A stretch of 64,000 nucleotides of DNA from Desulfatiglandales bacterium (GTDB lineage Bacteria > Desulfobacterota > DSM-4660 > Desulfatiglandales > Desulfatiglandaceae): positions 7,072,001-7,136,000 of the forward strand of contig OY759599.1 of assembly GCA_963662465.1 (NCBI GenBank), in the 5' to 3' direction. The notes under the pieces were generated by a model that worked only from the letters and a program-made list of their open reading frames with translations, ran no database searches and was not told the origin of the DNA. Positions 1-64,000 of the stretch are shown piece by piece. Position 1 is the first letter of the stretch. Each line of letters starts with the position of its first letter. The translations under genes and the position numbers were made by a program.

Positions 1-775
1 GGCGTGCTGTATCCAACTTGCAGGCAGCATAAAGCCATACGCGCGCCTTTGTTTTGCTTGGCAAATTCCGGATGCCAAGGATGAGACCTGCTTCGCGTCC
101 GTGAAGATTTTTCAGTTGCTCGATGGAGCGGGTATTCTTTGCAATCATCAAGACAAAAGTAAACAATAACTTATATTTATTTCCCAAGAAGGAGGATGTC
201 ATCCGCGCCCAGTTATTGAGGTGGATCAAAGTAATCAGGTAAGTAAAAACGCCCGCATAGCGCGTTGCTTCCCAGCCATGTTTCTCGCTGAAGGGTTGAT
301 CTTCCGGGTCAAGAGTGCGGTCGCCGAAAGGGAGTTCAACTTGTGTATCCAGCCGCTCTCTCTCCCCTTTTCGTATCTGCTCCAGTTGCCTGGCCTTGTT
401 CCCTTTAAGAGCTTCATCGGCATGGGCTTCACGGTTCTGGCGCAAGGTCGCACCTTTTGAAGGCGTATAGTTGCGGATAAGGCCTTCAAGACCGAAATGT
501 TTCTTTATTTCCTGGTAGTTATGGATGGTCTGGCGGCTGATGTTAAGCGCTTCTGCAAGATGGGTTTTGGTAGCGCCAAGCTCGGCGGCTTCGACGACAA
601 AAAATCTTTTGGCCACCTTGTCAGAAAGGTCAGCAGTCTTTACCAAGACGTCATTATGGTAAAGGCTGACGTGCGTTTCGATGTCGTCTTTAAATTTCAG
701 ATAGAGCCGCTGGCCGATGAATTTAAGCGCTTTATCTTCGTTCGATACATCATCGAACAATAATCCCTGGGTCAT
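1..775 (-). CDS. Putative transposase, N-terminal part (runs off the window start)
   Basis: Manual translation from ATG at 775 gives an open frame to the edge (MTQGLLFDD...LAEALNISRQTIHNY...) with an HTH-like segment; it abuts a 5'-truncated epimerase gene. Confidence 0.55.
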   Translation of the reverse strand, partial: MTQGLLFDDVSNEDKALKFIGQRLYLKFKDDIETHVSLYHNDVLVKTADLSDKVAKRFFVVEAAELGATKTHLAEALNISRQTIHNYQEIKKHFGLEGLIRNYTPSKGATLRQNREAHADEALKGNKARQLEQIRKGERERLDTQVELPFGDRTLDPEDQPFSEKHGWEATRYAGVFTYLITLIHLNNWARMTSSFLGNKYKLLFTFVLMIAKNTRSIEQLKNLHGREAGLILGIRNLPSKTKARVWLYAACKLDTAR

Positions 776-977
776 GATTGCCTCGCTTCATTGTTTGCAG
801 AAACGAGAGTATTCCATCCTTCCGGAAGTGTCAATTAATTTTTACAAATTAAAAAATTTCAAAAATTATATTAATATCTTGCAACTTCGACTGTCCAATT
901 CTCAATTAGAGACACTCTAACTGCTTGAAAACACGATTGGACCACCGCAAAACCGCCCGGGGCTTAACGAGGTCTGG

Positions 978-1206
978 TATAAAAGAATTGTGTGACCTGA
1001 TCCTGAAACTGAAGGAATCAGACTTGAAGGTCACCTACAGACCCTACAGCGCTGAAGATGCCCGCCGGCTCGTCCAGAACCGGATCGGTAGTCCCGACAA
1101 AGCTGAACGGGATCTGGGATTTCGTTACAAGGATTCCCTTCGGGAGGGGCTTTTGAAGTTGATTGAGTGGAGAGAGGAAAATGGGAAACTGAAAGCTCAA
1201 AACTGA
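978..1206 (+). pseudogene. C-terminal fragment of NAD-dependent epimerase/dehydratase
   Basis: IKELCDLIL...RIGSPDKAERDLGFRYKDSLREGLLKLIEW is typical of an extended-SDR C-terminus; the 5' part is replaced by the upstream element. Confidence 0.75.
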
Positions 1207-1357
1207 TCCGCGGATTACGCAGATTGCGCAGATTATTTGTATCGGACCTGATTGCGGAGCTGCACAATAGGTCTAATTCGCATGTACTCGGAAATTTTAA
1301 ATGATAAAACAGAAATCCAAAAAATCCTGTTAATCCTGTCTGAAAATTGGAGAACAT

Positions 1358-1858
1358 ATGAAAATTCCCCTCATTAAACCCTACATCACCCAGGAAGTGA
1401 AAGACAAAGTCTGCGAAGTCCTGGACAGCGGTTACCTCACCGAAGGGCCGGTGACCCGTGAATTCGAGGAAGCCTTTCGATCGTATATCGGCTGCAACCA
1501 TGCCATACCGTCACTTCCTGTACGACCGGCCTGGAGATGGCGTTGCGCGTCCTGAATATCGGCCCTGGAGACGAAGTCATCGTACCGGATTACACCTACC
1601 CGGCCACCGCTGATGTGGTGGCCATTGTGGGTGCTAAGATCGTGATTGTGGATGTGTCCAAAGAAACCATGCTGATCGACTAAGATAAGATCGAATCTGC
1701 GATCACCGAAAAAACCAAAGCAATTATTCCGGTTTCAGGTTTTGGAAATCCGCTCGACTATGAATGTCTTGCTCAAATCAACGAAAAATTCGGGGTCTAT
1801 ATTGTTGAAGACGCGGCCTGCTCCATAACCCCGAATGGGCCGACTGGATGTTTTCATA
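1358..1858 (+). pseudogene. DegT/DnrJ/EryC1/StrS aminotransferase, 5' part
   Basis: MKIPLIKPY...GYLTEGPVTREFEE...; frameshift near 1505, stop at 1681, internal deletion after EDAACSI, then interrupted by an IS. Confidence 0.9.
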
Positions 1859-1900
1859 CGCATAAGTCTAAATGTTGTGGGGTTGTATAACCCATCAAAA

Positions 1901-3709
1901 TTAAAAGGCGTTTTCGGTAAACAAGAATGCATTATGAACATTCATAACTTGAATCCAAGGTAAGTCAAATGTTTGGCCGTTGGCTAATTCAAAGGGACTT
2001 TTATGAGCATTTTTTGCGCCAGGTAAAAATGGGACAAAATTCCTGATAGTCGCATGTGCTCGAAAGAAAAGACTTGCCCATTTCTTATCTCGAAAACTCT
2101 CAATTTGTTTTAGTTTACGTTTGATTCCTTTTAAATAATTGTCAACAATGGAGGTTGTTTGTTTTATCCCATTTCTATTTTTATGAGAGGTATAATGAGT
2201 GGCATTTTCTTTTAATTCTACTACCCTCTTTTTTAGTAATGGATGAGAAAATGCATCGTCATCTAATGCCTTAATCTTTACTTCCAAGTTAACTTTAGAT
2301 GTGGATGTTTTCAAAACTTTCTTAAATTTTTTATAAAGCTTGTCCACTTCTTGGTCGGTACATTTTGATTCTTTTTGATATTTTGATAGTGCATCGTAGA
2401 AGTTTTTCAAACAATGACGATGGCAATATCCGACCCAAATGTTATGGAATACGGTCTTGATAGCATTGGTTGAGGCTTTCCACTTATCTTTTGTTACACC
2501 AAGGATTTTGAAGTCGATTTTTTGCAAAAAATCCTCAAATGAACCGCACAGGTTTTCTTCATCAACATGATCAACATAATCGGAGTGCCATACTAATAAA
2601 TTTTCAGGATCGACCATAACTACAGAATAAGTTCTTAAATTTGGTTCTTTTTCAAAGCCCTCATCTTCCTGTAGATATCCTGAGCCTTTCACTCCTGCTC
2701 TTGTTAGTATTGTTGCAGGATGAAGTGTTCCTGCCCATCGATTCCAGTTCAAGATGGTCTGTTTGCTTTTGACACTTTTTTTGCCAATAATTTTAAGGCT
2801 TTCGATGGCTCCTTGAATGCTCGCATTAAAACGGTACATATTCCGAAATACGTGCCCAATAATCTCTATACCAAAATTCTTTTCCCTTGGGAGAAAGCTG
2901 GGAACAAGAGAGAACTTTTGTTTGCACTTCCGGCATTGTATCATGCGGATTGGGAATGTCTGTTGTTCTCCTCCATTCATTATTGTTTTTCGAGGATTCC
3001 CGCGGAAACCAGATAAAATATATTCTTTAGGTCCAGAACATGTTGAATTATGGCCTGTGTGGTGATCATATTTATCGAGTTTATCTAATACTTCAATGCG
3101 AAACTTCTTACTATCTTTTACGAGAGCATGATAGCTTTCGGTGTTATTATAAGGAAAGATATATGTTTGATTTCCTCGTTTAGAAACAAGGTCTTCCATT
3201 TTCTTTTTTACATTTTCGATTATGGATTTATCAAAAGATTTTAACATCCCTATCTCAAATGCAATACTGATTGTACTATCACGACTTTTTACATTATTCA
3301 ATTTTTTAGTAATATTACTTATCATTGAACGAATTGAATAAAAGATTCTAATTTTCTGTCGATCCCGTTGTGTTTTTGGAATGCTTTTTTTCCCTTTTAT
3401 TGGCTTACAAATATCCCATAATTGACTTATTAACCTACCAAATTCATCAATAAGAGCAGACAATGTTACATAAAAATATTGCAATGATTGAAACATCTCC
3501 CTTTCATTGATCCATGATCTGATGGCATTAATGCATTTCTCAATTTCAAAGAAAATCTCAGGATACTGTTTTGGATCGTAATAACATTGTCTTGCAAGTC
3601 TGTTTTGAGCTTTGTCCAACATTGTCAAAGCTCTCTTAATATTATTAATCATGTGCAACCTCTCTAATTTAACATAGACTGTTGCACTATGATTATGCAC
3701 ACTTATCAA
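1901..3709 (-). CDS. IS-A DDE transposase (602 aa; true start may be a later ATG)
   Basis: ORF lies inside the IRs; TKDKWKASTNAIKTVF..VGYCHRHCLKNF resembles the IS256/MULE D..CxxH region. Confidence 0.8.
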   Translation of the reverse strand: MISVHNHSATVYVKLERLHMINNIKRALTMLDKAQNRLARQCYYDPKQYPEIFFEIEKCINAIRSWINEREMFQSLQYFYVTLSALIDEFGRLISQLWDICKPIKGKKSIPKTQRDRQKIRIFYSIRSMISNITKKLNNVKSRDSTISIAFEIGMLKSFDKSIIENVKKKMEDLVSKRGNQTYIFPYNNTESYHALVKDSKKFRIEVLDKLDKYDHHTGHNSTCSGPKEYILSGFRGNPRKTIMNGGEQQTFPIRMIQCRKCKQKFSLVPSFLPREKNFGIEIIGHVFRNMYRFNASIQGAIESLKIIGKKSVKSKQTILNWNRWAGTLHPATILTRAGVKGSGYLQEDEGFEKEPNLRTYSVVMVDPENLLVWHSDYVDHVDEENLCGSFEDFLQKIDFKILGVTKDKWKASTNAIKTVFHNIWVGYCHRHCLKNFYDALSKYQKESKCTDQEVDKLYKKFKKVLKTSTSKVNLEVKIKALDDDAFSHPLLKKRVVELKENATHYTSHKNRNGIKQTTSIVDNYLKGIKRKLKQIESFRDKKWASLFFRAHATIRNFVPFLPGAKNAHKSPFELANGQTFDLPWIQVMNVHNAFLFTENAF

Positions 3710-3729
3710 AAAAAGTCCCTAACTTTTTT

Positions 3730-5672
3730 GAGAGGTTTGCGCTGTACCGTTTTTGTGCCGTACCGGGGGTGTTCTGGGCCCCAAAAAAACGCGGGCGCGA
3801 GGTCTGAGAGGGCGACATGGCAGCAGAATATTATGGTTTCCAAAGACATACCCCAAAAACCCGATAATTGGACATGCTAATCCCTTTAACTTTAAATTAA
3901 ATCATTTATTTATAACTATTTTAAATAAATTGGATTAGGCGGCTCTGGCTATTGGCCGTACAAGGGAGCGCATTTGCTCAATACGGCCAGCCCTTACATG
4001 ACCAAGGGCCATTGCCATCATTACGGCGGTGGCCAAGCAAACTCTTGTTTGCATTTTGGCTTGGCCGCGTATGTAATGTTTCTCAAAACCAAAATCATTA
4101 TCGATCCGACTGTTGATTCTCTCCAAAGAAGAACGCCGATTATACGCTCGGTCCCAACCCTGCGTACCATAGGGAATGGGTGTGAAGATTCGCCGATCTT
4201 CCTCAGTGATATTTATTCTGACAATTCGCCCATAATCTCCGGGATTAACTTGCCCCGCAGATGAACACTCTCCACATCCTTCACAGGAAAAGCCGTTTGC
4301 AGCTGCGGGACAACGATATTTCAGGGTATTGCGATTTTTTTCAAAGCCACAAAAAGCCATGTCCCGCTGTTCTCCAGTAGCCGGACAAATACAATGGACT
4401 GTCCCTTTCTCAGTATACACAATGGTATCTGCCCGGTCAGGATAAAGAGGTCGTGTGATCGGTTTTGCAGGATCGTATCCCGGCTCATTCTTTTCATCTC
4501 TCCACAGTTCACGGGTATCAATGCCGGGCCGAATCCCATATTCATCCAACAGCTGAGCCTTAGTTTTGCCGGAATCCAAACCACGGTCCGCCACAAAATC
4601 ATCACAGCGCTCGCCAAGCTGCGGTGTTTCCTCAAAAATTTCTTTGATCATGCTTCGCAGTTCCTTGTGTTCCGAATGCGAGGCAGGTGTTACATGAACT
4701 GCCACCGGAATTTCATATAGGGTATCAGCGATCAAATGAAGGCCATATCCAAACCAGCTTTTTACTTTTGTCCACTGCTTTCCGGTTTTACTGTCTGTCC
4801 CTTTCGTTTCATGCTTGCCCCAATCTGCATCCGTATCGGAGGTTTCACCGGTTTTCCGGCTTTCTTGTCCCGTACTATAACTGTTGATAGCCTTGCCGTC
4901 ATACCCTAAATGACAACCAAAATCAGGGAGTTCTGTCATTAAGGATTCTCGAAGCCCACGCACCATGCCGCTGACCATATTACCATATTCTTCCAGTTCT
5001 ATGACGCTCCTTAAAAATCTTGAGAAATTCCAACTACCTGGAACCAAAAAATATGCATTTCCGCTCTCAGACCGTATGATTTCCATTCGGCCCGTTTCCT
5101 CATTGCGTCTCAGTTCAGCTACCGGTTTTTTTTGCCTCGGCAGAATATCAAATCCGCATGCCTCTAATAACGCCGGATTCCTGGACAATTCGCGAATCAA
5201 AGATTCAATGGATGCATGCTGGAACACGACTCCCGCAATAAGCGCGTTCCACATTGCGCGTATCGGAAAATCATCTCTCCCATTGCCGCGACGCTTTTCA
5301 AGTGCCGCTACAATATTCTCATCAGGCAGATTATCGCGCACCAGATAGAAACGGTCCAAATCCGAGCGTGCTTCGACATCATTCCACGAAAAAAGAAACG
5401 GACTCACTGCTGCCAAGTTTCGGCCTCCATCAAATATTTAAAGAAACACTCTATCCTGTTATCTGATGAAGGCATTGTACAATATTTTGTATTAAAATCA
5501 AGGTATTCCGACAAGTTCTTTCGCTTGGGGTGAAAAAATGGAAAATTCCGACTCGATCTAGCTAAGTGCTTGATTTCAGGATGCCCACCCATCTTTTTTT
5601 TGGGGTAATGTTTTTTTGACACTGCCAAATCCCTCCAGGATACCAGAGACTTAAGCACAGCGCAAACCCCTC
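3730..5672 (-). mobile_element. IS-B copy 1 (1943 bp, IS1182/IS5-like)
   Basis: IR GAGAGGTTTGCGCTGT / ACAGCGCAAACCCCTC; duplicates a T6 run relative to intact IS-A copies; near-identical copy at 30562-32504. Confidence 0.95.
3935..5416 (-). CDS. IS-B DDE transposase (493 aa)
   Basis: YDGKAI, WFGYGLHLIAD, ADRGLD and YNRRSSLERINSRI motifs of IS4/IS5-superfamily DDE enzymes. Confidence 0.9.
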   Translation of the reverse strand: MAAVSPFLFSWNDVEARSDLDRFYLVRDNLPDENIVAALEKRRGNGRDDFPIRAMWNALIAGVVFQHASIESLIRELSRNPALLEACGFDILPRQKKPVAELRRNEETGRMEIIRSESGNAYFLVPGSWNFSRFLRSVIELEEYGNMVSGMVRGLRESLMTELPDFGCHLGYDGKAINSYSTGQESRKTGETSDTDADWGKHETKGTDSKTGKQWTKVKSWFGYGLHLIADTLYEIPVAVHVTPASHSEHKELRSMIKEIFEETPQLGERCDDFVADRGLDSGKTKAQLLDEYGIRPGIDTRELWRDEKNEPGYDPAKPITRPLYPDRADTIVYTEKGTVHCICPATGEQRDMAFCGFEKNRNTLKYRCPAAANGFSCEGCGECSSAGQVNPGDYGRIVRINITEEDRRIFTPIPYGTQGWDRAYNRRSSLERINSRIDNDFGFEKHYIRGQAKMQTRVCLATAVMMAMALGHVRAGRIEQMRSLVRPIARAA

Positions 5673-5821
5673 TTTTTTCCGCTAAGGCGAATTCAGGAAA
5701 AAATGTTTGGCCTCACGAAATGCGCTTTGATTAGGATATTGATTCGGAACCGTTTAACAGATGAAATAATTTCAATATGTTAGAGTAAACCCCACAACAT
5801 TTAGACTTATGCGTTTTCATA

Positions 5822-6308
5822 TAAACATTTCGGCATGGGGGTCAACGATTCGAGGCTCTCCACGGACTTCGCCCGGATCGGCACCAACTACAAACTCAGC
5901 AACATCCTGGCGGCGGTCGGTTTGGTTCAGATGAATCATGTTGACGAACTGCTCAACCAACGACTTGAATTGTCTCAAAATTACATCGAACTCCTTCAAG
6001 GTCAGAAACAGGTTGTCATTCCCAAAACCACGGCCCAGGGAAAACACTCCCGGCAATCCTTCTGCATCTACGTAAACAATCGCGACCAAATCATGAAGCA
6101 GATGCGGGACCAGAGCATCGAGGTGCAGATCGGCACCTACGCCCTTCATCTCCACCCGGCATTCGTCCCCAGCGATTTCTGCCACATCCAAGGCGACATG
6201 GCCGGGAGCAAATATGCTTTTGATCATTGTCTTACCCTGCCACTCTATCATGAGTTAACGAAAACAGACCAGGAAACTGTCGTCGATATTCTGAAGCATT
6301 TTCTGTAA
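5822..6308 (+). pseudogene. DegT-family aminotransferase, 3' part
   Basis: Continues WMFSY|KHFGMG across the TSD; GTNYKLSNILAAVG and LTLPLY motifs. Confidence 0.9.
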
Positions 6309-6328
6309 AATATACACCTTATGTTCAT

Positions 6329-6643
6329 ATGAAAAGCCCCATTCAGTTCCCGTCTATGGCTCTTTACGAAAGCAACCGCAAGCATAAAGAACCCTGGCAA
6401 CCCGGTGCGCGCGGGTCACTCTGCCCTCCTAACCTTCATCCTCTGGCGCAGAAACTGCTTGACGAAAGCGATCTTTTGGGGAATAAGAGATACGCGGTTT
6501 ACGAGGGGAAAGCCTTTTGTGCTCAACAACATACGGAAGGCAGGTGGCATGGGTATCCGGTACTGTGGAGGGAAGTCCCGGAAGCCGTCAGGAGAAAATG
6601 GCTGAACGAGGGTAAAATCGTGCGCCGGGATCTCAAGACGTGA
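6329..6643 (+). CDS. Small hypothetical protein (WHGYP motif) upstream of ImmA/IrrE peptidase
   Basis: ORF with KHK..GSLCP and RWHGYPV motifs; operonic with 6669-8231. Confidence 0.6.
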   Translation: MKSPIQFPSMALYESNRKHKEPWQPGARGSLCPPNLHPLAQKLLDESDLLGNKRYAVYEGKAFCAQQHTEGRWHGYPVLWREVPEAVRRKWLNEGKIVRRDLKT

Positions 6644-6668
6644 AGATATCTGAGCATGGGATAAAGAA

Positions 6669-8231
6669 ATGAATACCTGGAAAGCCTGTTTTGGGAAAAA
6701 AGAAGAATTCGCCATTGCCGTTGATTTTGTGCCGGACCCGGATCAGGGACAAGGGGCTACGGCAGAGGATACCGCCTCCTGGGGATCGTTGGAGATTTGG
6801 GTCAAGGGGCAAAACCTTTGCGAGCACATCGAGGATGGCCGGATCATGCCGTCTGTGAACTGGTACCTGCTTCCTTTTCTGGAATGGCTTTCCCAATGCT
6901 GGGATCCCCTGTTGCATGAACAGAAGCTTCCCATAAAGCAGAGTGATGCCAAAAATACCGCATGGGCTTCTTTTCAGAGCCTTTTCCAGCCTCCCATCGG
7001 TTACGATGACAACCAGGCCTCGGAATGGGATAAAAAATGGCATGAGTGGATGACTCGGCACAGTCTTCTAATGGCCAGGGACGGAGGTCTTTTTCCGGAT
7101 CTTTTCATTCGGCGGTATCGCGATCAGATAGAACTATCATGGGGAGAGATTCTGCACCCCGGCGCCCCCCAGGGTTTCCGCTTTTGCGTTCCTGGTGGGT
7201 TTGTGCGGTTGTCGCCTGCCTCGGTTTCAGAACCCCTTTTCGAGCTATTGAAAGGTTCAGCCCAATTCCTAATGGACCGATGCGCCGGTTCAGAGAGGAT
7301 AGAAATCCTAAGCCAGGCTATTCAGCGTATTCCGCAGGCTGATCAAACAGCGCGTTTGGCGTGGCTGGCGGGTTTGGACCTGGAAATCGGGAAAGCCATA
7401 GGCCGATGGAATCGATTTGTGGAAAGGGTTACCGATACACTCAGCGAGGCAGGCAAACGCCTTTTTTCAGAAAGCCAATCTCTCGCAAATATCGTTATAA
7501 CAGGATCTTGTGATGCAGCCATGATGTTCGGTTCTCTTGCGCCGACCATAGAGGAAGAGGATGTGGTGGTGATCGCCCGCAAGATGATCGAAGCCGCGGA
7601 GCAGAAACAGCATGCCGAAGTATTGGAGCGATTGACAAGACCCGTTCAGTTGGATGACGATCCATCGCCCCCGTGGGAACAGGGCTACAATTTGGCAATG
7701 GCTTTGTACGAGGAAATGCCCGTCAGCCAGAGCGGCGGGTCTGTTGATGTGGCAGGCGTGCTAAGGGGATTGGGTATTCATTTTGGGGAGATCTCCTTGA
7801 CAGACGGCGAGATCCGCGCAATCAGCCTGGCTGGCCCTCGTCATCAGCCGACCATTCTGCTCAATACCAATAACCCTACAAATCAGTACGATTCAGGCCG
7901 GCGATTCACCTTTGCTCATGAACTGTGTCATCTTCTTTATGACCGGACATATGGCATGAAACTGGCAATGGCGTCAGGCCCGTGGGCGCCCAGGGATATC
8001 GAAAGACGCGCCAATGCCTTTGCAGCTATGTTTATCATGCCCACCCACTTGGTAAGGGAACTGTTCGGACGGCTGACGAGTTCCAGGATAACCATCCAGG
8101 AGATTCTGGAAATGGCCGCGACACTGAAGGCGAGTGTGGTCGGCGTGATCGATCATTTGAAGAACCTCGGGTTTATTGATGAAGACGCACAGGAAAGGTT
8201 GAAGGAAGAGGCCGCCAAAGCCCATTCGTAA
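6669..8231 (+). CDS. ImmA/IrrE-family zinc metallopeptidase with long N-terminal extension
   Basis: RRFTFAHELCH (HEXXH) and ERRANAFAAMFIMP in the C-terminal third. Confidence 0.85.
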   Translation: MNTWKACFGKKEEFAIAVDFVPDPDQGQGATAEDTASWGSLEIWVKGQNLCEHIEDGRIMPSVNWYLLPFLEWLSQCWDPLLHEQKLPIKQSDAKNTAWASFQSLFQPPIGYDDNQASEWDKKWHEWMTRHSLLMARDGGLFPDLFIRRYRDQIELSWGEILHPGAPQGFRFCVPGGFVRLSPASVSEPLFELLKGSAQFLMDRCAGSERIEILSQAIQRIPQADQTARLAWLAGLDLEIGKAIGRWNRFVERVTDTLSEAGKRLFSESQSLANIVITGSCDAAMMFGSLAPTIEEEDVVVIARKMIEAAEQKQHAEVLERLTRPVQLDDDPSPPWEQGYNLAMALYEEMPVSQSGGSVDVAGVLRGLGIHFGEISLTDGEIRAISLAGPRHQPTILLNTNNPTNQYDSGRRFTFAHELCHLLYDRTYGMKLAMASGPWAPRDIERRANAFAAMFIMPTHLVRELFGRLTSSRITIQEILEMAATLKASVVGVIDHLKNLGFIDEDAQERLKEEAAKAHS

Positions 8232-8237
8232 ACACAA

Positions 8238-8610
8238 GATAAATATTGCCTGTACTGGCAGAGACTGATAGACAACCTCTATATCAAAGAAATCTTTGCA
8301 CCCGTATGGGATGGTGTTAAGGGTGTTTGGATGCGTGATATATTCTGGAATGTCTTTTTGAAACATGGCCACAATCTTCAAAAACCCGAAGATTATATTA
8401 ATCATTCCATGACTTTTGAGGCAAAGACTTTCCTTCATGGTCTCTTATTGGTAGAAGACAAGATTAGCATGGCTCATGGTCTTGAAGTGAGGGTCCTTTT
8501 TTTGGACAACGATCCGGTTGATTTTGCTATGCGTGTTCCTGTTCGTTTGAAATTGAAGCATCTGGCAAATATAGAACGAATTAATGAAAATGAGCCCGGA
8601 TCGAAACAGG
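8238..8610 (+). pseudogene. Internal fragment of asparagine synthase-like amidotransferase
   Basis: FEAKTFLHGLLLVEDKISMAHGLEVRV.FLDND.VDFAM motif; both ends missing. Confidence 0.8.
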
Positions 8611-9008
8611 AGTTGTATTGGCTCTCGGCGCATGGCGGTGTTGGAAGGAACCCAGCGCAGGATACAAGGCCTGGATAAGCTGAAAAATCACAACTCCAAT
8701 GCGAGCCAAGCAGTAAACCAATGCGGTGAGGGGTGTATGTGAGCCTTCACTTAAGCTTCCGCTGTATTGGGAAGGCTGTTTGAGGAAAGCCACGAGAAAC
8801 TAAATTAATTAAAGAGCGTCCCCCTGCCCATGTATGCCATGCGCCATGCTCCCTGCGCTATGCGATATCGCGTCCCCCTGCCCTAATGGGGTGGAACAAA
8901 ATCACACTGCCATTCCCTGGCATTGGTCAATTATTTTGCATTGACAAAGGCACCATTATGACGTACATTTATGCAGCGTGTTGATAAAAAACTCAGGGAA
9001 ACTTTACC

Positions 9009-9296
9009 ATGGATGCAGCAACTCAAAATAGAAACGAGCGGATCAACCTCCGTGTGAAAAGCAGCGCAAAGCGCCTCTTAACGCGTGCAGCCGATTTTGA
9101 GGGCAAGACCGTCAGTCATTTTATATTGACCAGTGCCTTGAAGCGTGCAGAGGAAACCGTCCAGGAGCATCAGATGATGGCGTTGAATACGAAAAATTCA
9201 AGGGCCTTTTTTGATGCGCTGGCCGCTCCGGTGCGTTTTAACCGCAAATTGACCGCAGCTCTTGAAGAATATGATAAGCGCGTCATCAGCAAATGA
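9009..9296 (+). CDS. DUF1778 (TacA/AtaR-like) antitoxin
   Basis: ERINLRV..KRLLTRAA..EGKTVSHFILTSA; overlaps the GNAT gene. Confidence 0.9.
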   Translation: MDAATQNRNERINLRVKSSAKRLLTRAADFEGKTVSHFILTSALKRAEETVQEHQMMALNTKNSRAFFDALAAPVRFNRKLTAALEEYDKRVISK

Positions 9297-9835
9297 CGAA
9301 TTTCCGGAATCTGGTCATAGCGCCGCTGAACGCCGCTCATGACAGAGTCGGTTTCCGCTGTAACGTAGAAGCATTGGATCAGTATATTCATAAGCAGGCA
9401 GGGCAGGATATCAGACGCCGCATCAGTCGTATTTTTGTTGCAGCGCTGCCGGACAACCCCAAAGAGGTAATGGGTTATTACAGCCTGAGCACATTATCCA
9501 TTGAACTGAGGCAATTGCCTGAAAAGCTGGCCAGGAAGCTGCCGAAGCATCCAGTCCCCGCTGCTCTGATTGGCAGACTGGCAGTCAGTAAAAATGCCCA
9601 GGGATTTGGCATCGGCAAAATGCTGCTGGTAGATGCTATTAAGCGAACCCTGTCGGTCAGTGACCAGATCGCAATCTATGCCATTGTTGTTGATGCCATT
9701 AACGACAACGCCAAAGGCTTTTATGAGCAATTCGGGTTTGCCCGCTTAAGCGATGACAGTCCAAGACTGTTTCTGCCTTTAAAATCTTTTGAAGACAACC
9801 CAGTACCCATTAACCCAATACCCAGTGCCTATTAA
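9293..9835 (+). CDS. GNAT acetyltransferase toxin (TacT/AtaT-like)
   Basis: LIGRLAVS..AQGFGIGKMLL, VDAIND.AKGFYEQFGF. Confidence 0.9.
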   Translation: MTNFRNLVIAPLNAAHDRVGFRCNVEALDQYIHKQAGQDIRRRISRIFVAALPDNPKEVMGYYSLSTLSIELRQLPEKLARKLPKHPVPAALIGRLAVSKNAQGFGIGKMLLVDAIKRTLSVSDQIAIYAIVVDAINDNAKGFYEQFGFARLSDDSPRLFLPLKSFEDNPVPINPIPSAY

Positions 9836-10019
9836 CACGTCCTTCAGACCGCATCGACTGCCCAGAATTCAGCATTCAGCATTCAGCATTCAGAAAAAGC
9901 TATTTATTTTCTTATGGATGTCCCCCATTGCTACAAAGCCCTAAGCAAATATCCTGTAAAATCCTGCCTGCCCCGTAGCTCCGGCAGATGGTACTGGGGT
10001 TAATCCTGTCAAAAAAAAA

Positions 10020-10315
10020 GGTCCCGGTTTTTCAGGAATCAGGACAAACTGAAGGAAACCGCTGTTCAGGATGACCTGAATAAGACCCTGTTCGGAGCCG
10101 ATGCCGTTATTTTGGCGGTGCGACACCGGGCCTATCTTGATTTGGATCCGGATGGGGTGGTGGAAATGATCGGTGGTCCGGCGGCCGTGGTGGATTGTTT
10201 CGGGGTGTTGGAGGATGTAGCCATCAAGCGCTATTTTGAACTGTGCTGTGAGGTCAAAGGTCTCGGCCGGGGGCATGTGAAACGAATCAAGGATGCGGTC
10301 AGAGATGCTGCGTAA
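10020..10315 (+). pseudogene. Diverged duplicate of the 3' end of the dehydrogenase (13429-13724)
   Basis: Aligns by eye from GGTCCCGGTTT to the stop codon. Confidence 0.9.
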
Positions 10316-10374
10316 GACAGCTTATCAACAAAAAATCCTAAAAATCCCGTAAATCCTGTCAAAAATGAAAAGGC

Positions 10375-10869
10375 CTTAGCCGAAAAGACCATCGAAGATA
10401 TCCATCTCCATTTTGGAGAACCCAAAAGAGCCCCTATAAAGAGGTATCGAGAATTCGTCGAGAGAGGGATCAAACAGGCCTGGCCGACTCGCCTGAGGCT
10501 CTCGAAGGCGGGCGTGGGAAGGAGGACGCGAGGATCTTTGGGAGTGGTGATTTGATTGATGAGGTTCTCGATAACTCGAATGAATCCTATGAATTGAAGA
10601 AGAGGAACAAGAGTTTGTTGGATGATTTGATTCAGCGTGTAATGTCCGATATGCCTTTGGAAATGGCCCAATTAAAGTCACCGAAGAGAGACTCAAGAAC
10701 AAGCAAAATAAAGTTGATCATAAGTTTTTTGGCGGTGAACCAACTCGGAATGAGCGCTACAACTGTAGCCGAAAAACTGGATATTACCGGTATGGCGGTC
10801 GGAAAGTGCGCGGATAGAGCAGAAAAAAGGTTTGACACACAACGAATAATAGCGGAATATCTCCAATAA
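10375..10869 (+). pseudogene. C-terminal remnant of a REP-associated (Y1/RAYT-type) transposase with DnaA_C-like HTH
   Basis: YREFVERGIKQG..RIFGSGD, LAVNQLGMSATTVAEKL; followed directly by AAGTTGACAGCGTCCCCC. Confidence 0.6.
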
Positions 10870-10910
10870 GTTTACAAGTTGACAGCGTCCCCCTTTCAGG
10901 AGTCTAAGCG

Positions 10911-11141
10911 ATGAGCTGGAAAAACCGAATTGTTGCCAATCCGGATGTCCTTGTTGGAAAGCCTGTTATAAAAGGTACCCGCTTAGCCGTAGAATTCATT
11001 ATAGATCTCTTGGCTCAAGGCTGGACTGAAAACGATATTATGGAAAATTATCCGGGTGTGATGCGTGAAGATATTGCGTCTTGCCTGAGTTATGCTGGAG
11101 AAGTGCTGAAAGCAGAAAAAGTCTTCGCAATGAGTGCGTGA
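10911..11141 (+). CDS. DUF433 antitoxin
   Basis: GKPVIKGTRLAVEFIIDLLAQG..YP. Confidence 0.9.
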   Translation: MSWKNRIVANPDVLVGKPVIKGTRLAVEFIIDLLAQGWTENDIMENYPGVMREDIASCLSYAGEVLKAEKVFAMSA

Positions 11142-11143
11142 GG

Positions 11144-11530
11144 ATGCGCATCCTTGCTGACGAAAATTTTCCTGGCATAGCCGTTGACGAATTAAGAAAG
11201 CGCGGTCACAATGTGGTCTGGGTGCGCACTGAAAAGCCCGGGATCGGGGATCGTGTCATCCTGGAGTGGGCACAGACTGAGGAGAGGCTCCTTGTCACAT
11301 TGGATAAAGACTTTGGCGAATTAGCCTTCGGTAGAGATCTTGCTGCACGGTGCGGCGTTGTGCTTTTCAGGATGAAGATTTCCAATGCAAGGACAGGTTC
11401 GATGAGGATTGTTGATATCTTGGAGAGTCGCTCTGACTGGCCTGCGCATTTTTCTGTTGTTGAGGACGACCGTATCCGTATGCGGCCGCTTTCACCGACC
11501 TATCGCACCCGACTCATACCAACCAGCTAA
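11144..11530 (+). CDS. DUF5615 PIN-like toxin
   Basis: MRILADENF, LVTLDKDFGEL. Confidence 0.9.
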   Translation: MRILADENFPGIAVDELRKRGHNVVWVRTEKPGIGDRVILEWAQTEERLLVTLDKDFGELAFGRDLAARCGVVLFRMKISNARTGSMRIVDILESRSDWPAHFSVVEDDRIRMRPLSPTYRTRLIPTS

Positions 11531-11849
11531 TTCCATAAGTTACAAGTTGATAACGTCCCCCATCCACATCTTCAGCTGTCTGAACGTCCAAAACAGACAA
11601 CTGTCGCTGAGAACAAGACAACTTACGGAAATAATTAAGCTCATGCCCTTTTCTGTTGTTGAGGACGACCGTATCCGTATGCGGCCGCTTTCACCGACCT
11701 ATCGCACCCGACTCATACCAACCAGCTAATTCCATAAGTTACAAGTTGATAACGTCCCCCATCCACATCTTCAGCTGTCTGAACGTCCAAAACAGACAAC
11801 TGTCGCTGAGAACAAGACAACTTACGGAAATAATTAAGCTCATGCCCTT
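11450..11849 (+). repeat. Tandem duplication with 199-bp period
   Basis: 11450-11648 is repeated at 11649-11847. Confidence 0.95.
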
Positions 11850-12035
11850 CATGGTAAAACCCGTATTCCGATCGTCCATCCCCCATGAGCCATCATCCCC
11901 ATCTCGAGTTACTGAATTACAAATGGACGTCCCCCATTGTGCACTAAACAAAAATCCTGTAAAATCCTGTTAATCCTGCCTGCCCCGTGAAACCCGTTTT
12001 TTTGTTTCATTGGGGTCTAAAAAACCGGAGAACCG

Positions 12036-13724
12036 TTGATGCAACAAAAACAACCCAATGCAACCATTAACAACGCCTCCTCTCCTCTCGGCGTGTCCAC
12101 CTCCCCCAGCGGAGAGGCGTTCCCCTTGCCGCAGACCGAGGACTATAACCAGGAATTCAAGAGACTCAAGAAACTGGTGAATGAACAACGGCTCAAGGGC
12201 CGGGAAATTGTCGTTGTCATGGGTGTGGGGTTTGTAGGCGCTGTTATGGCGGGTGTGGTTGCCGACTCGGTGAATCGGGAAACGGGGGAATCCAGGTATT
12301 TCGTTATCGGCATGCAGCGGCCTTCTCCCCGATCTTTCTGGAAAATTCCGTACCTCAACCGGGGCATTTCCCCCGTGGAGGCTGAAGATCCGGATGTGGC
12401 GCCCTTGATTCAACGGTGTGTACAGGACAAGCAGACCCTCACCGCCACCTTTACCTACGACGCCCTGTCGCTTGCGGATGTGGTGGTAGTGGATGTTCAG
12501 TGCGATTACCACAAGGAGAGCCTGGGGAATGTTCGTCAGGGACATGCCGACATAGAGGCGCTGGAAGAGAGTCTCAAGATTATCGGAGAGAAGATTGAAC
12601 CGCACTGTCTGGTCTTGATCGAAACGACCGTTCCTCCCGGCACCACGGAGTATGTGGCTTTCCCCACTATCAAAAAGGCCTTTGAGAAAAGGGGTCTAAG
12701 AGATGCGGAACCGCTCCTGGCCCATTCCTTTGAGCGGGTCATGCCGGGTCGGGAATACGTTGCCTCCATCCGCGACTTCTGGCGGGTCTGCTCCGGTATC
12801 AACCAAGAATCCAGGGAGCGGGTGGAACTGTTTTTGTCCAACATCCTGAATGTGGATAAGTTCCCCCTGACCGTGCTGGACCGGCCTATCGAAAGCGAGA
12901 CCTGCAAGATCGTAGAGAATTCTTACCGGGCCACCATTCTGGCATTCATGGACGAATGGAGCCGGTTTTCCGAGAAAAACGGGGTTGACCTCATCAAGGT
13001 CGTGAAGGCCATCAAGGTGCGACCCACGCACGCCAACATGATCTTCCCAGGCCCGGGTATTGGGGGATACTGCCTTCCGAAAGACGGCGGTCTTGGCGTC
13101 TGGGCCTATCATACGCTTATGGGGTTTGAAGATGATATCTTCAAGATCACCCCCATGGCCATCGACATCAACGATACCCGTGCCCTGCATGTGGCCCAGT
13201 TGGTGCGTGATGCGCTGCGGAATATGGGACGGATCGTGGCCGCCTCCAAAATTGCGGTATTGGGCGTCTCCTACCGGGAAGATGTGGGCGACACGCGTTA
13301 CAGCGGTTCAGAGATGGTCGTCCGGAAACTCACGGAGATGGGCGCGGATGTGGTGGTTCATGACCCGTATGTCAGCCACTGGTGGGAGCTGGAAAAGCAG
13401 GATACCTATCCCTCTCCCGGCCATTCGTGGTCCCGGTTTTTCAGGAATCAGGACAAACTGAGGGAAACCGCCGTCCAGGATGACCTGAATAAGACCCTGC
13501 CCGGAGCCGATGCCGTTATTTTGGCGGTGAGACATCAGGCTTATCTCAATCTGGACCCGGATGGGGTGGTGGAAATGATCGGGGGACCCGCAGCCGTGCT
13601 GGATTGCTTCGGGGTGTTGGACGATGCGGCCATCAAGCGGTATTTTGAGTTGGGTTGCGAGGTCAAGGGACTTGGTCGGGGGCATATTAAGCGGATTAAG
13701 GATGCGGTCAGAGCTTCTGCGTAG
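12036..13724 (+). CDS. Nucleotide-sugar dehydrogenase (UDP-glucose/GDP-mannose dehydrogenase family)
   Basis: GVGFVG Rossmann motif, ETTVPPGTT, ERVMPG, GIGGYCLPKD. Confidence 0.95.
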   Translation: MMQQKQPNATINNASSPLGVSTSPSGEAFPLPQTEDYNQEFKRLKKLVNEQRLKGREIVVVMGVGFVGAVMAGVVADSVNRETGESRYFVIGMQRPSPRSFWKIPYLNRGISPVEAEDPDVAPLIQRCVQDKQTLTATFTYDALSLADVVVVDVQCDYHKESLGNVRQGHADIEALEESLKIIGEKIEPHCLVLIETTVPPGTTEYVAFPTIKKAFEKRGLRDAEPLLAHSFERVMPGREYVASIRDFWRVCSGINQESRERVELFLSNILNVDKFPLTVLDRPIESETCKIVENSYRATILAFMDEWSRFSEKNGVDLIKVVKAIKVRPTHANMIFPGPGIGGYCLPKDGGLGVWAYHTLMGFEDDIFKITPMAIDINDTRALHVAQLVRDALRNMGRIVAASKIAVLGVSYREDVGDTRYSGSEMVVRKLTEMGADVVVHDPYVSHWWELEKQDTYPSPGHSWSRFFRNQDKLRETAVQDDLNKTLPGADAVILAVRHQAYLNLDPDGVVEMIGGPAAVLDCFGVLDDAAIKRYFELGCEVKGLGRGHIKRIKDAVRASA

Positions 13725-14158
13725 GGAACTATAAATGTAAGAGTTGGCAACTCAAAACCCAAAACCCAAAACTCAAAACCCAAAACCATCTTTGCTCTCT
13801 TCGTTACCTTCTGTAAAAAGCCCTTAAAAAAAATCCTGTAAAATCCTGTTAATCCTGTCTAAAAAAGAGTTATAGAATTATGAGCAATGTCCCCCATTCC
13901 CCTCTATCTCACAGAGGATGACCAAAAGAAAATTGCGGCTGCTATCGGGGATAGACCATAGCCTAATACCTATCGCCCATAGGGGGAGGAATATGAGGGA
14001 AACCAGTGGCATTATGAACTGGGAGAGAAAGGGGCTGCTTACAGTGCCAATTTTGCCCCCAAAAATGTACTTCTAAGCCCAGAAAACGCATATATTTTTG
14101 ACTTAAACATTGAATAATCAATAGGATAGTTTGGTCAGACCTCAGACTGCAGCATGAC

Positions 14159-15013
14159 ATGAGCGCAGAAAATAAAATTCAGTTATTTCAAAACCAAAGC
14201 GTAAGAACACATTGGGATGAAGAACAAGAAAAATGGTTTTTTTCTATTGTGGATGTTATTGCAATTTTAACGGAGCAAAAAGATTATCAAGGAGCAAGAA
14301 ATTACTGGAAAGTATTAAAACATAGACTTGTAAAAGAAGGAAACGAAACGGTTACAAATTGTAACCGTTTGAAAATGATTGCCAAAGATGGCAAAATGCG
14401 AATGACTGATGTAGCTGATACTCAACAGCTATTACGTCTTATCCAATCTGTTCCATCGCCGAAAGCAGAGCCTTTTAAAATCTGGTTGGCAAAAGTAGGT
14501 GCACAGCGGATAGACGAAATAGAGGATCCCGAACTATCTTTTGAACGTGCTATGGAAACCTACCTTGCAAAAGGATACTCCAGGGAGTGGATAAACCAAC
14601 GCCTGAAAAGTATTGAAGTTAGAAAAGAACTAACAGACGAATGGCAAGAAAGAGGAATGAAACAAGGCTTGGAATACGCCATTTTAACCAATGAACTCAC
14701 TCAAGCCTGGGCCGGAAAAAATGTAAAAGAATACAAGAAATACAAAGGGTTGAAAAAGGAAAACTTGCGAGATAATATGAGCAACCTTGAACTGGTTTTG
14801 AATATGCTTGCAGAAGCTTCTACAGCAGAAATATCGAAAGAAAAGATACCAAAAGGATTAGAAGAAAATAAGGATATTGCTCGTAAAGGTGGTAATGCTG
14901 CTAAAAAAGCAAGATTGGAGATTGAAAAACAAACAGGGAAACCAGTCGTAACAACTAAAAATGCAAACAACCTTTTAGACAAACCTAATCATGAAAATAT
15001 TGAAAATGAGTAA
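14159..15013 (+). CDS. Bro-N/antirepressor-like protein
   Basis: WFFSIVDVIAIL, RLIQSVPSPKAEPFKIWLA; low-GC cassette. Confidence 0.85.
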   Translation: MSAENKIQLFQNQSVRTHWDEEQEKWFFSIVDVIAILTEQKDYQGARNYWKVLKHRLVKEGNETVTNCNRLKMIAKDGKMRMTDVADTQQLLRLIQSVPSPKAEPFKIWLAKVGAQRIDEIEDPELSFERAMETYLAKGYSREWINQRLKSIEVRKELTDEWQERGMKQGLEYAILTNELTQAWAGKNVKEYKKYKGLKKENLRDNMSNLELVLNMLAEASTAEISKEKIPKGLEENKDIARKGGNAAKKARLEIEKQTGKPVVTTKNANNLLDKPNHENIENE

Positions 15014-15041
15014 ATCATTAGGCTTTTACACCTTCGTTTCC

Positions 15042-15618
15042 TTCGTTACCTTCTGTAAAAAGCCCTTAAAAAAAATCCTGTAAAATCCTGTAAATCCTGT
15101 CTAAAAAAAGGAAACCGCCGTTCAGGATGACCTGAATAAGCCCCTGTCCGGAGCCAATGCCGTTATTTTGGCGGTGCGACACCGTGCCTATCTTGATCTG
15201 GACCCGGATGGGGTGGTGAAAATGACCGGTGGTCCAGCGGCCGTGGTGGACTGCTTCGGTTTCTTGGACGATGCGGCCATCAAGCGGTATTTTGAGTTGG
15301 GTTGCGAGGTCAAGGGACTTGGGCGGGGGCATATTAAGCGGATTAAGGATGCGGTCAGAGCTTCTGCGTAGGGAACTATAAATGTAAGAGTTGGCAACTC
15401 AAAACCCAAAACCCAAAACCCAAAACTCAAAACCCAAAACCCAAAACCATCTTTGCTCTCTTCGTTACCTTCTGTAAAAAGCCCTTAAAAAAAATCCTGT
15501 AAAATCCTGTAAATCCTGTCTAAAAAAAGGTCCCGGTTTTTCAGGAACCAGGAGAAACTGAAGGAAACCGCCGTCCAGGATGACCTGAATAAGCCCCTGT
15601 TCGGAGCTGATGCCGTTT
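15042..15618 (+). repeat. Tandem copies of the dehydrogenase 3' end plus downstream linker
   Basis: 15110-15371 and 15529-15618 copy the gene end; 15372-15528 copies 13725-13866. Confidence 0.9.
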
Positions 15619-15925
15619 TACACTATCACGGTAATAGGAAAATCGAAAGAAACGCATGAATGCATGGGCGTCCCCCTGCCCACAGAAAACATCCTAACCC
15701 CTGCGGCTTTCCGCTTCGGGTGCCTTTGTAATCCGGCTTGTCGAAGATGCCGAAATGCGGTGTCCCGTGAAATTGACGAAGTCAAGAGCGGAGCTCATTA
15801 GGATAGCTTGCCCGATCCCAGCCCCCCAATGGATGCCCCCCTTATGATGTGTAAGCCCTAATGCTTGACAGCTTCCAAAACGATGTGTATACATGATGTA
15901 TATCCATTGCGCTGCAGGAGGTGCT

Positions 15926-16156
15926 ATGAATACAGCCAAAATCTTTAGGAGCGGAAATTCTCAGGCAGTACGCTTGCCAAAAGATTTCCAGTTTAATGTA
16001 TCTGAAGTCGAGATTTATCGCAGGGGGGATGAGGTGGTCCTGCGAAAGAAGCTTCAGAATCTATCCAGGGTTTTTGACCTGCTAACCGACATGTCCGATG
16101 ATTTCATGGAAGACGGTCGTAATCAGCCTCCCATGCAGGAGAGAGAACCGTTTTGA
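15926..16156 (+). CDS. vapB: VapB antitoxin (AbrB fold)
   Basis: MNTAKIFRSGNSQAVRLPKDF. Confidence 0.92.
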   Translation: MNTAKIFRSGNSQAVRLPKDFQFNVSEVEIYRRGDEVVLRKKLQNLSRVFDLLTDMSDDFMEDGRNQPPMQEREPF

Positions 16157-16557
16157 TATATATGTTGGACACGGACATTTGCATTTACACGATCAAACGC
16201 AAACCAAGCAGTGTTGTGAATCGACTTGAACAGCTTAAGCCTGGCGAACTTGCAATGTCTGCCATCACTTTTGCGGAGTTGGTGAATGGGGCAAAGAAAA
16301 GCAAGTATGTTGAAGCAAATATGGAGCGGCTCAATGCCTTGGGTGAATTGATCGACGTCCGACCGTTTGATAAACAGGCTGCCCTTTTTTACGGAAGTGT
16401 TCGCTCCAGCCTTGAGAAGAGAGGAGAAGTGATCGGCGGAAACGATCTCTTGATAGCGGCTCATGCACTAAGTCTCAACTGGACCCTGGTTACGAATAAC
16501 GAAAAGGAATTCAGACGGGTTGAAGGATTGAGAGTTGAAAATTGGGTCGATGCATAA
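16153..16557 (+). CDS. vapC: VapC PIN toxin
   Basis: YMLDTDICI, DLLIAAHALS, LVTNNEKEF. Confidence 0.92.
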   Translation: MIYMLDTDICIYTIKRKPSSVVNRLEQLKPGELAMSAITFAELVNGAKKSKYVEANMERLNALGELIDVRPFDKQAALFYGSVRSSLEKRGEVIGGNDLLIAAHALSLNWTLVTNNEKEFRRVEGLRVENWVDA

Positions 16558-17084
16558 TCGTGTTGATTTACAAAAGAAAATCCAGTGAGTTAAGTCCAGA
16601 ATCGTCTCTTGCTCCTTCGGTTTTGTGCGGTTTCTGTCATCTGTCAGCTGAACGCTGCGATCTGTTTTTCCGGCCCTTCGACCTCTGACTTCTGGTTCTT
16701 AAAGGCCTCTTTTTGACCCCCAAAAGGGGTGTTTAAGGTCCAGAAACCCCCTGTATTGTGGGGTAACATGCCGATATTAAGGGATTCAGCTTGGTCAGAT
16801 CCCCAATCCGACCCCTGCCTTCCCCGTGAAACCTCTTTTGTATTTGTTTCACCGGAGCTTCATCGGGCTGCTAAAAAAGAGCAGTGGAATAGTAGCAGCG
16901 TTCCCCACGTCCCCCGTTGAACTAAATACCTGCCTATGGGAGGCAAACGCTCCGGATTCCTTTTCTCCGTTTTCTTAAAGGCGCCTTTTTGGGGTCAAAA
17001 AGCGTGTTTTAAGGTTGATTTTTGGGTTTTTTTTAGGCTTAACCTATTGAATAAATGGGAATGTTCCTGGTCCGACCCCGACCC

Positions 17085-17470
17085 TATAAATGCAAGAGTT
17101 GGCAACTCAAAACCCAAAACCATCTTTGCTCTTTTCGTTATCTTCTGTAAAAAGCCCTTAAAAAAAATCCTGTAAAATCCTGTCTAAAAAAAGGTCCCTG
17201 TTTTTCAGGAACCAGGAGAAACTGAAGGAAACCGCCGTTCAGGATGACCTGAATAAGCCCCTGTCCGGAGCCGATGCCGTTATTTTGGCGGTGCGACACC
17301 GGGCCTATCTTGATCTGGACCCGGATGGGGTGGTGGAAATGATCGGTGGTCCGGCGACTGTGGTGGACTGCTTCGGGGTGTTGGACGATGCGGCCATCAA
17401 GCGGTATTTCGAGTTGGGTTGTGAGGTCAAGGGACTTGGGCGGGGGCATATTAAGCGGATTAAGGACCGG
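17085..17470 (+). repeat. Further copy of linker plus dehydrogenase 3' end
   Basis: 17192 onward copies 13429 onward and ends in a different C-terminal tail. Confidence 0.9.
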
Positions 17471-18411
17471 GTGCGGGCTTCAATAAAAGCTGAAGAACCA
17501 AAAACTCCAAAATAAGGCAGTAATTTATAAACTTACTGATTGAGAAAAACCATTTTCAGGTGTTGGGTGATTGTGTTGCGTGAAAACCCGCGTCTCCCGC
17601 GTGGCCCCGTGCTCAGGGACGAGCCAAGCAGGCTGGGGCTTGGGTACAGGACGAAAATCCTTTACACAAAATCGATTAATTGTTTATGATCATGATTTGC
17701 AGAGAATTACAGTGTTAATGTCCTCTTCGGCAAACGCGGTTTTTGGAGGAGCGCGTCGTGAACAATCCTGATATTCAGACCTCAATATTCTGACAGGATT
17801 AACAGGATTGACAGGATAAAAGAAAATGGATGTAAGTATCCATAAAATCATGTAAATCCTGTCAAAAAACCTGAAAAAAATGGTTCCTTACACTAAAATT
17901 GGACGTTCATTGGCTTTCAGCTTCTCGAAACATCAAATACTTATGTTTATAATGAGCGTATGACAGGCCATGATGGGCCACAAAACGTCCATTTTTCGTG
18001 TCTTAAAACGAATATGGAATGGGGGACGTGGGCAACTTTGTAAACTTATTAGACAGGATTTACGGGATTCTCAGGATAATTTCTTGGTTTGCATTTTCAA
18101 TTCCCGCCTGCCCGCAATGCTTCGCAACCTGCCCGCCAGTGCCAGGGGATGGCAGGCGGGCGCGAGGCGGACGGAGACGAAATTGAAAATACCAAATCGC
18201 TTCGCGAAAGGGGAAGGGACAGAGGACGGACGACGGAAGACAGGGGACAGGGGACAGAGGGCGGATGACAGAGGACAGAGCGCCGGGGGCATGATTTGTC
18301 ATGCCCTTTTCTTTCTTGACTTTTGAGAAGAAAGCGTTCTCATTTCATACAAAAGAAGGGGCTACATGATTCCGTCCAGATATCTCAACTATATTTTCAG
18401 GGGGATGAAAA

Positions 18412-18675
18412 ATGGAAATTGAAGAAATAAATGTCACAAAGGTGAAACAAAATCTATTTAAAATTCCAAAAGCCAGGCTCCCTGAGATTAACGATTTTAT
18501 AGAGTTCATATTGTCGAAAACTGAATCAAACGGATTAAAACAAGTAGAGAAACTCGAGGGCATATGGAAAGGTCTGGGTTTTGAACGGATCTCTGATCTG
18601 GATAACAGTATTCGTGGAATTCGTGATGAGTCAGAAAAAGCAATGCTGGACAGGATGGCAAAGTGCAATACTTAG
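18412..18675 (+). CDS. Putative antitoxin
   Basis: Small ORF overlapping a PIN gene; EINDFIEFI..KLEGIWKG. Confidence 0.7.
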   Translation: MEIEEINVTKVKQNLFKIPKARLPEINDFIEFILSKTESNGLKQVEKLEGIWKGLGFERISDLDNSIRGIRDESEKAMLDRMAKCNT

Positions 18676-19052
18676 CAGATACTGTCGCGATTATCAGGCA
18701 TTTTGCAAGTGTAGGCAGAATTGGAAAAGCAGCAAAGTCAATCCTTCGGGATGCCGATAATGGAAAAAACAAAATACTGATGTCAATTATTTCCATGGTT
18801 GAAATTCTTTATTTGTCAGAGCGCAACAGAATTCCATTGAATCTGGAAGAAGCGAGACGTAAACTCCTACGCTTGGACAACTATGAAATTGTCGATTTAG
18901 ATCTTGGTATTGTCGAAACGGCAAGAACTGTTCAAGGATTGGAACTTCACGACCGACTCATTGTTGCAACCGCCTTATCTTTGAATGTACCGATATTGAC
19001 CAGTGATCAAATCATCCGTGATTCCGGGCAAATTGATGTAATCTGGAGCTAA
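18663..19052 (+). CDS. PIN-domain toxin
   Basis: YLADTVAII, LHDRLIVATA, ILTSD. Confidence 0.88.
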   Translation: MQYLADTVAIIRHFASVGRIGKAAKSILRDADNGKNKILMSIISMVEILYLSERNRIPLNLEEARRKLLRLDNYEIVDLDLGIVETARTVQGLELHDRLIVATALSLNVPILTSDQIIRDSGQIDVIWS

Positions 19053-19399
19053 CGCCGCATAGCCGCACAAAATGCCTTTTGGCGCAAAGGCGCGAAGGTT
19101 TTGCTGTTTTTTTTGTGATAGACTTTCAGAAAATAAGCCACAGAATAATCCCTACTTATAAAGGTCTCTTTCCGTTGAGTATTTCAGAAACGGTCGATTT
19201 GGCGCCTAAAATTCCGACCAAGTCTTTCTGTTTCAAAGCATTTTGATCCATGAGGAATTTCAACAGGTCAACACCGCCGCGACGTTCCACTGGAAAGTTT
19301 TCCGACTCATAATATTCAATCAAAACCGATAGGGAACTGCGGAACGTCCTTTATATATTTACATTCTGCTGTTCGCCTTTTTACCGATAATGCCTCAAA

Positions 19400-19606
19400 T
19401 TGAACCTGACTCACTTGGGAGGAGCGAATACGGTGACGGGCTCTTGTCATCTTCTTCAGGTGAATGGGTTGAATATTCTGGTGGATTGCGGATTGGCGCA
19501 AGGGGCTGACTACGTTGCGCCCATGGATTCGTGGCCGGTCTCTCCGGGGGAGGTTGATTTTGTATTTTTGACCCACGCGCATATCGACCATATCGGGCGG
19601 GTGCCG
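19400..19606 (+). pseudogene. MBL-fold beta-CASP hydrolase, N-terminal fragment
   Basis: LGGANTVTGSCH, VDCG, LTHAHIDHIG. Confidence 0.9.
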
Positions 19607-19734
19607 GGTCCGCAGATTACGCAGATTGGCGCAGATTAGATACGGATGAAAGACCAAAGGACATATAGGATTATTGGGTGTGCGATGGAGGTGCAGTCCG
19701 CAGATTACGCAGATTACACGGATTGTTGAACAAC

Positions 19735-20115
19735 GTGAAGGACGAACGAACATATAAAATAATTGGTGCAGCCATGGAAGTGCATAAGGAGTTGGGGTGT
19801 GGTTTCCTTGAGGCGGTGTATCAGGAGGCGTTGAGGAGGGAGTTTGATCTGCAGGGGATTCCGAATGTGGCTCAGCCTTTGATTGGGATTTGCTACAAAG
19901 GGAAACCTCTGGATAAGAAATATCAGCCCGATTATGTTTGCTATGAAGAGATTGTAGTAGAGATTAAAGCCCTTGCTACTTTGACGAGCCTGGATGAGGC
20001 CCAGCTTATTAACTATCTGAAGGCCACAGGCCTTGCCGTCGGCCTTTTGATTAATTTTGGTGCGAAATCTCTCCAATACAAGAGACGTGTCTATAATCTG
20101 CGTGAATCTGCGTAA
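19735..20115 (+). CDS. GxxExxY protein
   Basis: GCGFLEAVYQEAL, VEIKA, QLINYLKATG..GLLINFG; a 17-codon fragment of a second allele precedes it at 19646-19695. Confidence 0.92.
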   Translation: MKDERTYKIIGAAMEVHKELGCGFLEAVYQEALRREFDLQGIPNVAQPLIGICYKGKPLDKKYQPDYVCYEEIVVEIKALATLTSLDEAQLINYLKATGLAVGLLINFGAKSLQYKRRVYNLRESA

Positions 20116-20126
20116 TCTGCGGACCC

Positions 20127-20486
20127 GGCATGTGCACGGGCGGCAGGATTGTGGACCATTTGCGGTCAGGCATCGAGGATGCGCGCAATGATGTCTTGTT
20201 TGTGGGATACCAGGCCAGGGGTACGCTTGGCAGGGACCTCATTCGGTATGGCCGGCGGCCCGGCGGATATGTGGTTATTGACGGGGAGCGGCATGAGATT
20301 CATGCCCGAATTCATGAGTTGACCGGCTATTCGGCCCATGCCGATCAGCTGGGGCTGGTTGCGTGGGTGGGGGGTATGGGGGAGATGCCCAGAGAGATAC
20401 GGTTTGTGCATGGGGAGGAAGGGGCCAGGAGGGCTTTGGAAGGTGTGCTGGGGGCCGGAGGTCGGAGGTCGGAGGTCGGGAGATAG
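20127..20486 (+). pseudogene. MBL-fold beta-CASP hydrolase, C-terminal fragment
   Basis: GMCTGGRI, FVGYQA.GTLGR, YSAHADQ, VHGE. Confidence 0.9.
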
Positions 20487-20554
20487 AGATGGAGAAAAAA
20501 GACAGGAGTGGGGGGGGCTGGGATCGGAAGGACGGGCTTTTCTCTCTGACAAGA

Positions 20555-20700
20555 GGGTCGCTCGCGATTTTTCCATGACTTGACGATGAACAGCCTGCTG
20601 TTCAGCCATGGCGATGATTCTTTCTGCCGAGCCCGGGGCGACCTTTTCATATTGAGCCGGCGATTCCGCCGGAGGCAATGGTCCCTGGTGATGATAAAAA
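20555..20700 (-). pseudogene. DUF2335-like fragment
   Basis: GPLPP...YEKVAPGSAERIIAMAEQQAVHR; truncated. Confidence 0.6.
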
Positions 20701-20781
20701 GTTTGCTAAGTTGCGGTAACGCTTGTTCGGTTGCTTTTGTGTGTATTAGCGGGGATATTTTTGTTTTTCGATCCGGGTGAT

Positions 20782-20991
20782 TTAGCCCTGAGAAGTTAAA
20801 CGTCGCTCGTGTTCGGCCATGGCTGCCTTCAAATCTGATGCGACGGCTTTCCAGTCTGAAGACATTGCTTCATGATCAGCTTGTTCAGGGGTAAGGGAAG
20901 TGTTGTATTCACTTAAGGTAGTTCCCAAATCCAATATACGCGCCATGCCTTCTATGAAGCTGGGATTTGCAAACAGAAAATATTTTTGCAT
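20782..20991 (-). CDS. Hypothetical protein
   Basis: GGAGG RBS; PSFIEGMARILDLG..SDWKAVASDL. Confidence 0.7.
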   Translation of the reverse strand: MQKYFLFANPSFIEGMARILDLGTTLSEYNTSLTPEQADHEAMSSDWKAVASDLKAAMAEHERRLTSQG

Positions 20992-21423
20992 AAAAAACCT
21001 CCTTTGCATGCAATATAACAACTCCATTTCTAAGAAATCAAGAAAAAACCGGGTGAAAGGCTGCGGGACATCCTATAAGAAAATAAGAAACTCTCGCGCA
21101 GAGACGCAGAGACGCAGAGAAGGGACAGATGTCAGAGGTCCGAGGTCAGATGTCAGAGTGTGGGGAATGGGGGACGTAGCTACTTTTGTAACTTTATTTT
21201 AGGTTTTCACGCACAGTGAAATAAAGGAAAGAACGTGAACAGGGAAAGTCCAGCGAAAGCAACTACCTTTGGGCACGCGGCCGTGAAGAATATCATTAAG
21301 GGAATACGCAATGGAAGAAGTCTGGAATCCACACGATTTAGAGTTCAGAAAACTCTTGAAGTCACAATTTGTTTGGTTCTATTATAGGGGAAATTTGAGT
21401 CACATCTTTTATGGAGGGGTAAG

Positions 21424-21651
21424 ATGGGAACCGAACAGATTACCATGCAGATCGATGATGAGGCTGCACGCGCCTTCAGGTCCGCATCTTCTATAGATCG
21501 GCGAAAACTGGAGGCCCTTGTCAGCATCCAGCTCCTTGAAGCAACGAGATCAAAGGATTCCTTGAAAGAGCTGATGAGCGGAATCAGTCGAAAGGCGAGG
21601 GAAAGGGGGCTTACACCGGAAATCTTGCAGGAAATACTCAATGCCCGGTAA
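21424..21651 (+). CDS. Putative antitoxin
   Basis: KARERGLTPEILQEIL; overlaps a PIN gene. Confidence 0.75.
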   Translation: MGTEQITMQIDDEAARAFRSASSIDRRKLEALVSIQLLEATRSKDSLKELMSGISRKARERGLTPEILQEILNAR

Positions 21652-21865
21652 GCCGCGGTATGTGTTTGACACGAATGTAATGGTCAGTGCCCTTCTGTTT
21701 GATCAATCAAAGCCGGCCCAGGCCTTTAACGCCGCCCTTGACCGAGGCAGCATTCTTCTTTCCCATTCTGTTCTGAAGGAACTAACGGAGGTCCTTGGGA
21801 GGGAAAAGCTGCGCCCATTTGGTTCCTGAAGAACGAGAGCAATTTATTATTGCTCTTCTCAAAGA
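21641..21865 (+). pseudogene. PIN_3-type toxin, frameshifted and truncated by a REP array
   Basis: YVFDTNVMVSALL. Confidence 0.8.
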
Positions 21866-22070
21866 GTCCCCAACGGGGCGTGACATACCAGCCCGGGGCA
21901 ACGCCCTGGGAACAGGTTGTAAAGATCGTCGAGCCCTGAAAGGGCTTGACATTATACACATAATTTACAGGCAGCCTAATTTATGTAACGCCCTTTCAGG
22001 GCTGATGTTGTTGTTAAACCCTCACCCAGGGCGTTGCCCCGGGCTGATATGTAATGCCCTTTCAGGGCTA
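21866..22070. repeat. REP-like palindrome cluster (GCCCTGAAAGGGC; CCCAGGGCGTTGCCCTGGG)
   Basis: Inverted pairs; the same units flank tnpA at 22572-22587 and 23071-23155. Confidence 0.85.
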
Positions 22071-22269
22071 GAGCAGAAAGGTATCAATTCAGTTGCGAAG
22101 CACCATAACGCAGTAGATTCGGTAAAAGAGGCGCTCCCGAAGGGTTCAACTTTTTCCCTGAAAGTCCCTGAATTATTGACAGCATTTCGGTGTTTGCAGG
22201 GGGTGTGCATTTATTGCATAACATTTTAATATTTCATTATTTTTATTCAATTTCAAGAAAGTTGAATGC

Positions 22270-22492
22270 AGCTTTTAGGTGCAATACGAAGGTAATCATC
22301 CTGATTGCGAATCACATGGTCATGGAACGATTTCCGCCACGGCGAGAACCCCAAACGTTTTGTAATGGATCCTTTCCATTGCTTGATGATCCGGGATACC
22401 GTAGGGGCGACCTGTGGTCGCCCGTTAACCTGTGGTCGCCCGTCATTTGTAAACGGGCGAACATAAGGCGGGCGAACACAGTTCGCCCCTAC
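22270..22492 (-). pseudogene. Y1/RAYT transposase fragment with GTAG-type REPs
   Basis: IIKQWKGSITK..WRKSFHDHVIRN; GTAGGGGCGA..TCGCCC palindromes. Confidence 0.7.
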
Positions 22493-22607
22493 ATCGTACC
22501 CCTGCAACCGGTTACGTTTTCGTGTTGGGTATTTGGAGGCATTTACCTGGGAACATTGAGCAAAGATCGTCGAGCCCTGTAAGGGCTTGATATACATGGG
22601 AGATCGC

Positions 22608-23063
22608 ATGGCCCAATCACTCGCGAAGATAGCATTACACCTCGTGTACAGTACGAAAAATCGGGAACCCTGGATTAAAGACTTGAGTTTGCGGTCTCGC
22701 TTGCACGCCTATCTTGCCGGGGCGTGTAGAGCGGTAGGCAGCGAAGCATACCGCGTGGGGGGCACCGATGATCACGTTCATATCGCATGTACATTGCCGC
22801 GAACGTTAACCGTAAGCAAATTGCTGGAGGAGATCAAGAAATCGTCATCGATATGGGTGAAGAAGCAGGATGACCAACTTCGATTGTTTGCTTGGCAGGC
22901 CGGATACGGTGCTTTTTCCGTTGGAACGTCGCAGGTACCCGTGCTGATGAACTACATTGACAATCAACTGGAACACCACCATTCAAGCACCTTTAAAGAG
23001 GAATTTCTGAACTTCCTCAACCGCTATGGAATTGAATACGATGAACGATATCTCTGGGACTGA
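22608..23063 (+). CDS. tnpA: IS200-family (Y1 HUH) transposase flanked by inverted REPs
   Basis: HLVYSTKNR, DHVHI, WQAGYGAFSV, YIDNQLEHH. Confidence 0.92.
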   Translation: MAQSLAKIALHLVYSTKNREPWIKDLSLRSRLHAYLAGACRAVGSEAYRVGGTDDHVHIACTLPRTLTVSKLLEEIKKSSSIWVKKQDDQLRLFAWQAGYGAFSVGTSQVPVLMNYIDNQLEHHHSSTFKEEFLNFLNRYGIEYDERYLWD

Positions 23064-23513
23064 AAGGGGTGTCACGCCCTTTCAGGGCTTCGGTTTTTGT
23101 GGATTTAAACCCAGGGCGTTGCCCTGGGCTGGTATGTATTGCCCTTTCAGGGCAAAAAATTGAAATGGTCAAAAATTGATTAATAAACCAATATTTGAAG
23201 GGTTATGCAGGTGGGGTGGGGCCAAGCTAACCGATTAGAATGATTAGTGATACTATGAAAACAAGACCCTGTGGAGCCATCGGGACGTCCATAAGTTTAT
23301 AAGAAACTCGCGCAAAGGCGCCAAGCCGCAAAGAAGAGACGAAAGATGACGGAAGACGAAGGACAGCGGTGAGACGACAGATGGCCTCTCCCTACTGGGC
23401 ATGGAGATAATTGCTGGGAAATTGTTCATGGAAGAATCCAGAGGACGGGGAGGGACTGAGGGACAAAGAGACTAAGGGCCGCAGGGATTTGATTTGAAAA
23501 TAATCGGTGATTT

Positions 23514-23849
23514 TTATTCCACCCAAATAAGCCGACGGGCTATGGCGCAGGCCTTTGCAAGGGTTTGCCTGTCAAGTGTGCCGATTTTTTTCACCAGTCG
23601 TTTTTTGTCCAGGCTTCTCAGTTGATCGAGCATGATCTTGGAATCCCTGTCGAGCCCACCTGTACCACGGAGAATGAACATTTCAAAGGGATATACCTTG
23701 CCGGTTGAAGAGGTTATGGGAGCAACAATCAATCTGGGCGAACTGTGATTCATGGCATTTACCGAAATGATGAGTCCTGGCCTGGTCTTGCCGATTTCGG
23801 TTTGTACCGTGGGGTCCAGATTCACAAGATAGATGTCTCCCTGATTCAT
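23514..23849 (-). CDS. MazF/PemK toxin
   Basis: GDIYLVNLDP..EIGKTRP, DQLRSLDKKRL. Confidence 0.92.
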   Translation of the reverse strand: MNQGDIYLVNLDPTVQTEIGKTRPGLIISVNAMNHSSPRLIVAPITSSTGKVYPFEMFILRGTGGLDRDSKIMLDQLRSLDKKRLVKKIGTLDRQTLAKACAIARRLIWVE

Positions 23850-23850
23850 T

Positions 23851-24093
23851 TCAACGCCATCCCTCTGTGTCCAATGGTTTCCAGTCGTTGATGGCGGCTT
23901 CACGTGCTTTGTCGGTTGCAGCCTCGGCAAATTCCAGACGCAACGCCTTTTCTTCACTTTCCCGTATCTTTCTTAGAACTTCGCGCTTCAATAATTCATT
24001 GACAGCTCGGCTTTTTTGACGGTTGGGTACCAGTTGGCCAAAACTTTCCCATGTCTCCCGTTCAAGGGTTAAATTTACTCTGATCTGTTCCAT
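23851..24093 (-). CDS. Antitoxin of the MazF-type toxin
   Basis: Small upstream ORF with RHH-like N-terminus. Confidence 0.75.
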   Translation of the reverse strand: MEQIRVNLTLERETWESFGQLVPNRQKSRAVNELLKREVLRKIRESEEKALRLEFAEAATDKAREAAINDWKPLDTEGWR

Positions 24094-24327
24094 CTGTCCC
24101 CCCTTTGTTCATTTATATCCATAGGGCCTGTATTGTAATACAGTGAAGTCAGGATTTCAATCAGAAACAGGCTTGAGGTCGTGGGGCTGCGGGATGTCCA
24201 TGTGGGCCGGGGTCAGGCTTTCCTTATTGTCGTTATTGGGTATTGGAAATCAAATGGGCGAATTGTACTTGACTGTCAATATTGCATATTATAATGTGAG
24301 ATAAAATCAAATTGTGCATAATATAAT

Positions 24328-24645
24328 ATGGAAAAAATATTAATATCCCATAACCGCCATTGGGAAACCCCCTATCAGGGGCTGTACCCGAGACAGATGT
24401 TCCAGAAGCTGGTCAGGCAGCTATCAGCAAGGCATATCCAGGTATTGCAGGGGATCCGGAGAAGCGGTAAATCCACGGTGTTCAAGCTGATGATCAATCA
24501 TCTTTCAGCATTGCACGACCCCATGGAAATCTTGTACCTGAACCTTGAGGACCCGTTTTTCATCCAGTTCAGCCAGTCGCCTGAAAAACTCTACGACGTC
24601 ATCGATACGGCCCGAAAATTGACGGGGCAGGAAGGCCGGAAGTAG
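24328..24645 (+). pseudogene. AAA_14-type ATPase, N-terminal fragment
   Basis: GIRRSGKST Walker A, YLNLED; only 105 aa. Confidence 0.75.
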
Positions 24646-24766
24646 GCGGTTCGAAGCGTTAGGCGTGCCCTTTTCCCCTAGAGCTTTTCTGTTGTTTATG
24701 GATAAAATATAGAAAAGCCAAACCAAATATGATCATTATCAACCCACCTAAGATGACAGAATACAT

Positions 24767-24964
24767 CTATGCCTCCTTTTCGATAAATATGGCTAATAAG
24801 TATACGAAAACAGAAATAATTACGCCCAAAAAAACCAATATCGGGTTTATTTTAAGTTGATGAAACAAAGGTGCAATGACTGAAGCGGCGAAAATGATCT
24901 TGCCAGTATCAGTTAGAATGTCTGCAATCCTTTTCTTTTGTTTTTCGTTCAGAATCATAGCCAT
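24767..24964 (-). CDS. Small two-TM membrane protein
   Basis: Two hydrophobic helices. Confidence 0.55.
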   Translation of the reverse strand: MAMILNEKQKKRIADILTDTGKIIFAASVIAPLFHQLKINPILVFLGVIISVFVYLLAIFIEKEA

Positions 24965-25134
24965 TCGCTTCCCATTTCTTTAACTTTATACTCAGATTGG
25001 AGTTGTGTCAATTTAAAAAGAAGCTTCTGGACGGAGAGCGAACAGAACCTGTCAAGAGAAATTTGGGACAGACCCCATTTACTCTTTTTCACCATGAAGG
25101 ACATGAAGGGCGTGAAGATTGACGCGGGCTTGTA

Positions 25135-25453
25135 ATGACGGAACCAAAAATCATCCATCTGGGCGGTGAACATGCGGATGGGGTCGGGCCGGGGTAAGTA
25201 CTCAATATGTAAGGAAGAATATCTAATTTTCCCCTTTAAAACGGGCCTATATTGATCTTTTCGGGGCCAAAAAGTTTGTTTTTCTTTGAGATTATGGCGA
25301 GAGCAAAGCGACATTTTATTCCGGGGTACATCTGGCATATCCCTATAAGGCGATGATAACGGTGCACCCGCAGCGTTGGACGGATGATCCATTTCAATGG
25401 ACTAAGGAGCTGGTTTGGCAGAATTTGAAGAATTTGGTGAAGCGCTTTTTGAT
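25135..25453 (+). pseudogene. Patchwork of gene fragments: MBL N-terminus, RAYT left end and N-terminus, 'HPQRW' protein C-terminus
   Basis: MTEPKIIHLGGE (25135); MARAKRHFIPGYIWHI (25294); MITVHPQRWTDDPFQWTKELVWQNLKNLVKR (25353). Confidence 0.65.
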
Positions 25454-26069
25454 CCACAGATCACGCAGATGAAACGACCGCAACAACGGTTTCACGGCGC
25501 AGGCAGAGACGCGGAGAGAACAGACCTCAATATTCTGACAGGATTAACGGGATAAAAGAAAAGGGTCATCAGTATCTTGAAAATCGTGTAAATCCTGTCA
25601 AAATAACAGCGTTGGCTCGGCAGCTTAAACGGCAAAAGCCCGCTCTGGGAAAAAAATTGGACACGGATGAACACAGATGAACGCGGATAGTTTATTGCAG
25701 AATAAAAGGGTGGAGGACGGAAGGCTGAGGACGGAAGGCAGAGGACGGAGAGCCGGAGATTAGAAAGCCGAAGGGAAACGAATCAATCCCATTTGGTCGA
25801 AATGATGATCGAAAGCGAAGACCTCCGTGATGTTTAAGCGCTTCATCAGCGCATACGAGGTGCAATCTGTAAATGACCCCATTTTATCGACGTTGTACTT
25901 CTCGAACGTATCCCAAGCTTCCTTTGGGCTACGGCCACAAGCCGGGACAAAATGTTTGAATACGATTCAAAAGATTGAATGATTGATCGGAAATTGAGGA
26001 AACAACAAGAGTGAAACCGAAAAAAAACAACCATGGGAGGCGAATTTATAAAATGGCAATTTCAGCGAC

Positions 26070-26176
26070 CAGGGCAACCACAGGGGGTTGCCCCTACGGG
26101 AGACCGCGATAACCGGTAAAACCAGATTGGCATTGACCTCGATGTCCCGTAGGGGCAGGCCCCTGTGCCTGCCCTG
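26070..26176. repeat. GTAG-type REP pair
   Basis: GGGCAACCACAGGGGGTTGCCCCTAC and GTAGGGGCAGGCCCCTGTGCCTGCCC. Confidence 0.75.
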
Positions 26177-26364
26177 TCCCCATGCCTACCGAGTCCCGTA
26201 TCCACCCCCAAAACAACCCATAATACGCAACCCAGGCGTGGGCAACCGGAAATCGAGGAAGCGACAAGGTAACTTTTTTGTATTGCACCCTTCCAAACTC
26301 TGGTGGGGATGGATGGATGGATGAAAGTCAGGCATTGGTCAGGCTGTCCCGCTTTGTGTCCGTA

Positions 26365-26634
26365 GCCTTCCTTTGCGATGGTATCATCGATCCAAATCAT
26401 GTCAAGAACATGTTCCGCTATGAGAATATCAATCATTGCTTTGTACTGAATGGTTGGAGCATATCCGATATTCATGAGAAGGAGGGTAAACAGCTCATCC
26501 AAAATATAATTGGATGTGACAAGCTTACGCCTGCTGGTAATCTCGTTTCTGAACCTTATTGCGCTGAGATGCTCCTTATCGGCTTTATCAGCCAGGGCAT
26601 CCCAGGCACTGGTATCGACAAAGAGCTGATTCAC
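26365..26634 (-). pseudogene. PIN toxin, 3'-truncated
   Basis: LFVDTSAWDAL, VTSNYILDELFTLL. Confidence 0.8.
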
Positions 26635-26897
26635 GACTGCTTTCCGTAAAGATAGAGGTCGTGGTCTCGGGCTGCGTCTCTTAAACAACCGGGCACGGCA
26701 TCATCCCCAAGAGACTCGAACGTTTGCCATCCCTTTTCGGAGGGACTTGTATCTTCAATCATGTCGGACGCCGCTTGGATGCGAATTTCTCCGGGTTTCA
26801 TTTCGACCTGTAATCGTGCCCCCAAACCTGCCTTATGCAGCCAACGCTTATCTATCCAAACGCCTTGACTGACATTTAGAATTTGTCTTTCCTGCAT
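26631..26897 (-). CDS. Putative antitoxin
   Basis: Ends DAARDHDLYLYG; overlaps the PIN start. Confidence 0.75.
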   Translation of the reverse strand: MQERQILNVSQGVWIDKRWLHKAGLGARLQVEMKPGEIRIQAASDMIEDTSPSEKGWQTFESLGDDAVPGCLRDAARDHDLYLYGKQS

Positions 26898-26983
26898 GGC
26901 GCAACTCCTTTGTAAAAAATACTTAGATTGCCCAGATTCTAATCCCCTGATCCTATTTTGTCAACAATATGGGCGCGTAGAGG

Positions 26984-28904
26984 CAGGGTGAATTTATTCT
27001 TCCGAATTATCCAAATAAAATATAAAAGTTGCGCTACATTATGGACAGAAACCCTCGGATGGTGTATATACTGTGACAGGCACCAAACCAATTCGGGGTT
27101 TAAATTCTTGAACGTTAAGCAAGTCCGCATTCAAATAGTCCGCCCGCTTGAAGAACAACGCTTTCAGCATCTGATGTAGTCGCATCATTATTTGGGCGCT
27201 CTTCCCAAGATCAGCGAAACCCTCTGGTATACAGCTAGACTAAATAGTGAGTGGATTGCGCTTGTCAGTTTTTCTGCTCCCGCTTTGAAATGTACACCAA
27301 GGGACAGCTGGATCGGATGGAATTTTCGCCATCAATACGATCGACTGAAACTGGTAACCAATAACAGTCGTTTTCTAATTTTGCCCGAATGGCATATTCC
27401 GAATCTCGCATCCCGTATCCTTTCATTATGTCGGAAGCGAATGCAGGCTGATTGGCAGGAGCGTTTCGGGCATCCGGTTGTACTCCTGGAAACCTTTGTG
27501 GACCCAAAGCAATTCCACGGAACCGTATATCGAGCGTCCAATTGGATATATGTTGGTAAAACAAAGGGTTTTCATCGAACTCGCCAAGGCTACAGCGATA
27601 AAGCGGATTCACCGAAAATGGTTTTTCTTAAACCATTGGTTTCCAATGTTCAAGCACTGTTATCCCGACCTGTTCTCAAAAAACCATATCTTACAGGAGG
27701 TTACAAAATCATGCTCAGTGCGGAACATATGAAATCTCTACCCGACTTTTTTGCTCAAATTCCCGACCCGCGTCGATCCCAGGGACGACGTCACAGGCTC
27801 TCCACTGTTCTGGCCATTGCCACCGCCGCAACACTGTGCGGAATGCGCGGTTATCTGGCGATATCCGATTGGGTAAATGGTCTTGGACAAAAAGCCCTTG
27901 AGCGTTTCCGTTGCCGATATGAAAATAAGCGCTATGTAGCTCCCAGTCAGTCTACTATCCGTGATGTTCTGGTTCGCGTTGACCCCACAGAACTCGACAA
28001 AGCTCTCCAGCGTTGGAATCTGCTTTACGGTGAACAGGACGAAAGCTTGGCCATCGATGGAAAAACCATGTGTAATGCCATCGATGAACAAGGTTATCAG
28101 ACTCACATCATGAGTGCTGTCGGCCATCAAACTAAGACCTGTTACACCCAAAAAAAGTCGGTTCTCTCCCTGTAGAAGGCAAAGACGAACTCAAGCGAAC
28201 CAATGAAATCAAAACGGCTGCCCCTTTACTGGACGCGATTGATATCGAAGGCAAAGTCATTTCAGCTGATGCACTGCTAACCCAAAGGGCTTTTGCTAAA
28301 TATTTGGTTTAGCAACGCAACGCCCATTACCATTTCATCGCCAAAAACAACCAGCCCACATTACTTCAAGACATTTCCCTGTATTTTGAGGACTGCAACG
28401 ATCCTGATTTCATACAACACGATGCTCCCGATCATGGTCGCATCGAAGTGCGCAAAATATGGACGACTACCGAACTTAACCTATACCTGGATTTCCCGTA
28501 TGTCGGCCAGGCTTTTATGATCCAGAGAGAAGTTATAAACAAGAAAACCGGTAAATGCACAGTTGAGGTTGCTTACGGCATAACGAGTCAAGCACCTGAT
28601 CAGGCGAATCCCGAACGTGTACTTTCTATCAATCGCGGTCACTGGACCATTGAAAACGAGTGCCATTACATCATCGACTGGAACTACGACGAAGATCGAA
28701 GCCGAATAAGAACCGGCAATGGTCCTGAAAACATGACCAGGCTGCGTAGATTCGCAGTTGGCATCATTAAGGCGAAAGGCGTTCGCAGTGTAGCTCAGAA
28801 AATGCGCCAGCTCACGCAGAACGTAAGGGGTGTCTTCGACTATCTCAAGATGACCAAAAATTCAGTGCCCCAAGCGTGATACCTGTTAGAACAAATTTAC
28901 CGTG
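26984..28904 (+). mobile_element. ISAs1-family IS with N-terminal DUF4338 domain (inactivated)
   Basis: IR CAGGGTGAATTTATTCT / AGAACAAATTTACCGTG; 10-bp TSD CGCGTAGAGG; PDPR, AIDGKT and RGHWTIEN motifs; two premature TAG stops; A7G slippery site at 28150. Confidence 0.92.
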
Positions 28905-29052
28905 CGCGTAGAGGGCGGAGGGCAGAAGACAGTTTTGAGTTTTGGGTTTTGGGTTTTGAGTTGAAGGGAAAGGGCGGAGGTCGGAGGGCAGTTTTGGGTT
29001 TTGGGTTTTGGGTTTTGAGTTTTGGGTTGAAGGGAAAGGGCGGAGGTGAGCC

Positions 29053-29403
29053 TTATCCTTTGCTGGATGCTGAAATGAGGTGCTCATTTTTGAATTTCTT
29101 GAGATCCAACACATCAAAGGCATACGCACGGCCGGCCTTGCAGGCCGTCAAACGCCCCTTTTTAATCCACCTTCTCAGCGTTACCTCTGAGATCCCGAGA
29201 TATTCTGAAGCCTCCTTCAGATTCAATGGCTTTAACGCGATTTCAGTTTGCCACTGCTTCAGATCCAGCACCTCAGGGGAGTCTTGATGTGTCCCCATTA
29301 TCCCATATTTTAAAATGTACACGCCCAGCTTTTCCTTTTCTTTTTCAGGAAGCTGGTAGATTGAATCAATGACGTTTTCTGCAGTTTGCATGGTTACCTC
29401 CAT
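29053..29403 (-). CDS. HTH_17 (excisionase-like) DNA-binding protein, putative antitoxin
   Basis: LNLKEASEYLGISEVTLRRWIKKG. Confidence 0.8.
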   Translation of the reverse strand: MEVTMQTAENVIDSIYQLPEKEKEKLGVYILKYGIMGTHQDSPEVLDLKQWQTEIALKPLNLKEASEYLGISEVTLRRWIKKGRLTACKAGRAYAFDVLDLKKFKNEHLISASSKG

Positions 29404-29404
29404 G

Positions 29405-29678
29405 TTTCTTTAAGATATTTCTTGAGATCTCTGTAGAAGTTCTCGTGAGGGCCTGTCTATAGAACAAGTGAATCGTCTTCAAGTTTATAAGCCATTAGCG
29501 TCAAATGGCGACCCATGCTGAACTTGTATACTCGAAAACCGTCCAAATCTCCTTTTTTCGATTCACCGATGGTCGGATTCGTGACGATATCCTCAACGGC
29601 ATCCAACACAACCTGTTGAAAATGCCTTGGAAGCTTTTTTATATACTTTTTGAATGGCGGCATCTGAAGAATCTTCAT
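29405..29678 (-). pseudogene. RelE/ParE-like toxin with premature stop
   Basis: GESKKGDLDGFRVYKF; GPHENFYRDLK follows the stop at 29457. Confidence 0.8.
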
Positions 29679-29898
29679 GTCTGTAAGTTATCATAGGTTA
29701 TCATATCTTGTCAATGTAAACGAGATCAGAAGTTGGAATAATCTGAAACCCCCGGACAAAACCTCCTTAGCCTGGTGGATCGAAAAGGCATTGACGCAGT
29801 TGCCTGATCTAAAAAAGAAGTAACTCGCGCAGAGACGCGGAGGGAAGAAGGGTTTTTTTGTTTTTTTCGTAATTCCAGGGACATCTACTTCGGTAGTA

Positions 29899-30252
29899 TC
29901 AGGTAAAGCTTTCCTCTTTAATTCCGAATGCTTTGGCCAGTTTCTCCCTGGTTGCTTTGCGATAGACAGCGCCCTGTCGTTCCCATTTTGCCACCGTAGC
30001 CTGTTTCACCCCAATTCGGTTGGCCAGGTCCTCCTGAGTCCACCCTTTGTCGAGCCGCTCTCGTTTTACTGGATTCATGAATATATACGCTTCCGCTTCA
30101 TCTTGCTCATAAAGCGGTTGTGATGGGGCTTCATGGATGTCCCGCAAATCGGATTCATCCTGCAGTCGTTCCATGATTTTGCCAAACTCCTCCACGGGCA
30201 GCACCACAAATTTAACTTTCCCATTTTCGCTTATGGTCTGATATTCCATCAT
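29899..30252 (-). CDS. XRE-HTH antitoxin
   Basis: GWTQEDLANRIGVKQATVAKWE. Confidence 0.85.
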   Translation of the reverse strand: MMEYQTISENGKVKFVVLPVEEFGKIMERLQDESDLRDIHEAPSQPLYEQDEAEAYIFMNPVKRERLDKGWTQEDLANRIGVKQATVAKWERQGAVYRKATREKLAKAFGIKEESFT

Positions 30253-30512
30253 TACCTCTTGTAAACATCGCCTCTCGGGCGGATTTTGACGACTTCTATG
30301 ATCAATTGGTTATCTTCCCGCATATAAAGCACGCGATACTGTCCTACTCTCAGGCGGTATCCCTTCTTTCCCTGCAAGACGTCGACATCAAGGGTGAGAT
30401 CATCCGGATCTGCGGCAAGCTGATGCAACTGGTCCACTATGGCCGATTTGGCTTTGCGCGGCAACCGCGCGAGGTAGTTTCGTGCCTGACGTCTGTATTT
30501 CAATGTGTGCAT
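30252..30512 (-). CDS. RelE-family toxin
   Basis: YRLRVGQYRVLY..IRPRGDVYK. Confidence 0.9.
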   Translation of the reverse strand: MHTLKYRRQARNYLARLPRKAKSAIVDQLHQLAADPDDLTLDVDVLQGKKGYRLRVGQYRVLYMREDNQLIIEVVKIRPRGDVYKR

Positions 30513-30517
30513 CTTTT

Positions 30518-30545
30518 ATTATAGCCTTAAAAGATATATTGTCAA
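30518..30545 (-). promoter_or_regulatory. Sigma70-like promoter TTGACA-16-TATAAT
   Basis: Consensus hexamers 5 bp upstream of the relE ATG. Confidence 0.65.
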
Positions 30546-30561
30546 TAGAGGGGATCAGGCG

Positions 30562-32504
30562 GAGAGGTTTGCGCTGTACCGTTTTTGTGCCGTACCGGGG
30601 GTGTTCTGGGCCCCAAAAAAACGCGGGCGCGAGGTCTGAGAGGGCGACATGGCAGCAGAATATTATGGTTTCCAAAGACATACCCCAAAAACCCGATAAT
30701 TGGACATGCTAATCCCTTTAAATTTAAATTAAATCATTTATTTATAACTATTTTAAATAAATTGGATTAGGCGGCTCTGGCTATTGGCCGTACAAGGGAG
30801 CGCATTTGCTCAATACGGCCAGCCCTTACATGACCAAGGGCCATTGCCATCATTACGGCGGTGGCCAAGCAAACTCTTGTTTGCATTTTGGCTTGGCCGC
30901 GTATGTAATGTTTCTCAAAACCAAAATCATTATCGATCCGACTGTTGATTCTCTCCAAAGAAGAACGCCGATTATACGCTCGGTCCCAACCCTGCGTACC
31001 ATAGGGAATGGGTGTGAAGATTCGCCGATCTTCCTCAGTGATATTTATTCTGACAATTCGCCCATAATCTCCGGGATTAACTTGCCCCGCAGATGAACAC
31101 TCTCCACATCCTTCACAGGAAAAGCCGTTTGCAGCTGCGGGACAACGATATTTCAGGGTATTGCGATTTTTTTCAAAGCCACAAAAAGCCATGTCCCGCT
31201 GTTCTCCAGTAGCCGGACAAATACAATGGACTGTCCCTTTCTCAGTATACACAATGGTATCTGCCCGGTCAGGATAAAGAGGTCGTGTGATCGGTTTTGC
31301 AGGATCGTATCCCGGCTCATTCTTTTCATCTCTCCACAGTTCACGGGTATCAATGCCGGGCCGAATCCCATATTCATCCAACAGCTGAGCCTTAGTTTTG
31401 CCGGAATCCAAACCACGGTCCGCCACAAAATCATCACAGCGCTCGCCAAGCTGCGGTGTTTCCTCAAAAATTTCTTTGATCATGCTTCGCAGTTCCTTGT
31501 GTTCCGAATGCGAGGCAGGTGTTACATGAACTGCCACCGGAATTTCATATAGGGTATCAGCGATCAAATGAAGGCCATATCCAAACCAGCTTTTTACTTT
31601 TGTCCACTGCTTTCCGGTTTTACTGTCTGTCCCTTTCGTTTCATGCTTGCCCCAATCTGCATCCGTATCGGAGGTTTCACCGGTTTTCCGGCTTTCTTGT
31701 CCCGTACTATAACTGTTGATAGCCTTGCCGTCATACCCTAAATGACAACCAAAATCAGGGAGTTCTGTCATTAAGGATTCTCGAAGCCCACGCACCATGC
31801 CGCTGACCATATTACCATATTCTTCCAGTTCTATGACGCTCCTTAAAAATCTTGAGAAATTCCAACTACCTGGAACCAAAAAATATGCATTTCCGCTCTC
31901 AGACCGTATGATTTCCATTCGGCCCGTTTCCTCATTGCGTCTCAGTTCAGCTACCGGTTTTTTTTGCCTCGGCAGAATATCAAATCCGCATGCCTCTAAT
32001 AACGCCGGATTCCTGGACAATTCGCGAATCAAAGATTCAATGGATGCATGCTGGAACACGACTCCCGCAATAAGCGCGTTCCACATTGCGCGTATCGGAA
32101 AATCATCTCTCCCATTGCCGCGACGCTTTTCAAGTGCCGCTACAATATTCTCATCAGGCAGATTATCGCGCACCAGATAGAAACGGTCCAAATCCGAGCG
32201 TGCTTCGACATCATTCCACGAAAAAAGAAACGGACTCACTGCTGCCAAGTTTCGGCCTCCATCAAATATTTAAAGAAACACTCTATCCTGTTATCTGATG
32301 AAGGCATTGTACAATATTTTGTATTAAAATCAAGGTATTCCGACAAGTTCTTTCGCTTGGGGTGAAAAAATGGAAAATTCCGACTCGATCTAGCTAAGTG
32401 CTTGATTTCAGGATGCCCACCCATCTTTTTTTTGGGGTAATGTTTTTTTGACACTGCCAAATCCCTCCAGGATACCAGAGACTTAAGCACAGCGCAAACC
32501 CCTC
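30562..32504 (-). mobile_element. IS-B copy 2 (transposase 30767-32248)
   Basis: Same IRs and protein as copy 1; AGGCG duplicated on both sides. Confidence 0.95.
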
Positions 32505-32724
32505 AGGCGTTCCTTAATGCAACTTTGAAGGACCATCAATGCCTGTTCATAAAACAATTCCTGAAAATATAAGTCAGCTGAAACCAGAGGAGAGGCATCC
32601 CACCAGCACTTTTACAGGGTTCCTGATGGGAGGGGTGTGAGAAGCGCGTCCATAAGTTTATAAGAAACTCGCGCAAGATGCAAAGAAGGAAGGGCTCTGA
32701 GCGTAGCTACAAATAACTGGTAAT

Positions 32725-33062
32725 CTATCCGCACGCAACCAGATAAAAACATAGATGCTTTGCTATTTGATTTGAATCCTTTTCACTCAGATGTCCTATC
32801 TTTTTCTGCAATAGTCGGTTATCGAGCGTGAAAAACTTAAACCGGACCAGACATGGGAGGCGTAATCCAGCATCGGCATAATCGCTGATTTGGGAGTCGC
32901 CTGGCCATGCAGGCTCTTTTTTCGTGATTATCATGGCAAGGATTGTGTGGTTACTTCTGTTAAATTCCATGTTACTGAGCACGACCGCAGGGCGGTTTTT
33001 CGTTTAGGTCTATCAACAAATGGGAAAGGGACGGTGACCACATCATATTGGCTACAGATCAT
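32725..33062 (-). pseudogene. MazF/PemK-like toxin, frameshifted
   Basis: YDVVTVPFPFVD in one frame; LAMIIT..GLRLPCLVR in another. Confidence 0.8.
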
Positions 33063-33288
33063 TGAAGGCCTCTTCATCCTCAAGGCTGTTCCACTCTTCA
33101 AGTGTTTCTGCCACTGCTGCGTGGTAAGCTGCGTCAAACGGCTCGACCCTTTTAAGTTTTACACTTTTTCCCTGCAGTTCATAGGCTACTATATCGCCAG
33201 GTTCTATGCCTATAGCCCTCCTTAGGTCCGCTGGTATGGTTACCTGCCCTTTTGTAGATAGTCTGCTCACACGTTGCATTCGATTCAC
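33052..33288 (-). CDS. AbrB/MazE antitoxin
   Basis: LSTKGQVTIPADLRRAIGIEPGD. Confidence 0.9.
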   Translation of the reverse strand: MNRMQRVSRLSTKGQVTIPADLRRAIGIEPGDIVAYELQGKSVKLKRVEPFDAAYHAAVAETLEEWNSLEDEEAFNDL

Positions 33289-33444
33289 CTCTTTACTCCC
33301 CGGTCTTTACTCTTTACAGTAAAGATGTTCTCCGCATTTTGTTTTGTCAACAAAAAAGTGCAGGTGGGGACATCCATAAGTTTATAAGAAACTCGCGCAA
33401 AGACGCTAAGGCGCAAAGATAGAAGCTGAAACCCAAAGGAGAAA

Positions 33445-33738
33445 GATAGAGGGCTGAAGGCAGAGGACAGAAGGCGGAGGGCAGTGTTGGGTTTTGGGTT
33501 TTGGGTTTTGAGTTTTGAGTTGAAGGGAAAGGACGGAGGGCAGTGTTGGGTTTTGGGTTTTGGGTTTTGGGTTTTGAGTTGAAGGGAAAGGGCGGAGGGC
33601 AGTTTTGAGTTTTGGGTTTTGAGTTTTGGGTTGAAGGGAAAGGGCGGAGGTCGGAGGGGAGTGTTGAGTTTTGAGTTTTGGGTTTTGGGTTTTGAGTTGA
33701 AGGGAAAGGGCGGAGGGCGGAGGTCGGATGTCGGAGGA
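33445..33738 (+). repeat. Higher-order repeat of (TTTTGRG)n plus TTGAAGGGAAAGGGCGGAGG
   Basis: About four units; two related units at 28915-29047. Confidence 0.9.
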
Positions 33739-33815
33739 GTGAAAGAGCAAGAAGAAGGAAAGCTGGACGGATTGAAGATTTTTCCAGACGAGAGCCCGCT
33801 TTAGGAGGGGGATGG

Positions 33816-34084
33816 TTATTCAAATAACTCAGCATGGGACCCCACGCGTGCAGGTCTGAGTTCGAATTCAGTGATCGAATAGATCAACAGCCAGTCCGGC
33901 TCCACATGGCATTCTCGAAAATCCCGCCACTCCCCCTTGAGTTTATGATCCCTGAATTCCGGCGGCAGCGCTTTTGGAATAGCGAGCGTTTCAAGGACAT
34001 CCCGTAATTTGGTAAGATTCCGTCCTTGGCGACCGGCTCTTTTCAAGTCCTTTTTGAACCGCGCGGTGGGTCGAAGGGCAACAT
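33816..34084 (-). pseudogene. yafQ: YafQ toxin, frameshift near start
   Basis: DHKLKGEW..RECHVEPDWLLIY..GSHAELF; ATG at 34084 is out of frame. Confidence 0.8.
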
Positions 34085-34341
34085 CAGAGCCCGCAATCCT
34101 TGAACAGCTCTGTTACGCTCTGATACCTTTTGCCTTTGCCCACGCGGGCATCATGCATGGCTTCGATCGTTTCCCGATTTGGGATGCGTGCGTCAAAAGG
34201 AAGCCCGCGGCTGGCAATGATCTGCCTATAAAACAGCTCATGAGCGGAAGAAATGGGGATCCCCAACTCCTTTAGAATGGATTTCGCCCTTTCCTTAATT
34301 TCCGGGGCAGGTCGGGCGGTTGCCCTTGATGTCTTGGCCAT
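34084..34341 (-). CDS. RelB/DinJ antitoxin
   Basis: ILKELGIPISSA..GLPFD..PNRETIEAM. Confidence 0.85.
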   Translation of the reverse strand: MAKTSRATARPAPEIKERAKSILKELGIPISSAHELFYRQIIASRGLPFDARIPNRETIEAMHDARVGKGKRYQSVTELFKDCGL

Positions 34342-34444
34342 GTTGTATTCCTCCACTGTCAGTTTTCCACTAAAAGACATGGTACACCTTGCCGGTCGCG
34401 GGGTCAAGTTCATACCTGTATATATGGATGCCAGTACATCCGCA

Positions 34445-34660
34445 GCGGTGGACGGTGGACGGTGGACGGAGGACAGAGGACAGAGGACAGAGGACAGAAG
34501 ACAGAAGACGGAAGGGCGGAAAGGTGAGAAGTGGCAGAGGCGCAGAGAAGAGAGGACAGACGACGGAGGACAGAGGTCGGAGGTCGGATGTCGGAGGACA
34601 GGGGACGGAGGTCGGAGGTCGGAGGTCGGAGGACAGAGGACGGAAGACGGAGGACAGATG
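34445..34660 (+). repeat. Degenerate heptamer array GAGGACA/GAGGACG/GAGGTCG
   Basis: Direct reading of the sequence. Confidence 0.9.
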
Positions 34661-34685
34661 GTTGAGAAGGTGTTAGCGTCAGCGA

Positions 34686-34976
34686 TCAGTGAATGAACTG
34701 ATGAAGTTCTTTGTAAAAGTTCTCGCGAGAACCTAAAAAGACAACCAAAACCTCCTTTTTCAATTCATCTGTGTCATAGACTGCCCGATATTGGACACCA
34801 CCGTGAGCCATTTTCAAGTAGCGAAGTTCGGTCTTATAACCCTTAAGAGGATGCCCCTTTTTATCAGGATCGGCAGCCAGTTCCCAAAGTTGTGAAGTGA
34901 TCTCGCTCCGAACATGCCTGTCAAGCTTGTCATATTGTTTCCTGGCTTTCGGTGCCAGAAATATCTCGTATTTCAT
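34686..34976 (-). CDS. RelE/ParE toxin
   Basis: KGHPLKG..YRAVY..GSRENFY. Confidence 0.85.
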   Translation of the reverse strand: MKYEIFLAPKARKQYDKLDRHVRSEITSQLWELAADPDKKGHPLKGYKTELRYLKMAHGGVQYRAVYDTDELKKEVLVVFLGSRENFYKELHQFIH

Positions 34977-35164
34977 GCCAGATTTTTGAGTTGGACACTC
35001 TCCCCCCGCTGATGGCTTTTCCAGGCGTCATTACGCATGGCATCTAAAGCCTTGGCATAATCTTTATTAAGAGAGAACAAGAGGCGTTCTCTGTCTTCCT
35101 CAGTCAGCCTTGAAGCCGCTTCGTAAATTTTTTCGTATGTAAGTTCAATGGCTATTTCCAGCAT
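34973..35164 (-). CDS. Putative antitoxin
   Basis: 63-aa ORF overlapping the toxin start. Confidence 0.7.
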   Translation of the reverse strand: MLEIAIELTYEKIYEAASRLTEEDRERLLFSLNKDYAKALDAMRNDAWKSHQRGESVQLKNLA

Positions 35165-35495
35165 TTTTCGATGATCTCCTGCTTTTATGATTTGCCCAAA
35201 AAATAGGATTAATGTTGCACTAAAAACTCACCTGGAAAGTCTTTTATTGAAATTGATATTGGCCTATTGTTTTCAGGGTGTCAAGTGTATAAACCTGAGA
35301 CATAGAATTATAAAATGGTCTCGCGCCCCGGTTAAATAAGTGCAAAAGAAATTTCACTGGGCAGGCAAAGACGCCAAGGCGCAAAGATAGAAGCCTGACG
35401 TCAGAGGACAGAGGACGGAGGACGGAGGACAGAGGGCGGAGGTTGGATGGCCTTTCCCTACTGGGCATGGAGATATGGAGGCAGTGTCTCAGGGG

Positions 35496-35861
35496 TTAGT
35501 CGATCTCGAGTGCCAGCTTAAAGGCTTCGACAACCTCTTCCATTCGGCGTGGCGGCATTGTGCCAACCAACTGGGGTTTTTTTGTCTTAGGATCGTAAAC
35601 TCTTTTAGGATCCAGGGAGCGCATCTGGAAACAGAGAAATACTGTATCTTTGGGAAGGCCCGTCTCAGCTGATGGCACACGTACATTTGTGGGGTAGTCT
35701 CTTGGCACATTCCGCGCATCTGCGCCCACTACAACTGACACAACGAGCGGTTGTTTATTTATGGCGTCGCTTGATATCACGAGGACTGGTCTGCGGCCCG
35801 CCTGCTCCCGACCTTTAATCGGGTTCAAATTTACCAGATAAATTCCGCCGCGCTTGATCAT
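35496..35861 (-). CDS. MazF/PemK toxin (antitoxin upstream is truncated)
   Basis: IYLVNLNP..GREQAGRRPVLVIS. Confidence 0.9.
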   Translation of the reverse strand: MIKRGGIYLVNLNPIKGREQAGRRPVLVISSDAINKQPLVVSVVVGADARNVPRDYPTNVRVPSAETGLPKDTVFLCFQMRSLDPKRVYDPKTKKPQLVGTMPPRRMEEVVEAFKLALEID

Positions 35862-36077
35862 AATTCACAAACCATCGTTTTCCGCTTCCGTAAACTCCTC
35901 GGACAAAACAGAACACACATCCCGGATTGCAGGGTCATCGGCCATTTCAGCCATAGCTGTTTCAAATTGATATTTTTTTTGACGTTTTGTGAAATAAGGG
36001 AATGGGGGACGTAGCTACCTTTGTAACCTTATTTTAGATCTCGCGCAGAGGTGAAGGGACGGTGCGACAGAGAGGAA

Positions 36078-36404
36078 TTATGCCGCAGGGCCTTGGTCTC
36101 TCTGCCGGAACCGGCTGAGACGAACATCTCCTCTGGGCAGATGAGCGATCAATTCAAGCTCGCCGCCAAGCGCTTCTATGATGCGGCTTAGAGTGCCAAT
36201 TTGCATATCCTGCTGGGATTCTATCTTTGACAGGGTTGGCTGCTTGATATTCAATGCTGCCGCCAGATCCTTTTGCGTCAATCCCATCTGTTTGCGAATC
36301 TCGGCCAGGAGCATATCCGCCATGATTTCTTTTGCCTTCATCTCGGCCCTGGCCACGCGTTCCGGGGGCATTTTCGCTTCCAGTTCTTTAAAGTTATGCG
36401 CCAT
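36078..36404 (-). CDS. XRE-HTH antitoxin (HigA-like)
   Basis: LTQKDLAAALNIKQPTLSKIE. Confidence 0.88.
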   Translation of the reverse strand: MAHNFKELEAKMPPERVARAEMKAKEIMADMLLAEIRKQMGLTQKDLAAALNIKQPTLSKIESQQDMQIGTLSRIIEALGGELELIAHLPRGDVRLSRFRQRDQGPAA

Positions 36405-36760
36405 TAGCTTTTACCGTCCTTTTTGATTTCTCGTAAATGCACATCCATGATCTTATCCGCCAGTGGAATCATCCGGTCATAAAACCGCTTATCATCGCTC
36501 TTGGATCCCCCGATCAGGAGGATCGCTTTTCGACGGGGGTCGAAGGCGTAGAATGTCCGCACCGGGTCGCCATGTATTTGGGTTCTAAGCTCCTTCATGT
36601 TCTTGTGTCTGGATTTCTTGACAGTGTCGGCATGGGGCCGCCCAAGAGCGGGACCCAGAACCTGTAGCAACTTTACACTGACAGTGAGGGATTCCTGTTC
36701 GTTTTCCGTCAGGGTTCCCCACCATTCACCGAACTCATCTGTAAATTCAACATCCCACAT
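36404..36760 (-). CDS. RelE/HigB (Gp49-like) toxin
   Basis: GPALGRPHADT..MKELR..FDPRRKAILLIGG. Confidence 0.9.
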   Translation of the reverse strand: MWDVEFTDEFGEWWGTLTENEQESLTVSVKLLQVLGPALGRPHADTVKKSRHKNMKELRTQIHGDPVRTFYAFDPRRKAILLIGGSKSDDKRFYDRMIPLADKIMDVHLREIKKDGKS

Positions 36761-36942
36761 CCATTCGATATAGCCTTCAGGCTATGCTTGTCAAGCTGTA
36801 TGTGGGTCGTGCAGCAATTGTGAGGGACTCGGGGACATCCATAAGAAAATAAGAAACTCTCGCCCAGAGACGCAGAGAAGGGACAGATGTCCGATGTCAG
36901 ATGTCCGATGTCTGATGTCAGGGGGTGCAGGTCAGAGGCCGG

Positions 36943-37154
36943 ACGAGAAAAGACTGTATGAGTTGGCGTATGAAGACTTCAAACGGAATTTGGAGCGGTT
37001 GAGAGCAATTGTGGCGGTGTCGACTGTGTGTATGCATGGGAGTCCGCTGTCAGGGATAGATAATTTGGATTTGTTGAGGAAGTATGATTACAAACGCCTG
37101 GGGCTTGTGGCAGAACCTTATCTGGATTTCGACTTTAATCAGATGTTCTACCTT
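36943..37154 (+). pseudogene. Internal fragment of conserved polysaccharide-locus protein (deacetylase-like)
   Basis: TVCMHGSPLS..YDYKRLGLVAEPYLDFDF..FYL. Confidence 0.6.
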
Positions 37155-37396
37155 GTACCTCTGTAACCGATTACGTTTTCGTGTTGGGTATTTGGAGGCA
37201 TTTCCCTTCGTATTATTTTGTCCTGTTTGCATGTCGCCGTCGGTCGATGTCAAGGAAGTTCCTCTCGGTATTGCGAGCTGATATTCGAATTTTTATTTAC
37301 AACATGTTGTCGTTCGAGAGGCCCTAAGGGCCTAAAATCATATTTGGGAAGGCAGTTTTTGCACAACAGGCTCAAATCTTATTTAACTGGGTAAAC

Positions 37397-37518
37397 ATGG
37401 TGAGGACCGGGGTTATCGCTCACCCAACTCAATGGTCTTTCTCCGGCTACAACGAAATTCAGAATCCCAAAAGGAAAAACATTCTGATACATTCAATAGG
37501 ATAGCGTGGCCCGACCCC
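37397..37518 (+). pseudogene. RAYT-type transposase fragment plus terminal motif GGCCCGACCCC
   Basis: MVRTGVIAHPTQWSFSGYNEIQNP. Confidence 0.55.
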
Positions 37519-38162
37519 ACTATCCGCATCGGTTTGATGCGGTGCGGGTGATTTTGCCTCGGTATGGGATTTGTGTGGCTTAGGGGTTCTTGCGCCCAGT
37601 AAAACAAAAACAAAAGAGGTTTCACCCCGGTTGAACACCCTAGAAGGGAACCCGGTTCAACGGGGCAGGGAGGGCGAAGGTCGGAGCGCGGGAAGTGCAG
37701 AGGTTGAAACTGTGGAGTGGGACGTTCTAATCTTTTGGATTTGTTTATTTTGTTGAAGATGGTACAGTCAGTGGTGCGGATGAGGGAGGATAAACAGTAG
37801 GGAGTCGAAAACCCGGGGTGTTTGATGGCTGGTGAGTGATAGACCATGAACCAGGTGGCTGACGAATGGAGGAAGAAAATGGACCGTGAAAAGAGCCTCG
37901 ACGTTGAAAAAGTAAAGCGCTTTTGGTTAGAGGAGGCGGTAGAGTCCCTTCGTGTAGCTGAGCATCTTGTAGAAAAAGAAGATTTTTCATATGCGCTATT
38001 TTTTGGTCATTTGGCTCTGGAAAATGTGATGAAAGGTGTTTGTGTGAAGAGGCGCAAAGAGCACGCTCCGCCTGTGCATAACCTGGTGAGGCTTGCTGGG
38101 GTTGCAGGAATTGCGCTCGATGAGGAAACGGAGAAAGCTCTCCTTATGATAACCGGTTTTAA

Positions 38163-38415
38163 CATCAATACCCGTGAATGAATAGTATTCATGCCGATTT
38201 TCAACCATGAAGAACATGAAGGTCATGAAGAAAAAGGGTTTCAAGGACTGCCTGACCGACGGTTGTCGCCTTTTTAGCCATTGCAGTCCGGATGTTTTCT
38301 TTTTTTAAAGGCCTTCATGTTCTTCATGTTCTTCATGGTGACTATTAAGAGTGTTGCATTCTAAGATCTTATGTCTTTCAACTATGTGAACAGGATTCAT
38401 TCACGGGTATTGGGT
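38163..38415. mobile_element. MITE copy 1 (about 250 bp)
   Basis: IR CAATACCCGTGAATGAAT; near-identical copy at 39975-40227. Confidence 0.85.
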
Positions 38416-38595
38416 TTAGGTACACTGCAATGTCACGCCCTTACAGGGCTCTGCATCAGAGGCTTGCCCATTCAGTCGCGAGGTGCGAACCGTAGAATGT
38501 TGAACAAGGAATTCGGTTTCTCCTTACATTTCATCGTTATCAGTGATTTGCTGATTAATTTCATATTGTCCGGCCATTCGGTAATCCCAGTCTGC

Positions 38596-39090
38596 TTAAG
38601 TCAGTTTCAATACGGCAATGATAACCCCGGACATGGTCACGGTCAGTCCAAAAGACCAGACCATGAAACGATCTATCCTTTTGGTGAGGCTTTCAAAGCG
38701 AGCATCCATCTGCTCAAAGCGTTTATCTACTTGTTCAAAGCGCTTATCTACCTGCTGAAACCGCCTGTCCACCTGCTCGAAGCGCTTATCCATATCCTCG
38801 TGCATCTGCTCGAAGCGCTTGTCCACTTGCTCGAAGCGCTTGTCCACTTGCTCGAAGCGCTTATTCATATCCTCACGCATTTCTTCAAAGCGCTTGTCCA
38901 TCAGGTCGAAGCCCTGCTTCATCAAATCACGCTGGTTTTTTAATTCTTCTTCCACCCGAACCATGCGTTCACGAAGCTCTATCTCATAGACGTGAGGTGG
39001 TTTGGAAAAACTCTGCATCTGCAGCCAACCACTCAGGTTACTGCGCACATACTCACCGATGGCTTCATAATCTTCCTGTGCAATAGGCAT
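38596..39090 (-). CDS. Coiled-coil heptad-repeat protein with C-terminal TM (DUF1640/CCDC90-like)
   Basis: DKRFEQV repeats (21-bp unit) and hydrophobic tail. Confidence 0.8.
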   Translation of the reverse strand: MPIAQEDYEAIGEYVRSNLSGWLQMQSFSKPPHVYEIELRERMVRVEEELKNQRDLMKQGFDLMDKRFEEMREDMNKRFEQVDKRFEQVDKRFEQMHEDMDKRFEQVDRRFQQVDKRFEQVDKRFEQMDARFESLTKRIDRFMVWSFGLTVTMSGVIIAVLKLT

Positions 39091-39476
39091 TTTGATTGCT
39101 CCTCATTGTTGTTGGGGCCATGTTGATGTTACGACCCTTATAATCTAAGGCGGCAAACCGCAGTTTTAAGTTTTAAGTTCTTCTAGCAATGAATTTCTGT
39201 TGTTATATTGATCATCTTGTTTTTTTCGAAGCATTTAATCTGTAAGTCACTAAAGCATGTTTTCCTGAACATTTGAAAAGCGTTAGGTTTCCTGAACTCT
39301 TTCATTACATTAACGAGCATAACCTTTCCCAAAACTGAAGTCAATCCTATGAAATTCCAGCCGCATTTTCTATCCTTTCCAAGGATCAGTTTACAAAAAA
39401 TCCCCAAAGAACCCTGAAGTCAGATTCACGCTTTTTTTGCTTTATATCAATGGCTTGGCTTGGTCCGCCCCACAAT

Positions 39477-39637
39477 TAGGGAACTGGAAGAAAATACGAC
39501 GCATATCATGCAGAATTTTTGTTCGTCTTCAAGGCGTGATGGCAGGTGCATAGTGGGCTATGTGCCTGTTATCACAACGTAGAAGACGAGCAAAAAGGCA
39601 AACAGGATGCGTAGATTATTTTTTGGAAGGTCCCTTA
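39477..39637. mobile_element. Small MITE-like element
   Basis: Imperfect IR AGGGAACTGGAAGAAAATA / TATTTTTTGGAAGGTCCCT, TA flanks, internal palindrome. Confidence 0.5.
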
Positions 39638-39974
39638 CATCAATTGTCCCAATCACCCAATCATCTGGTTTGCAAAATTTATAAAAATATCGGCATCCTT
39701 CATTTTCCAGTTTACACTTTTATCCCCATGCATTTCGTTTCCAAACATGAAACTCCCCCCAGAGACAAGGCATGCCTTGTCTCTACAGCAGCCGCGTGCC
39801 TTTGTACAACCTGCTTTTGTGTTCCATGAGAATGTACCCGCCAAAATCCCAGTACAAACACCCCGCCGTCAAGCAAAAACCCATTTTGCTCTTCGCTGTC
39901 GTATATTCCTTTTACGATCTCTTTTTATTTCTCGCGCAAAGACGCCAAGACGCAAAGTTTGGGCTTGGTCCTAA

Positions 39975-40227
39975 CTTCAATACCCGTGAATGAATAGTAT
40001 TCATGCCGATTTTCAACCATGAAGAACATGAAGGTCATGAAGAAAAAGGGTTTCAAGGACTGCCTGACCGACGGTTGTCGCCTTTTTAGCCATTGCAGTC
40101 CGGATGTTTTCTTTTTTTAAAGGCCTTCATGTTCTTCATGTTCTTCATGGTGACTATTAAGAGTGTTGCATTCTAAGATCTTATGTCTTTCAACTATGTG
40201 AACAGGATTCATTCACGGGTATTGGGT
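39975..40227. mobile_element. MITE copy 2
   Basis: Direct repeat of 38163-38415. Confidence 0.85.
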
Positions 40228-40330
40228 TTAACATTGAATCTCGGTATCCCGATTTCAAAAGATCTTTTCGAACAAAATGCACTCAAGCATTCACAACAGA
40301 GCAGATGAGTGAAATAAAGAGGATTTTCGA

Positions 40331-40672
40331 ATGGCTGCGATCTCATCTGAAATAGAAGCGATTATCCGAAGATTCATAACCCTGCTTCAAAAGGAAAGAC
40401 GTATATCGAGAGTTTTTCTTTACGGTTCCCATGCAAAAGGAATTGCAGGAGAATGGAGCGATATCGATCTTGCGGTTGTGAGCCCTGACTTTTCAGAAGA
40501 TTTGTTCGAAGAGCGCGTTGGACTGATGAGACTGAGCCTACACATAGACGAACGTATTGAACCAAGTCCCTTCAGACCGGAAGACTTCAATGAGAATGAC
40601 CCACTGGTAAGCGAAATTAACGAATCGGGAATTGAGATTGCGTGGATTGGGGAAAAGCGGGACATCCATTAG
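40331..40672 (+). CDS. Minimal nucleotidyltransferase (MNT antitoxin)
   Basis: LYGSHAKG..SDIDLAVVS. Confidence 0.9.
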   Translation: MAAISSEIEAIIRRFITLLQKERRISRVFLYGSHAKGIAGEWSDIDLAVVSPDFSEDLFEERVGLMRLSLHIDERIEPSPFRPEDFNENDPLVSEINESGIEIAWIGEKRDIH

Positions 40673-40724
40673 TTTATAAGAAACTCGCGCAAAGACGCCA
40701 AGGCGAAAAGATAGAAGCCTGACG

Positions 40725-40856
40725 TCAGAGGACGGAGGGCAGAGGGCAGAGGACAGAGGACGGAGGACTGAAGACAGAGGACGGAGGGCAGAGGACGGAG
40801 GACAGAGGACAGAGGACTGAAGACAGAGGACGGAAGACGGAGGGCAGAGGACGGAT
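40725..40856 (+). repeat. Left arm: GAGGAC(A/G) heptamer array
   Basis: Inverted partner at 41330-41443. Confidence 0.9.
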
Positions 40857-40892
40857 ATTGGAGAAGAGGCAAAACATAAAGGGAAAAGGACC

Positions 40893-41297
40893 ATGAGTGA
40901 TGCGATCCGTAGTTTTAGAGATTTGAAAGTTTACCAGAAATCATTTTCACTCCAGCAGAAGATTTTTGAATTAACCAAACGTTTTCCAAAAGAAGAACTT
41001 TACTCTCTTACCAATCAGATTCGGAGGTCTTCTCGTTCTATAGGTGCGAATTTGGCAGAAGCCTGGCATAAGAGGCGATATGTCGCCCATTTTGTCAGTA
41101 AACTATCGGATTCTGATGGAGAACAAGCTGAGACGCAGCACTGGCTTGAAACCGCCTTGGCGTGTCAATACATCGCTGAGGATCTTCACACTGAACTGAT
41201 GAATCAGTGTAAGGAAATAGGTCGAATGTTGGGGAAAATGATGGCCAATCCTGAATCCTTCTGCAAGCGCAATAGTGGCTCTACCAAAAGCTCTTGA
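40893..41297 (+). CDS. Four-helix-bundle protein (23S rRNA IVS-protein/Avd-like family)
   Basis: SFRDLKVYQ, FPKEELYSLTNQIRRSSRSIGANLAEAW, ETQHWL. Confidence 0.92.
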   Translation: MSDAIRSFRDLKVYQKSFSLQQKIFELTKRFPKEELYSLTNQIRRSSRSIGANLAEAWHKRRYVAHFVSKLSDSDGEQAETQHWLETALACQYIAEDLHTELMNQCKEIGRMLGKMMANPESFCKRNSGSTKSS

Positions 41298-41329
41298 TCC
41301 TTCAGTCATCCGCCATCCTTAAGCTGTCT

Positions 41330-41443
41330 TTCGTCCTCCGTCTTCTGTCCTCTGTCCTCAGTCTTCCGTCCTCCGTCTTCTGTCTTCCGTCCTCCGTCTT
41401 CTGTCTTCCGTCCTCCGTCCTCCGTCCTCCGTCCTCCGTCCTC
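41330..41443 (-). repeat. Right arm: (C/T)GTCCTC heptamer array
   Basis: Reverse complement of the left arm. Confidence 0.9.
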
Positions 41444-41526
41444 TAGGGGCCAGAGGGGCAGAGGAAAGAAGATAAAAAGGTTTGAAGGTGTGTAATCTTG
41501 AGATTCGGTTTACCTGGAGATATTAG

Positions 41527-42366
41527 ATGAGCAAAGAAGTTGAAATAAGGCACCACCGGACTTTTGAGAGCCTGAAACAGACCCACAATCATGGGGTGGA
41601 GTTTTGGTTCGCCCGGGATTTGCAGCCGGTTTTAGACTACAGTAGCTGGGAGAAGTTTAGGCGCGTCATCCACAAGGCGATGAAGGCTTGCGGGAATTCA
41701 GGACAAGCTGAGGCCGACCATTTTTCCCATGTGGTGAAAATGGTCCGAATCGGATCCGGTGCAGAGCGGCAGATAGAGGATTATGCGCTTTCTCGCTATG
41801 CGTGTTATTTGATTGTTCAGAACGCAGATCCCTCCAAACCTGTCATTGCCAACGGGCAAACGTATTTCGCCATGCAGACAAGGCGACAGGAGCTGGCGGA
41901 TGACCAGGTATTCCAGCAGCTTAAAGAAGACGAAAAGCGTCTTTTTCTCCGCAATGAGCTGAAAGAGCATAATAAGCAACTTGTGGCTGCTGCCCGGCAG
42001 GCCGGGGTGGAGACGACGCTTGATTTCGCTATCTTCCAGAATCATGGTTACAAGGGGCTTTATGGGGGCCTGGACGCGAAAGGCATTCATCGGCAAAAGG
42101 GTTTGAAAAAGAGCCAGAAAATTTTGGATCATATGGGAAGTACCGAGCTGGCTGCAAATCTCTTCCGCGCAACGCAGACTGATGAGAAACTACGCCGGGA
42201 AAATGTTCAGGGTAAATCAAGAGCCAACCAAACCCATTACGAGGTCGGCGCCAAGGTCCGTCAAACCATCAAAGAGCTGGGGGGCGCCATGCCAGAGGAG
42301 CTTCCCAGTCCGAATAGAAGCCTCAAGCAGATCGAAAAAAAGCAAAAGAGTGTCGAAAAAGACTGA
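41527..42366 (+). CDS. dinD: DNA damage-inducible protein D
   Basis: LSRYACYLIVQNADP, FQNHGYKGLYGG, ILDHMGSTELAANLFRATQ. Confidence 0.9.
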   Translation: MSKEVEIRHHRTFESLKQTHNHGVEFWFARDLQPVLDYSSWEKFRRVIHKAMKACGNSGQAEADHFSHVVKMVRIGSGAERQIEDYALSRYACYLIVQNADPSKPVIANGQTYFAMQTRRQELADDQVFQQLKEDEKRLFLRNELKEHNKQLVAAARQAGVETTLDFAIFQNHGYKGLYGGLDAKGIHRQKGLKKSQKILDHMGSTELAANLFRATQTDEKLRRENVQGKSRANQTHYEVGAKVRQTIKELGGAMPEELPSPNRSLKQIEKKQKSVEKD

Positions 42367-42854
42367 TGAACGGGTGTTACAACACCGGCTCCTGTTTCCA
42401 TCCCCGTTGCATTGCCGGCATTGAATTCACGGCCGGAAAAGACCAACGCCGTGACATCAAACTCATCACTTCTATTTTCGGAAATTCCGCCGATACACGA
42501 TAGATAAAAACGTCCTTCATGCGCTGGTCCAATGCGTGGATGTTTGTGGTGGCCAGCGGGACGCTTTTTAACAATTGAATAACTAGTTGAGGTTATTACA
42601 AAACAGGGGTTGGAGGACAGAGGACGGAGGACGGAGGGCAGAGGACGGAGGACAGAGGACGGAGGACTGAGGGCGGAGGAGGCCGGACAGCGGAGGACAG
42701 AGGTCCCTAAACACAAGATGCCAAAAAATATGGGGAAGGTGAGAGGGAAAAGTTGGGAAGAGAACGTGATACGGAGATAGCCTATTCGGTTAAAGGAGAA
42801 TGGTTTTGTCATAACTGCCTATTTCTTAGATGAGAAACCAAAGGGGAGCCTAAT

Positions 42855-43079
42855 GTGGAAACGGTAACAGTGAATAAGGAAATGATTGATTCTTATTTGG
42901 ATCTTTCATCAAGACTGGCGAAGCTTCATGTGAGACAAATTTGGACCGACTATGATAAGGAAGCTGATGTCCTTTATCTGAGTTTTCGAAAGCCGCAGCG
43001 GGCTAAGAAGACCGTTGAAATGGATGATAATGTGTTGATTCGTACAGATGATGACGAAGTTGTAGGGATTACAATTTGA
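42855..43079 (+). CDS. DUF2283 protein (partner gene upstream is truncated)
   Basis: YDKEADVLYLSF..VVGITI. Confidence 0.8.
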   Translation: METVTVNKEMIDSYLDLSSRLAKLHVRQIWTDYDKEADVLYLSFRKPQRAKKTVEMDDNVLIRTDDDEVVGITI

Positions 43080-43360
43080 ATGCAAGCAGTAGAAGTTGAG
43101 GCCAACTTTAGCGCAGAGGACGCAGGACGGAGGACGGAAGACAGAAGGGTGAGAAGGTTAGAGGATTAGAGGGCATAAGACAAAGATAGTCTCGCGCAGA
43201 GACGCAGAGACGCAGAGAAGAGAGGAAAAGACGGTGAGAAGTGGCAGAGGTTCCATACAGCTAATACCAATAATGAATAAGCAGCCCAGCGACCCCAGCA
43301 CCTGTACCATTTTTGAGTTTTCTGCAATCCTTCCTTTCGATTGCCCACCAGAGTAACAAC

Positions 43361-43638
43361 CACCTCCTCATCACACGAGATACCAAAACAAATGAACCCA
43401 TTAAATCCTGAAGAGACGAAACATGTTGGCGGAATTTCCCCCTTTCTGGGTGTTGTGGATTTCTGTTTGCTGAATCTGGCATTTTTTCTGCTGAATTACT
43501 GGAAACGGGGATCTTTTGAGTTGGCCCCAAAATATGGGAAGCTGCTGCTGGCCTTTTATGGTGTCTGGTTCCTGGTTTCCCTGGCCAATAAGAAATTTCA
43601 GTGGTGGGAATACGCGGGGTTGGGTAGAGGGCTGTGGA
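43361..43638 (+). pseudogene. Duplicate of the sugar transferase 5' end (50077-50357)
   Basis: Aligns by eye; breaks after GCTGTGGA. Confidence 0.9.
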
Positions 43639-43783
43639 GGCCCTGAACTGCAGTTTTGGGTTTTGAGTTTTGGGTTTTGGGTTAGGGAACTAGGGAACTG
43701 CAGTTTTGGGTTTTGAGTTTTGGGTTTTGGGTTAGGGAACTAGGGAACTGCAGTTTTGAGTTTTGAGTTTTGGGTTTTGGGTT

Positions 43784-44152
43784 ATGAGTGAAAGGAAGAT
43801 AGACGAGCGGACTTTTGAGTTTGCTTTACTGGTTGTGGATGGTTATAAATTTCTTCTGGGGAAAAAGGAGTTTGTGCTTTCGAAGCAGTTTTTAAGGGCT
43901 GGTACTTCGATCGGTGCGAATGTGACGGAGGCCCAAGCTGCCCAAAGCAGGAAAGATTTCATTTCTAAAATGGCCATCGCTTCCAAGGAAGCCAGAGAAA
44001 CGCTATATTGGATCAGACTGTTAAAAAGGTCCGGTTTTTTCAAGGGATATGCAAAAGTAAATATCCTGGAAAGCGAGATTTCCTCAATCATAAATATTCT
44101 CACGAAAATCGTGAAAACCACAAAGGAACAGGAACCGAAAGAGAAACCTTAA
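43784..44152 (+). CDS. Four-helix-bundle protein between inverted TTTTG(G/A)G arrays
   Basis: LSKQFLRAGTSIGANVTEAQAAQSRKDFISKMAIASKEARETLYW. Confidence 0.92.
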   Translation: MSERKIDERTFEFALLVVDGYKFLLGKKEFVLSKQFLRAGTSIGANVTEAQAAQSRKDFISKMAIASKEARETLYWIRLLKRSGFFKGYAKVNILESEISSIINILTKIVKTTKEQEPKEKP

Positions 44153-44202
44153 AACTGTAGTTTCTTCCACAACCCAAAACCGTTTTTGGGAACGATACGA
44201 AC

Positions 44203-44249
44203 GGACGCTGAGCGTCCACAGTGCATTCCCACGCTGGAGCGTGGGAACG
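44203..44249 (+). repeat. REP-like double hairpin
   Basis: GGACGCT-G-AGCGTCC and TTCCCACGCT-GG-AGCGTGGGAA. Confidence 0.75.
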
Positions 44250-46152
44250 GTGCGCCTGTGAAGGCGCTTTATCAGTGCGGTGAAAGTCCGTACCGGAGTA
44301 TGCCATAGCTCCGTAGCCGAAGGTAACTGCGTCGCCGCGAGGCGGGGTGGAGAGCAACCGGAGGCGAAAAGTCAGTCCGTAGGATGACGAACCCGATTCG
44401 GTGTCATGTGGTGGCGAGCCTACCGTTCCATGGTGAAGCCTGAAACTCACAGACCACGCTGTAATGGCGGTTAAAGCGATGGTTTGACGGCATGGTATGT
44501 TTGGGGTCGGAATGACTGGAAGGTAAAGCGAGATAAGCAGGGAGACCTGTCTCTTGGGGTGACAGGAGGCAGGAGTCAGAGTCCTCATAGTACCGTAGCG
44601 ACAGAACGGTCCTGCTAACAAGGCTTACGGCGTGAGACCAGTACCCGCCGCCTGCGTCGGATACCGGGTTGTGAAAAGCGCGGATAGCAAAACCGTGCCG
44701 AGGGAAGGAGGATAGGAAGATAGATACGGAAAGGTCATATAGATGCAGCTAAATCAAGCAGTCTCGGCAGTGTTGGAAACAACTAAACGCGAGGCAGAAA
44801 CCCGATGGGATTGGGTGGAAGCATCGGTGTGGACGGAACGTATGTTGGCAGCCCTGGGTAACGGGGTGAAAGGTGGTAAATGGTACAGTTTGATGGATAA
44901 GGTGTTCGCCTTGTCGACGCTGGAAGCGGCTTGGGGACGTGTCAAAGCCAATAAAGGAGCGGCAGGGATAGACCGTATCAGCATAAAGCGCTTTAAGGAG
45001 CAGGCGGAGAAATACCTTGCCGAACTGCATGAAACCTTGAAAGCGGGAACGTACCGACTGGAAGCGGTAAAACGGGTATACATTCCGAAAAGCGACGGCA
45101 AACAACGCCCGCTGGGGATACCCACGGTCAAAGACCGGGTAGTGCAGGCAGCGGTTAAAATGGTTATGGAGCCCATATTCGAGCATGAATTTCTGCCGAT
45201 GAGTTACGGCTTCAGGCCGCAAAGAGGTTGCAAGGACGCGTTGCGAGAAGTAGACGCGCTTATTAAGGAAGGCTACACCTTCATACTGGACGCCGACCTG
45301 AAAAGTTACTTTGATACGATTCCGCACGATAAGCTGATGCAACAAGTCGAAATGCGCATCAGCGACGGCAAATTGCTCAATCTGATTCAAATGTTCCTGA
45401 AACAGGACGTGATGGACGGCTTGGAAAGATGGACACCGACGGGTGGTTCGCCACAAGGGGCGGTAGTCAGCCCCTTGCTTGCGAATATTTACCTGCATCC
45501 TCTTGACAGCCTGATCGCGGAATCAGGTATGCGGATGGTGCGTTACGCGGACGACTTTGTTATCCTCAGCCGCAGTCAAACGGAAGCGGAGAATGCTTTG
45601 CAAAAGGTACGGGAGTGGGTACAGGCTAATGACCTGAGCTTACACCCGGACAAGACGCATCTTGGCGACTGTCGACAAAAGGGTCAGGGATTTGAATTCC
45701 TGGGATACCGGTTTGAGGCAGGAAAGCGCTGGATACGCAGTAAAAGCCGTAAAGCCCTTCGTGATAAAATCCGGGAAGAGACCCGGCGCAAACGTAGCGG
45801 AAGTATGGAAAGCATCATTGATGATCTGAACCCCATGCTTGAAGGCTGGTTTGGTTACTTCAAACACGCCTACCGCACTGAGTTTGCGGCGGTGGATAAG
45901 TTTGTCCGCCGACGCTTACGCGCCGTATTATTGCGTCGTAACAAACGCAAGGGCTGGGGCAAAAGCCTTGAAGCCCACCGCCGCTGGCCGAATGCCTACT
46001 TCGCGAAAATCGGGCTTTTCACTATGCATGAGGCCCGGTTAGCAGCGTGCCGATCCCGATGAGGAAACTATCGACCGGAGAGCCGTGTGCGGGAGAACCG
46101 CATGCACGGTTCGGAGGGAGGGGAGAGCCAAGAGGCTCTTTCCTACCCCTAT
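44250..46152 (+). mobile_element. Group II intron
   Basis: 5' GTGCG; domain V GAGCCGTGTGCG..CGCATGCACGGTTC; 3' end CCTACCCCTAT. Confidence 0.9.
44743..46062 (+). CDS. ltrA: Group II intron reverse transcriptase/maturase, no En domain
   Basis: RPLGIPTVKDR, PQGAVVSPLLANIYL, RYADD. Confidence 0.95.
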   Translation: MQLNQAVSAVLETTKREAETRWDWVEASVWTERMLAALGNGVKGGKWYSLMDKVFALSTLEAAWGRVKANKGAAGIDRISIKRFKEQAEKYLAELHETLKAGTYRLEAVKRVYIPKSDGKQRPLGIPTVKDRVVQAAVKMVMEPIFEHEFLPMSYGFRPQRGCKDALREVDALIKEGYTFILDADLKSYFDTIPHDKLMQQVEMRISDGKLLNLIQMFLKQDVMDGLERWTPTGGSPQGAVVSPLLANIYLHPLDSLIAESGMRMVRYADDFVILSRSQTEAENALQKVREWVQANDLSLHPDKTHLGDCRQKGQGFEFLGYRFEAGKRWIRSKSRKALRDKIREETRRKRSGSMESIIDDLNPMLEGWFGYFKHAYRTEFAAVDKFVRRRLRAVLLRRNKRKGWGKSLEAHRRWPNAYFAKIGLFTMHEARLAACRSR

Positions 46153-46157
46153 AGAGG

Positions 46158-46396
46158 AACTCAAAACTGTTTTTTTCCACAACCCAAAACCCAAAACCTA
46201 AAACCCAAAACTGTTTTCTTCCACAACCCAAAACCCAAAACCTAAAACCCAAAACTGTTTTCTTCCACAACCCAAAACCCAAAACCTAAAACCCAAAACT
46301 GTTTTTTTCCACAACCCAAAACTCAAAACCCAAAACTCAAAACCGTTTTTTTCCACAACCCAAAACCGCCTTTTTAATACCCAAAACTCAAAACTG
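46158..46396 (-). repeat. Right arm: AAAACCC/AAAACTC array with 44-bp higher-order unit
   Basis: Reverse complement of 43653-43783. Confidence 0.9.
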
Positions 46397-46675
46397 CTCT
46401 AATTACGTTCGAATATCTGCTGAATTTTGGGGAAGCGTTGATGAAACAGGGGATTACTCGGGTGGTAAATAACCTGGAGGAATGATCTCGCGCAGAGGCG
46501 CAGAGGCGCAGAGAAAAGAAGGGCGAAATAATGTTGGCAACCTTGTAAACTTACTCAGGGCGGTGGTCCACATACCGGAAGAATCCCTACACCGAAACGC
46601 AAAAGGGTTTTTTGCTTGACGGCGGGGTGTTGGTACCTGGTTGCCATTTGATAAGATTTGGGTTACTATCGAATC

Positions 46676-47677
46676 ATGAGTAATGAAATCGGATCAGCGC
46701 ACAATAATCTGTTCCAGAACATCCTTGGCCGTGAAGATATGGCCAGGGATTTTGTCCGGTATTATATGCTGGCGGAAATCGTCGGCGATCTGGACCTGGA
46801 TACTTTGGAAGTGGCTTCTGAATCGTATATCAGTGATGATCTCAAAGAGAGCCTTTCCGATATCGTACTTAGCCTCCAGCTCAAGGATGGGGATCTGGCT
46901 GAAATATACATTCTTATGGAACACAAAAGCGGGTTGCACAGCGGCACGCGGCTGCAACTTTTGAAATATATGAACGCCAAATGGCATGAGCTGGACAAGG
47001 CCGGAGAGTTTCGGGGATCACTGGCTGTTATCATTCCCGTGGTTTTCTACCATGGCAAGAAAAAATGGAGATACAGCCTGGAATTCTCGGACCAGTTCAA
47101 TCTGCCTGGAGAACATTACAGGAGATATGTGCCCAAATTCGAGCATATTTTGCATGAAGTTCCGGAGATCAACAAGCGCAAGATCAAATCCACCATCGCT
47201 CTTGAAGTATTTCATGTGGTGCTGGAGTGTATTTTTTACCCGGAGAAACGGGAGCGAATTTATGAATCCCTTGAGTTGTTGTTTCAGGGGTTAAACACGG
47301 ATAAGGCCGGCGAGCTGTTTTATGTGTTTGTCAAATACCTGCTTTCCGCCACCGATGTAAACCCCAGAGAGGTGGAAAAGAGGGTAAAACATCTTCCAAA
47401 AGGAGAAGAGACCGTGCGTACCACAGCAGAAGTTTTGAGGAAAGAAGGGTATGACAGGGGAGTGGTTTTCGGCGAACAACATGGCAAGCTTGAGGCCACT
47501 CAGGAAACACTCATAGACGTTGCCGGTGAACGATATGGCCTTTTACCTTCAGTATTGGAAGCGAAAATCAAATCCATTAAGTCCATCACGACTTTGAAAA
47601 ATTTGGCAAGACAAGTCGTTAAACTGGACAGGATGGAGGGTTTTGAAAGGCTGGTCAACAAGGCTGTGGATCATTGA
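46676..47677 (+). CDS. Rpn/YhgA-like recombination-promoting nuclease (PD-(D/E)XK)
   Basis: HNNLFQNIL, SDIVLS, YILMEHKS, IPVVFYHG. Confidence 0.9.
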   Translation: MSNEIGSAHNNLFQNILGREDMARDFVRYYMLAEIVGDLDLDTLEVASESYISDDLKESLSDIVLSLQLKDGDLAEIYILMEHKSGLHSGTRLQLLKYMNAKWHELDKAGEFRGSLAVIIPVVFYHGKKKWRYSLEFSDQFNLPGEHYRRYVPKFEHILHEVPEINKRKIKSTIALEVFHVVLECIFYPEKRERIYESLELLFQGLNTDKAGELFYVFVKYLLSATDVNPREVEKRVKHLPKGEETVRTTAEVLRKEGYDRGVVFGEQHGKLEATQETLIDVAGERYGLLPSVLEAKIKSIKSITTLKNLARQVVKLDRMEGFERLVNKAVDH

Positions 47678-47967
47678 TGCCAACTGAAATTCCAAACCCC
47701 ACCCAAAACATAGTACCCCTTCCTTTCCCTTTACCTATTTTAGCCCAAAGCTATTTTGGGTAATCTGTTCCAATTATCTACTCACCTTGGCCTTGAGCTT
47801 ACTCGTAATGGAATGGGACGTTGTTCCGTAATTCCGTTTTTTGACCACGAATCACACAGAGGACGGGGGACAGAGGACGGAGGACGGAGGGCAGAAGTCA
47901 GAGGGCAGAGGACGGATCGCAGGTCTCAGGAATTGGGCATAAAAACAGCCATTTCAGAATCTTCGGT

Positions 47968-48128
47968 TCCATTCCACATTCGATATTATTGAGGCGGCGA
48001 AAAAGGGGTTGTTGCCGGATAAGATGATGATTAATACTCATTCGCAGAGGTGGACGGATAATCCGATTGAGTGCACGAAGGAGTTGGTTTGGCAGAATGT
48101 GAAGAATGTTGTGAAACGTATTGTTGTT
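47968..48128 (+). pseudogene. C-terminal fragment of the 'HPQRW' protein
   Basis: FHSTFDII..LPDKMMINTHSQRWTD..KELVWQNVKNVVKR. Confidence 0.65.
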
Positions 48129-48235
48129 CGCAGATTACTATCCGCAGATTACGCAGATTGACGCAGATTAGGGTTCTCACGCAAAGACGCCACGACGCAA
48201 AGAAGGGAGTCGGAATAATCTGAAACCCCCGGACA

Positions 48236-48976
48236 ACACCTCCTCATCACACGAGATACCCAAACAAATGAACCCATTAAATCCTGAAGAGCCGAAAAAT
48301 GTCAGCGGAGTCCGCCCGTTGTTCTGGGTGTTGTGGATTTCTGTTTGCTGAACCTGGCGTTTTTTCTGCTCAATTACTGGAAACGGGGATCTTTTGAGCT
48401 GAACCCCATCTATGGGAAGCTGCTGCTGGCCTTTTATGGGGTCTGGCTGGTGATTTCCCTGGCCAATAAGAAATTTCAGTGGCGGGAATACGCAGGGTTG
48501 GGTAAAGGGCTGTGGAGGCCCTGAACTGCAGTTGTGGGTTTTGGGTTAGGGAACTGCAGTTTTGAGTTTTGAGTTTTGAGTTTTGGGTTTTGAGTTAAAG
48601 GAAACGTCCTGATTATGGGTGATGGGAAGATCTTTAAAGACAGTTTTGGGTTATGGGTTTTGGGTTATGAGTGAAAGGAAGATAGACGAGCGGACTTTTG
48701 AGTTTGCTTTACTGGTTGTGGATGGTTATAAATTTCTTCTGGGGAAAAAGGAGTTTGTGCTTTCGAAGCAGTTTTTAAGGGCTGGTACTTCGATCGGTGC
48801 GAATGTGACGAGGCCCAAGCTGCCCAAAGCAGGAAAGATTTCATTAAAACTGTAGTTTCTTCCAAAACCCAAAACCCAAAACCGCCTTTTCACAACCCAA
48901 AACTCAAAACCCAAAACTCAAAACCCAAAACTCAAAACCGTTTTTTTCAATGCCCAAAACTCAAAACTCAAAACCG
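48236..48976 (+). repeat. Second unit: sugar transferase 5' fragment, heptamer arm, truncated four-helix-bundle gene (48667-48845), inverted arm
   Basis: Same breakpoints as the units at 43361 and 52134. Confidence 0.9.
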
Positions 48977-48988
48977 CTCTAACTATTG

Positions 48989-49330
48989 CTACAATGTGGG
49001 TCTGGCAAGTTTCTGGGAAACAACGGCATTTAACGAGATCCCGGCTTTGGCAGCCTCGATAGCAAGGGCTCGGTGTACCCGACGATCAATTCGTACATTG
49101 AATTGTCCGCTGTATTGCTTTCTTGCCGGTGCAACGGGAACCGCTTCCCCGTGTTTTTGGTAGCTTTCCTTCACACCTTCCCAAGCGGTCTGTAGTTCGT
49201 GCAGAGCGTCTTCCGGCGACTCCCCAAATGCGGATACGTTCGGCAGTTCAACAAAATGCGCGAGATATTCGCCATCGTCGTCCAAAAACACATTGATGGT
49301 GTATCCATCGAATGGATCAAACCTTTTCAT
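48989..49330 (-). CDS. hicB: HicB antitoxin
   Basis: ELPNVSAFGESPEDAL, YSGQFNVRI..HRALAIEA. Confidence 0.9.
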   Translation of the reverse strand: MKRFDPFDGYTINVFLDDDGEYLAHFVELPNVSAFGESPEDALHELQTAWEGVKESYQKHGEAVPVAPARKQYSGQFNVRIDRRVHRALAIEAAKAGISLNAVVSQKLARPTL

Positions 49331-49562
49331 TTTTAGTCTCCTCATATTGCACCACCTGCTCTACCTGGTAGCCCTTTGCCTTTCCACTCCTGCCTTCCTG
49401 GATGGGAAGCCGGCGCCGTTTTGGGGAATACCAAATTTGGTGATTGCCCTTCTGATGATCGAATATCCACCCAGCTTGACGTAAAAGTGTCTGAAATTCA
49501 CCGAAGGAGAGGTCCTTCGGGTTGTTAATGGCACGGGCTAAAAGTTTTTCACGTTTAGTCAT
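49317..49562 (-). CDS. hicA: HicA toxin
   Basis: KGNHQIW..LPIQ..GKAKGYQVEQ. Confidence 0.88.
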   Translation of the reverse strand: MTKREKLLARAINNPKDLSFGEFQTLLRQAGWIFDHQKGNHQIWYSPKRRRLPIQEGRSGKAKGYQVEQVVQYEETKNEKV

Positions 49563-49803
49563 GGTGTAACTATATGCAGTTACCAACCAAAAGTCAAGAG
49601 AAGGGATGGGGGTCGGGTCATGAGCCGATCGGAGTTGCTGGGCCGGCTTTGTTTCTGCGGGTTTGAGATTGTGTAACTCGCGCAGAGACGCCAAGGCGCA
49701 GAGAAAAGAAGGGTTTTTTGGTTTTTCTTTGCGTCTCTGCGTCTCTGCGCGAGAATAAAATAAGTTGATAAGGGACATAAAAAGACTGGGGAGGGGGGTA
49801 GTT

Positions 49804-50076
49804 ATGAGGATTGAAGGTAAAGATGTGGTGAACAAATTAAGGGATTATTTTAATCATAGTGTCTCTCTCCCTGAGTTGGTTGATTGGGCTGAGCAAGCGA
49901 TGATGGACGCAGATTTTATTGGAAAAGACTGGAAAACAGTACGGGATATTGTGGCTCGCATCGGGGTGGCTGACGTTCGTGCGTTTGGGCTGACCTGGGA
50001 GGACTGTGAGCAATCGTTAATGGCGCTCGGATATCGAACAGAAGTCCGGATTTCCCAAGCTTCTGCCCTAAACTGA
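49804..50076 (+). CDS. Hypothetical protein
   Basis: ORF with RBS; LVDWAEQAMMD..FGLTWEDC. Confidence 0.6.
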   Translation: MRIEGKDVVNKLRDYFNHSVSLPELVDWAEQAMMDADFIGKDWKTVRDIVARIGVADVRAFGLTWEDCEQSLMALGYRTEVRISQASALN

Positions 50077-50107
50077 CACCTCCTCATCACACGAGATACC
50101 AAAACAA

Positions 50108-52105
50108 ATGAACCCATTAAATCCTGAAGAGACGAAATATGTCGGCGGAATTTCGCCCGCTGTTCTGGGTGTTGTGGATTTCTGTTTACTGAACCTGGCG
50201 TTTTTTCTGCTCAATTACTGTAAAAGGGGATCTTTTGAGTTGGCCCCAAAATATGGGAAGCTGCTGCTGGCCTTTTATGGGGTCTGGCTGGTGATTTCCC
50301 TGGCCAATAAGAAATTTCAGTGGCGGGAATACGCAGGGTTGGAAAAGGGGCTGTGGACCCTGGTCCGATGCGGGCTGTATCTGGCCTACTGTGTGGCCGT
50401 CATGGTGGTGATCATGGGCCTTTATGCCTATTCCAGGGGGCAGGTGTTTGGGACCTGCCTGGTGTTTGTGGGACTGGAAGGGGTCGTGTTCGGGGGGGCG
50501 TATTTCCTGCTTCGGCGGTCCAATGGGGGGGACGTAAGGCGGGAACCATTGATGGTGGCGCGCCCTGCCCGAATTTCCTGGCGGCTGGCGGTGGTGGATT
50601 TTGTGCTGGTGGGGGTTTCCTTTTTAGTGGTCAATTATCTGAAACGGGACAGCTTTCATATCCTTCCGGATTATGAGAAACTGCTGCTGTTGATCTATGG
50701 GTTGTGGTTTGTCTGTTCGCTGGTCACCCGGAAGTTTGAACATCTGAATTACATGAATTACTACCATGGCCTCTGGCCGTGGATCAAGGCGATGATTCTG
50801 TTGGCCTTTTCCCTGGGGGTGATGGTTTTTCTGTTTCGGTTTCAGTATTTTTCAAGAACCCAGGTGTTTGGGCCCATGGTCTTGCTGATGGTGTTGGAGA
50901 CGGTTTTCTACCGGTTTTATTTTGAGCGCAAAAAACGGGTCGGCGCCGAGGGAGATATTGAATCTGCTGATACAGTGTCCCGCATCCTGAAGCAGGAACC
51001 GTTGACGGTGGAAACGGATCTGGAGGCCCTGAAGCAGGCGTTTTTGTCGCCCATTCGGGAGCGGTTGCGGGATCGGTACCTGAAAAATCATTCGGGGCTG
51101 TTTTCGCTCATGGACCGGTCCATGGATCTGGAGGGCATTTTAAGGGCGGAAACGGCCATTCGAAACAGCAGTGAAATGCTCTATTCCGATACCGCGGGCG
51201 AGCGATACATGCGGTTGTTCGTTAATCTGCGGAAGATCAATGATATTCGGTATATCAACCAGTATTTTCTGGCGGTGCATAATTTGTTGATTCCCGGGGG
51301 GTACCTGGTGGGGCGCGCCCATACCCTTGCCACCCATCGGGAATGGATGATCCGGAAGTTTCCGCGGCAGTTGGCCAATGCCCTGTACGCAGTGGATTTT
51401 CTGTTTAACCGGGTGATGCCCAAACTTCCATGGGTCAAGCAGGTCTATTTTTCCGTGACCAGGGGGAAGAATCGGGTCATGAGCCGATCGGAGTTGCTGG
51501 GCAGGCTTTGTTTCTGCGGGTTTGAGATTGTGGGGGAAGAAGATATTGACGAACGGTTCTGCTTTGTGGCGCGAAAGGCCAAAACCATCTCCAGGGTGGA
51601 AAACCCGTCTTATGGTCCCCTGGTGGGGTTTAACCGGATCGGGGCCGGCAATAAACCCATTCGAACCTATAAATTCCGGACCATGCACCCCTATTCCGAA
51701 TTTCTGCAGGATTATGTGTATGAGAAAAGCGGCCTTCAAAAGGGGGGAAAGCTGGAGAATGATTTTCGCATTACGGCCTGGGGAAAGGTGATGCGGAAAC
51801 TCTGGCTGGATGAGCTGCCCATGCTGTACAACTGGGTGCGGGGGGAGCTGCAGCTCTTTGGGGTGCGGCCGTTGAGTGCGCACTATTTCAGTTTGTATCC
51901 ACAGGATTTGCAGGAACTGAGGGGGCGGGTGAAGCCGGGGCTGGTGCCGCCGTTTTATGCGGATATGCCGGTGACGTTTGAGGAGATCTGTGAGTCGGAG
52001 CGGCGGTATATTTTGGCTTATTTGGAACGGCCGGTTTGGACTCAGGTGGTTTACTTTTGGAAGGCTTTTTGTAATATTGTGTTTCGGGGTGCGAGGAGCG
52101 GGTGA
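50108..52105 (+). CDS. Sugar transferase (priming glycosyltransferase family) with duplicated N-terminal membrane modules
   Basis: YKFRTM, DFRIT.WGKVMRKLWLDELP, GVRP, KPGL. Confidence 0.9.
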   Translation: MNPLNPEETKYVGGISPAVLGVVDFCLLNLAFFLLNYCKRGSFELAPKYGKLLLAFYGVWLVISLANKKFQWREYAGLEKGLWTLVRCGLYLAYCVAVMVVIMGLYAYSRGQVFGTCLVFVGLEGVVFGGAYFLLRRSNGGDVRREPLMVARPARISWRLAVVDFVLVGVSFLVVNYLKRDSFHILPDYEKLLLLIYGLWFVCSLVTRKFEHLNYMNYYHGLWPWIKAMILLAFSLGVMVFLFRFQYFSRTQVFGPMVLLMVLETVFYRFYFERKKRVGAEGDIESADTVSRILKQEPLTVETDLEALKQAFLSPIRERLRDRYLKNHSGLFSLMDRSMDLEGILRAETAIRNSSEMLYSDTAGERYMRLFVNLRKINDIRYINQYFLAVHNLLIPGGYLVGRAHTLATHREWMIRKFPRQLANALYAVDFLFNRVMPKLPWVKQVYFSVTRGKNRVMSRSELLGRLCFCGFEIVGEEDIDERFCFVARKAKTISRVENPSYGPLVGFNRIGAGNKPIRTYKFRTMHPYSEFLQDYVYEKSGLQKGGKLENDFRITAWGKVMRKLWLDELPMLYNWVRGELQLFGVRPLSAHYFSLYPQDLQELRGRVKPGLVPPFYADMPVTFEEICESERRYILAYLERPVWTQVVYFWKAFCNIVFRGARSG

Positions 52106-52133
52106 TGTTTAACTTGCGCAGAGACGGAAAAGC

Positions 52134-52570
52134 AGTTTTGGGTTTTGAGTTTTGGGTTTTGGGTTTTGGGTTAGGGAACTGCAGTTTTGGGTTTTGGGTT
52201 TTGAGTTTTGGGTTAGGGAACTAGGGAAAAGCAGTTTTGGGTTTTGGGTTTTGAGTTTTGGGTTAGGGAACTAGGGAACAGCAGTTTTGGGTTTTGGGTT
52301 TTGGGTGAAAGGAAGATAGATGCGCGGACTTTTGAGTTTGCTTTACTGGTTGTGGATGGTTATAAATTTCTTCTGGGGAAAAAGGAGTTTGTGCTTTCGA
52401 AGCAGTTTTTAAGGTCTGGTACTTCGATCGGTGCGAATGTGACGGAGGCCCAAGCTGCCCAAAGCAGGAAAGATTTCATTAAAACTGTAGTTTCTTCCAA
52501 AACCCAAAACCCAAAACCCAAAACTCAAAACCGCCTTTTCAATGCCCAAAACCCAAAACCAAAAACCGCC
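52134..52570 (+). repeat. Third unit: heptamer arm, truncated four-helix-bundle gene (52301-52480), inverted arm
   Basis: Same deletion GATTTCATT|AAAACTGTAG as the copy at 48667. Confidence 0.9.
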
Positions 52571-52742
52571 TTTTCAACCGTTGTGGCCGAGGGTTCTCTC
52601 GCCCCGGTTAAATAAGGGCCAAAGAGATTTAACTGGGTAAACAAAAAGGCGCAAAAGACGCAAAGACGAATTGAAGATGAAATCTGAGAGTGTAAAAGCT
52701 GGGAGGCAATTGGATCCAGGGTCTGAAGGAGGTGATTGATCG

Positions 52743-53057
52743 ATGCCCCAAATAACGGTTGAAGTACCCAAGAATATAAATGATCTCGTGGGTGAAGTTG
52801 GTAAGGCAATTTACATTGAGACACTGAAAGAGGTTGCGTTTAAGCGGAAGGCCTACAGCAAAAGGGAATTAGAGGATTTAAAAAAGAAGATATGCTTTTT
52901 TGAGCGAAAGTACAATGCCTCATGCGAAGAATTTCTCTCGGATGTGCCGGATACTGTTCAGGGACATGATGATTGGATTGAATGGACCTATTTGATCAAC
53001 GCAGCAGAGGATTTATCAAATAAAATTAAAACATTATCCTTTTTGATTGGTAAATGA
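52743..53057 (+). CDS. Putative antitoxin; partner gene (53057-53151) cut by IS-A
   Basis: FERKYNAS..HDDWIEW; GGAGG RBS. Confidence 0.65.
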   Translation: MPQITVEVPKNINDLVGEVGKAIYIETLKEVAFKRKAYSKRELEDLKKKICFFERKYNASCEEFLSDVPDTVQGHDDWIEWTYLINAAEDLSNKIKTLSFLIGK

Positions 53058-53151
53058 TGCAGGATAGCCTGAGAAACACGATAGATGCATATGCGGATAT
53101 TATCGAAGGTGTGGAAGACCTGAAGATCGCTCAGAAAAATGTGGTCTCCAG

Positions 53152-55157
53152 CGCATAAGTCTAAATGTTGTGGGGTTTACTCTAACATATTGAAATTATT
53201 TCATCTGTTAAACGGTTCAGAATCAATATCCTAATCAAAGCGCATTTCGTGAGGCCAAACATTTTTTCCTGAATTCGCCTTAGCGGAAAAAAGTTAGGGA
53301 CTTTTTTTGATAAGTGTGCATAATCATAGTGCAACAGTCTATGTTAAATTAGAGAGGTTGCACATGATTAATAATATTAAGAGAGCTTTGACAATGTTGG
53401 ACAAAGCTCAAAACAGACTTGCAAGACAATGTTATTACGATCCAAAACAGTATCCTGAGATTTTCTTTGAAATTGAGAAATGCATTAATGCCATCAGATC
53501 ATGGATCAATGAAAGGGAGATGTTTCAATCATTGCAATATTTTTATGTAACATTGTCTGCTCTTATTGATGAACTTGGTAGGTTAATAAGTCAATTATGG
53601 GATATTTGTAAGCCAATAAAAGGGAAAAAAAGCATTCCAAAAACACAACGGGATCGACAGAAAATTAGAATCTTTTATTCAATTCGTTCAATGATAAGTA
53701 ATATTACTAAAAAATTGAATAATGTAAAAAGTCGTGATAGTACAATCAGTATTGCATTTGAGATAGGGATGTTAAAATCTTTTGATAAATCCATAATCGA
53801 AAATGTAAAAAAGAAAATGGAAGACCTTGTTTCTAAACGAGGAAATCAAACATATATCTTTCCTTATAATAACACCGAAAGCTATCATGCTCTCGTAAAA
53901 GACAGTAAGAAGTTTCGCATTGAAGTATTAGATAAACTCGATAAATATGATCACCACACAGGCCATAATTCAACATGTTCTGGACCTAAAGAATATATTT
54001 TATCTGGTTTCCGCGGGAATCCTCGAAAAACAATAATGAATGGAGGAGAACAACAGACATTCCCAATCCGCATGATACAATGCCGGAAGTGCAAACAAAA
54101 GTTCTCTCTTGTTCCCAGCTTTCTCCCAAGGGAAAAGAATTTTGGTATAGAGATTATTGGGCACGTATTTCGGAATATGTACCGTTTTAATGCGAGCATT
54201 CAAGGAGCCATCGAAAGCCTTAAAATTATTGGCAAAAAAAGTGTCAAAAGCAAACAAACCATCTTGAACTGGAATCGATGGGCAGGAACACTTCATCCTG
54301 CAACAATACTAACAAGAGCAGGAGTGAAAGGCTCAGGATATCTACAGGAAGATGAGGGCTTTGAAAAAGAACCAAATTTAAGAACTTATTCTGTAGTTAT
54401 GGTCGATCCTGAAAATTTATTAGTATGGCACTCCGATTATGTTGATCATGTTGATGAAGAAAACCTGTGCGGTTCATTTGAGGATTTTTTGCAAAAAATC
54501 GACTTCAAAATCCTTGGTGTAACAAAAGATAAGTGGAAAGCCTCAACCAATGCTATCAAGACCGTATTCCATAACATTTGGGTCGGATATTGCCATCGTC
54601 ATTGTTTGAAAAACTTCTACGATGCACTATCAAAATATCAAAAAGAATCAAAATGTACCGACCAAGAAGTGGACAAGTTTTATAAAAAATTTAAGAAAGT
54701 TTTGAAAACATCCACATCTAAAGTTAACTTGGAAGTAAAGATTAAGGCATTAGATGACGATGCATTTTCTCATCCATTACTAAAAAAGAGGGTAGTAGAA
54801 TTAAAAGAAAATGCCACTCATTATACCTCTCATAAAAATAGAAATGGGATAAAACAAACAACCTCCATTGTTGACAATTATTTAAAAGGAATCAAACGTA
54901 AACTAAAACAAATTGAGAGTTTTCGAGATAAGAAATGGGCAAGTCTTTTCTTTCGAGCACATGCGACTATCAGGAATTTTGTCCCATTTTTACCTGGCGC
55001 AAAAAATGCTCATAAAAGTCCCTTTGAATTAGCCAACGGCCAAACATTTGACTTACCTTGGATTCAAGTTATGAATGTTCATAATGCATTCTTGTTTACC
55101 GAAAACGCCTTTTAATTTTGATGGGTTATACAACCCCACAACATTTAGACTTATGCG
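53152..55157 (+). mobile_element. IS-A copy 2 (transposase 53307-55115)
   Basis: Same IRs, 2006 bp; the two flanks do not match each other. Confidence 0.95.
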
Positions 55158-56440
55158 CACCCATACTTCTTCTTCTCCGCATCTATTGCTTCTTTAATCC
55201 GTGTCACTTTTGTTATTTGATAACGTATTTTTTCTTCAATCTTTTTCTCTCTTTTGACACTCCCTCTACCTTTACCAATATATTTCGTTTTACTTTCTAC
55301 TTCCCGCACATATTCATATTTGAGGAAATCTTTCACCCTATGTTTTTTCAAAATCGATTTTGCTGATTCTATTAATTTTTCTCTTTCTTTGATCTGCCTT
55401 TTCCCCGGGCCTCTTGGTGGTGTCAGAGCATATAATTTTTCCTCGGCGCTTTTAAGCCGTCGTTCCAATCCCAGTTCTTTTTGCTTTTCATACGCTGGTG
55501 ATTTTACAATCAATACGCGTTCCTTCCATTTCAGCACTTTTCCATTTATTTCACCAGATTGGTTACGCTCTATCTCATACCCTTTTGCTTTCAGTTCCTC
55601 TTGACCTTTATCGTCTTGGACGATGTACTTTATCAACTCGTTCTTTTTGTCTTTCAAATTTCCTTCATCTATCCATTTCTCCATATATTCTGGGGTTTTC
55701 CCAGTATTAGGCAATGGACATAAATAATGTCCTTCCGCTTTTTCCTTAATGTGTAAACGATTTTCAAGAGAACTCAGTTTGCAATCGCCCACATAAAGGA
55801 CACCTTGTTTCTGGAGCATAGAGTGAATGCGACTTATGATAGGTGCATACAATTTGTCATCGGCCATTTGCCCTGGAACAACATCCGTGGCTAACGGCAT
55901 CCCAAGAGGATCCAGCGAACCCGTCATGATTTTTATTTGCGGTCTATTGGGGTCGTCTTTACTAACACCAAATTGGAATATCCCACCTTCAACTGTTTTG
56001 TGGTAGCCGGATACAGTCGTAGCATCAACCCTGACAGTTTCTTCCGGCAACTCATATGCTTCAATCGTATTGCCACTTATTCTCTCTTCAACTTTTCTCC
56101 AAATATCATTATCGCTTAAATACCTGGCAAGATTAGCTAAACGATCGTCTGTAAAATCATTTTCGGAGATTATCAATCCTGTTAATTCGATTAAGGTATG
56201 CCGCATTCCAGATACATATTCCCGAACAACTACTTTGCGATGGTCTCCCTCCGATAACATATATGCCAACCATATAACAGCCGTCCATCCCCAGCTCAAA
56301 TCTCTTTGGTTCTTTTGAATTGGGATTTGTTGGTCTATAGCTTCTTGTATACCCATTTTCACCATGGCCTTTATCAATAGGGGTATATCGTCAACTCTTT
56401 CTGCTGTAACGTTAATCTTTTTGACCTTTTTCCTTTTGTT
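55158..56440 (-). pseudogene. IS1634-family transposase, N-terminal part (inverted; start uncertain)
   Basis: ERVDDIPLL, FTDDRL, VDATT, FGVSKD, VGDCKL. Confidence 0.85.
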
Positions 56441-56750
56441 TGCAATGTGAGAGGCGCCATTATCCGATGATAGATTTACCTCACGCTTTTTCTTAGCAGT
56501 TTTCGTTTTATTTGATTTTTGCTTTTTTTTCGCTTCCTTACAGGTGCTGATTTTTTACCTTCTTCCAACCTGTTTCGTTGAAGCTTTGGGATTTTCTGCC
56601 GATCATTCTTCTGACCGAAAGGTCTGGGTTGATTTTCAGATTGACCGGTTTGTTGATTTGATGATGCACCGGCATTTATATTATTTCCAGTACCTGCTGA
56701 AATAGGTGATGCCTGCACCTTTGAAAAACTGCAAAACCAAACCAAAAAAC

Positions 56751-58849
56751 CGCATAAGTCTAAATGTTGTGGGGTTTACTCTAACATATTGAAATTATTT
56801 CATCTGTTAAACGGTTCCGAATCAATATCCTAATCAAAGCGCACGCATAAGTCTAAATGTTGTGGGGTTTACTCTAACATATTGAAATTATTTCATCTGT
56901 TAAACGGTTCCGAATCAATATCCTAATCAAAGCGCATTTCGTGAGGCCAAACATTTTTTCCTGAATTCGCCTTAGCGGAAAAAAGTTAGGGACTTTTTTT
57001 GATAAGTGTGCATAATCATAGTGCAACAGTCTATGTTAAATTAGAGAGGTTGCACATGATTAATAATATTAAGAGAGCTTTGACAATGTTGGACAAAGCT
57101 CAAAACAGACTTGCAAGACAATGTTATTACGATCCAAAACAGTATCCTGAGATTTTCTTTGAAATTGAGAAATGCATTAATGCCATCAGATCATGGATCA
57201 ATGAAAGGGAGATGTTTCAATCATTGCAATATTTTTATGTAACATTGTCTGCTCTTATTGATGAACTTGGTAGGTTAATAAGTCAATTATGGGATATTTG
57301 TAAGCCAATAAAAGGGAAAAAAAGCATTCCAAAAACACAACGGGATCGACAGAAAATTAGAATCTTTTATTCAATTCGTTCAATGATAAGTAATATTACT
57401 AAAAAATTGAATAATGTAAAAAGTCGTGATAGTACAATCAGTATTGCATTTGAGATAGGGATGTTAAAATCTTTTGATAAATCCATAATCGAAAATGTAA
57501 AAAAGAAAATGGAAGACCTTGTTTCTAAACGAGGAAATCAAACATATATCTTTCCTTATAATAACACCGAAAGCTATCATGCTCTCGTAAAAGATAGTAA
57601 GAAGTTTCGCATTGAAGTATTAGATAAACTCGATAAATATGATCACCACACAGGCCATAATTCAACATGTTCTGGACCTAAAGAATATATTTTATCTGGT
57701 TTCCGCGGGAATCCTCGAAAAACAATAATGAATGGAGGAGAACAACAGACATTCCCAATCCGCATGATACAATGCCGGAAGTGCAAACAAAAGTTCTCTC
57801 TTGTTCCCAGCTTTCTCCCAAGGGAAAAGAATTTTGGTATAGAGATTATTGGGCACGTATTTCGGAATATGTACCGTTTTAATGCGAGCATTCAAGGAGC
57901 CACCGAAAGCCTTAAAATTATTGGCAAAAAAAGTGTCAAAAGCAAACAAACCATCTTGAACTGGAATCGATGGGCAGGAACACTTCATCCTGCAACAATA
58001 CTAACAAGAGCAGGAGTGAAAGGCTCAGGATATCTACAGGAAGATGAGGGCTTTGAAAAAGAACCAAATTTAAGAACTTATTCTGTAGTTATGGTCGATC
58101 CTGAAAATTTATTAGTATGGCACTCCGATTATGTTGATCATGTTGATGAAGAAAACCTGTGCGGTTCATTTGAGGATTTTTTGCAAAAAATCGACTTCAA
58201 AATCCTTGGTGTAACAAAAGATAAGTGGAAAGCCTCAACCAATGCTATCAAGACCGTATTCCATAACATTTGGGTCGGATATTGCCATCGTCATTGTTTG
58301 AAAAACTTCTACGATGCACTATCAAAATATCAAAAAGAATCAAAATGTACCGACCAAGAAGTGGACAAGTTTTATAAAAAATTTAAGAAAGTTTTGAAAA
58401 CATCCACATCTAAAGTTAACTTGGAAGTAAAGATTAAGGCATTAGATGACGATGCATTTTCTCATCCATTACTAAAAAAGAGGGTAGTAGAATTAAAAGA
58501 AAATGCCACTCATTATACCTCTCATAAAAATAGAAATGGGATAAAACAAACAACCTCCATTGTTGACAATTATTTAAAAGGAATCAAACGTAAACTAAAA
58601 CAAATTGAGAGTTTTCGAGATAAGAAATGGGCAAGTCTTTTCTTTCGAGCACATGCGACTATCAGGAATTTTGTCCCATTTTTACCTGGCGCAAAAAATG
58701 CTCATAAAAGTCCCTTTGAATTAGCCAACGGCCAAACATTTGACTTACCTTGGATTCAAGTTATGAATGTTCATAATGCATTCTTGTTTACCGAAAACGC
58801 CTTTTAATTTTGATGGGTTATACAACCCCACAACATTTAGACTTATGCG
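56751..58849 (+). mobile_element. IS-A copy 3 (56844-58849) preceded by a 93-bp duplicate of its left end
   Basis: CAAAAAAC at 56743-56750 and 58850-58857; transposase 56999-58807. Confidence 0.92.
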
Positions 58850-58856
58850 CAAAAAA

Positions 58857-60862
58857 CGCATAAGTCTAAATGTTGTGGGGTTTACTCTAACATATTGAAA
58901 TTATTTCATCTGTTAAACGGTTCCGAATCAATATCCTAATCAAAGCGCATTTCGTGAGGCCAAACATTTTTTCCTGAATTCGCCTTAGCGGAAAAAAGTT
59001 AGGGACTTTTTTTGATAAGTGTGCATAATCATAGTGCAACAGTCTATGTTAAATTAGAGAGGTTGCACATGATTAATAATATTAAGAGAGCTTTGACAAT
59101 GTTGGACAAAGCTCAAAACAGACTTGCAAGACAATGTTATTACGATCCAAAACAGTATCCTGAGATTTTCTTTGAAATTGAGAAATGCATTAATGCCATC
59201 AGATCATGGATCAATGAAAGGGAGATGTTTCAATCATTGCAATATTTTTATGTAACATTGTCTGCTCTTATTGATGAACTTGGTAGGTTAATAAGTCAAT
59301 TATGGGATATTTGTAAGCCAATAAAAGGGAAAAAAAGCATTCCAAAAACACAACGGGATCGACAGAAAATTAGAATCTTTTATTCAATTCGTTCAATGAT
59401 AAGTAATATTACTAAAAAATTGAATAATGTAAAAAGTCGTGATAGTACAATCAGTATTGCATTTGAGATAGGGATGTTAAAATCTTTTGATAAATCCATA
59501 ATCGAAAATGTAAAAAAGAAAATGGAAGACCTTGTTTCTAAACGAGGAAATCAAACATATATCTTTCCTTATAATAACACCGAAAGCTATCATGCTCTCG
59601 TAAAAGATAGTAAGAAGTTTCGCATTGAAGTATTAGATAAACTCGATAAATATGATCACCACACAGGCCATAATTCAACATGTTCTGGACCTAAAGAATA
59701 TATTTTATCTGGTTTCCGCGGGAATCCTCGAAAAACAATAATGAATGGAGGAGAACAACAGACATTCCCAATCCGCATGATACAATGCCGGAAGTGCAAA
59801 CAAAAGTTCTCTCTTGTTCCCAGCTTTCTCCCAAGGGAAAAGAATTTTGGTATAGAGATTATTGGGCACGTATTTCGGAATATGTACCGTTTTAATGCGA
59901 GCATTCAAGGAGCCATCGAAAGCCTTAAAATTATTGGCAAAAAAAGTGTCAAAAGCAAACAAACCATCTTGAACTGGAATCGATGGGCAGGAACACTTCA
60001 TCCTGCAACAATACTAACAAGAGCAGGAGTGAAAGGCTCAGGATATCTACAGGAAGATGAGGGCTTTGAAAAAGAACCAAATTTAAGAACTTATTCTGTA
60101 GTTATGGTCGATCCTGAAAATTTATTAGTATGGCACTCCGATTATGTTGATCATGTTGATGAAGAAAACCTGTGCGGTTCATTTGAGGATTTTTTGCAAA
60201 AAATCGACTTCAAAATCCTTGGTGTAACAAAAGATAAGTGGAAAGCCTCAACCAATGCTATCAAGACCGTATTCCATAACATTTGGGTCGGATATTGCCA
60301 TCGTCATTGTTTGAAAAACTTCTACGATGCACTATCAAAATATCAAAAAGAATCAAAATGTACCGACCAAGAAGTGGACAAGCTTTATAAAAAATTTAAG
60401 AAAGTTTTGAAAACATCCACATCTAAAGTTAACTTGGAAGTAAAGATTAAGGCATTAGATGACGATGCATTTTCTCATCCATTACTAAAAAAGAGGGTAG
60501 TAGAATTAAAAGAAAATGCCACTCATTATACCTCTCATAAAAATAGAAATGGGATAAAACAAACAACCTCCATTGTTGACAATTATTTAAAAGGAATCAA
60601 ACGTAAACTAAAACAAATTGAGAGTTTTCGAGATAAGAAATGGGCAAGTCTTTTCTTTCGAGCACATGCGACTATCAGGAATTTTGTCCCATTTTTACCT
60701 GGCGCAAAAAATGCTCATAAAAGTCCCTTTGAATTAGCCAACGGCCAAACATTTGACTTACCTTGGATTCAAGTTATGAATGTTCATAATGCATTCTTGT
60801 TTACCGAAAACGCCTTTTAATTTTGATGGGTTATACAACCCCACAACATTTAGACTTATGCG
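58857..60862 (+). mobile_element. IS-A copy 4 (transposase 59012-60820)
   Basis: Same IRs, 2006 bp. Confidence 0.95.
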
Positions 60863-61216
60863 TATGGGTGGAAGGCCTATGTTACAGATGTATCAAGGGA
60901 GCGACTTGATTTTATCGATGTAGTTAGGTCTTATCGAAAACAATACCGGGTTGAACGAATATTTAACCGGCTGAAAAGTAGGCTAAACATCGCCCCGTTT
61001 TACGTCAAAAGGGAAGATCAAGTTAAAGGAATAACGCATCTTCTGATGATAGGAGTCAGGGTAATTACTCTGGTTGAATTTGTTGTTCGCCGCTCATTAG
61101 CAAGAAGCGACGAAAAGCTTGTTGGATTGCACCTGGGAAATCCCAAGAAAGCTACGAGCAATCCAACGTGTGAGAAACTATTAAATGCTTTCAGCAAAAT
61201 TACATTAACGATAATT
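60863..61216 (+). pseudogene. IS1634-family transposase, C-terminal part
   Basis: YGWKAYVT..YRKQYRVERIFNRLKS. Confidence 0.85.
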
Positions 61217-61338
61217 GGTGTCCTTTCTGCAAGCCTGCATAGGGCAAATTTTTTCATTTTTTTTTGGGTGGCCGGAAGACGCTAGGTGGCGAGCTCCGTT
61301 ATCCGGCGTCTTCTGTCGATCTGATTATCTGTGAGTTA

Positions 61339-62937
61339 CTAAGGCTGGGAATTTAGATTTTGCCTGTAATTCCAGGGAAGCCAGTTTTCGGGGTTTACTT
61401 TTACCAGCTCGGGATTTTTGTGAATGGCCAGGAGATATTCGTACGGATTTTCTCCGTTCATGGCACAGGTCTGAATAAGGCTCATAAAGATGTCTCCAAT
61501 GAGGGCGCCATGCTCTGTTTTGTAAAACAGGGAGTTTTTTCTGTGAAGAATGGCCTTTTTCAAAGCCCTTTCGCAGATGTTGTTGTCAAGGGGCGCTCCA
61601 GGAACTTCCAGGAACCGGGTTAACGCCTTCCAGTGATTCAGCATATACTGAATTGCCTTTCCCAAACCGGAATTCGGTTCCACGAGTTTTTCGTCCAATT
61701 GCTTGTTGAGCCAGCAATACAATTTATCCATCAAGGGTTTGCTTTCAGCCTGATGGAAGGCCAGACGCTCTTCGGGTGACATGTTTTCGTCCCTGGCAAT
61801 CTGATCATTGTGATACACTTTGGCAAGGGTATCGATCACAAACCGGCACTCTTCTGGAAAGCTCGGGGCGACATCCACGAAGTATCGGCGGGCATGGGTC
61901 AGGCAGTTTGCCATAATGACATCCAGATCCTCCGATGAATTTCGAGACAAGGCATCGCACATAAGCTGAGGTGGACTGAGACCGGTCAGGCGATTTTCAA
62001 GAAGCGCCTTCAGATTTTCACCCGCGTGATTTCTGCCGGTAAAATAAAGAACCGCCTGGCGGTCATCCATTTTGGATATAACGCCGGTGGTAAAAATCCC
62101 TTTTCGACCGTTTTTGGTTTCACCTTCCTTCATGAGGCTCAGAACTTTTCCCGTCGTATCGTCAATGTGGAACAACTCCCCCTGTGCGGATTGTTTCAGT
62201 AGTTCGATATACGGCCCTTTGGCCTCCAAACCCAATGGCTCAACGATACCCCACTGGGTTGATGCGGGAACCGGAACACCCATCATGGCTTGAAACTGCT
62301 GCAACCGATAGAAAGGAACGCCGTTGGCGTATTTTAGAAGGGCAATGGAAACCGCAACCGTTTCATCATGTTTCTGAGTTCCCATATCTTCAGGAGGCGT
62401 TGCGGTAAAAATTTGGCCGCACAGGTTGCAGCGAAGCTTTTCCAGTTCATAAATCGTTCCCGTTAAAGGCGGCGAACCCTTAATCCGGATTAACTTTTCG
62501 GGAACTTTTAACCGATATACTTTTCCCCTGGGACATTCCGGACAGGGGTCACCATGTTTGAGACTCTCGTGGCTTATGAACTTTCTTTCGGCGCCGGTAA
62601 AAGCCGAAGCACCGTTTCGACCATGGCCTTTCGGTGGGGGGTTGCCGCCTTTTGGACCGGGATCATCTTCCGGATTATCGCCGTCTTCGGAATCGGCGTC
62701 ATCTTCCGGATCATTAAACACTTTATCTTTCTTTTCGGATTTTTGCCCGAACAAGAGGTTTAGCAGCCGCTTGATGGATGCGGCCTTCTGGTCCAGTACC
62801 TGACTCAGGGCTTCAATGGTATCCGCCATGACCTTGATAATCTCGTAGTCGGATTCGGAAACCGCCGGTTTTATCCTTTCAAGAAGGGACTTGACGTCTT
62901 CGGGGGTTAATTCGAGTTTTTGGGGTTTATCCGGCAT
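61339..62937 (-). CDS. IS66-family transposase TnpC
   Basis: LFGQKSEK, HIDDT, CLTHARRYF, DNNICERALK. Confidence 0.92.
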   Translation of the reverse strand: MPDKPQKLELTPEDVKSLLERIKPAVSESDYEIIKVMADTIEALSQVLDQKAASIKRLLNLLFGQKSEKKDKVFNDPEDDADSEDGDNPEDDPGPKGGNPPPKGHGRNGASAFTGAERKFISHESLKHGDPCPECPRGKVYRLKVPEKLIRIKGSPPLTGTIYELEKLRCNLCGQIFTATPPEDMGTQKHDETVAVSIALLKYANGVPFYRLQQFQAMMGVPVPASTQWGIVEPLGLEAKGPYIELLKQSAQGELFHIDDTTGKVLSLMKEGETKNGRKGIFTTGVISKMDDRQAVLYFTGRNHAGENLKALLENRLTGLSPPQLMCDALSRNSSEDLDVIMANCLTHARRYFVDVAPSFPEECRFVIDTLAKVYHNDQIARDENMSPEERLAFHQAESKPLMDKLYCWLNKQLDEKLVEPNSGLGKAIQYMLNHWKALTRFLEVPGAPLDNNICERALKKAILHRKNSLFYKTEHGALIGDIFMSLIQTCAMNGENPYEYLLAIHKNPELVKVNPENWLPWNYRQNLNSQP

Positions 62938-63805
62938 GACATAAATACTCCCGAAAGTCTTTACCCATGGGATACCCCCAGACGGCCTTTATGGAACGAT
63001 TGGGTTTACCGGTTTGATCGTTTTTGCCTCTTCCGGTGGTATCTCCCAGATAGACCCAGTTGGCGGCTTTATAACAGGTGCCGGAAAACAAGGTTTTATC
63101 AACGAATGTCTCAAGATAACAAATAGGATGGCGGTATTGCTTTTGCCAATCCTTTGAAATACGCCGGGCCATTTGGCTCAATATATGAGACGCCAGATAT
63201 TTGACCCGAATCCAGGGCAATATGAGAAGCCGGGTATTATAGGCCATCAGCGACAGGTTCTTCATGCGAACATCAGGAGACCATCCGATAAACTGATCCC
63301 GGCTTTTGATATGGCGTGGCGGTGAACTCCAGGCCATGCATGCAATGGGATTTTCCCCTGCGAAAACAATGTATTTCAGATGTTCTCCGACAGGTCTGCA
63401 ATAACCCAGGTAATGGTACTGGTCCACCAAGCTGTTGAACAGTTTCTCCAAAGGGGTGCGGCGTACCTGAATAAACCGCAGTGGGCGAATCGAAATCACC
63501 GATGTTGTCAGAGGCTTTTCGGGAACGGGGATCACTTCAGGTTTTTTCTGTTTTCCCGATGGATTGACCGGAGGCCGTTTCCTTTTGGGCAGCTGAATAT
63601 GCCCCGACCGGTGAAGCTGCAACATCAACCCCCGGCATACCATATCCCTTGTAACACCATTGGGCTGCACCCAGTTCCATGCCTTACACAGTTTCACCGA
63701 TAATGCATACCGGCTGTCTTGCGGGTTAGACGCGATCAACTCCTTTATAAAGGAGATGTCTTCTCGGTTGTAGTTCTTGCCTCTGTATTTGATGATCGTT
63801 TCCAT
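62927..63805 (-). CDS. DUF4338 protein within the IS66 element
   Basis: YHYLGY..GEHLKY, LETFVD, GTCYKAANW..G.T.GRG. Confidence 0.88.
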   Translation of the reverse strand: METIIKYRGKNYNREDISFIKELIASNPQDSRYALSVKLCKAWNWVQPNGVTRDMVCRGLMLQLHRSGHIQLPKRKRPPVNPSGKQKKPEVIPVPEKPLTTSVISIRPLRFIQVRRTPLEKLFNSLVDQYHYLGYCRPVGEHLKYIVFAGENPIACMAWSSPPRHIKSRDQFIGWSPDVRMKNLSLMAYNTRLLILPWIRVKYLASHILSQMARRISKDWQKQYRHPICYLETFVDKTLFSGTCYKAANWVYLGDTTGRGKNDQTGKPNRSIKAVWGYPMGKDFREYLCHAG

Positions 63806-63858
63806 GGCAAAAACATAAGCATGTATGTTTTGAACGTAAGGGGGGGGACCTGGTTTTT

Positions 63859-64000
63859 TCAGGGTAAGCTAATTTTTTTCCATAAAGGCGCGGCTCCTTT
63901 GGGGTTGGTGTTCCATAAAATCATCTGCAGTTCATGGGCGGCCAGCTGCTCCAAACGGCCATTTTCCGGCCACCAGTGAAAACGACCACTCGACAGCCGT
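63859..64000 (-). CDS. IS66 accessory TnpB, C-terminal part
   Basis: RLSSGRFHWWP..LAAHELQMILW. Confidence 0.7.
   Translation of the reverse strand, partial: RLSSGRFHWWPENGRLEQLAAHELQMILWNTNPKGAAPLWKKISLP

Follow-up and report, generated by a model that had tools for sequence, protein, structure and literature searches.

Two small gene families between inverted tandem-repeat arms: candidate fold-back cassettes in a scrambled polysaccharide locus of a Desulfatiglandales bacterium

INTRODUCTION

Short degenerate tandem repeats crowd a polysaccharide locus of a Desulfatiglandales bacterium, and some of them face each other across a small gene. The question raised by this locus is whether such a gene and its repeat arms form a unit and, if so, of what kind. 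The stretch analysed here, referred to as the window, comprises 64,000 nucleotides (contig OY759599.1, positions 7,072,001 to 7,136,000). The original prediction, made from its letters, was an integrase-free cassette system in which gene plus arms would be a mobile or recombinogenic unit. On balance, the best explanation is that there are two families of selfish single-gene fold-back cassettes without a recognised transposase. In one family, an Avd-like four-helix-bundle gene would lie within inverted arms built from about five 7-nt units; in the other, a gene for a minimal PD-(D/E)XK (Cas4/RecB-like) nuclease, here GxxExxY, would be enclosed by inverted arms with about three 9-10-nt units. 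The window itself is best read as a pile-up of intact, hollowed-out, and half-lost cassettes, and not as an integron-like carrier of the neighbouring toxin-antitoxin genes.

REPEAT ARMS AND CASSETTES IN THE WINDOW

Six families of degenerate tandem repeats lie where the original prediction had placed them, and they are far above chance: a pattern search found 59 arm clusters of the six families, compared with a mean of 0.4 in 20 shuffled windows. Arms are 4- to 300-fold denser in three paralogous polysaccharide loci of the genome, the bounds of which were set post hoc with the arm density already known, than in the rest of it. In a search of sequencing runs, about 90% of the sequence words fell in two runs, probably from the source sample, and RNA runs had small shares, to which no weight is given. 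At least two arm types (ACAGAAGGTAACGAAG-like and AATGCTG) and a GGGGAC(A/G)T end motif, separate from the arms, had escaped notice before. The arms do not always face each other, and orphan clusters dominate both halves of the window:

1207..17190, no strand assigned: left array, with 16 orphan right-type arm clusters, ugd and its fragments, and toxin-antitoxin and Bro-N cargo
17790..52670, no strand assigned: right array, with mainly orphan left-type arms among toxin-antitoxin modules, IS copies, and host-gene fragments

From 1.2 to 17.2 kb, 16 of 17 arm clusters are right-type, without left partner; beyond 17.7 kb, 39 of 47 are left-type and all 8 right-type clusters close a pair (the pattern missed two weak right arms, and one left match, at 44101, is coding sequence). 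The left array contains an intact ugd (12036-13724) as well as 3' ugd fragments at 10002, 15108, 15529, and 17193, which are 87-91% identical.

The four-helix-bundle family is represented by whole and by halved genes:

40725..41445, plus strand: intact four-helix-bundle cassette, with left GAGGAC(A/G) heptamer arm, gene 40893-41297, and right arm 41330-41445
43645..46400, plus strand: intact four-helix-bundle cassette, with TTTTG(G/A)G arms, gene 43784-44152, and a split right arm
44252..46153, plus strand: group II intron with reverse transcriptase (44743-46062), with 12 further near-identical copies in the genome
48528..48978, plus strand: internally deleted TTTTG(G/A)G cassette with the 5' half of the gene
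52126..52577, plus strand: second internally deleted TTTTG(G/A)G cassette, directly past the stop of a WcaJ-like gene

The expected four-helix-bundle gene between GAGGAC(A/G) arms is there, as gene 40893-41297 passes TIGR02436; its arms are unusually long. The two whole genes score 108.3 and 94.8 bits against a cut-off of 24 (TIGR02436 / PF05635), and the two half genes also lie above the TIGR02436 cut-off. What had been taken for an arm at 44152-46396 is indeed a right arm, but a short one, split by a hairpin and the group II intron. The intron is a passenger outside the cassette proper; an allele of the TTTTG(G/A)G cassette without it is found in genome G010, and an Rfam scan of the window returned only the group II intron domain and an Acido-Lenti-1 hairpin. 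The pairs 48531/48847 and 52134/52481 do consist of TTTTG(G/A)G repeats, but each encloses no more than the 5' half of the four-helix-bundle gene that the intact TTTTG(G/A)G cassette carries. Upstream of the deleted cassette at 48528..48978 lies a duplicate of the 5' part of a sugar-transferase gene.

The GxxExxY family is present as one cassette and several gene-less pairs:

19608..20123, plus strand: GxxExxY cassette, with two left CGCAGATTA arms, gene 19735-20115, and right arm 20095-20123
17776..17870, plus strand: gene-less GACAGGATT pair, a multicopy unit with a conserved spacer
25521..25603, plus strand: second gene-less GACAGGATT pair, with 79% identity to the 17776..17870 pair
38203..38344, plus strand: gene-less CATGAAG pair, with a copy at 40015-40156
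49674..49757, plus strand: gene-less CGCAGAGA pair, homologous to hairpins around the GxxExxY gene at C1:108671 of genome G000

The GxxExxY gene (136.9 bits against a cut-off of 35; TIGR04256 / PF13366) is enclosed as predicted, but by two left arms instead of one, and a 16-codon stub of a similar gene sits between these two. Pieces of a metallo-beta-lactamase/beta-CASP gene border the cassette, a 5' one (19400-19607) and a 3' one (20124-20486), and both joins adjoin CCGG. The empty pairs proposed at 17792-17863, 25537-25600, 38205-38340, and 49677-49753 are all present, that at 38205 with a second copy (40017-40152). The GACAGGATT arm type borders GxxExxY genes elsewhere, and the spacer of the CATGAAG pair starts like the GxxExxY gene that bears CATGAAG-type arms at locus L014.

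The window is a scrambled polysaccharide locus, and orphan TIRYT transposon ends mark many of its joints:

21065..40700, plus strand: five copies of a composite end (21065, 23282, 33366, 36831, 40659), a TIRYT-type terminal repeat followed by a CGCAGAGA left arm

In each of these copies different upstream DNA is joined at the GGGAC terminus. Separate GGGGACGT TIRYT ends border a Y1 gene at C1:4146555 of G000. This decayed polysaccharide locus probably lost its serotype core and was rebuilt from pieces common to the paralogous loci. Most joints would have been made by TIRYT transposon ends plus short microhomologies, and the arms in the window would be largely hitch-hiking debris.

THE ARMS FOLLOW TWO GENE FAMILIES ACROSS PHYLA

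Outside the window, gene plus arms recurs across phyla as a discrete unit, in agreement with the original prediction. In a survey of best HMM/BLAST matches, which include near relatives so that counts are not independent, an inverted-arm score of at least 28 was reached by 83 of 113 GxxExxY genes and 78 of 94 four-helix-bundle genes, compared with 1.8% of 669 control ORFs and 8% and 4% of cross-locus pairings. The repeat period is 8-10 nt in 74 of the 93 scored arms of GxxExxY genes and 7 nt in 70 of 83 for the four-helix-bundle genes; 23 of 70 left arms measure 31-33 nt, i.e., five anchors. The proposed covariation between repeat unit and protein clade was also found, since arm type tracks clade in an 81-protein tree (10 changes against 40 when shuffled), in which one supported clade with a single arm type spans six phyla. 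This covariation can be simple shared descent. The arms of one locus match each other better than same-type arms from other loci. The cassette is a unit bounded by its own arms that travels across phyla with its own arm type. It occupies, co-oriented, the gap of a few bases that separates a stop codon from the ribosome-binding site that follows. By contrast with what had been expected, enrichment in polysaccharide operons is only local, and elsewhere 6 of 79 downstream neighbours are polysaccharide genes.

The GxxExxY profile matches 18,211 clusters at 50% identity (E up to 1e-10). Of 41 related genomes, 22 have GxxExxY genes; every one of these carries four-helix-bundle genes as well, and the two families may act together. 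There was no sign of phage carriage in a viral scan, which gave 2 GxxExxY loci at that sensitivity.

FILLED, EMPTY, AND DECAYED JUNCTIONS

Orthologous junctions in related genomes occur in filled, empty, and deleted states, as a mobile unit had led the original prediction to anticipate. At one junction, 15 genomes carry intact cassettes of three GxxExxY clades (6 + 5 + 1) or internally deleted ones (3), and nine more distant genomes have an empty site (3), one arm (3), a four-helix-bundle unit (1), or unrelated DNA (2). At a second junction, G000 and G004 have a cassette where G021 and G110 have an empty site. Filled and empty sites were compared at 77-84% protein identity, at which insertion points and target duplications are not exactly readable. 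The multiple states at one junction (empty, filled, internally deleted, one arm) indicate that 'empty pairs' and orphan arms are what remains of decayed cassettes, which internal deletion reduces to gene-less pairs and to single arms. In G000, two cassettes from unrelated sites share 90% identity over a stretch that runs precisely from arm to arm. An invertible phase-variation switch was considered and rejected, since the 12 intact alleles at one junction all lie the same way round.

No fixed target duplication was found in 140 native cassettes, and 5-mer flank repeats at GxxExxY loci show a small excess (21 against 10.8 expected). Cassettes are sometimes amplified between ordinary insertion-sequence ends. 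Elsewhere in G000, 10 of 15 IS-ended cassette derivatives have 8-bp target duplications; IS66/ISBst12-type ends were seen in 2 of 161 surveyed armed cassettes and in none of the window, where the IS66 element at the right end lacks the GTAAC-type ends of the G000 MITEs. Ordinary IS ends account for the clearest amplifications of recent date, so that some of the spread can do without a cassette protein.

THE ENCODED PROTEINS

The GxxExxY family is listed without an assigned function in PMC3424549. Its model (pLDDT 95.8) has a restriction-endonuclease-like fold, and residues E26, D66, E76, and K78 are invariant in 131 sequences. The best Foldseek match is Cas4 SSO0001 (E 2e-4). The top rows of a structure search (Z 7-7.9, rmsd 2.4-3.6 over 85-101 residues) are tied among PD-(D/E)XK members, and no single nuclease family stood out in searches with this model. 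The modelled fold and the E...D...ExK residues place GxxExxY in the PD-(D/E)XK nuclease superfamily, with predicted activity. The solved relatives of the four-helix-bundle protein both have five chains; this protein has no known catalytic role. A complex prediction for three four-helix-bundle chains plus GxxExxY scored 0.00 and gives no evidence either way. Median dN/dS values of 0.105 (40 pairs) and 0.135 (6 pairs) point to purifying selection on both cassette gene families.

HOW THE CASSETTES MIGHT SPREAD

For the mobilising step of the selfish cassettes, we infer that the encoded protein would recognise its own arms: a five-subunit ring would match five repeats, and the nuclease three helically phased sites. 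A DNA stem would form by pairing of the arms, and the unit may enter or replace DNA via a cut near the stem foot and host microhomology repair, leaving no fixed target duplication. A bolder reading, possible though rather doubtful, is an undescribed class of self-mobile DNA, widespread among bacterial phyla, in which the place of a transposase is taken by a stand-alone nuclease of the Cas4/RecB type or by an Avd-like five-subunit ring, with matched arm stoichiometry (which may be five heptamers per pentamer), stop-to-start targeting, and displacement of resident cassettes. Movement of the cassettes by their own proteins, if it occurs, would amount to mobility in the absence of any known transposase.

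It is unlikely that the cassettes are instead passive mRNA intervening sequences (IVSs), the arms of which pair in the transcript while the loop is bypassed or cut by RNase III, so that the insert is nearly harmless and spreads by flanking-gene recombination and capture between IS ends, without mobilising activity of its own. Several observations suit this explanation: in 101 of 112 cases the cassette has the orientation of the gene upstream, a looped-out cassette leaves no more than about 25 nt from stop to next start, cassettes lie inside housekeeping operons, IS-ended derivatives with 8-bp duplications exist, and the IVS of Coxiella combines a four-helix-bundle ORF and heptamer repeats with a stem of 28 bp, which RNase III cuts (PMC4990558). 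Folding of the arms in operon mRNA, as originally proposed, is possible on paper, but arm mismatches lack the RNA-type G·U excess on the sense strand (G·U against A·C, 51 vs 61 and 64 vs 68; tRNA control, 11 vs 1). Passive inserts also leave purifying selection on both proteins and the invariant catalytic residues unexplained, and they fit poorly with the replacement of one clade by another at a single junction.

Still less likely, the cassettes might be modules that benefit the host, in which arm fold-back blocks translation of nuclease or ring until phage infection or stress lifts the block (abortive infection or addiction), or which act as a TRAP-like operon regulator; hok/sok and TRAP are the analogies. 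The low dN/dS, the many toxin-antitoxin genes around the window cassettes, the restriction-modification genes among downstream neighbours (6 of 79), and the left arms that often abut the start codon would agree with a host function. However, these 79 neighbours are mainly unrelated housekeeping genes, copies are often truncated or shrunk to gene-less pairs, and the patchy cross-phylum spread suits selfish elements.

An integron without integrase, in which arms are general recombination sites that capture or exchange any small gene, for example a toxin-antitoxin module, is improbable. Orphan arms are co-oriented within each window half and in the orthologous locus of G010, which has the same architecture, and some modules change neighbours inside an arm. 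As exchange homology the arms find weak support at best: module breakpoints are mildly enriched near them (27 of 115, against 10.9% expected over all positions; against intergenic positions, 27 of 73 versus 26.6%, p = 0.03, with ends that are not independent), but 88 of 115 lie elsewhere, and several exact joints fall at TIRYT ends. Single arms also persist at lone junctions without cargo. The notion that the arms serve as a cassette system for small cargo of every kind finds no support, as inverted arms enclose only two gene families; no toxin-antitoxin module in the window lies within inverted same-family arms, the modules being placed between units.

Ordinary simple-sequence repeats or an assembly artefact are scarcely credible and are refuted by the survey of other loci, the arm-clade tree, and the G010 orthologue: the genome end does repeat the 90-102 kb region near-exactly and arms do grow as tandem higher-order units, but the same architecture recurs in more than 150 other loci, and window copies differ by 8-14%, unlike collapsed repeats.

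COMPARISON WITH KNOWN SYSTEMS

Parts of this picture are already published (the Coxiella IVS heptamers and the paired repeats of Geobacter and Xanthomonas), and no paper was found that joins them; nor was any literature found that links these genes to tandem arms outside rRNA, in a search that covered a minority of subscription journals. The arms tie two very large families without an assigned function to cognate DNA sites, which makes their function testable with defined substrates.

Integrons share with the window an array of small accessory genes, many toxin-antitoxin pairs, and co-oriented repeats in between. The window differs in lacking one-site-per-gene spacing and in having host-gene fragments as part of the array, and no tyrosine integrase lies beside it among the 110 of 503 open frames scanned with Pfam. 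The Avd protein of diversity-generating retroelements is a five-subunit four-helix-bundle ring homologous to the cassette protein (PMC10053308). Such a retroelement was rejected for the window: the Avd model scores 43.5 against a cut-off of 80, and its only reverse transcriptase is the group II intron maturase.

MITEs of the IS66/ISBst12 group are exemplified by ISDge4 ends with an 8-bp repeat (PMC12898284); like ends and 8-bp target duplications occur on some derivatives in G000 and in family f3. The genes enclosed by cassette ends match no transposase family. REPtrons/REPINs and TIRtrons resemble the cassettes in their single small gene, cognate inverted repeats, and scattered gene-less derivatives (PMC3733652; bioRxiv 10.1101/279083), and gene-less derivatives of cassette ends are likewise dispersed in intergenic DNA. 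Their gene (RAYT, TIRYT), however, is an HUH tyrosine transposase, whereas that of the cassettes encodes a PD-(D/E)XK nuclease or an Avd-like ring, and no HUH Y1 transposase gene was found between tandem arms. The cassette arms are tandem arrays, unlike REPtron and TIRtron repeats, and true TIRYT ends form a separate class in the window.

Paired tandem-repeat sites of Geobacter metallireducens comprise three 8-9-nt units in class 2 and five heptamers in class 3 (PMC2700814), and inverted heptamer pairs are described in Xanthomonas (PMC4692102). Both share with the cassettes short tandem repeats that face each other across a variable spacer. They have been interpreted as regulator-binding sites or quadruplexes, with no gene linked to them in the available text of either paper. 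The cassettes offer a possible origin for paired heptamer and nonamer repeats of this kind, which are unexplained features of bacterial intergenic DNA.

A close likeness is the helix-45 23S rRNA IVS of Coxiella burnetii, in which, as in the window unit, a four-helix-bundle ORF (S23p, PF05635) lies in terminal inverted repeats with heptamers before the start codon (PMC4990558). It is the only tested relative of these cassettes and is handled as RNA by RNase III. The four-helix-bundle cassettes carry the IVS hallmarks, namely terminal complementary arms, heptamer repeats, and an S23p ORF. Rfam detected no rRNA in the window, and the neighbours of the cassettes are protein genes, unlike the 23S rRNA location. 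ORF-bearing rRNA IVSs could have originated as one landing site of a wider element. The cassettes differ from them in lying between protein-coding genes, in the large number of copies and clades that a genome contains, in arm mismatches without RNA-type G·U bias, and in having a counterpart that carries a nuclease gene.

Two gene families and their arms

Armed cassettes, that is, single small genes enclosed by two inverted tandem-repeat arrays (arms), are real and widespread, and the six repeat families of the window are the arms of just two gene families. In the window's own genome, 7-nt arms surround four-helix-bundle genes (TIGR02436; bundle genes) and 8-10-nt arms surround various GxxExxY genes. 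The GACAGGATT and CGCAGAGA arm types, gene-less in the window, flank GxxExxY genes elsewhere in the genome, and the CATGAAG type encloses a GxxExxY gene in another genome (G007, locus L014). The inverted repeats originally predicted around both families were recovered in loci pooled from relatives, GTDB genomes, metagenomes and viruses: among genes that cover at least 75% of the profile and have complete flanks, an arm score of at least 28 was reached by 83 of 113 GxxExxY and 78 of 94 bundle genes, counts which are not independent, the loci being best hits with near relatives included. The same score was reached by 1.8% of 669 other ORFs of these loci and by 8% and 4% of cross-locus pairings. 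The repeat period of arms scoring at least 24 is 8-10 in 74/93 and 7 in 70/83, respectively.

The expected covariation of arm type and protein clade was also found: mapped on a tree of 81 GxxExxY proteins (a quick tree of 118 columns with many unresolved forks), the five arm types are explained by 10 changes, whereas shuffled types take 40. The tree leaves out 2 of the 83 armed genes, whose arm type could not be assigned. Among its supported clades, one that has the same arm type throughout covers six phyla. This agreement shows shared descent, not recognition. Within an arm type, the two arms of one locus match each other better than they match arms from different loci (medians 42 vs 31, 40 vs 18, and 49.5 vs 20), and they are therefore kept or copied in concert. 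The dN/dS ratio is close to 0.1 for each family (40 and 6 pairs), and two cassettes at unrelated sites of the window's genome share 90% identity that runs precisely from one arm to the other. Among 41 related genomes, GxxExxY genes occur in 22, each of which also has bundle genes; nine genomes have bundle genes only and ten neither, although kinship and incomplete genomes inflate these counts.

Insertion context

The upstream gene has the same orientation as the cassette in 50/59 and 51/53 cases for the two families, the left arm begins a median of 7.5 and 2 nt past the upstream stop, and the right arm terminates about 16 nt ahead of the next start. Co-orientation cannot tell an RNA from a DNA mechanism, because presumably only expressed copies would stay intact. 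No fixed target duplication was found among native cassettes. The proposed enrichment in polysaccharide operons is not general: of 79 downstream genes, 57 have a Pfam match, and polysaccharide and restriction-modification genes number six each, many others being housekeeping genes (e.g., tRNA synthetases, SecA, ATP synthase gamma). The polysaccharide link is therefore local.

Filled, empty and decayed junctions

At one junction in 15 genomes of one family (from 18 loci, with one duplicate and two incomplete loci left out), three clades with three arm types hold 6, 5 and 1 intact cassettes, and three further cassettes are internally deleted, with the gene ends alone retained. Of nine more distant genomes in which both flanking genes are present, three have an empty junction (2-14 nt), three a single arm, as called by eye, one a four-helix-bundle unit and two unrelated DNA. 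The predicted filled and empty states recur at a second junction, filled in the window's genome and G004 but empty in both G021 and G110. Given this series, the empty pairs and orphan arms of the window are best read as decay products.

The window as a broken polysaccharide locus

The polysaccharide locus that makes up the window is broken: ugd and a WcaJ-like sugar transferase gene are whole, but several other genes are fragments. Also present are more than 12 toxin-antitoxin or similar small modules, IS copies and one group II intron. The 8.16-Mb genome contains two further paralogous loci with pieces in common with the window at 85-100% identity. In G010, of the same genus, the orthologous locus has a ~48-kb serotype core with a single arm pattern match within it; no core of this type is present in the window. 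As a separate observation, the contig end (C1:8147000-8161625) is a near-exact repeat of 90000-102000, through either recent duplication or an assembly overlap that was not trimmed.

Mobile and related features of the window
21869-23153: RAYT-like Y1 transposase gene (22599-23063), flanked on either side by REP-like hairpins
22025-22069: Acido-Lenti-1 match (Rfam)
26984-28904 and 53152-64000: 2-kb IS with a DUF6431 protein, four copies in the window, three grouped at 53-61 kb
26984-28904 and 53152-64000: two IS types with ORFs matching Druantia DruA and Mom
44185-46153: group II intron in a right arm, immediately behind a REP-like hairpin; the genome has 12 further, nearly identical copies
46676-47677: Rpn/YhgA-like nuclease gene, with a TIRYT-type end on one side and a left heptamer arm on the other

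Re-examination confirmed the six repeat families in place, with 59 arm clusters against 0.4 per shuffled window (pattern count). Arm density is 4- to 300-fold higher across the three polysaccharide loci than in the remaining genome, the borders of these loci having been set after arm density had been looked at. Of the four arm pairs ascribed to bundle genes, two enclose whole genes and two half genes, and the GxxExxY unit is present with its arms but sits between two pieces of another gene. The right arm of one bundle cassette is interrupted by the intron; G010 has neither hairpin nor intron at this site. Class C introns typically insert after hairpins. Some arms and cassette genes are broken by small inserted palindromes of 25-50 bp, another class of tiny mobile hairpins (window 9965-10000, 11975-12015, 35319-35365 and 52595-52640; surveyed loci L064, L065 and L066). 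Arm-type heptamer arrays also lie in frame within protein genes (C1:7041200-7041260; upstream gene of L090), encoding short repeated peptides in loops, and a left arm has grown into tandem arrays of ~105-bp higher-order units at C1:8147900-8149100 and C1:86200-88900 (>20 copies at the latter).

Contrary to the original claim, opposite arms do not always face each other: 16 of 17 clusters are right-type in the left 17 kb and 39 of 47 left-type in the rest. Orphan arms and the ends of TIRYT elements (a class related to REPtrons, in which one HUH tyrosine transposase gene, RAYT, is flanked by cognate inverted repeats) reverse polarity around the (lost) serotype core in the window (1207-52670), its paralogous loci and G010 (C1:1.06-1.18 Mb); one-ended joining by a TIRYT transposase would be a candidate source of this flip. 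As to arms as exchange homology, some window modules do change neighbours inside an arm, but of the 115 module breakpoints between the window and its copies, 27 are close to an arm and 6 to a TIRYT end, and most of the joints lie elsewhere, often within genes. Arms are also unlikely to be general capture sites for any small gene, no toxin-antitoxin module being found between inverted same-family arms. The Rpn/YhgA-like nuclease gene has 95% identical copies in both paralogous loci.

Transposon ends on arms

A separate motif of the window is the terminal repeat of a TIRYT-like Y1 element, inverted around such a gene elsewhere in the genome and similar to the published consensus GGGGWSAS. The unit formed by this end and a CGCAGAGA arm occurs in five copies, the same terminus being joined to five different upstream sequences, and it cuts short a bundle gene in G010. 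Outside the window, MITEs of ~80-260 bp combine a 12-bp end matching ISBst12-group IS66 ends, heptamer arms and a bundle gene remnant (e.g., C1:6186310-6186551, 8021149-8021390 and 3997438-3997693); there are 57 end sites in the genome, and 10 of 15 paired MITEs under 400 bp show 8-bp duplications (at most one mismatch). A search for their cognate transposase found none. The same ends surround GxxExxY cassettes in family f3. In G022 (L263-L282), a bundle cassette with other, 13-bp inverted ends and 8-bp duplications is amplified at many sites; most copies are pseudogenes, and one occupies the junction holding GxxExxY cassettes in f3. Of 161 armed cassettes surveyed, just 2 carry ISBst12-type ends.

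DNA or RNA stem

The arm pairs of the window are predicted to form strong duplexes on either strand. On the sense strand, G·U mismatches between paired arms do not outnumber A·C mismatches (51 vs 61 and 64 vs 68); as a control, tRNA acceptor stems of the same genome give 11 vs 1. This pattern argues against selection on an mRNA stem and would agree with DNA sites or templated copying. Cutting of arm stems by RNase III, as in the Coxiella IVS, is compatible with the missing G·U excess; that account (PMC4990558) demonstrates the cutting, and the IVS it describes lies in 23S rRNA and carries a four-helix-bundle ORF along with heptamer repeats.

The proteins

GxxExxY is modelled as a minimal PD-(D/E)XK nuclease fold, in which E26, D66, E76 and K78 are invariant and Q90 and Y94 nearly so. 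A QxxxY motif is a mark of RecB-like nucleases. The best Foldseek match of the model is a Cas4, and in a wide structure search many members of the superfamily tie at Z 7-8. Many of the top representatives (P0001-P0020) are tandem two-domain proteins of 240-295 residues. For the bundle protein, the entries of both solved relatives contain five chains, and a pentamer is also described in published accounts (including PMC4990558). The commonest arm length, 31-33 nt (23/70 left and 17/70 right arms), corresponds to four units plus a fifth anchor, the window's own arms being far longer; the match between five anchors and a five-chain ring is suggestive only.

Comparison with known systems

The separate parts are already in print, including the Coxiella IVS heptamers (PMC4990558); a literature search found no paper that joins them. 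A mobilising step for the cassettes is what we infer. In design they are similar to REPtrons and to IVSs, but from each of IVSs, ISs, REPtrons, integrons and DGRs they differ in a tested feature.
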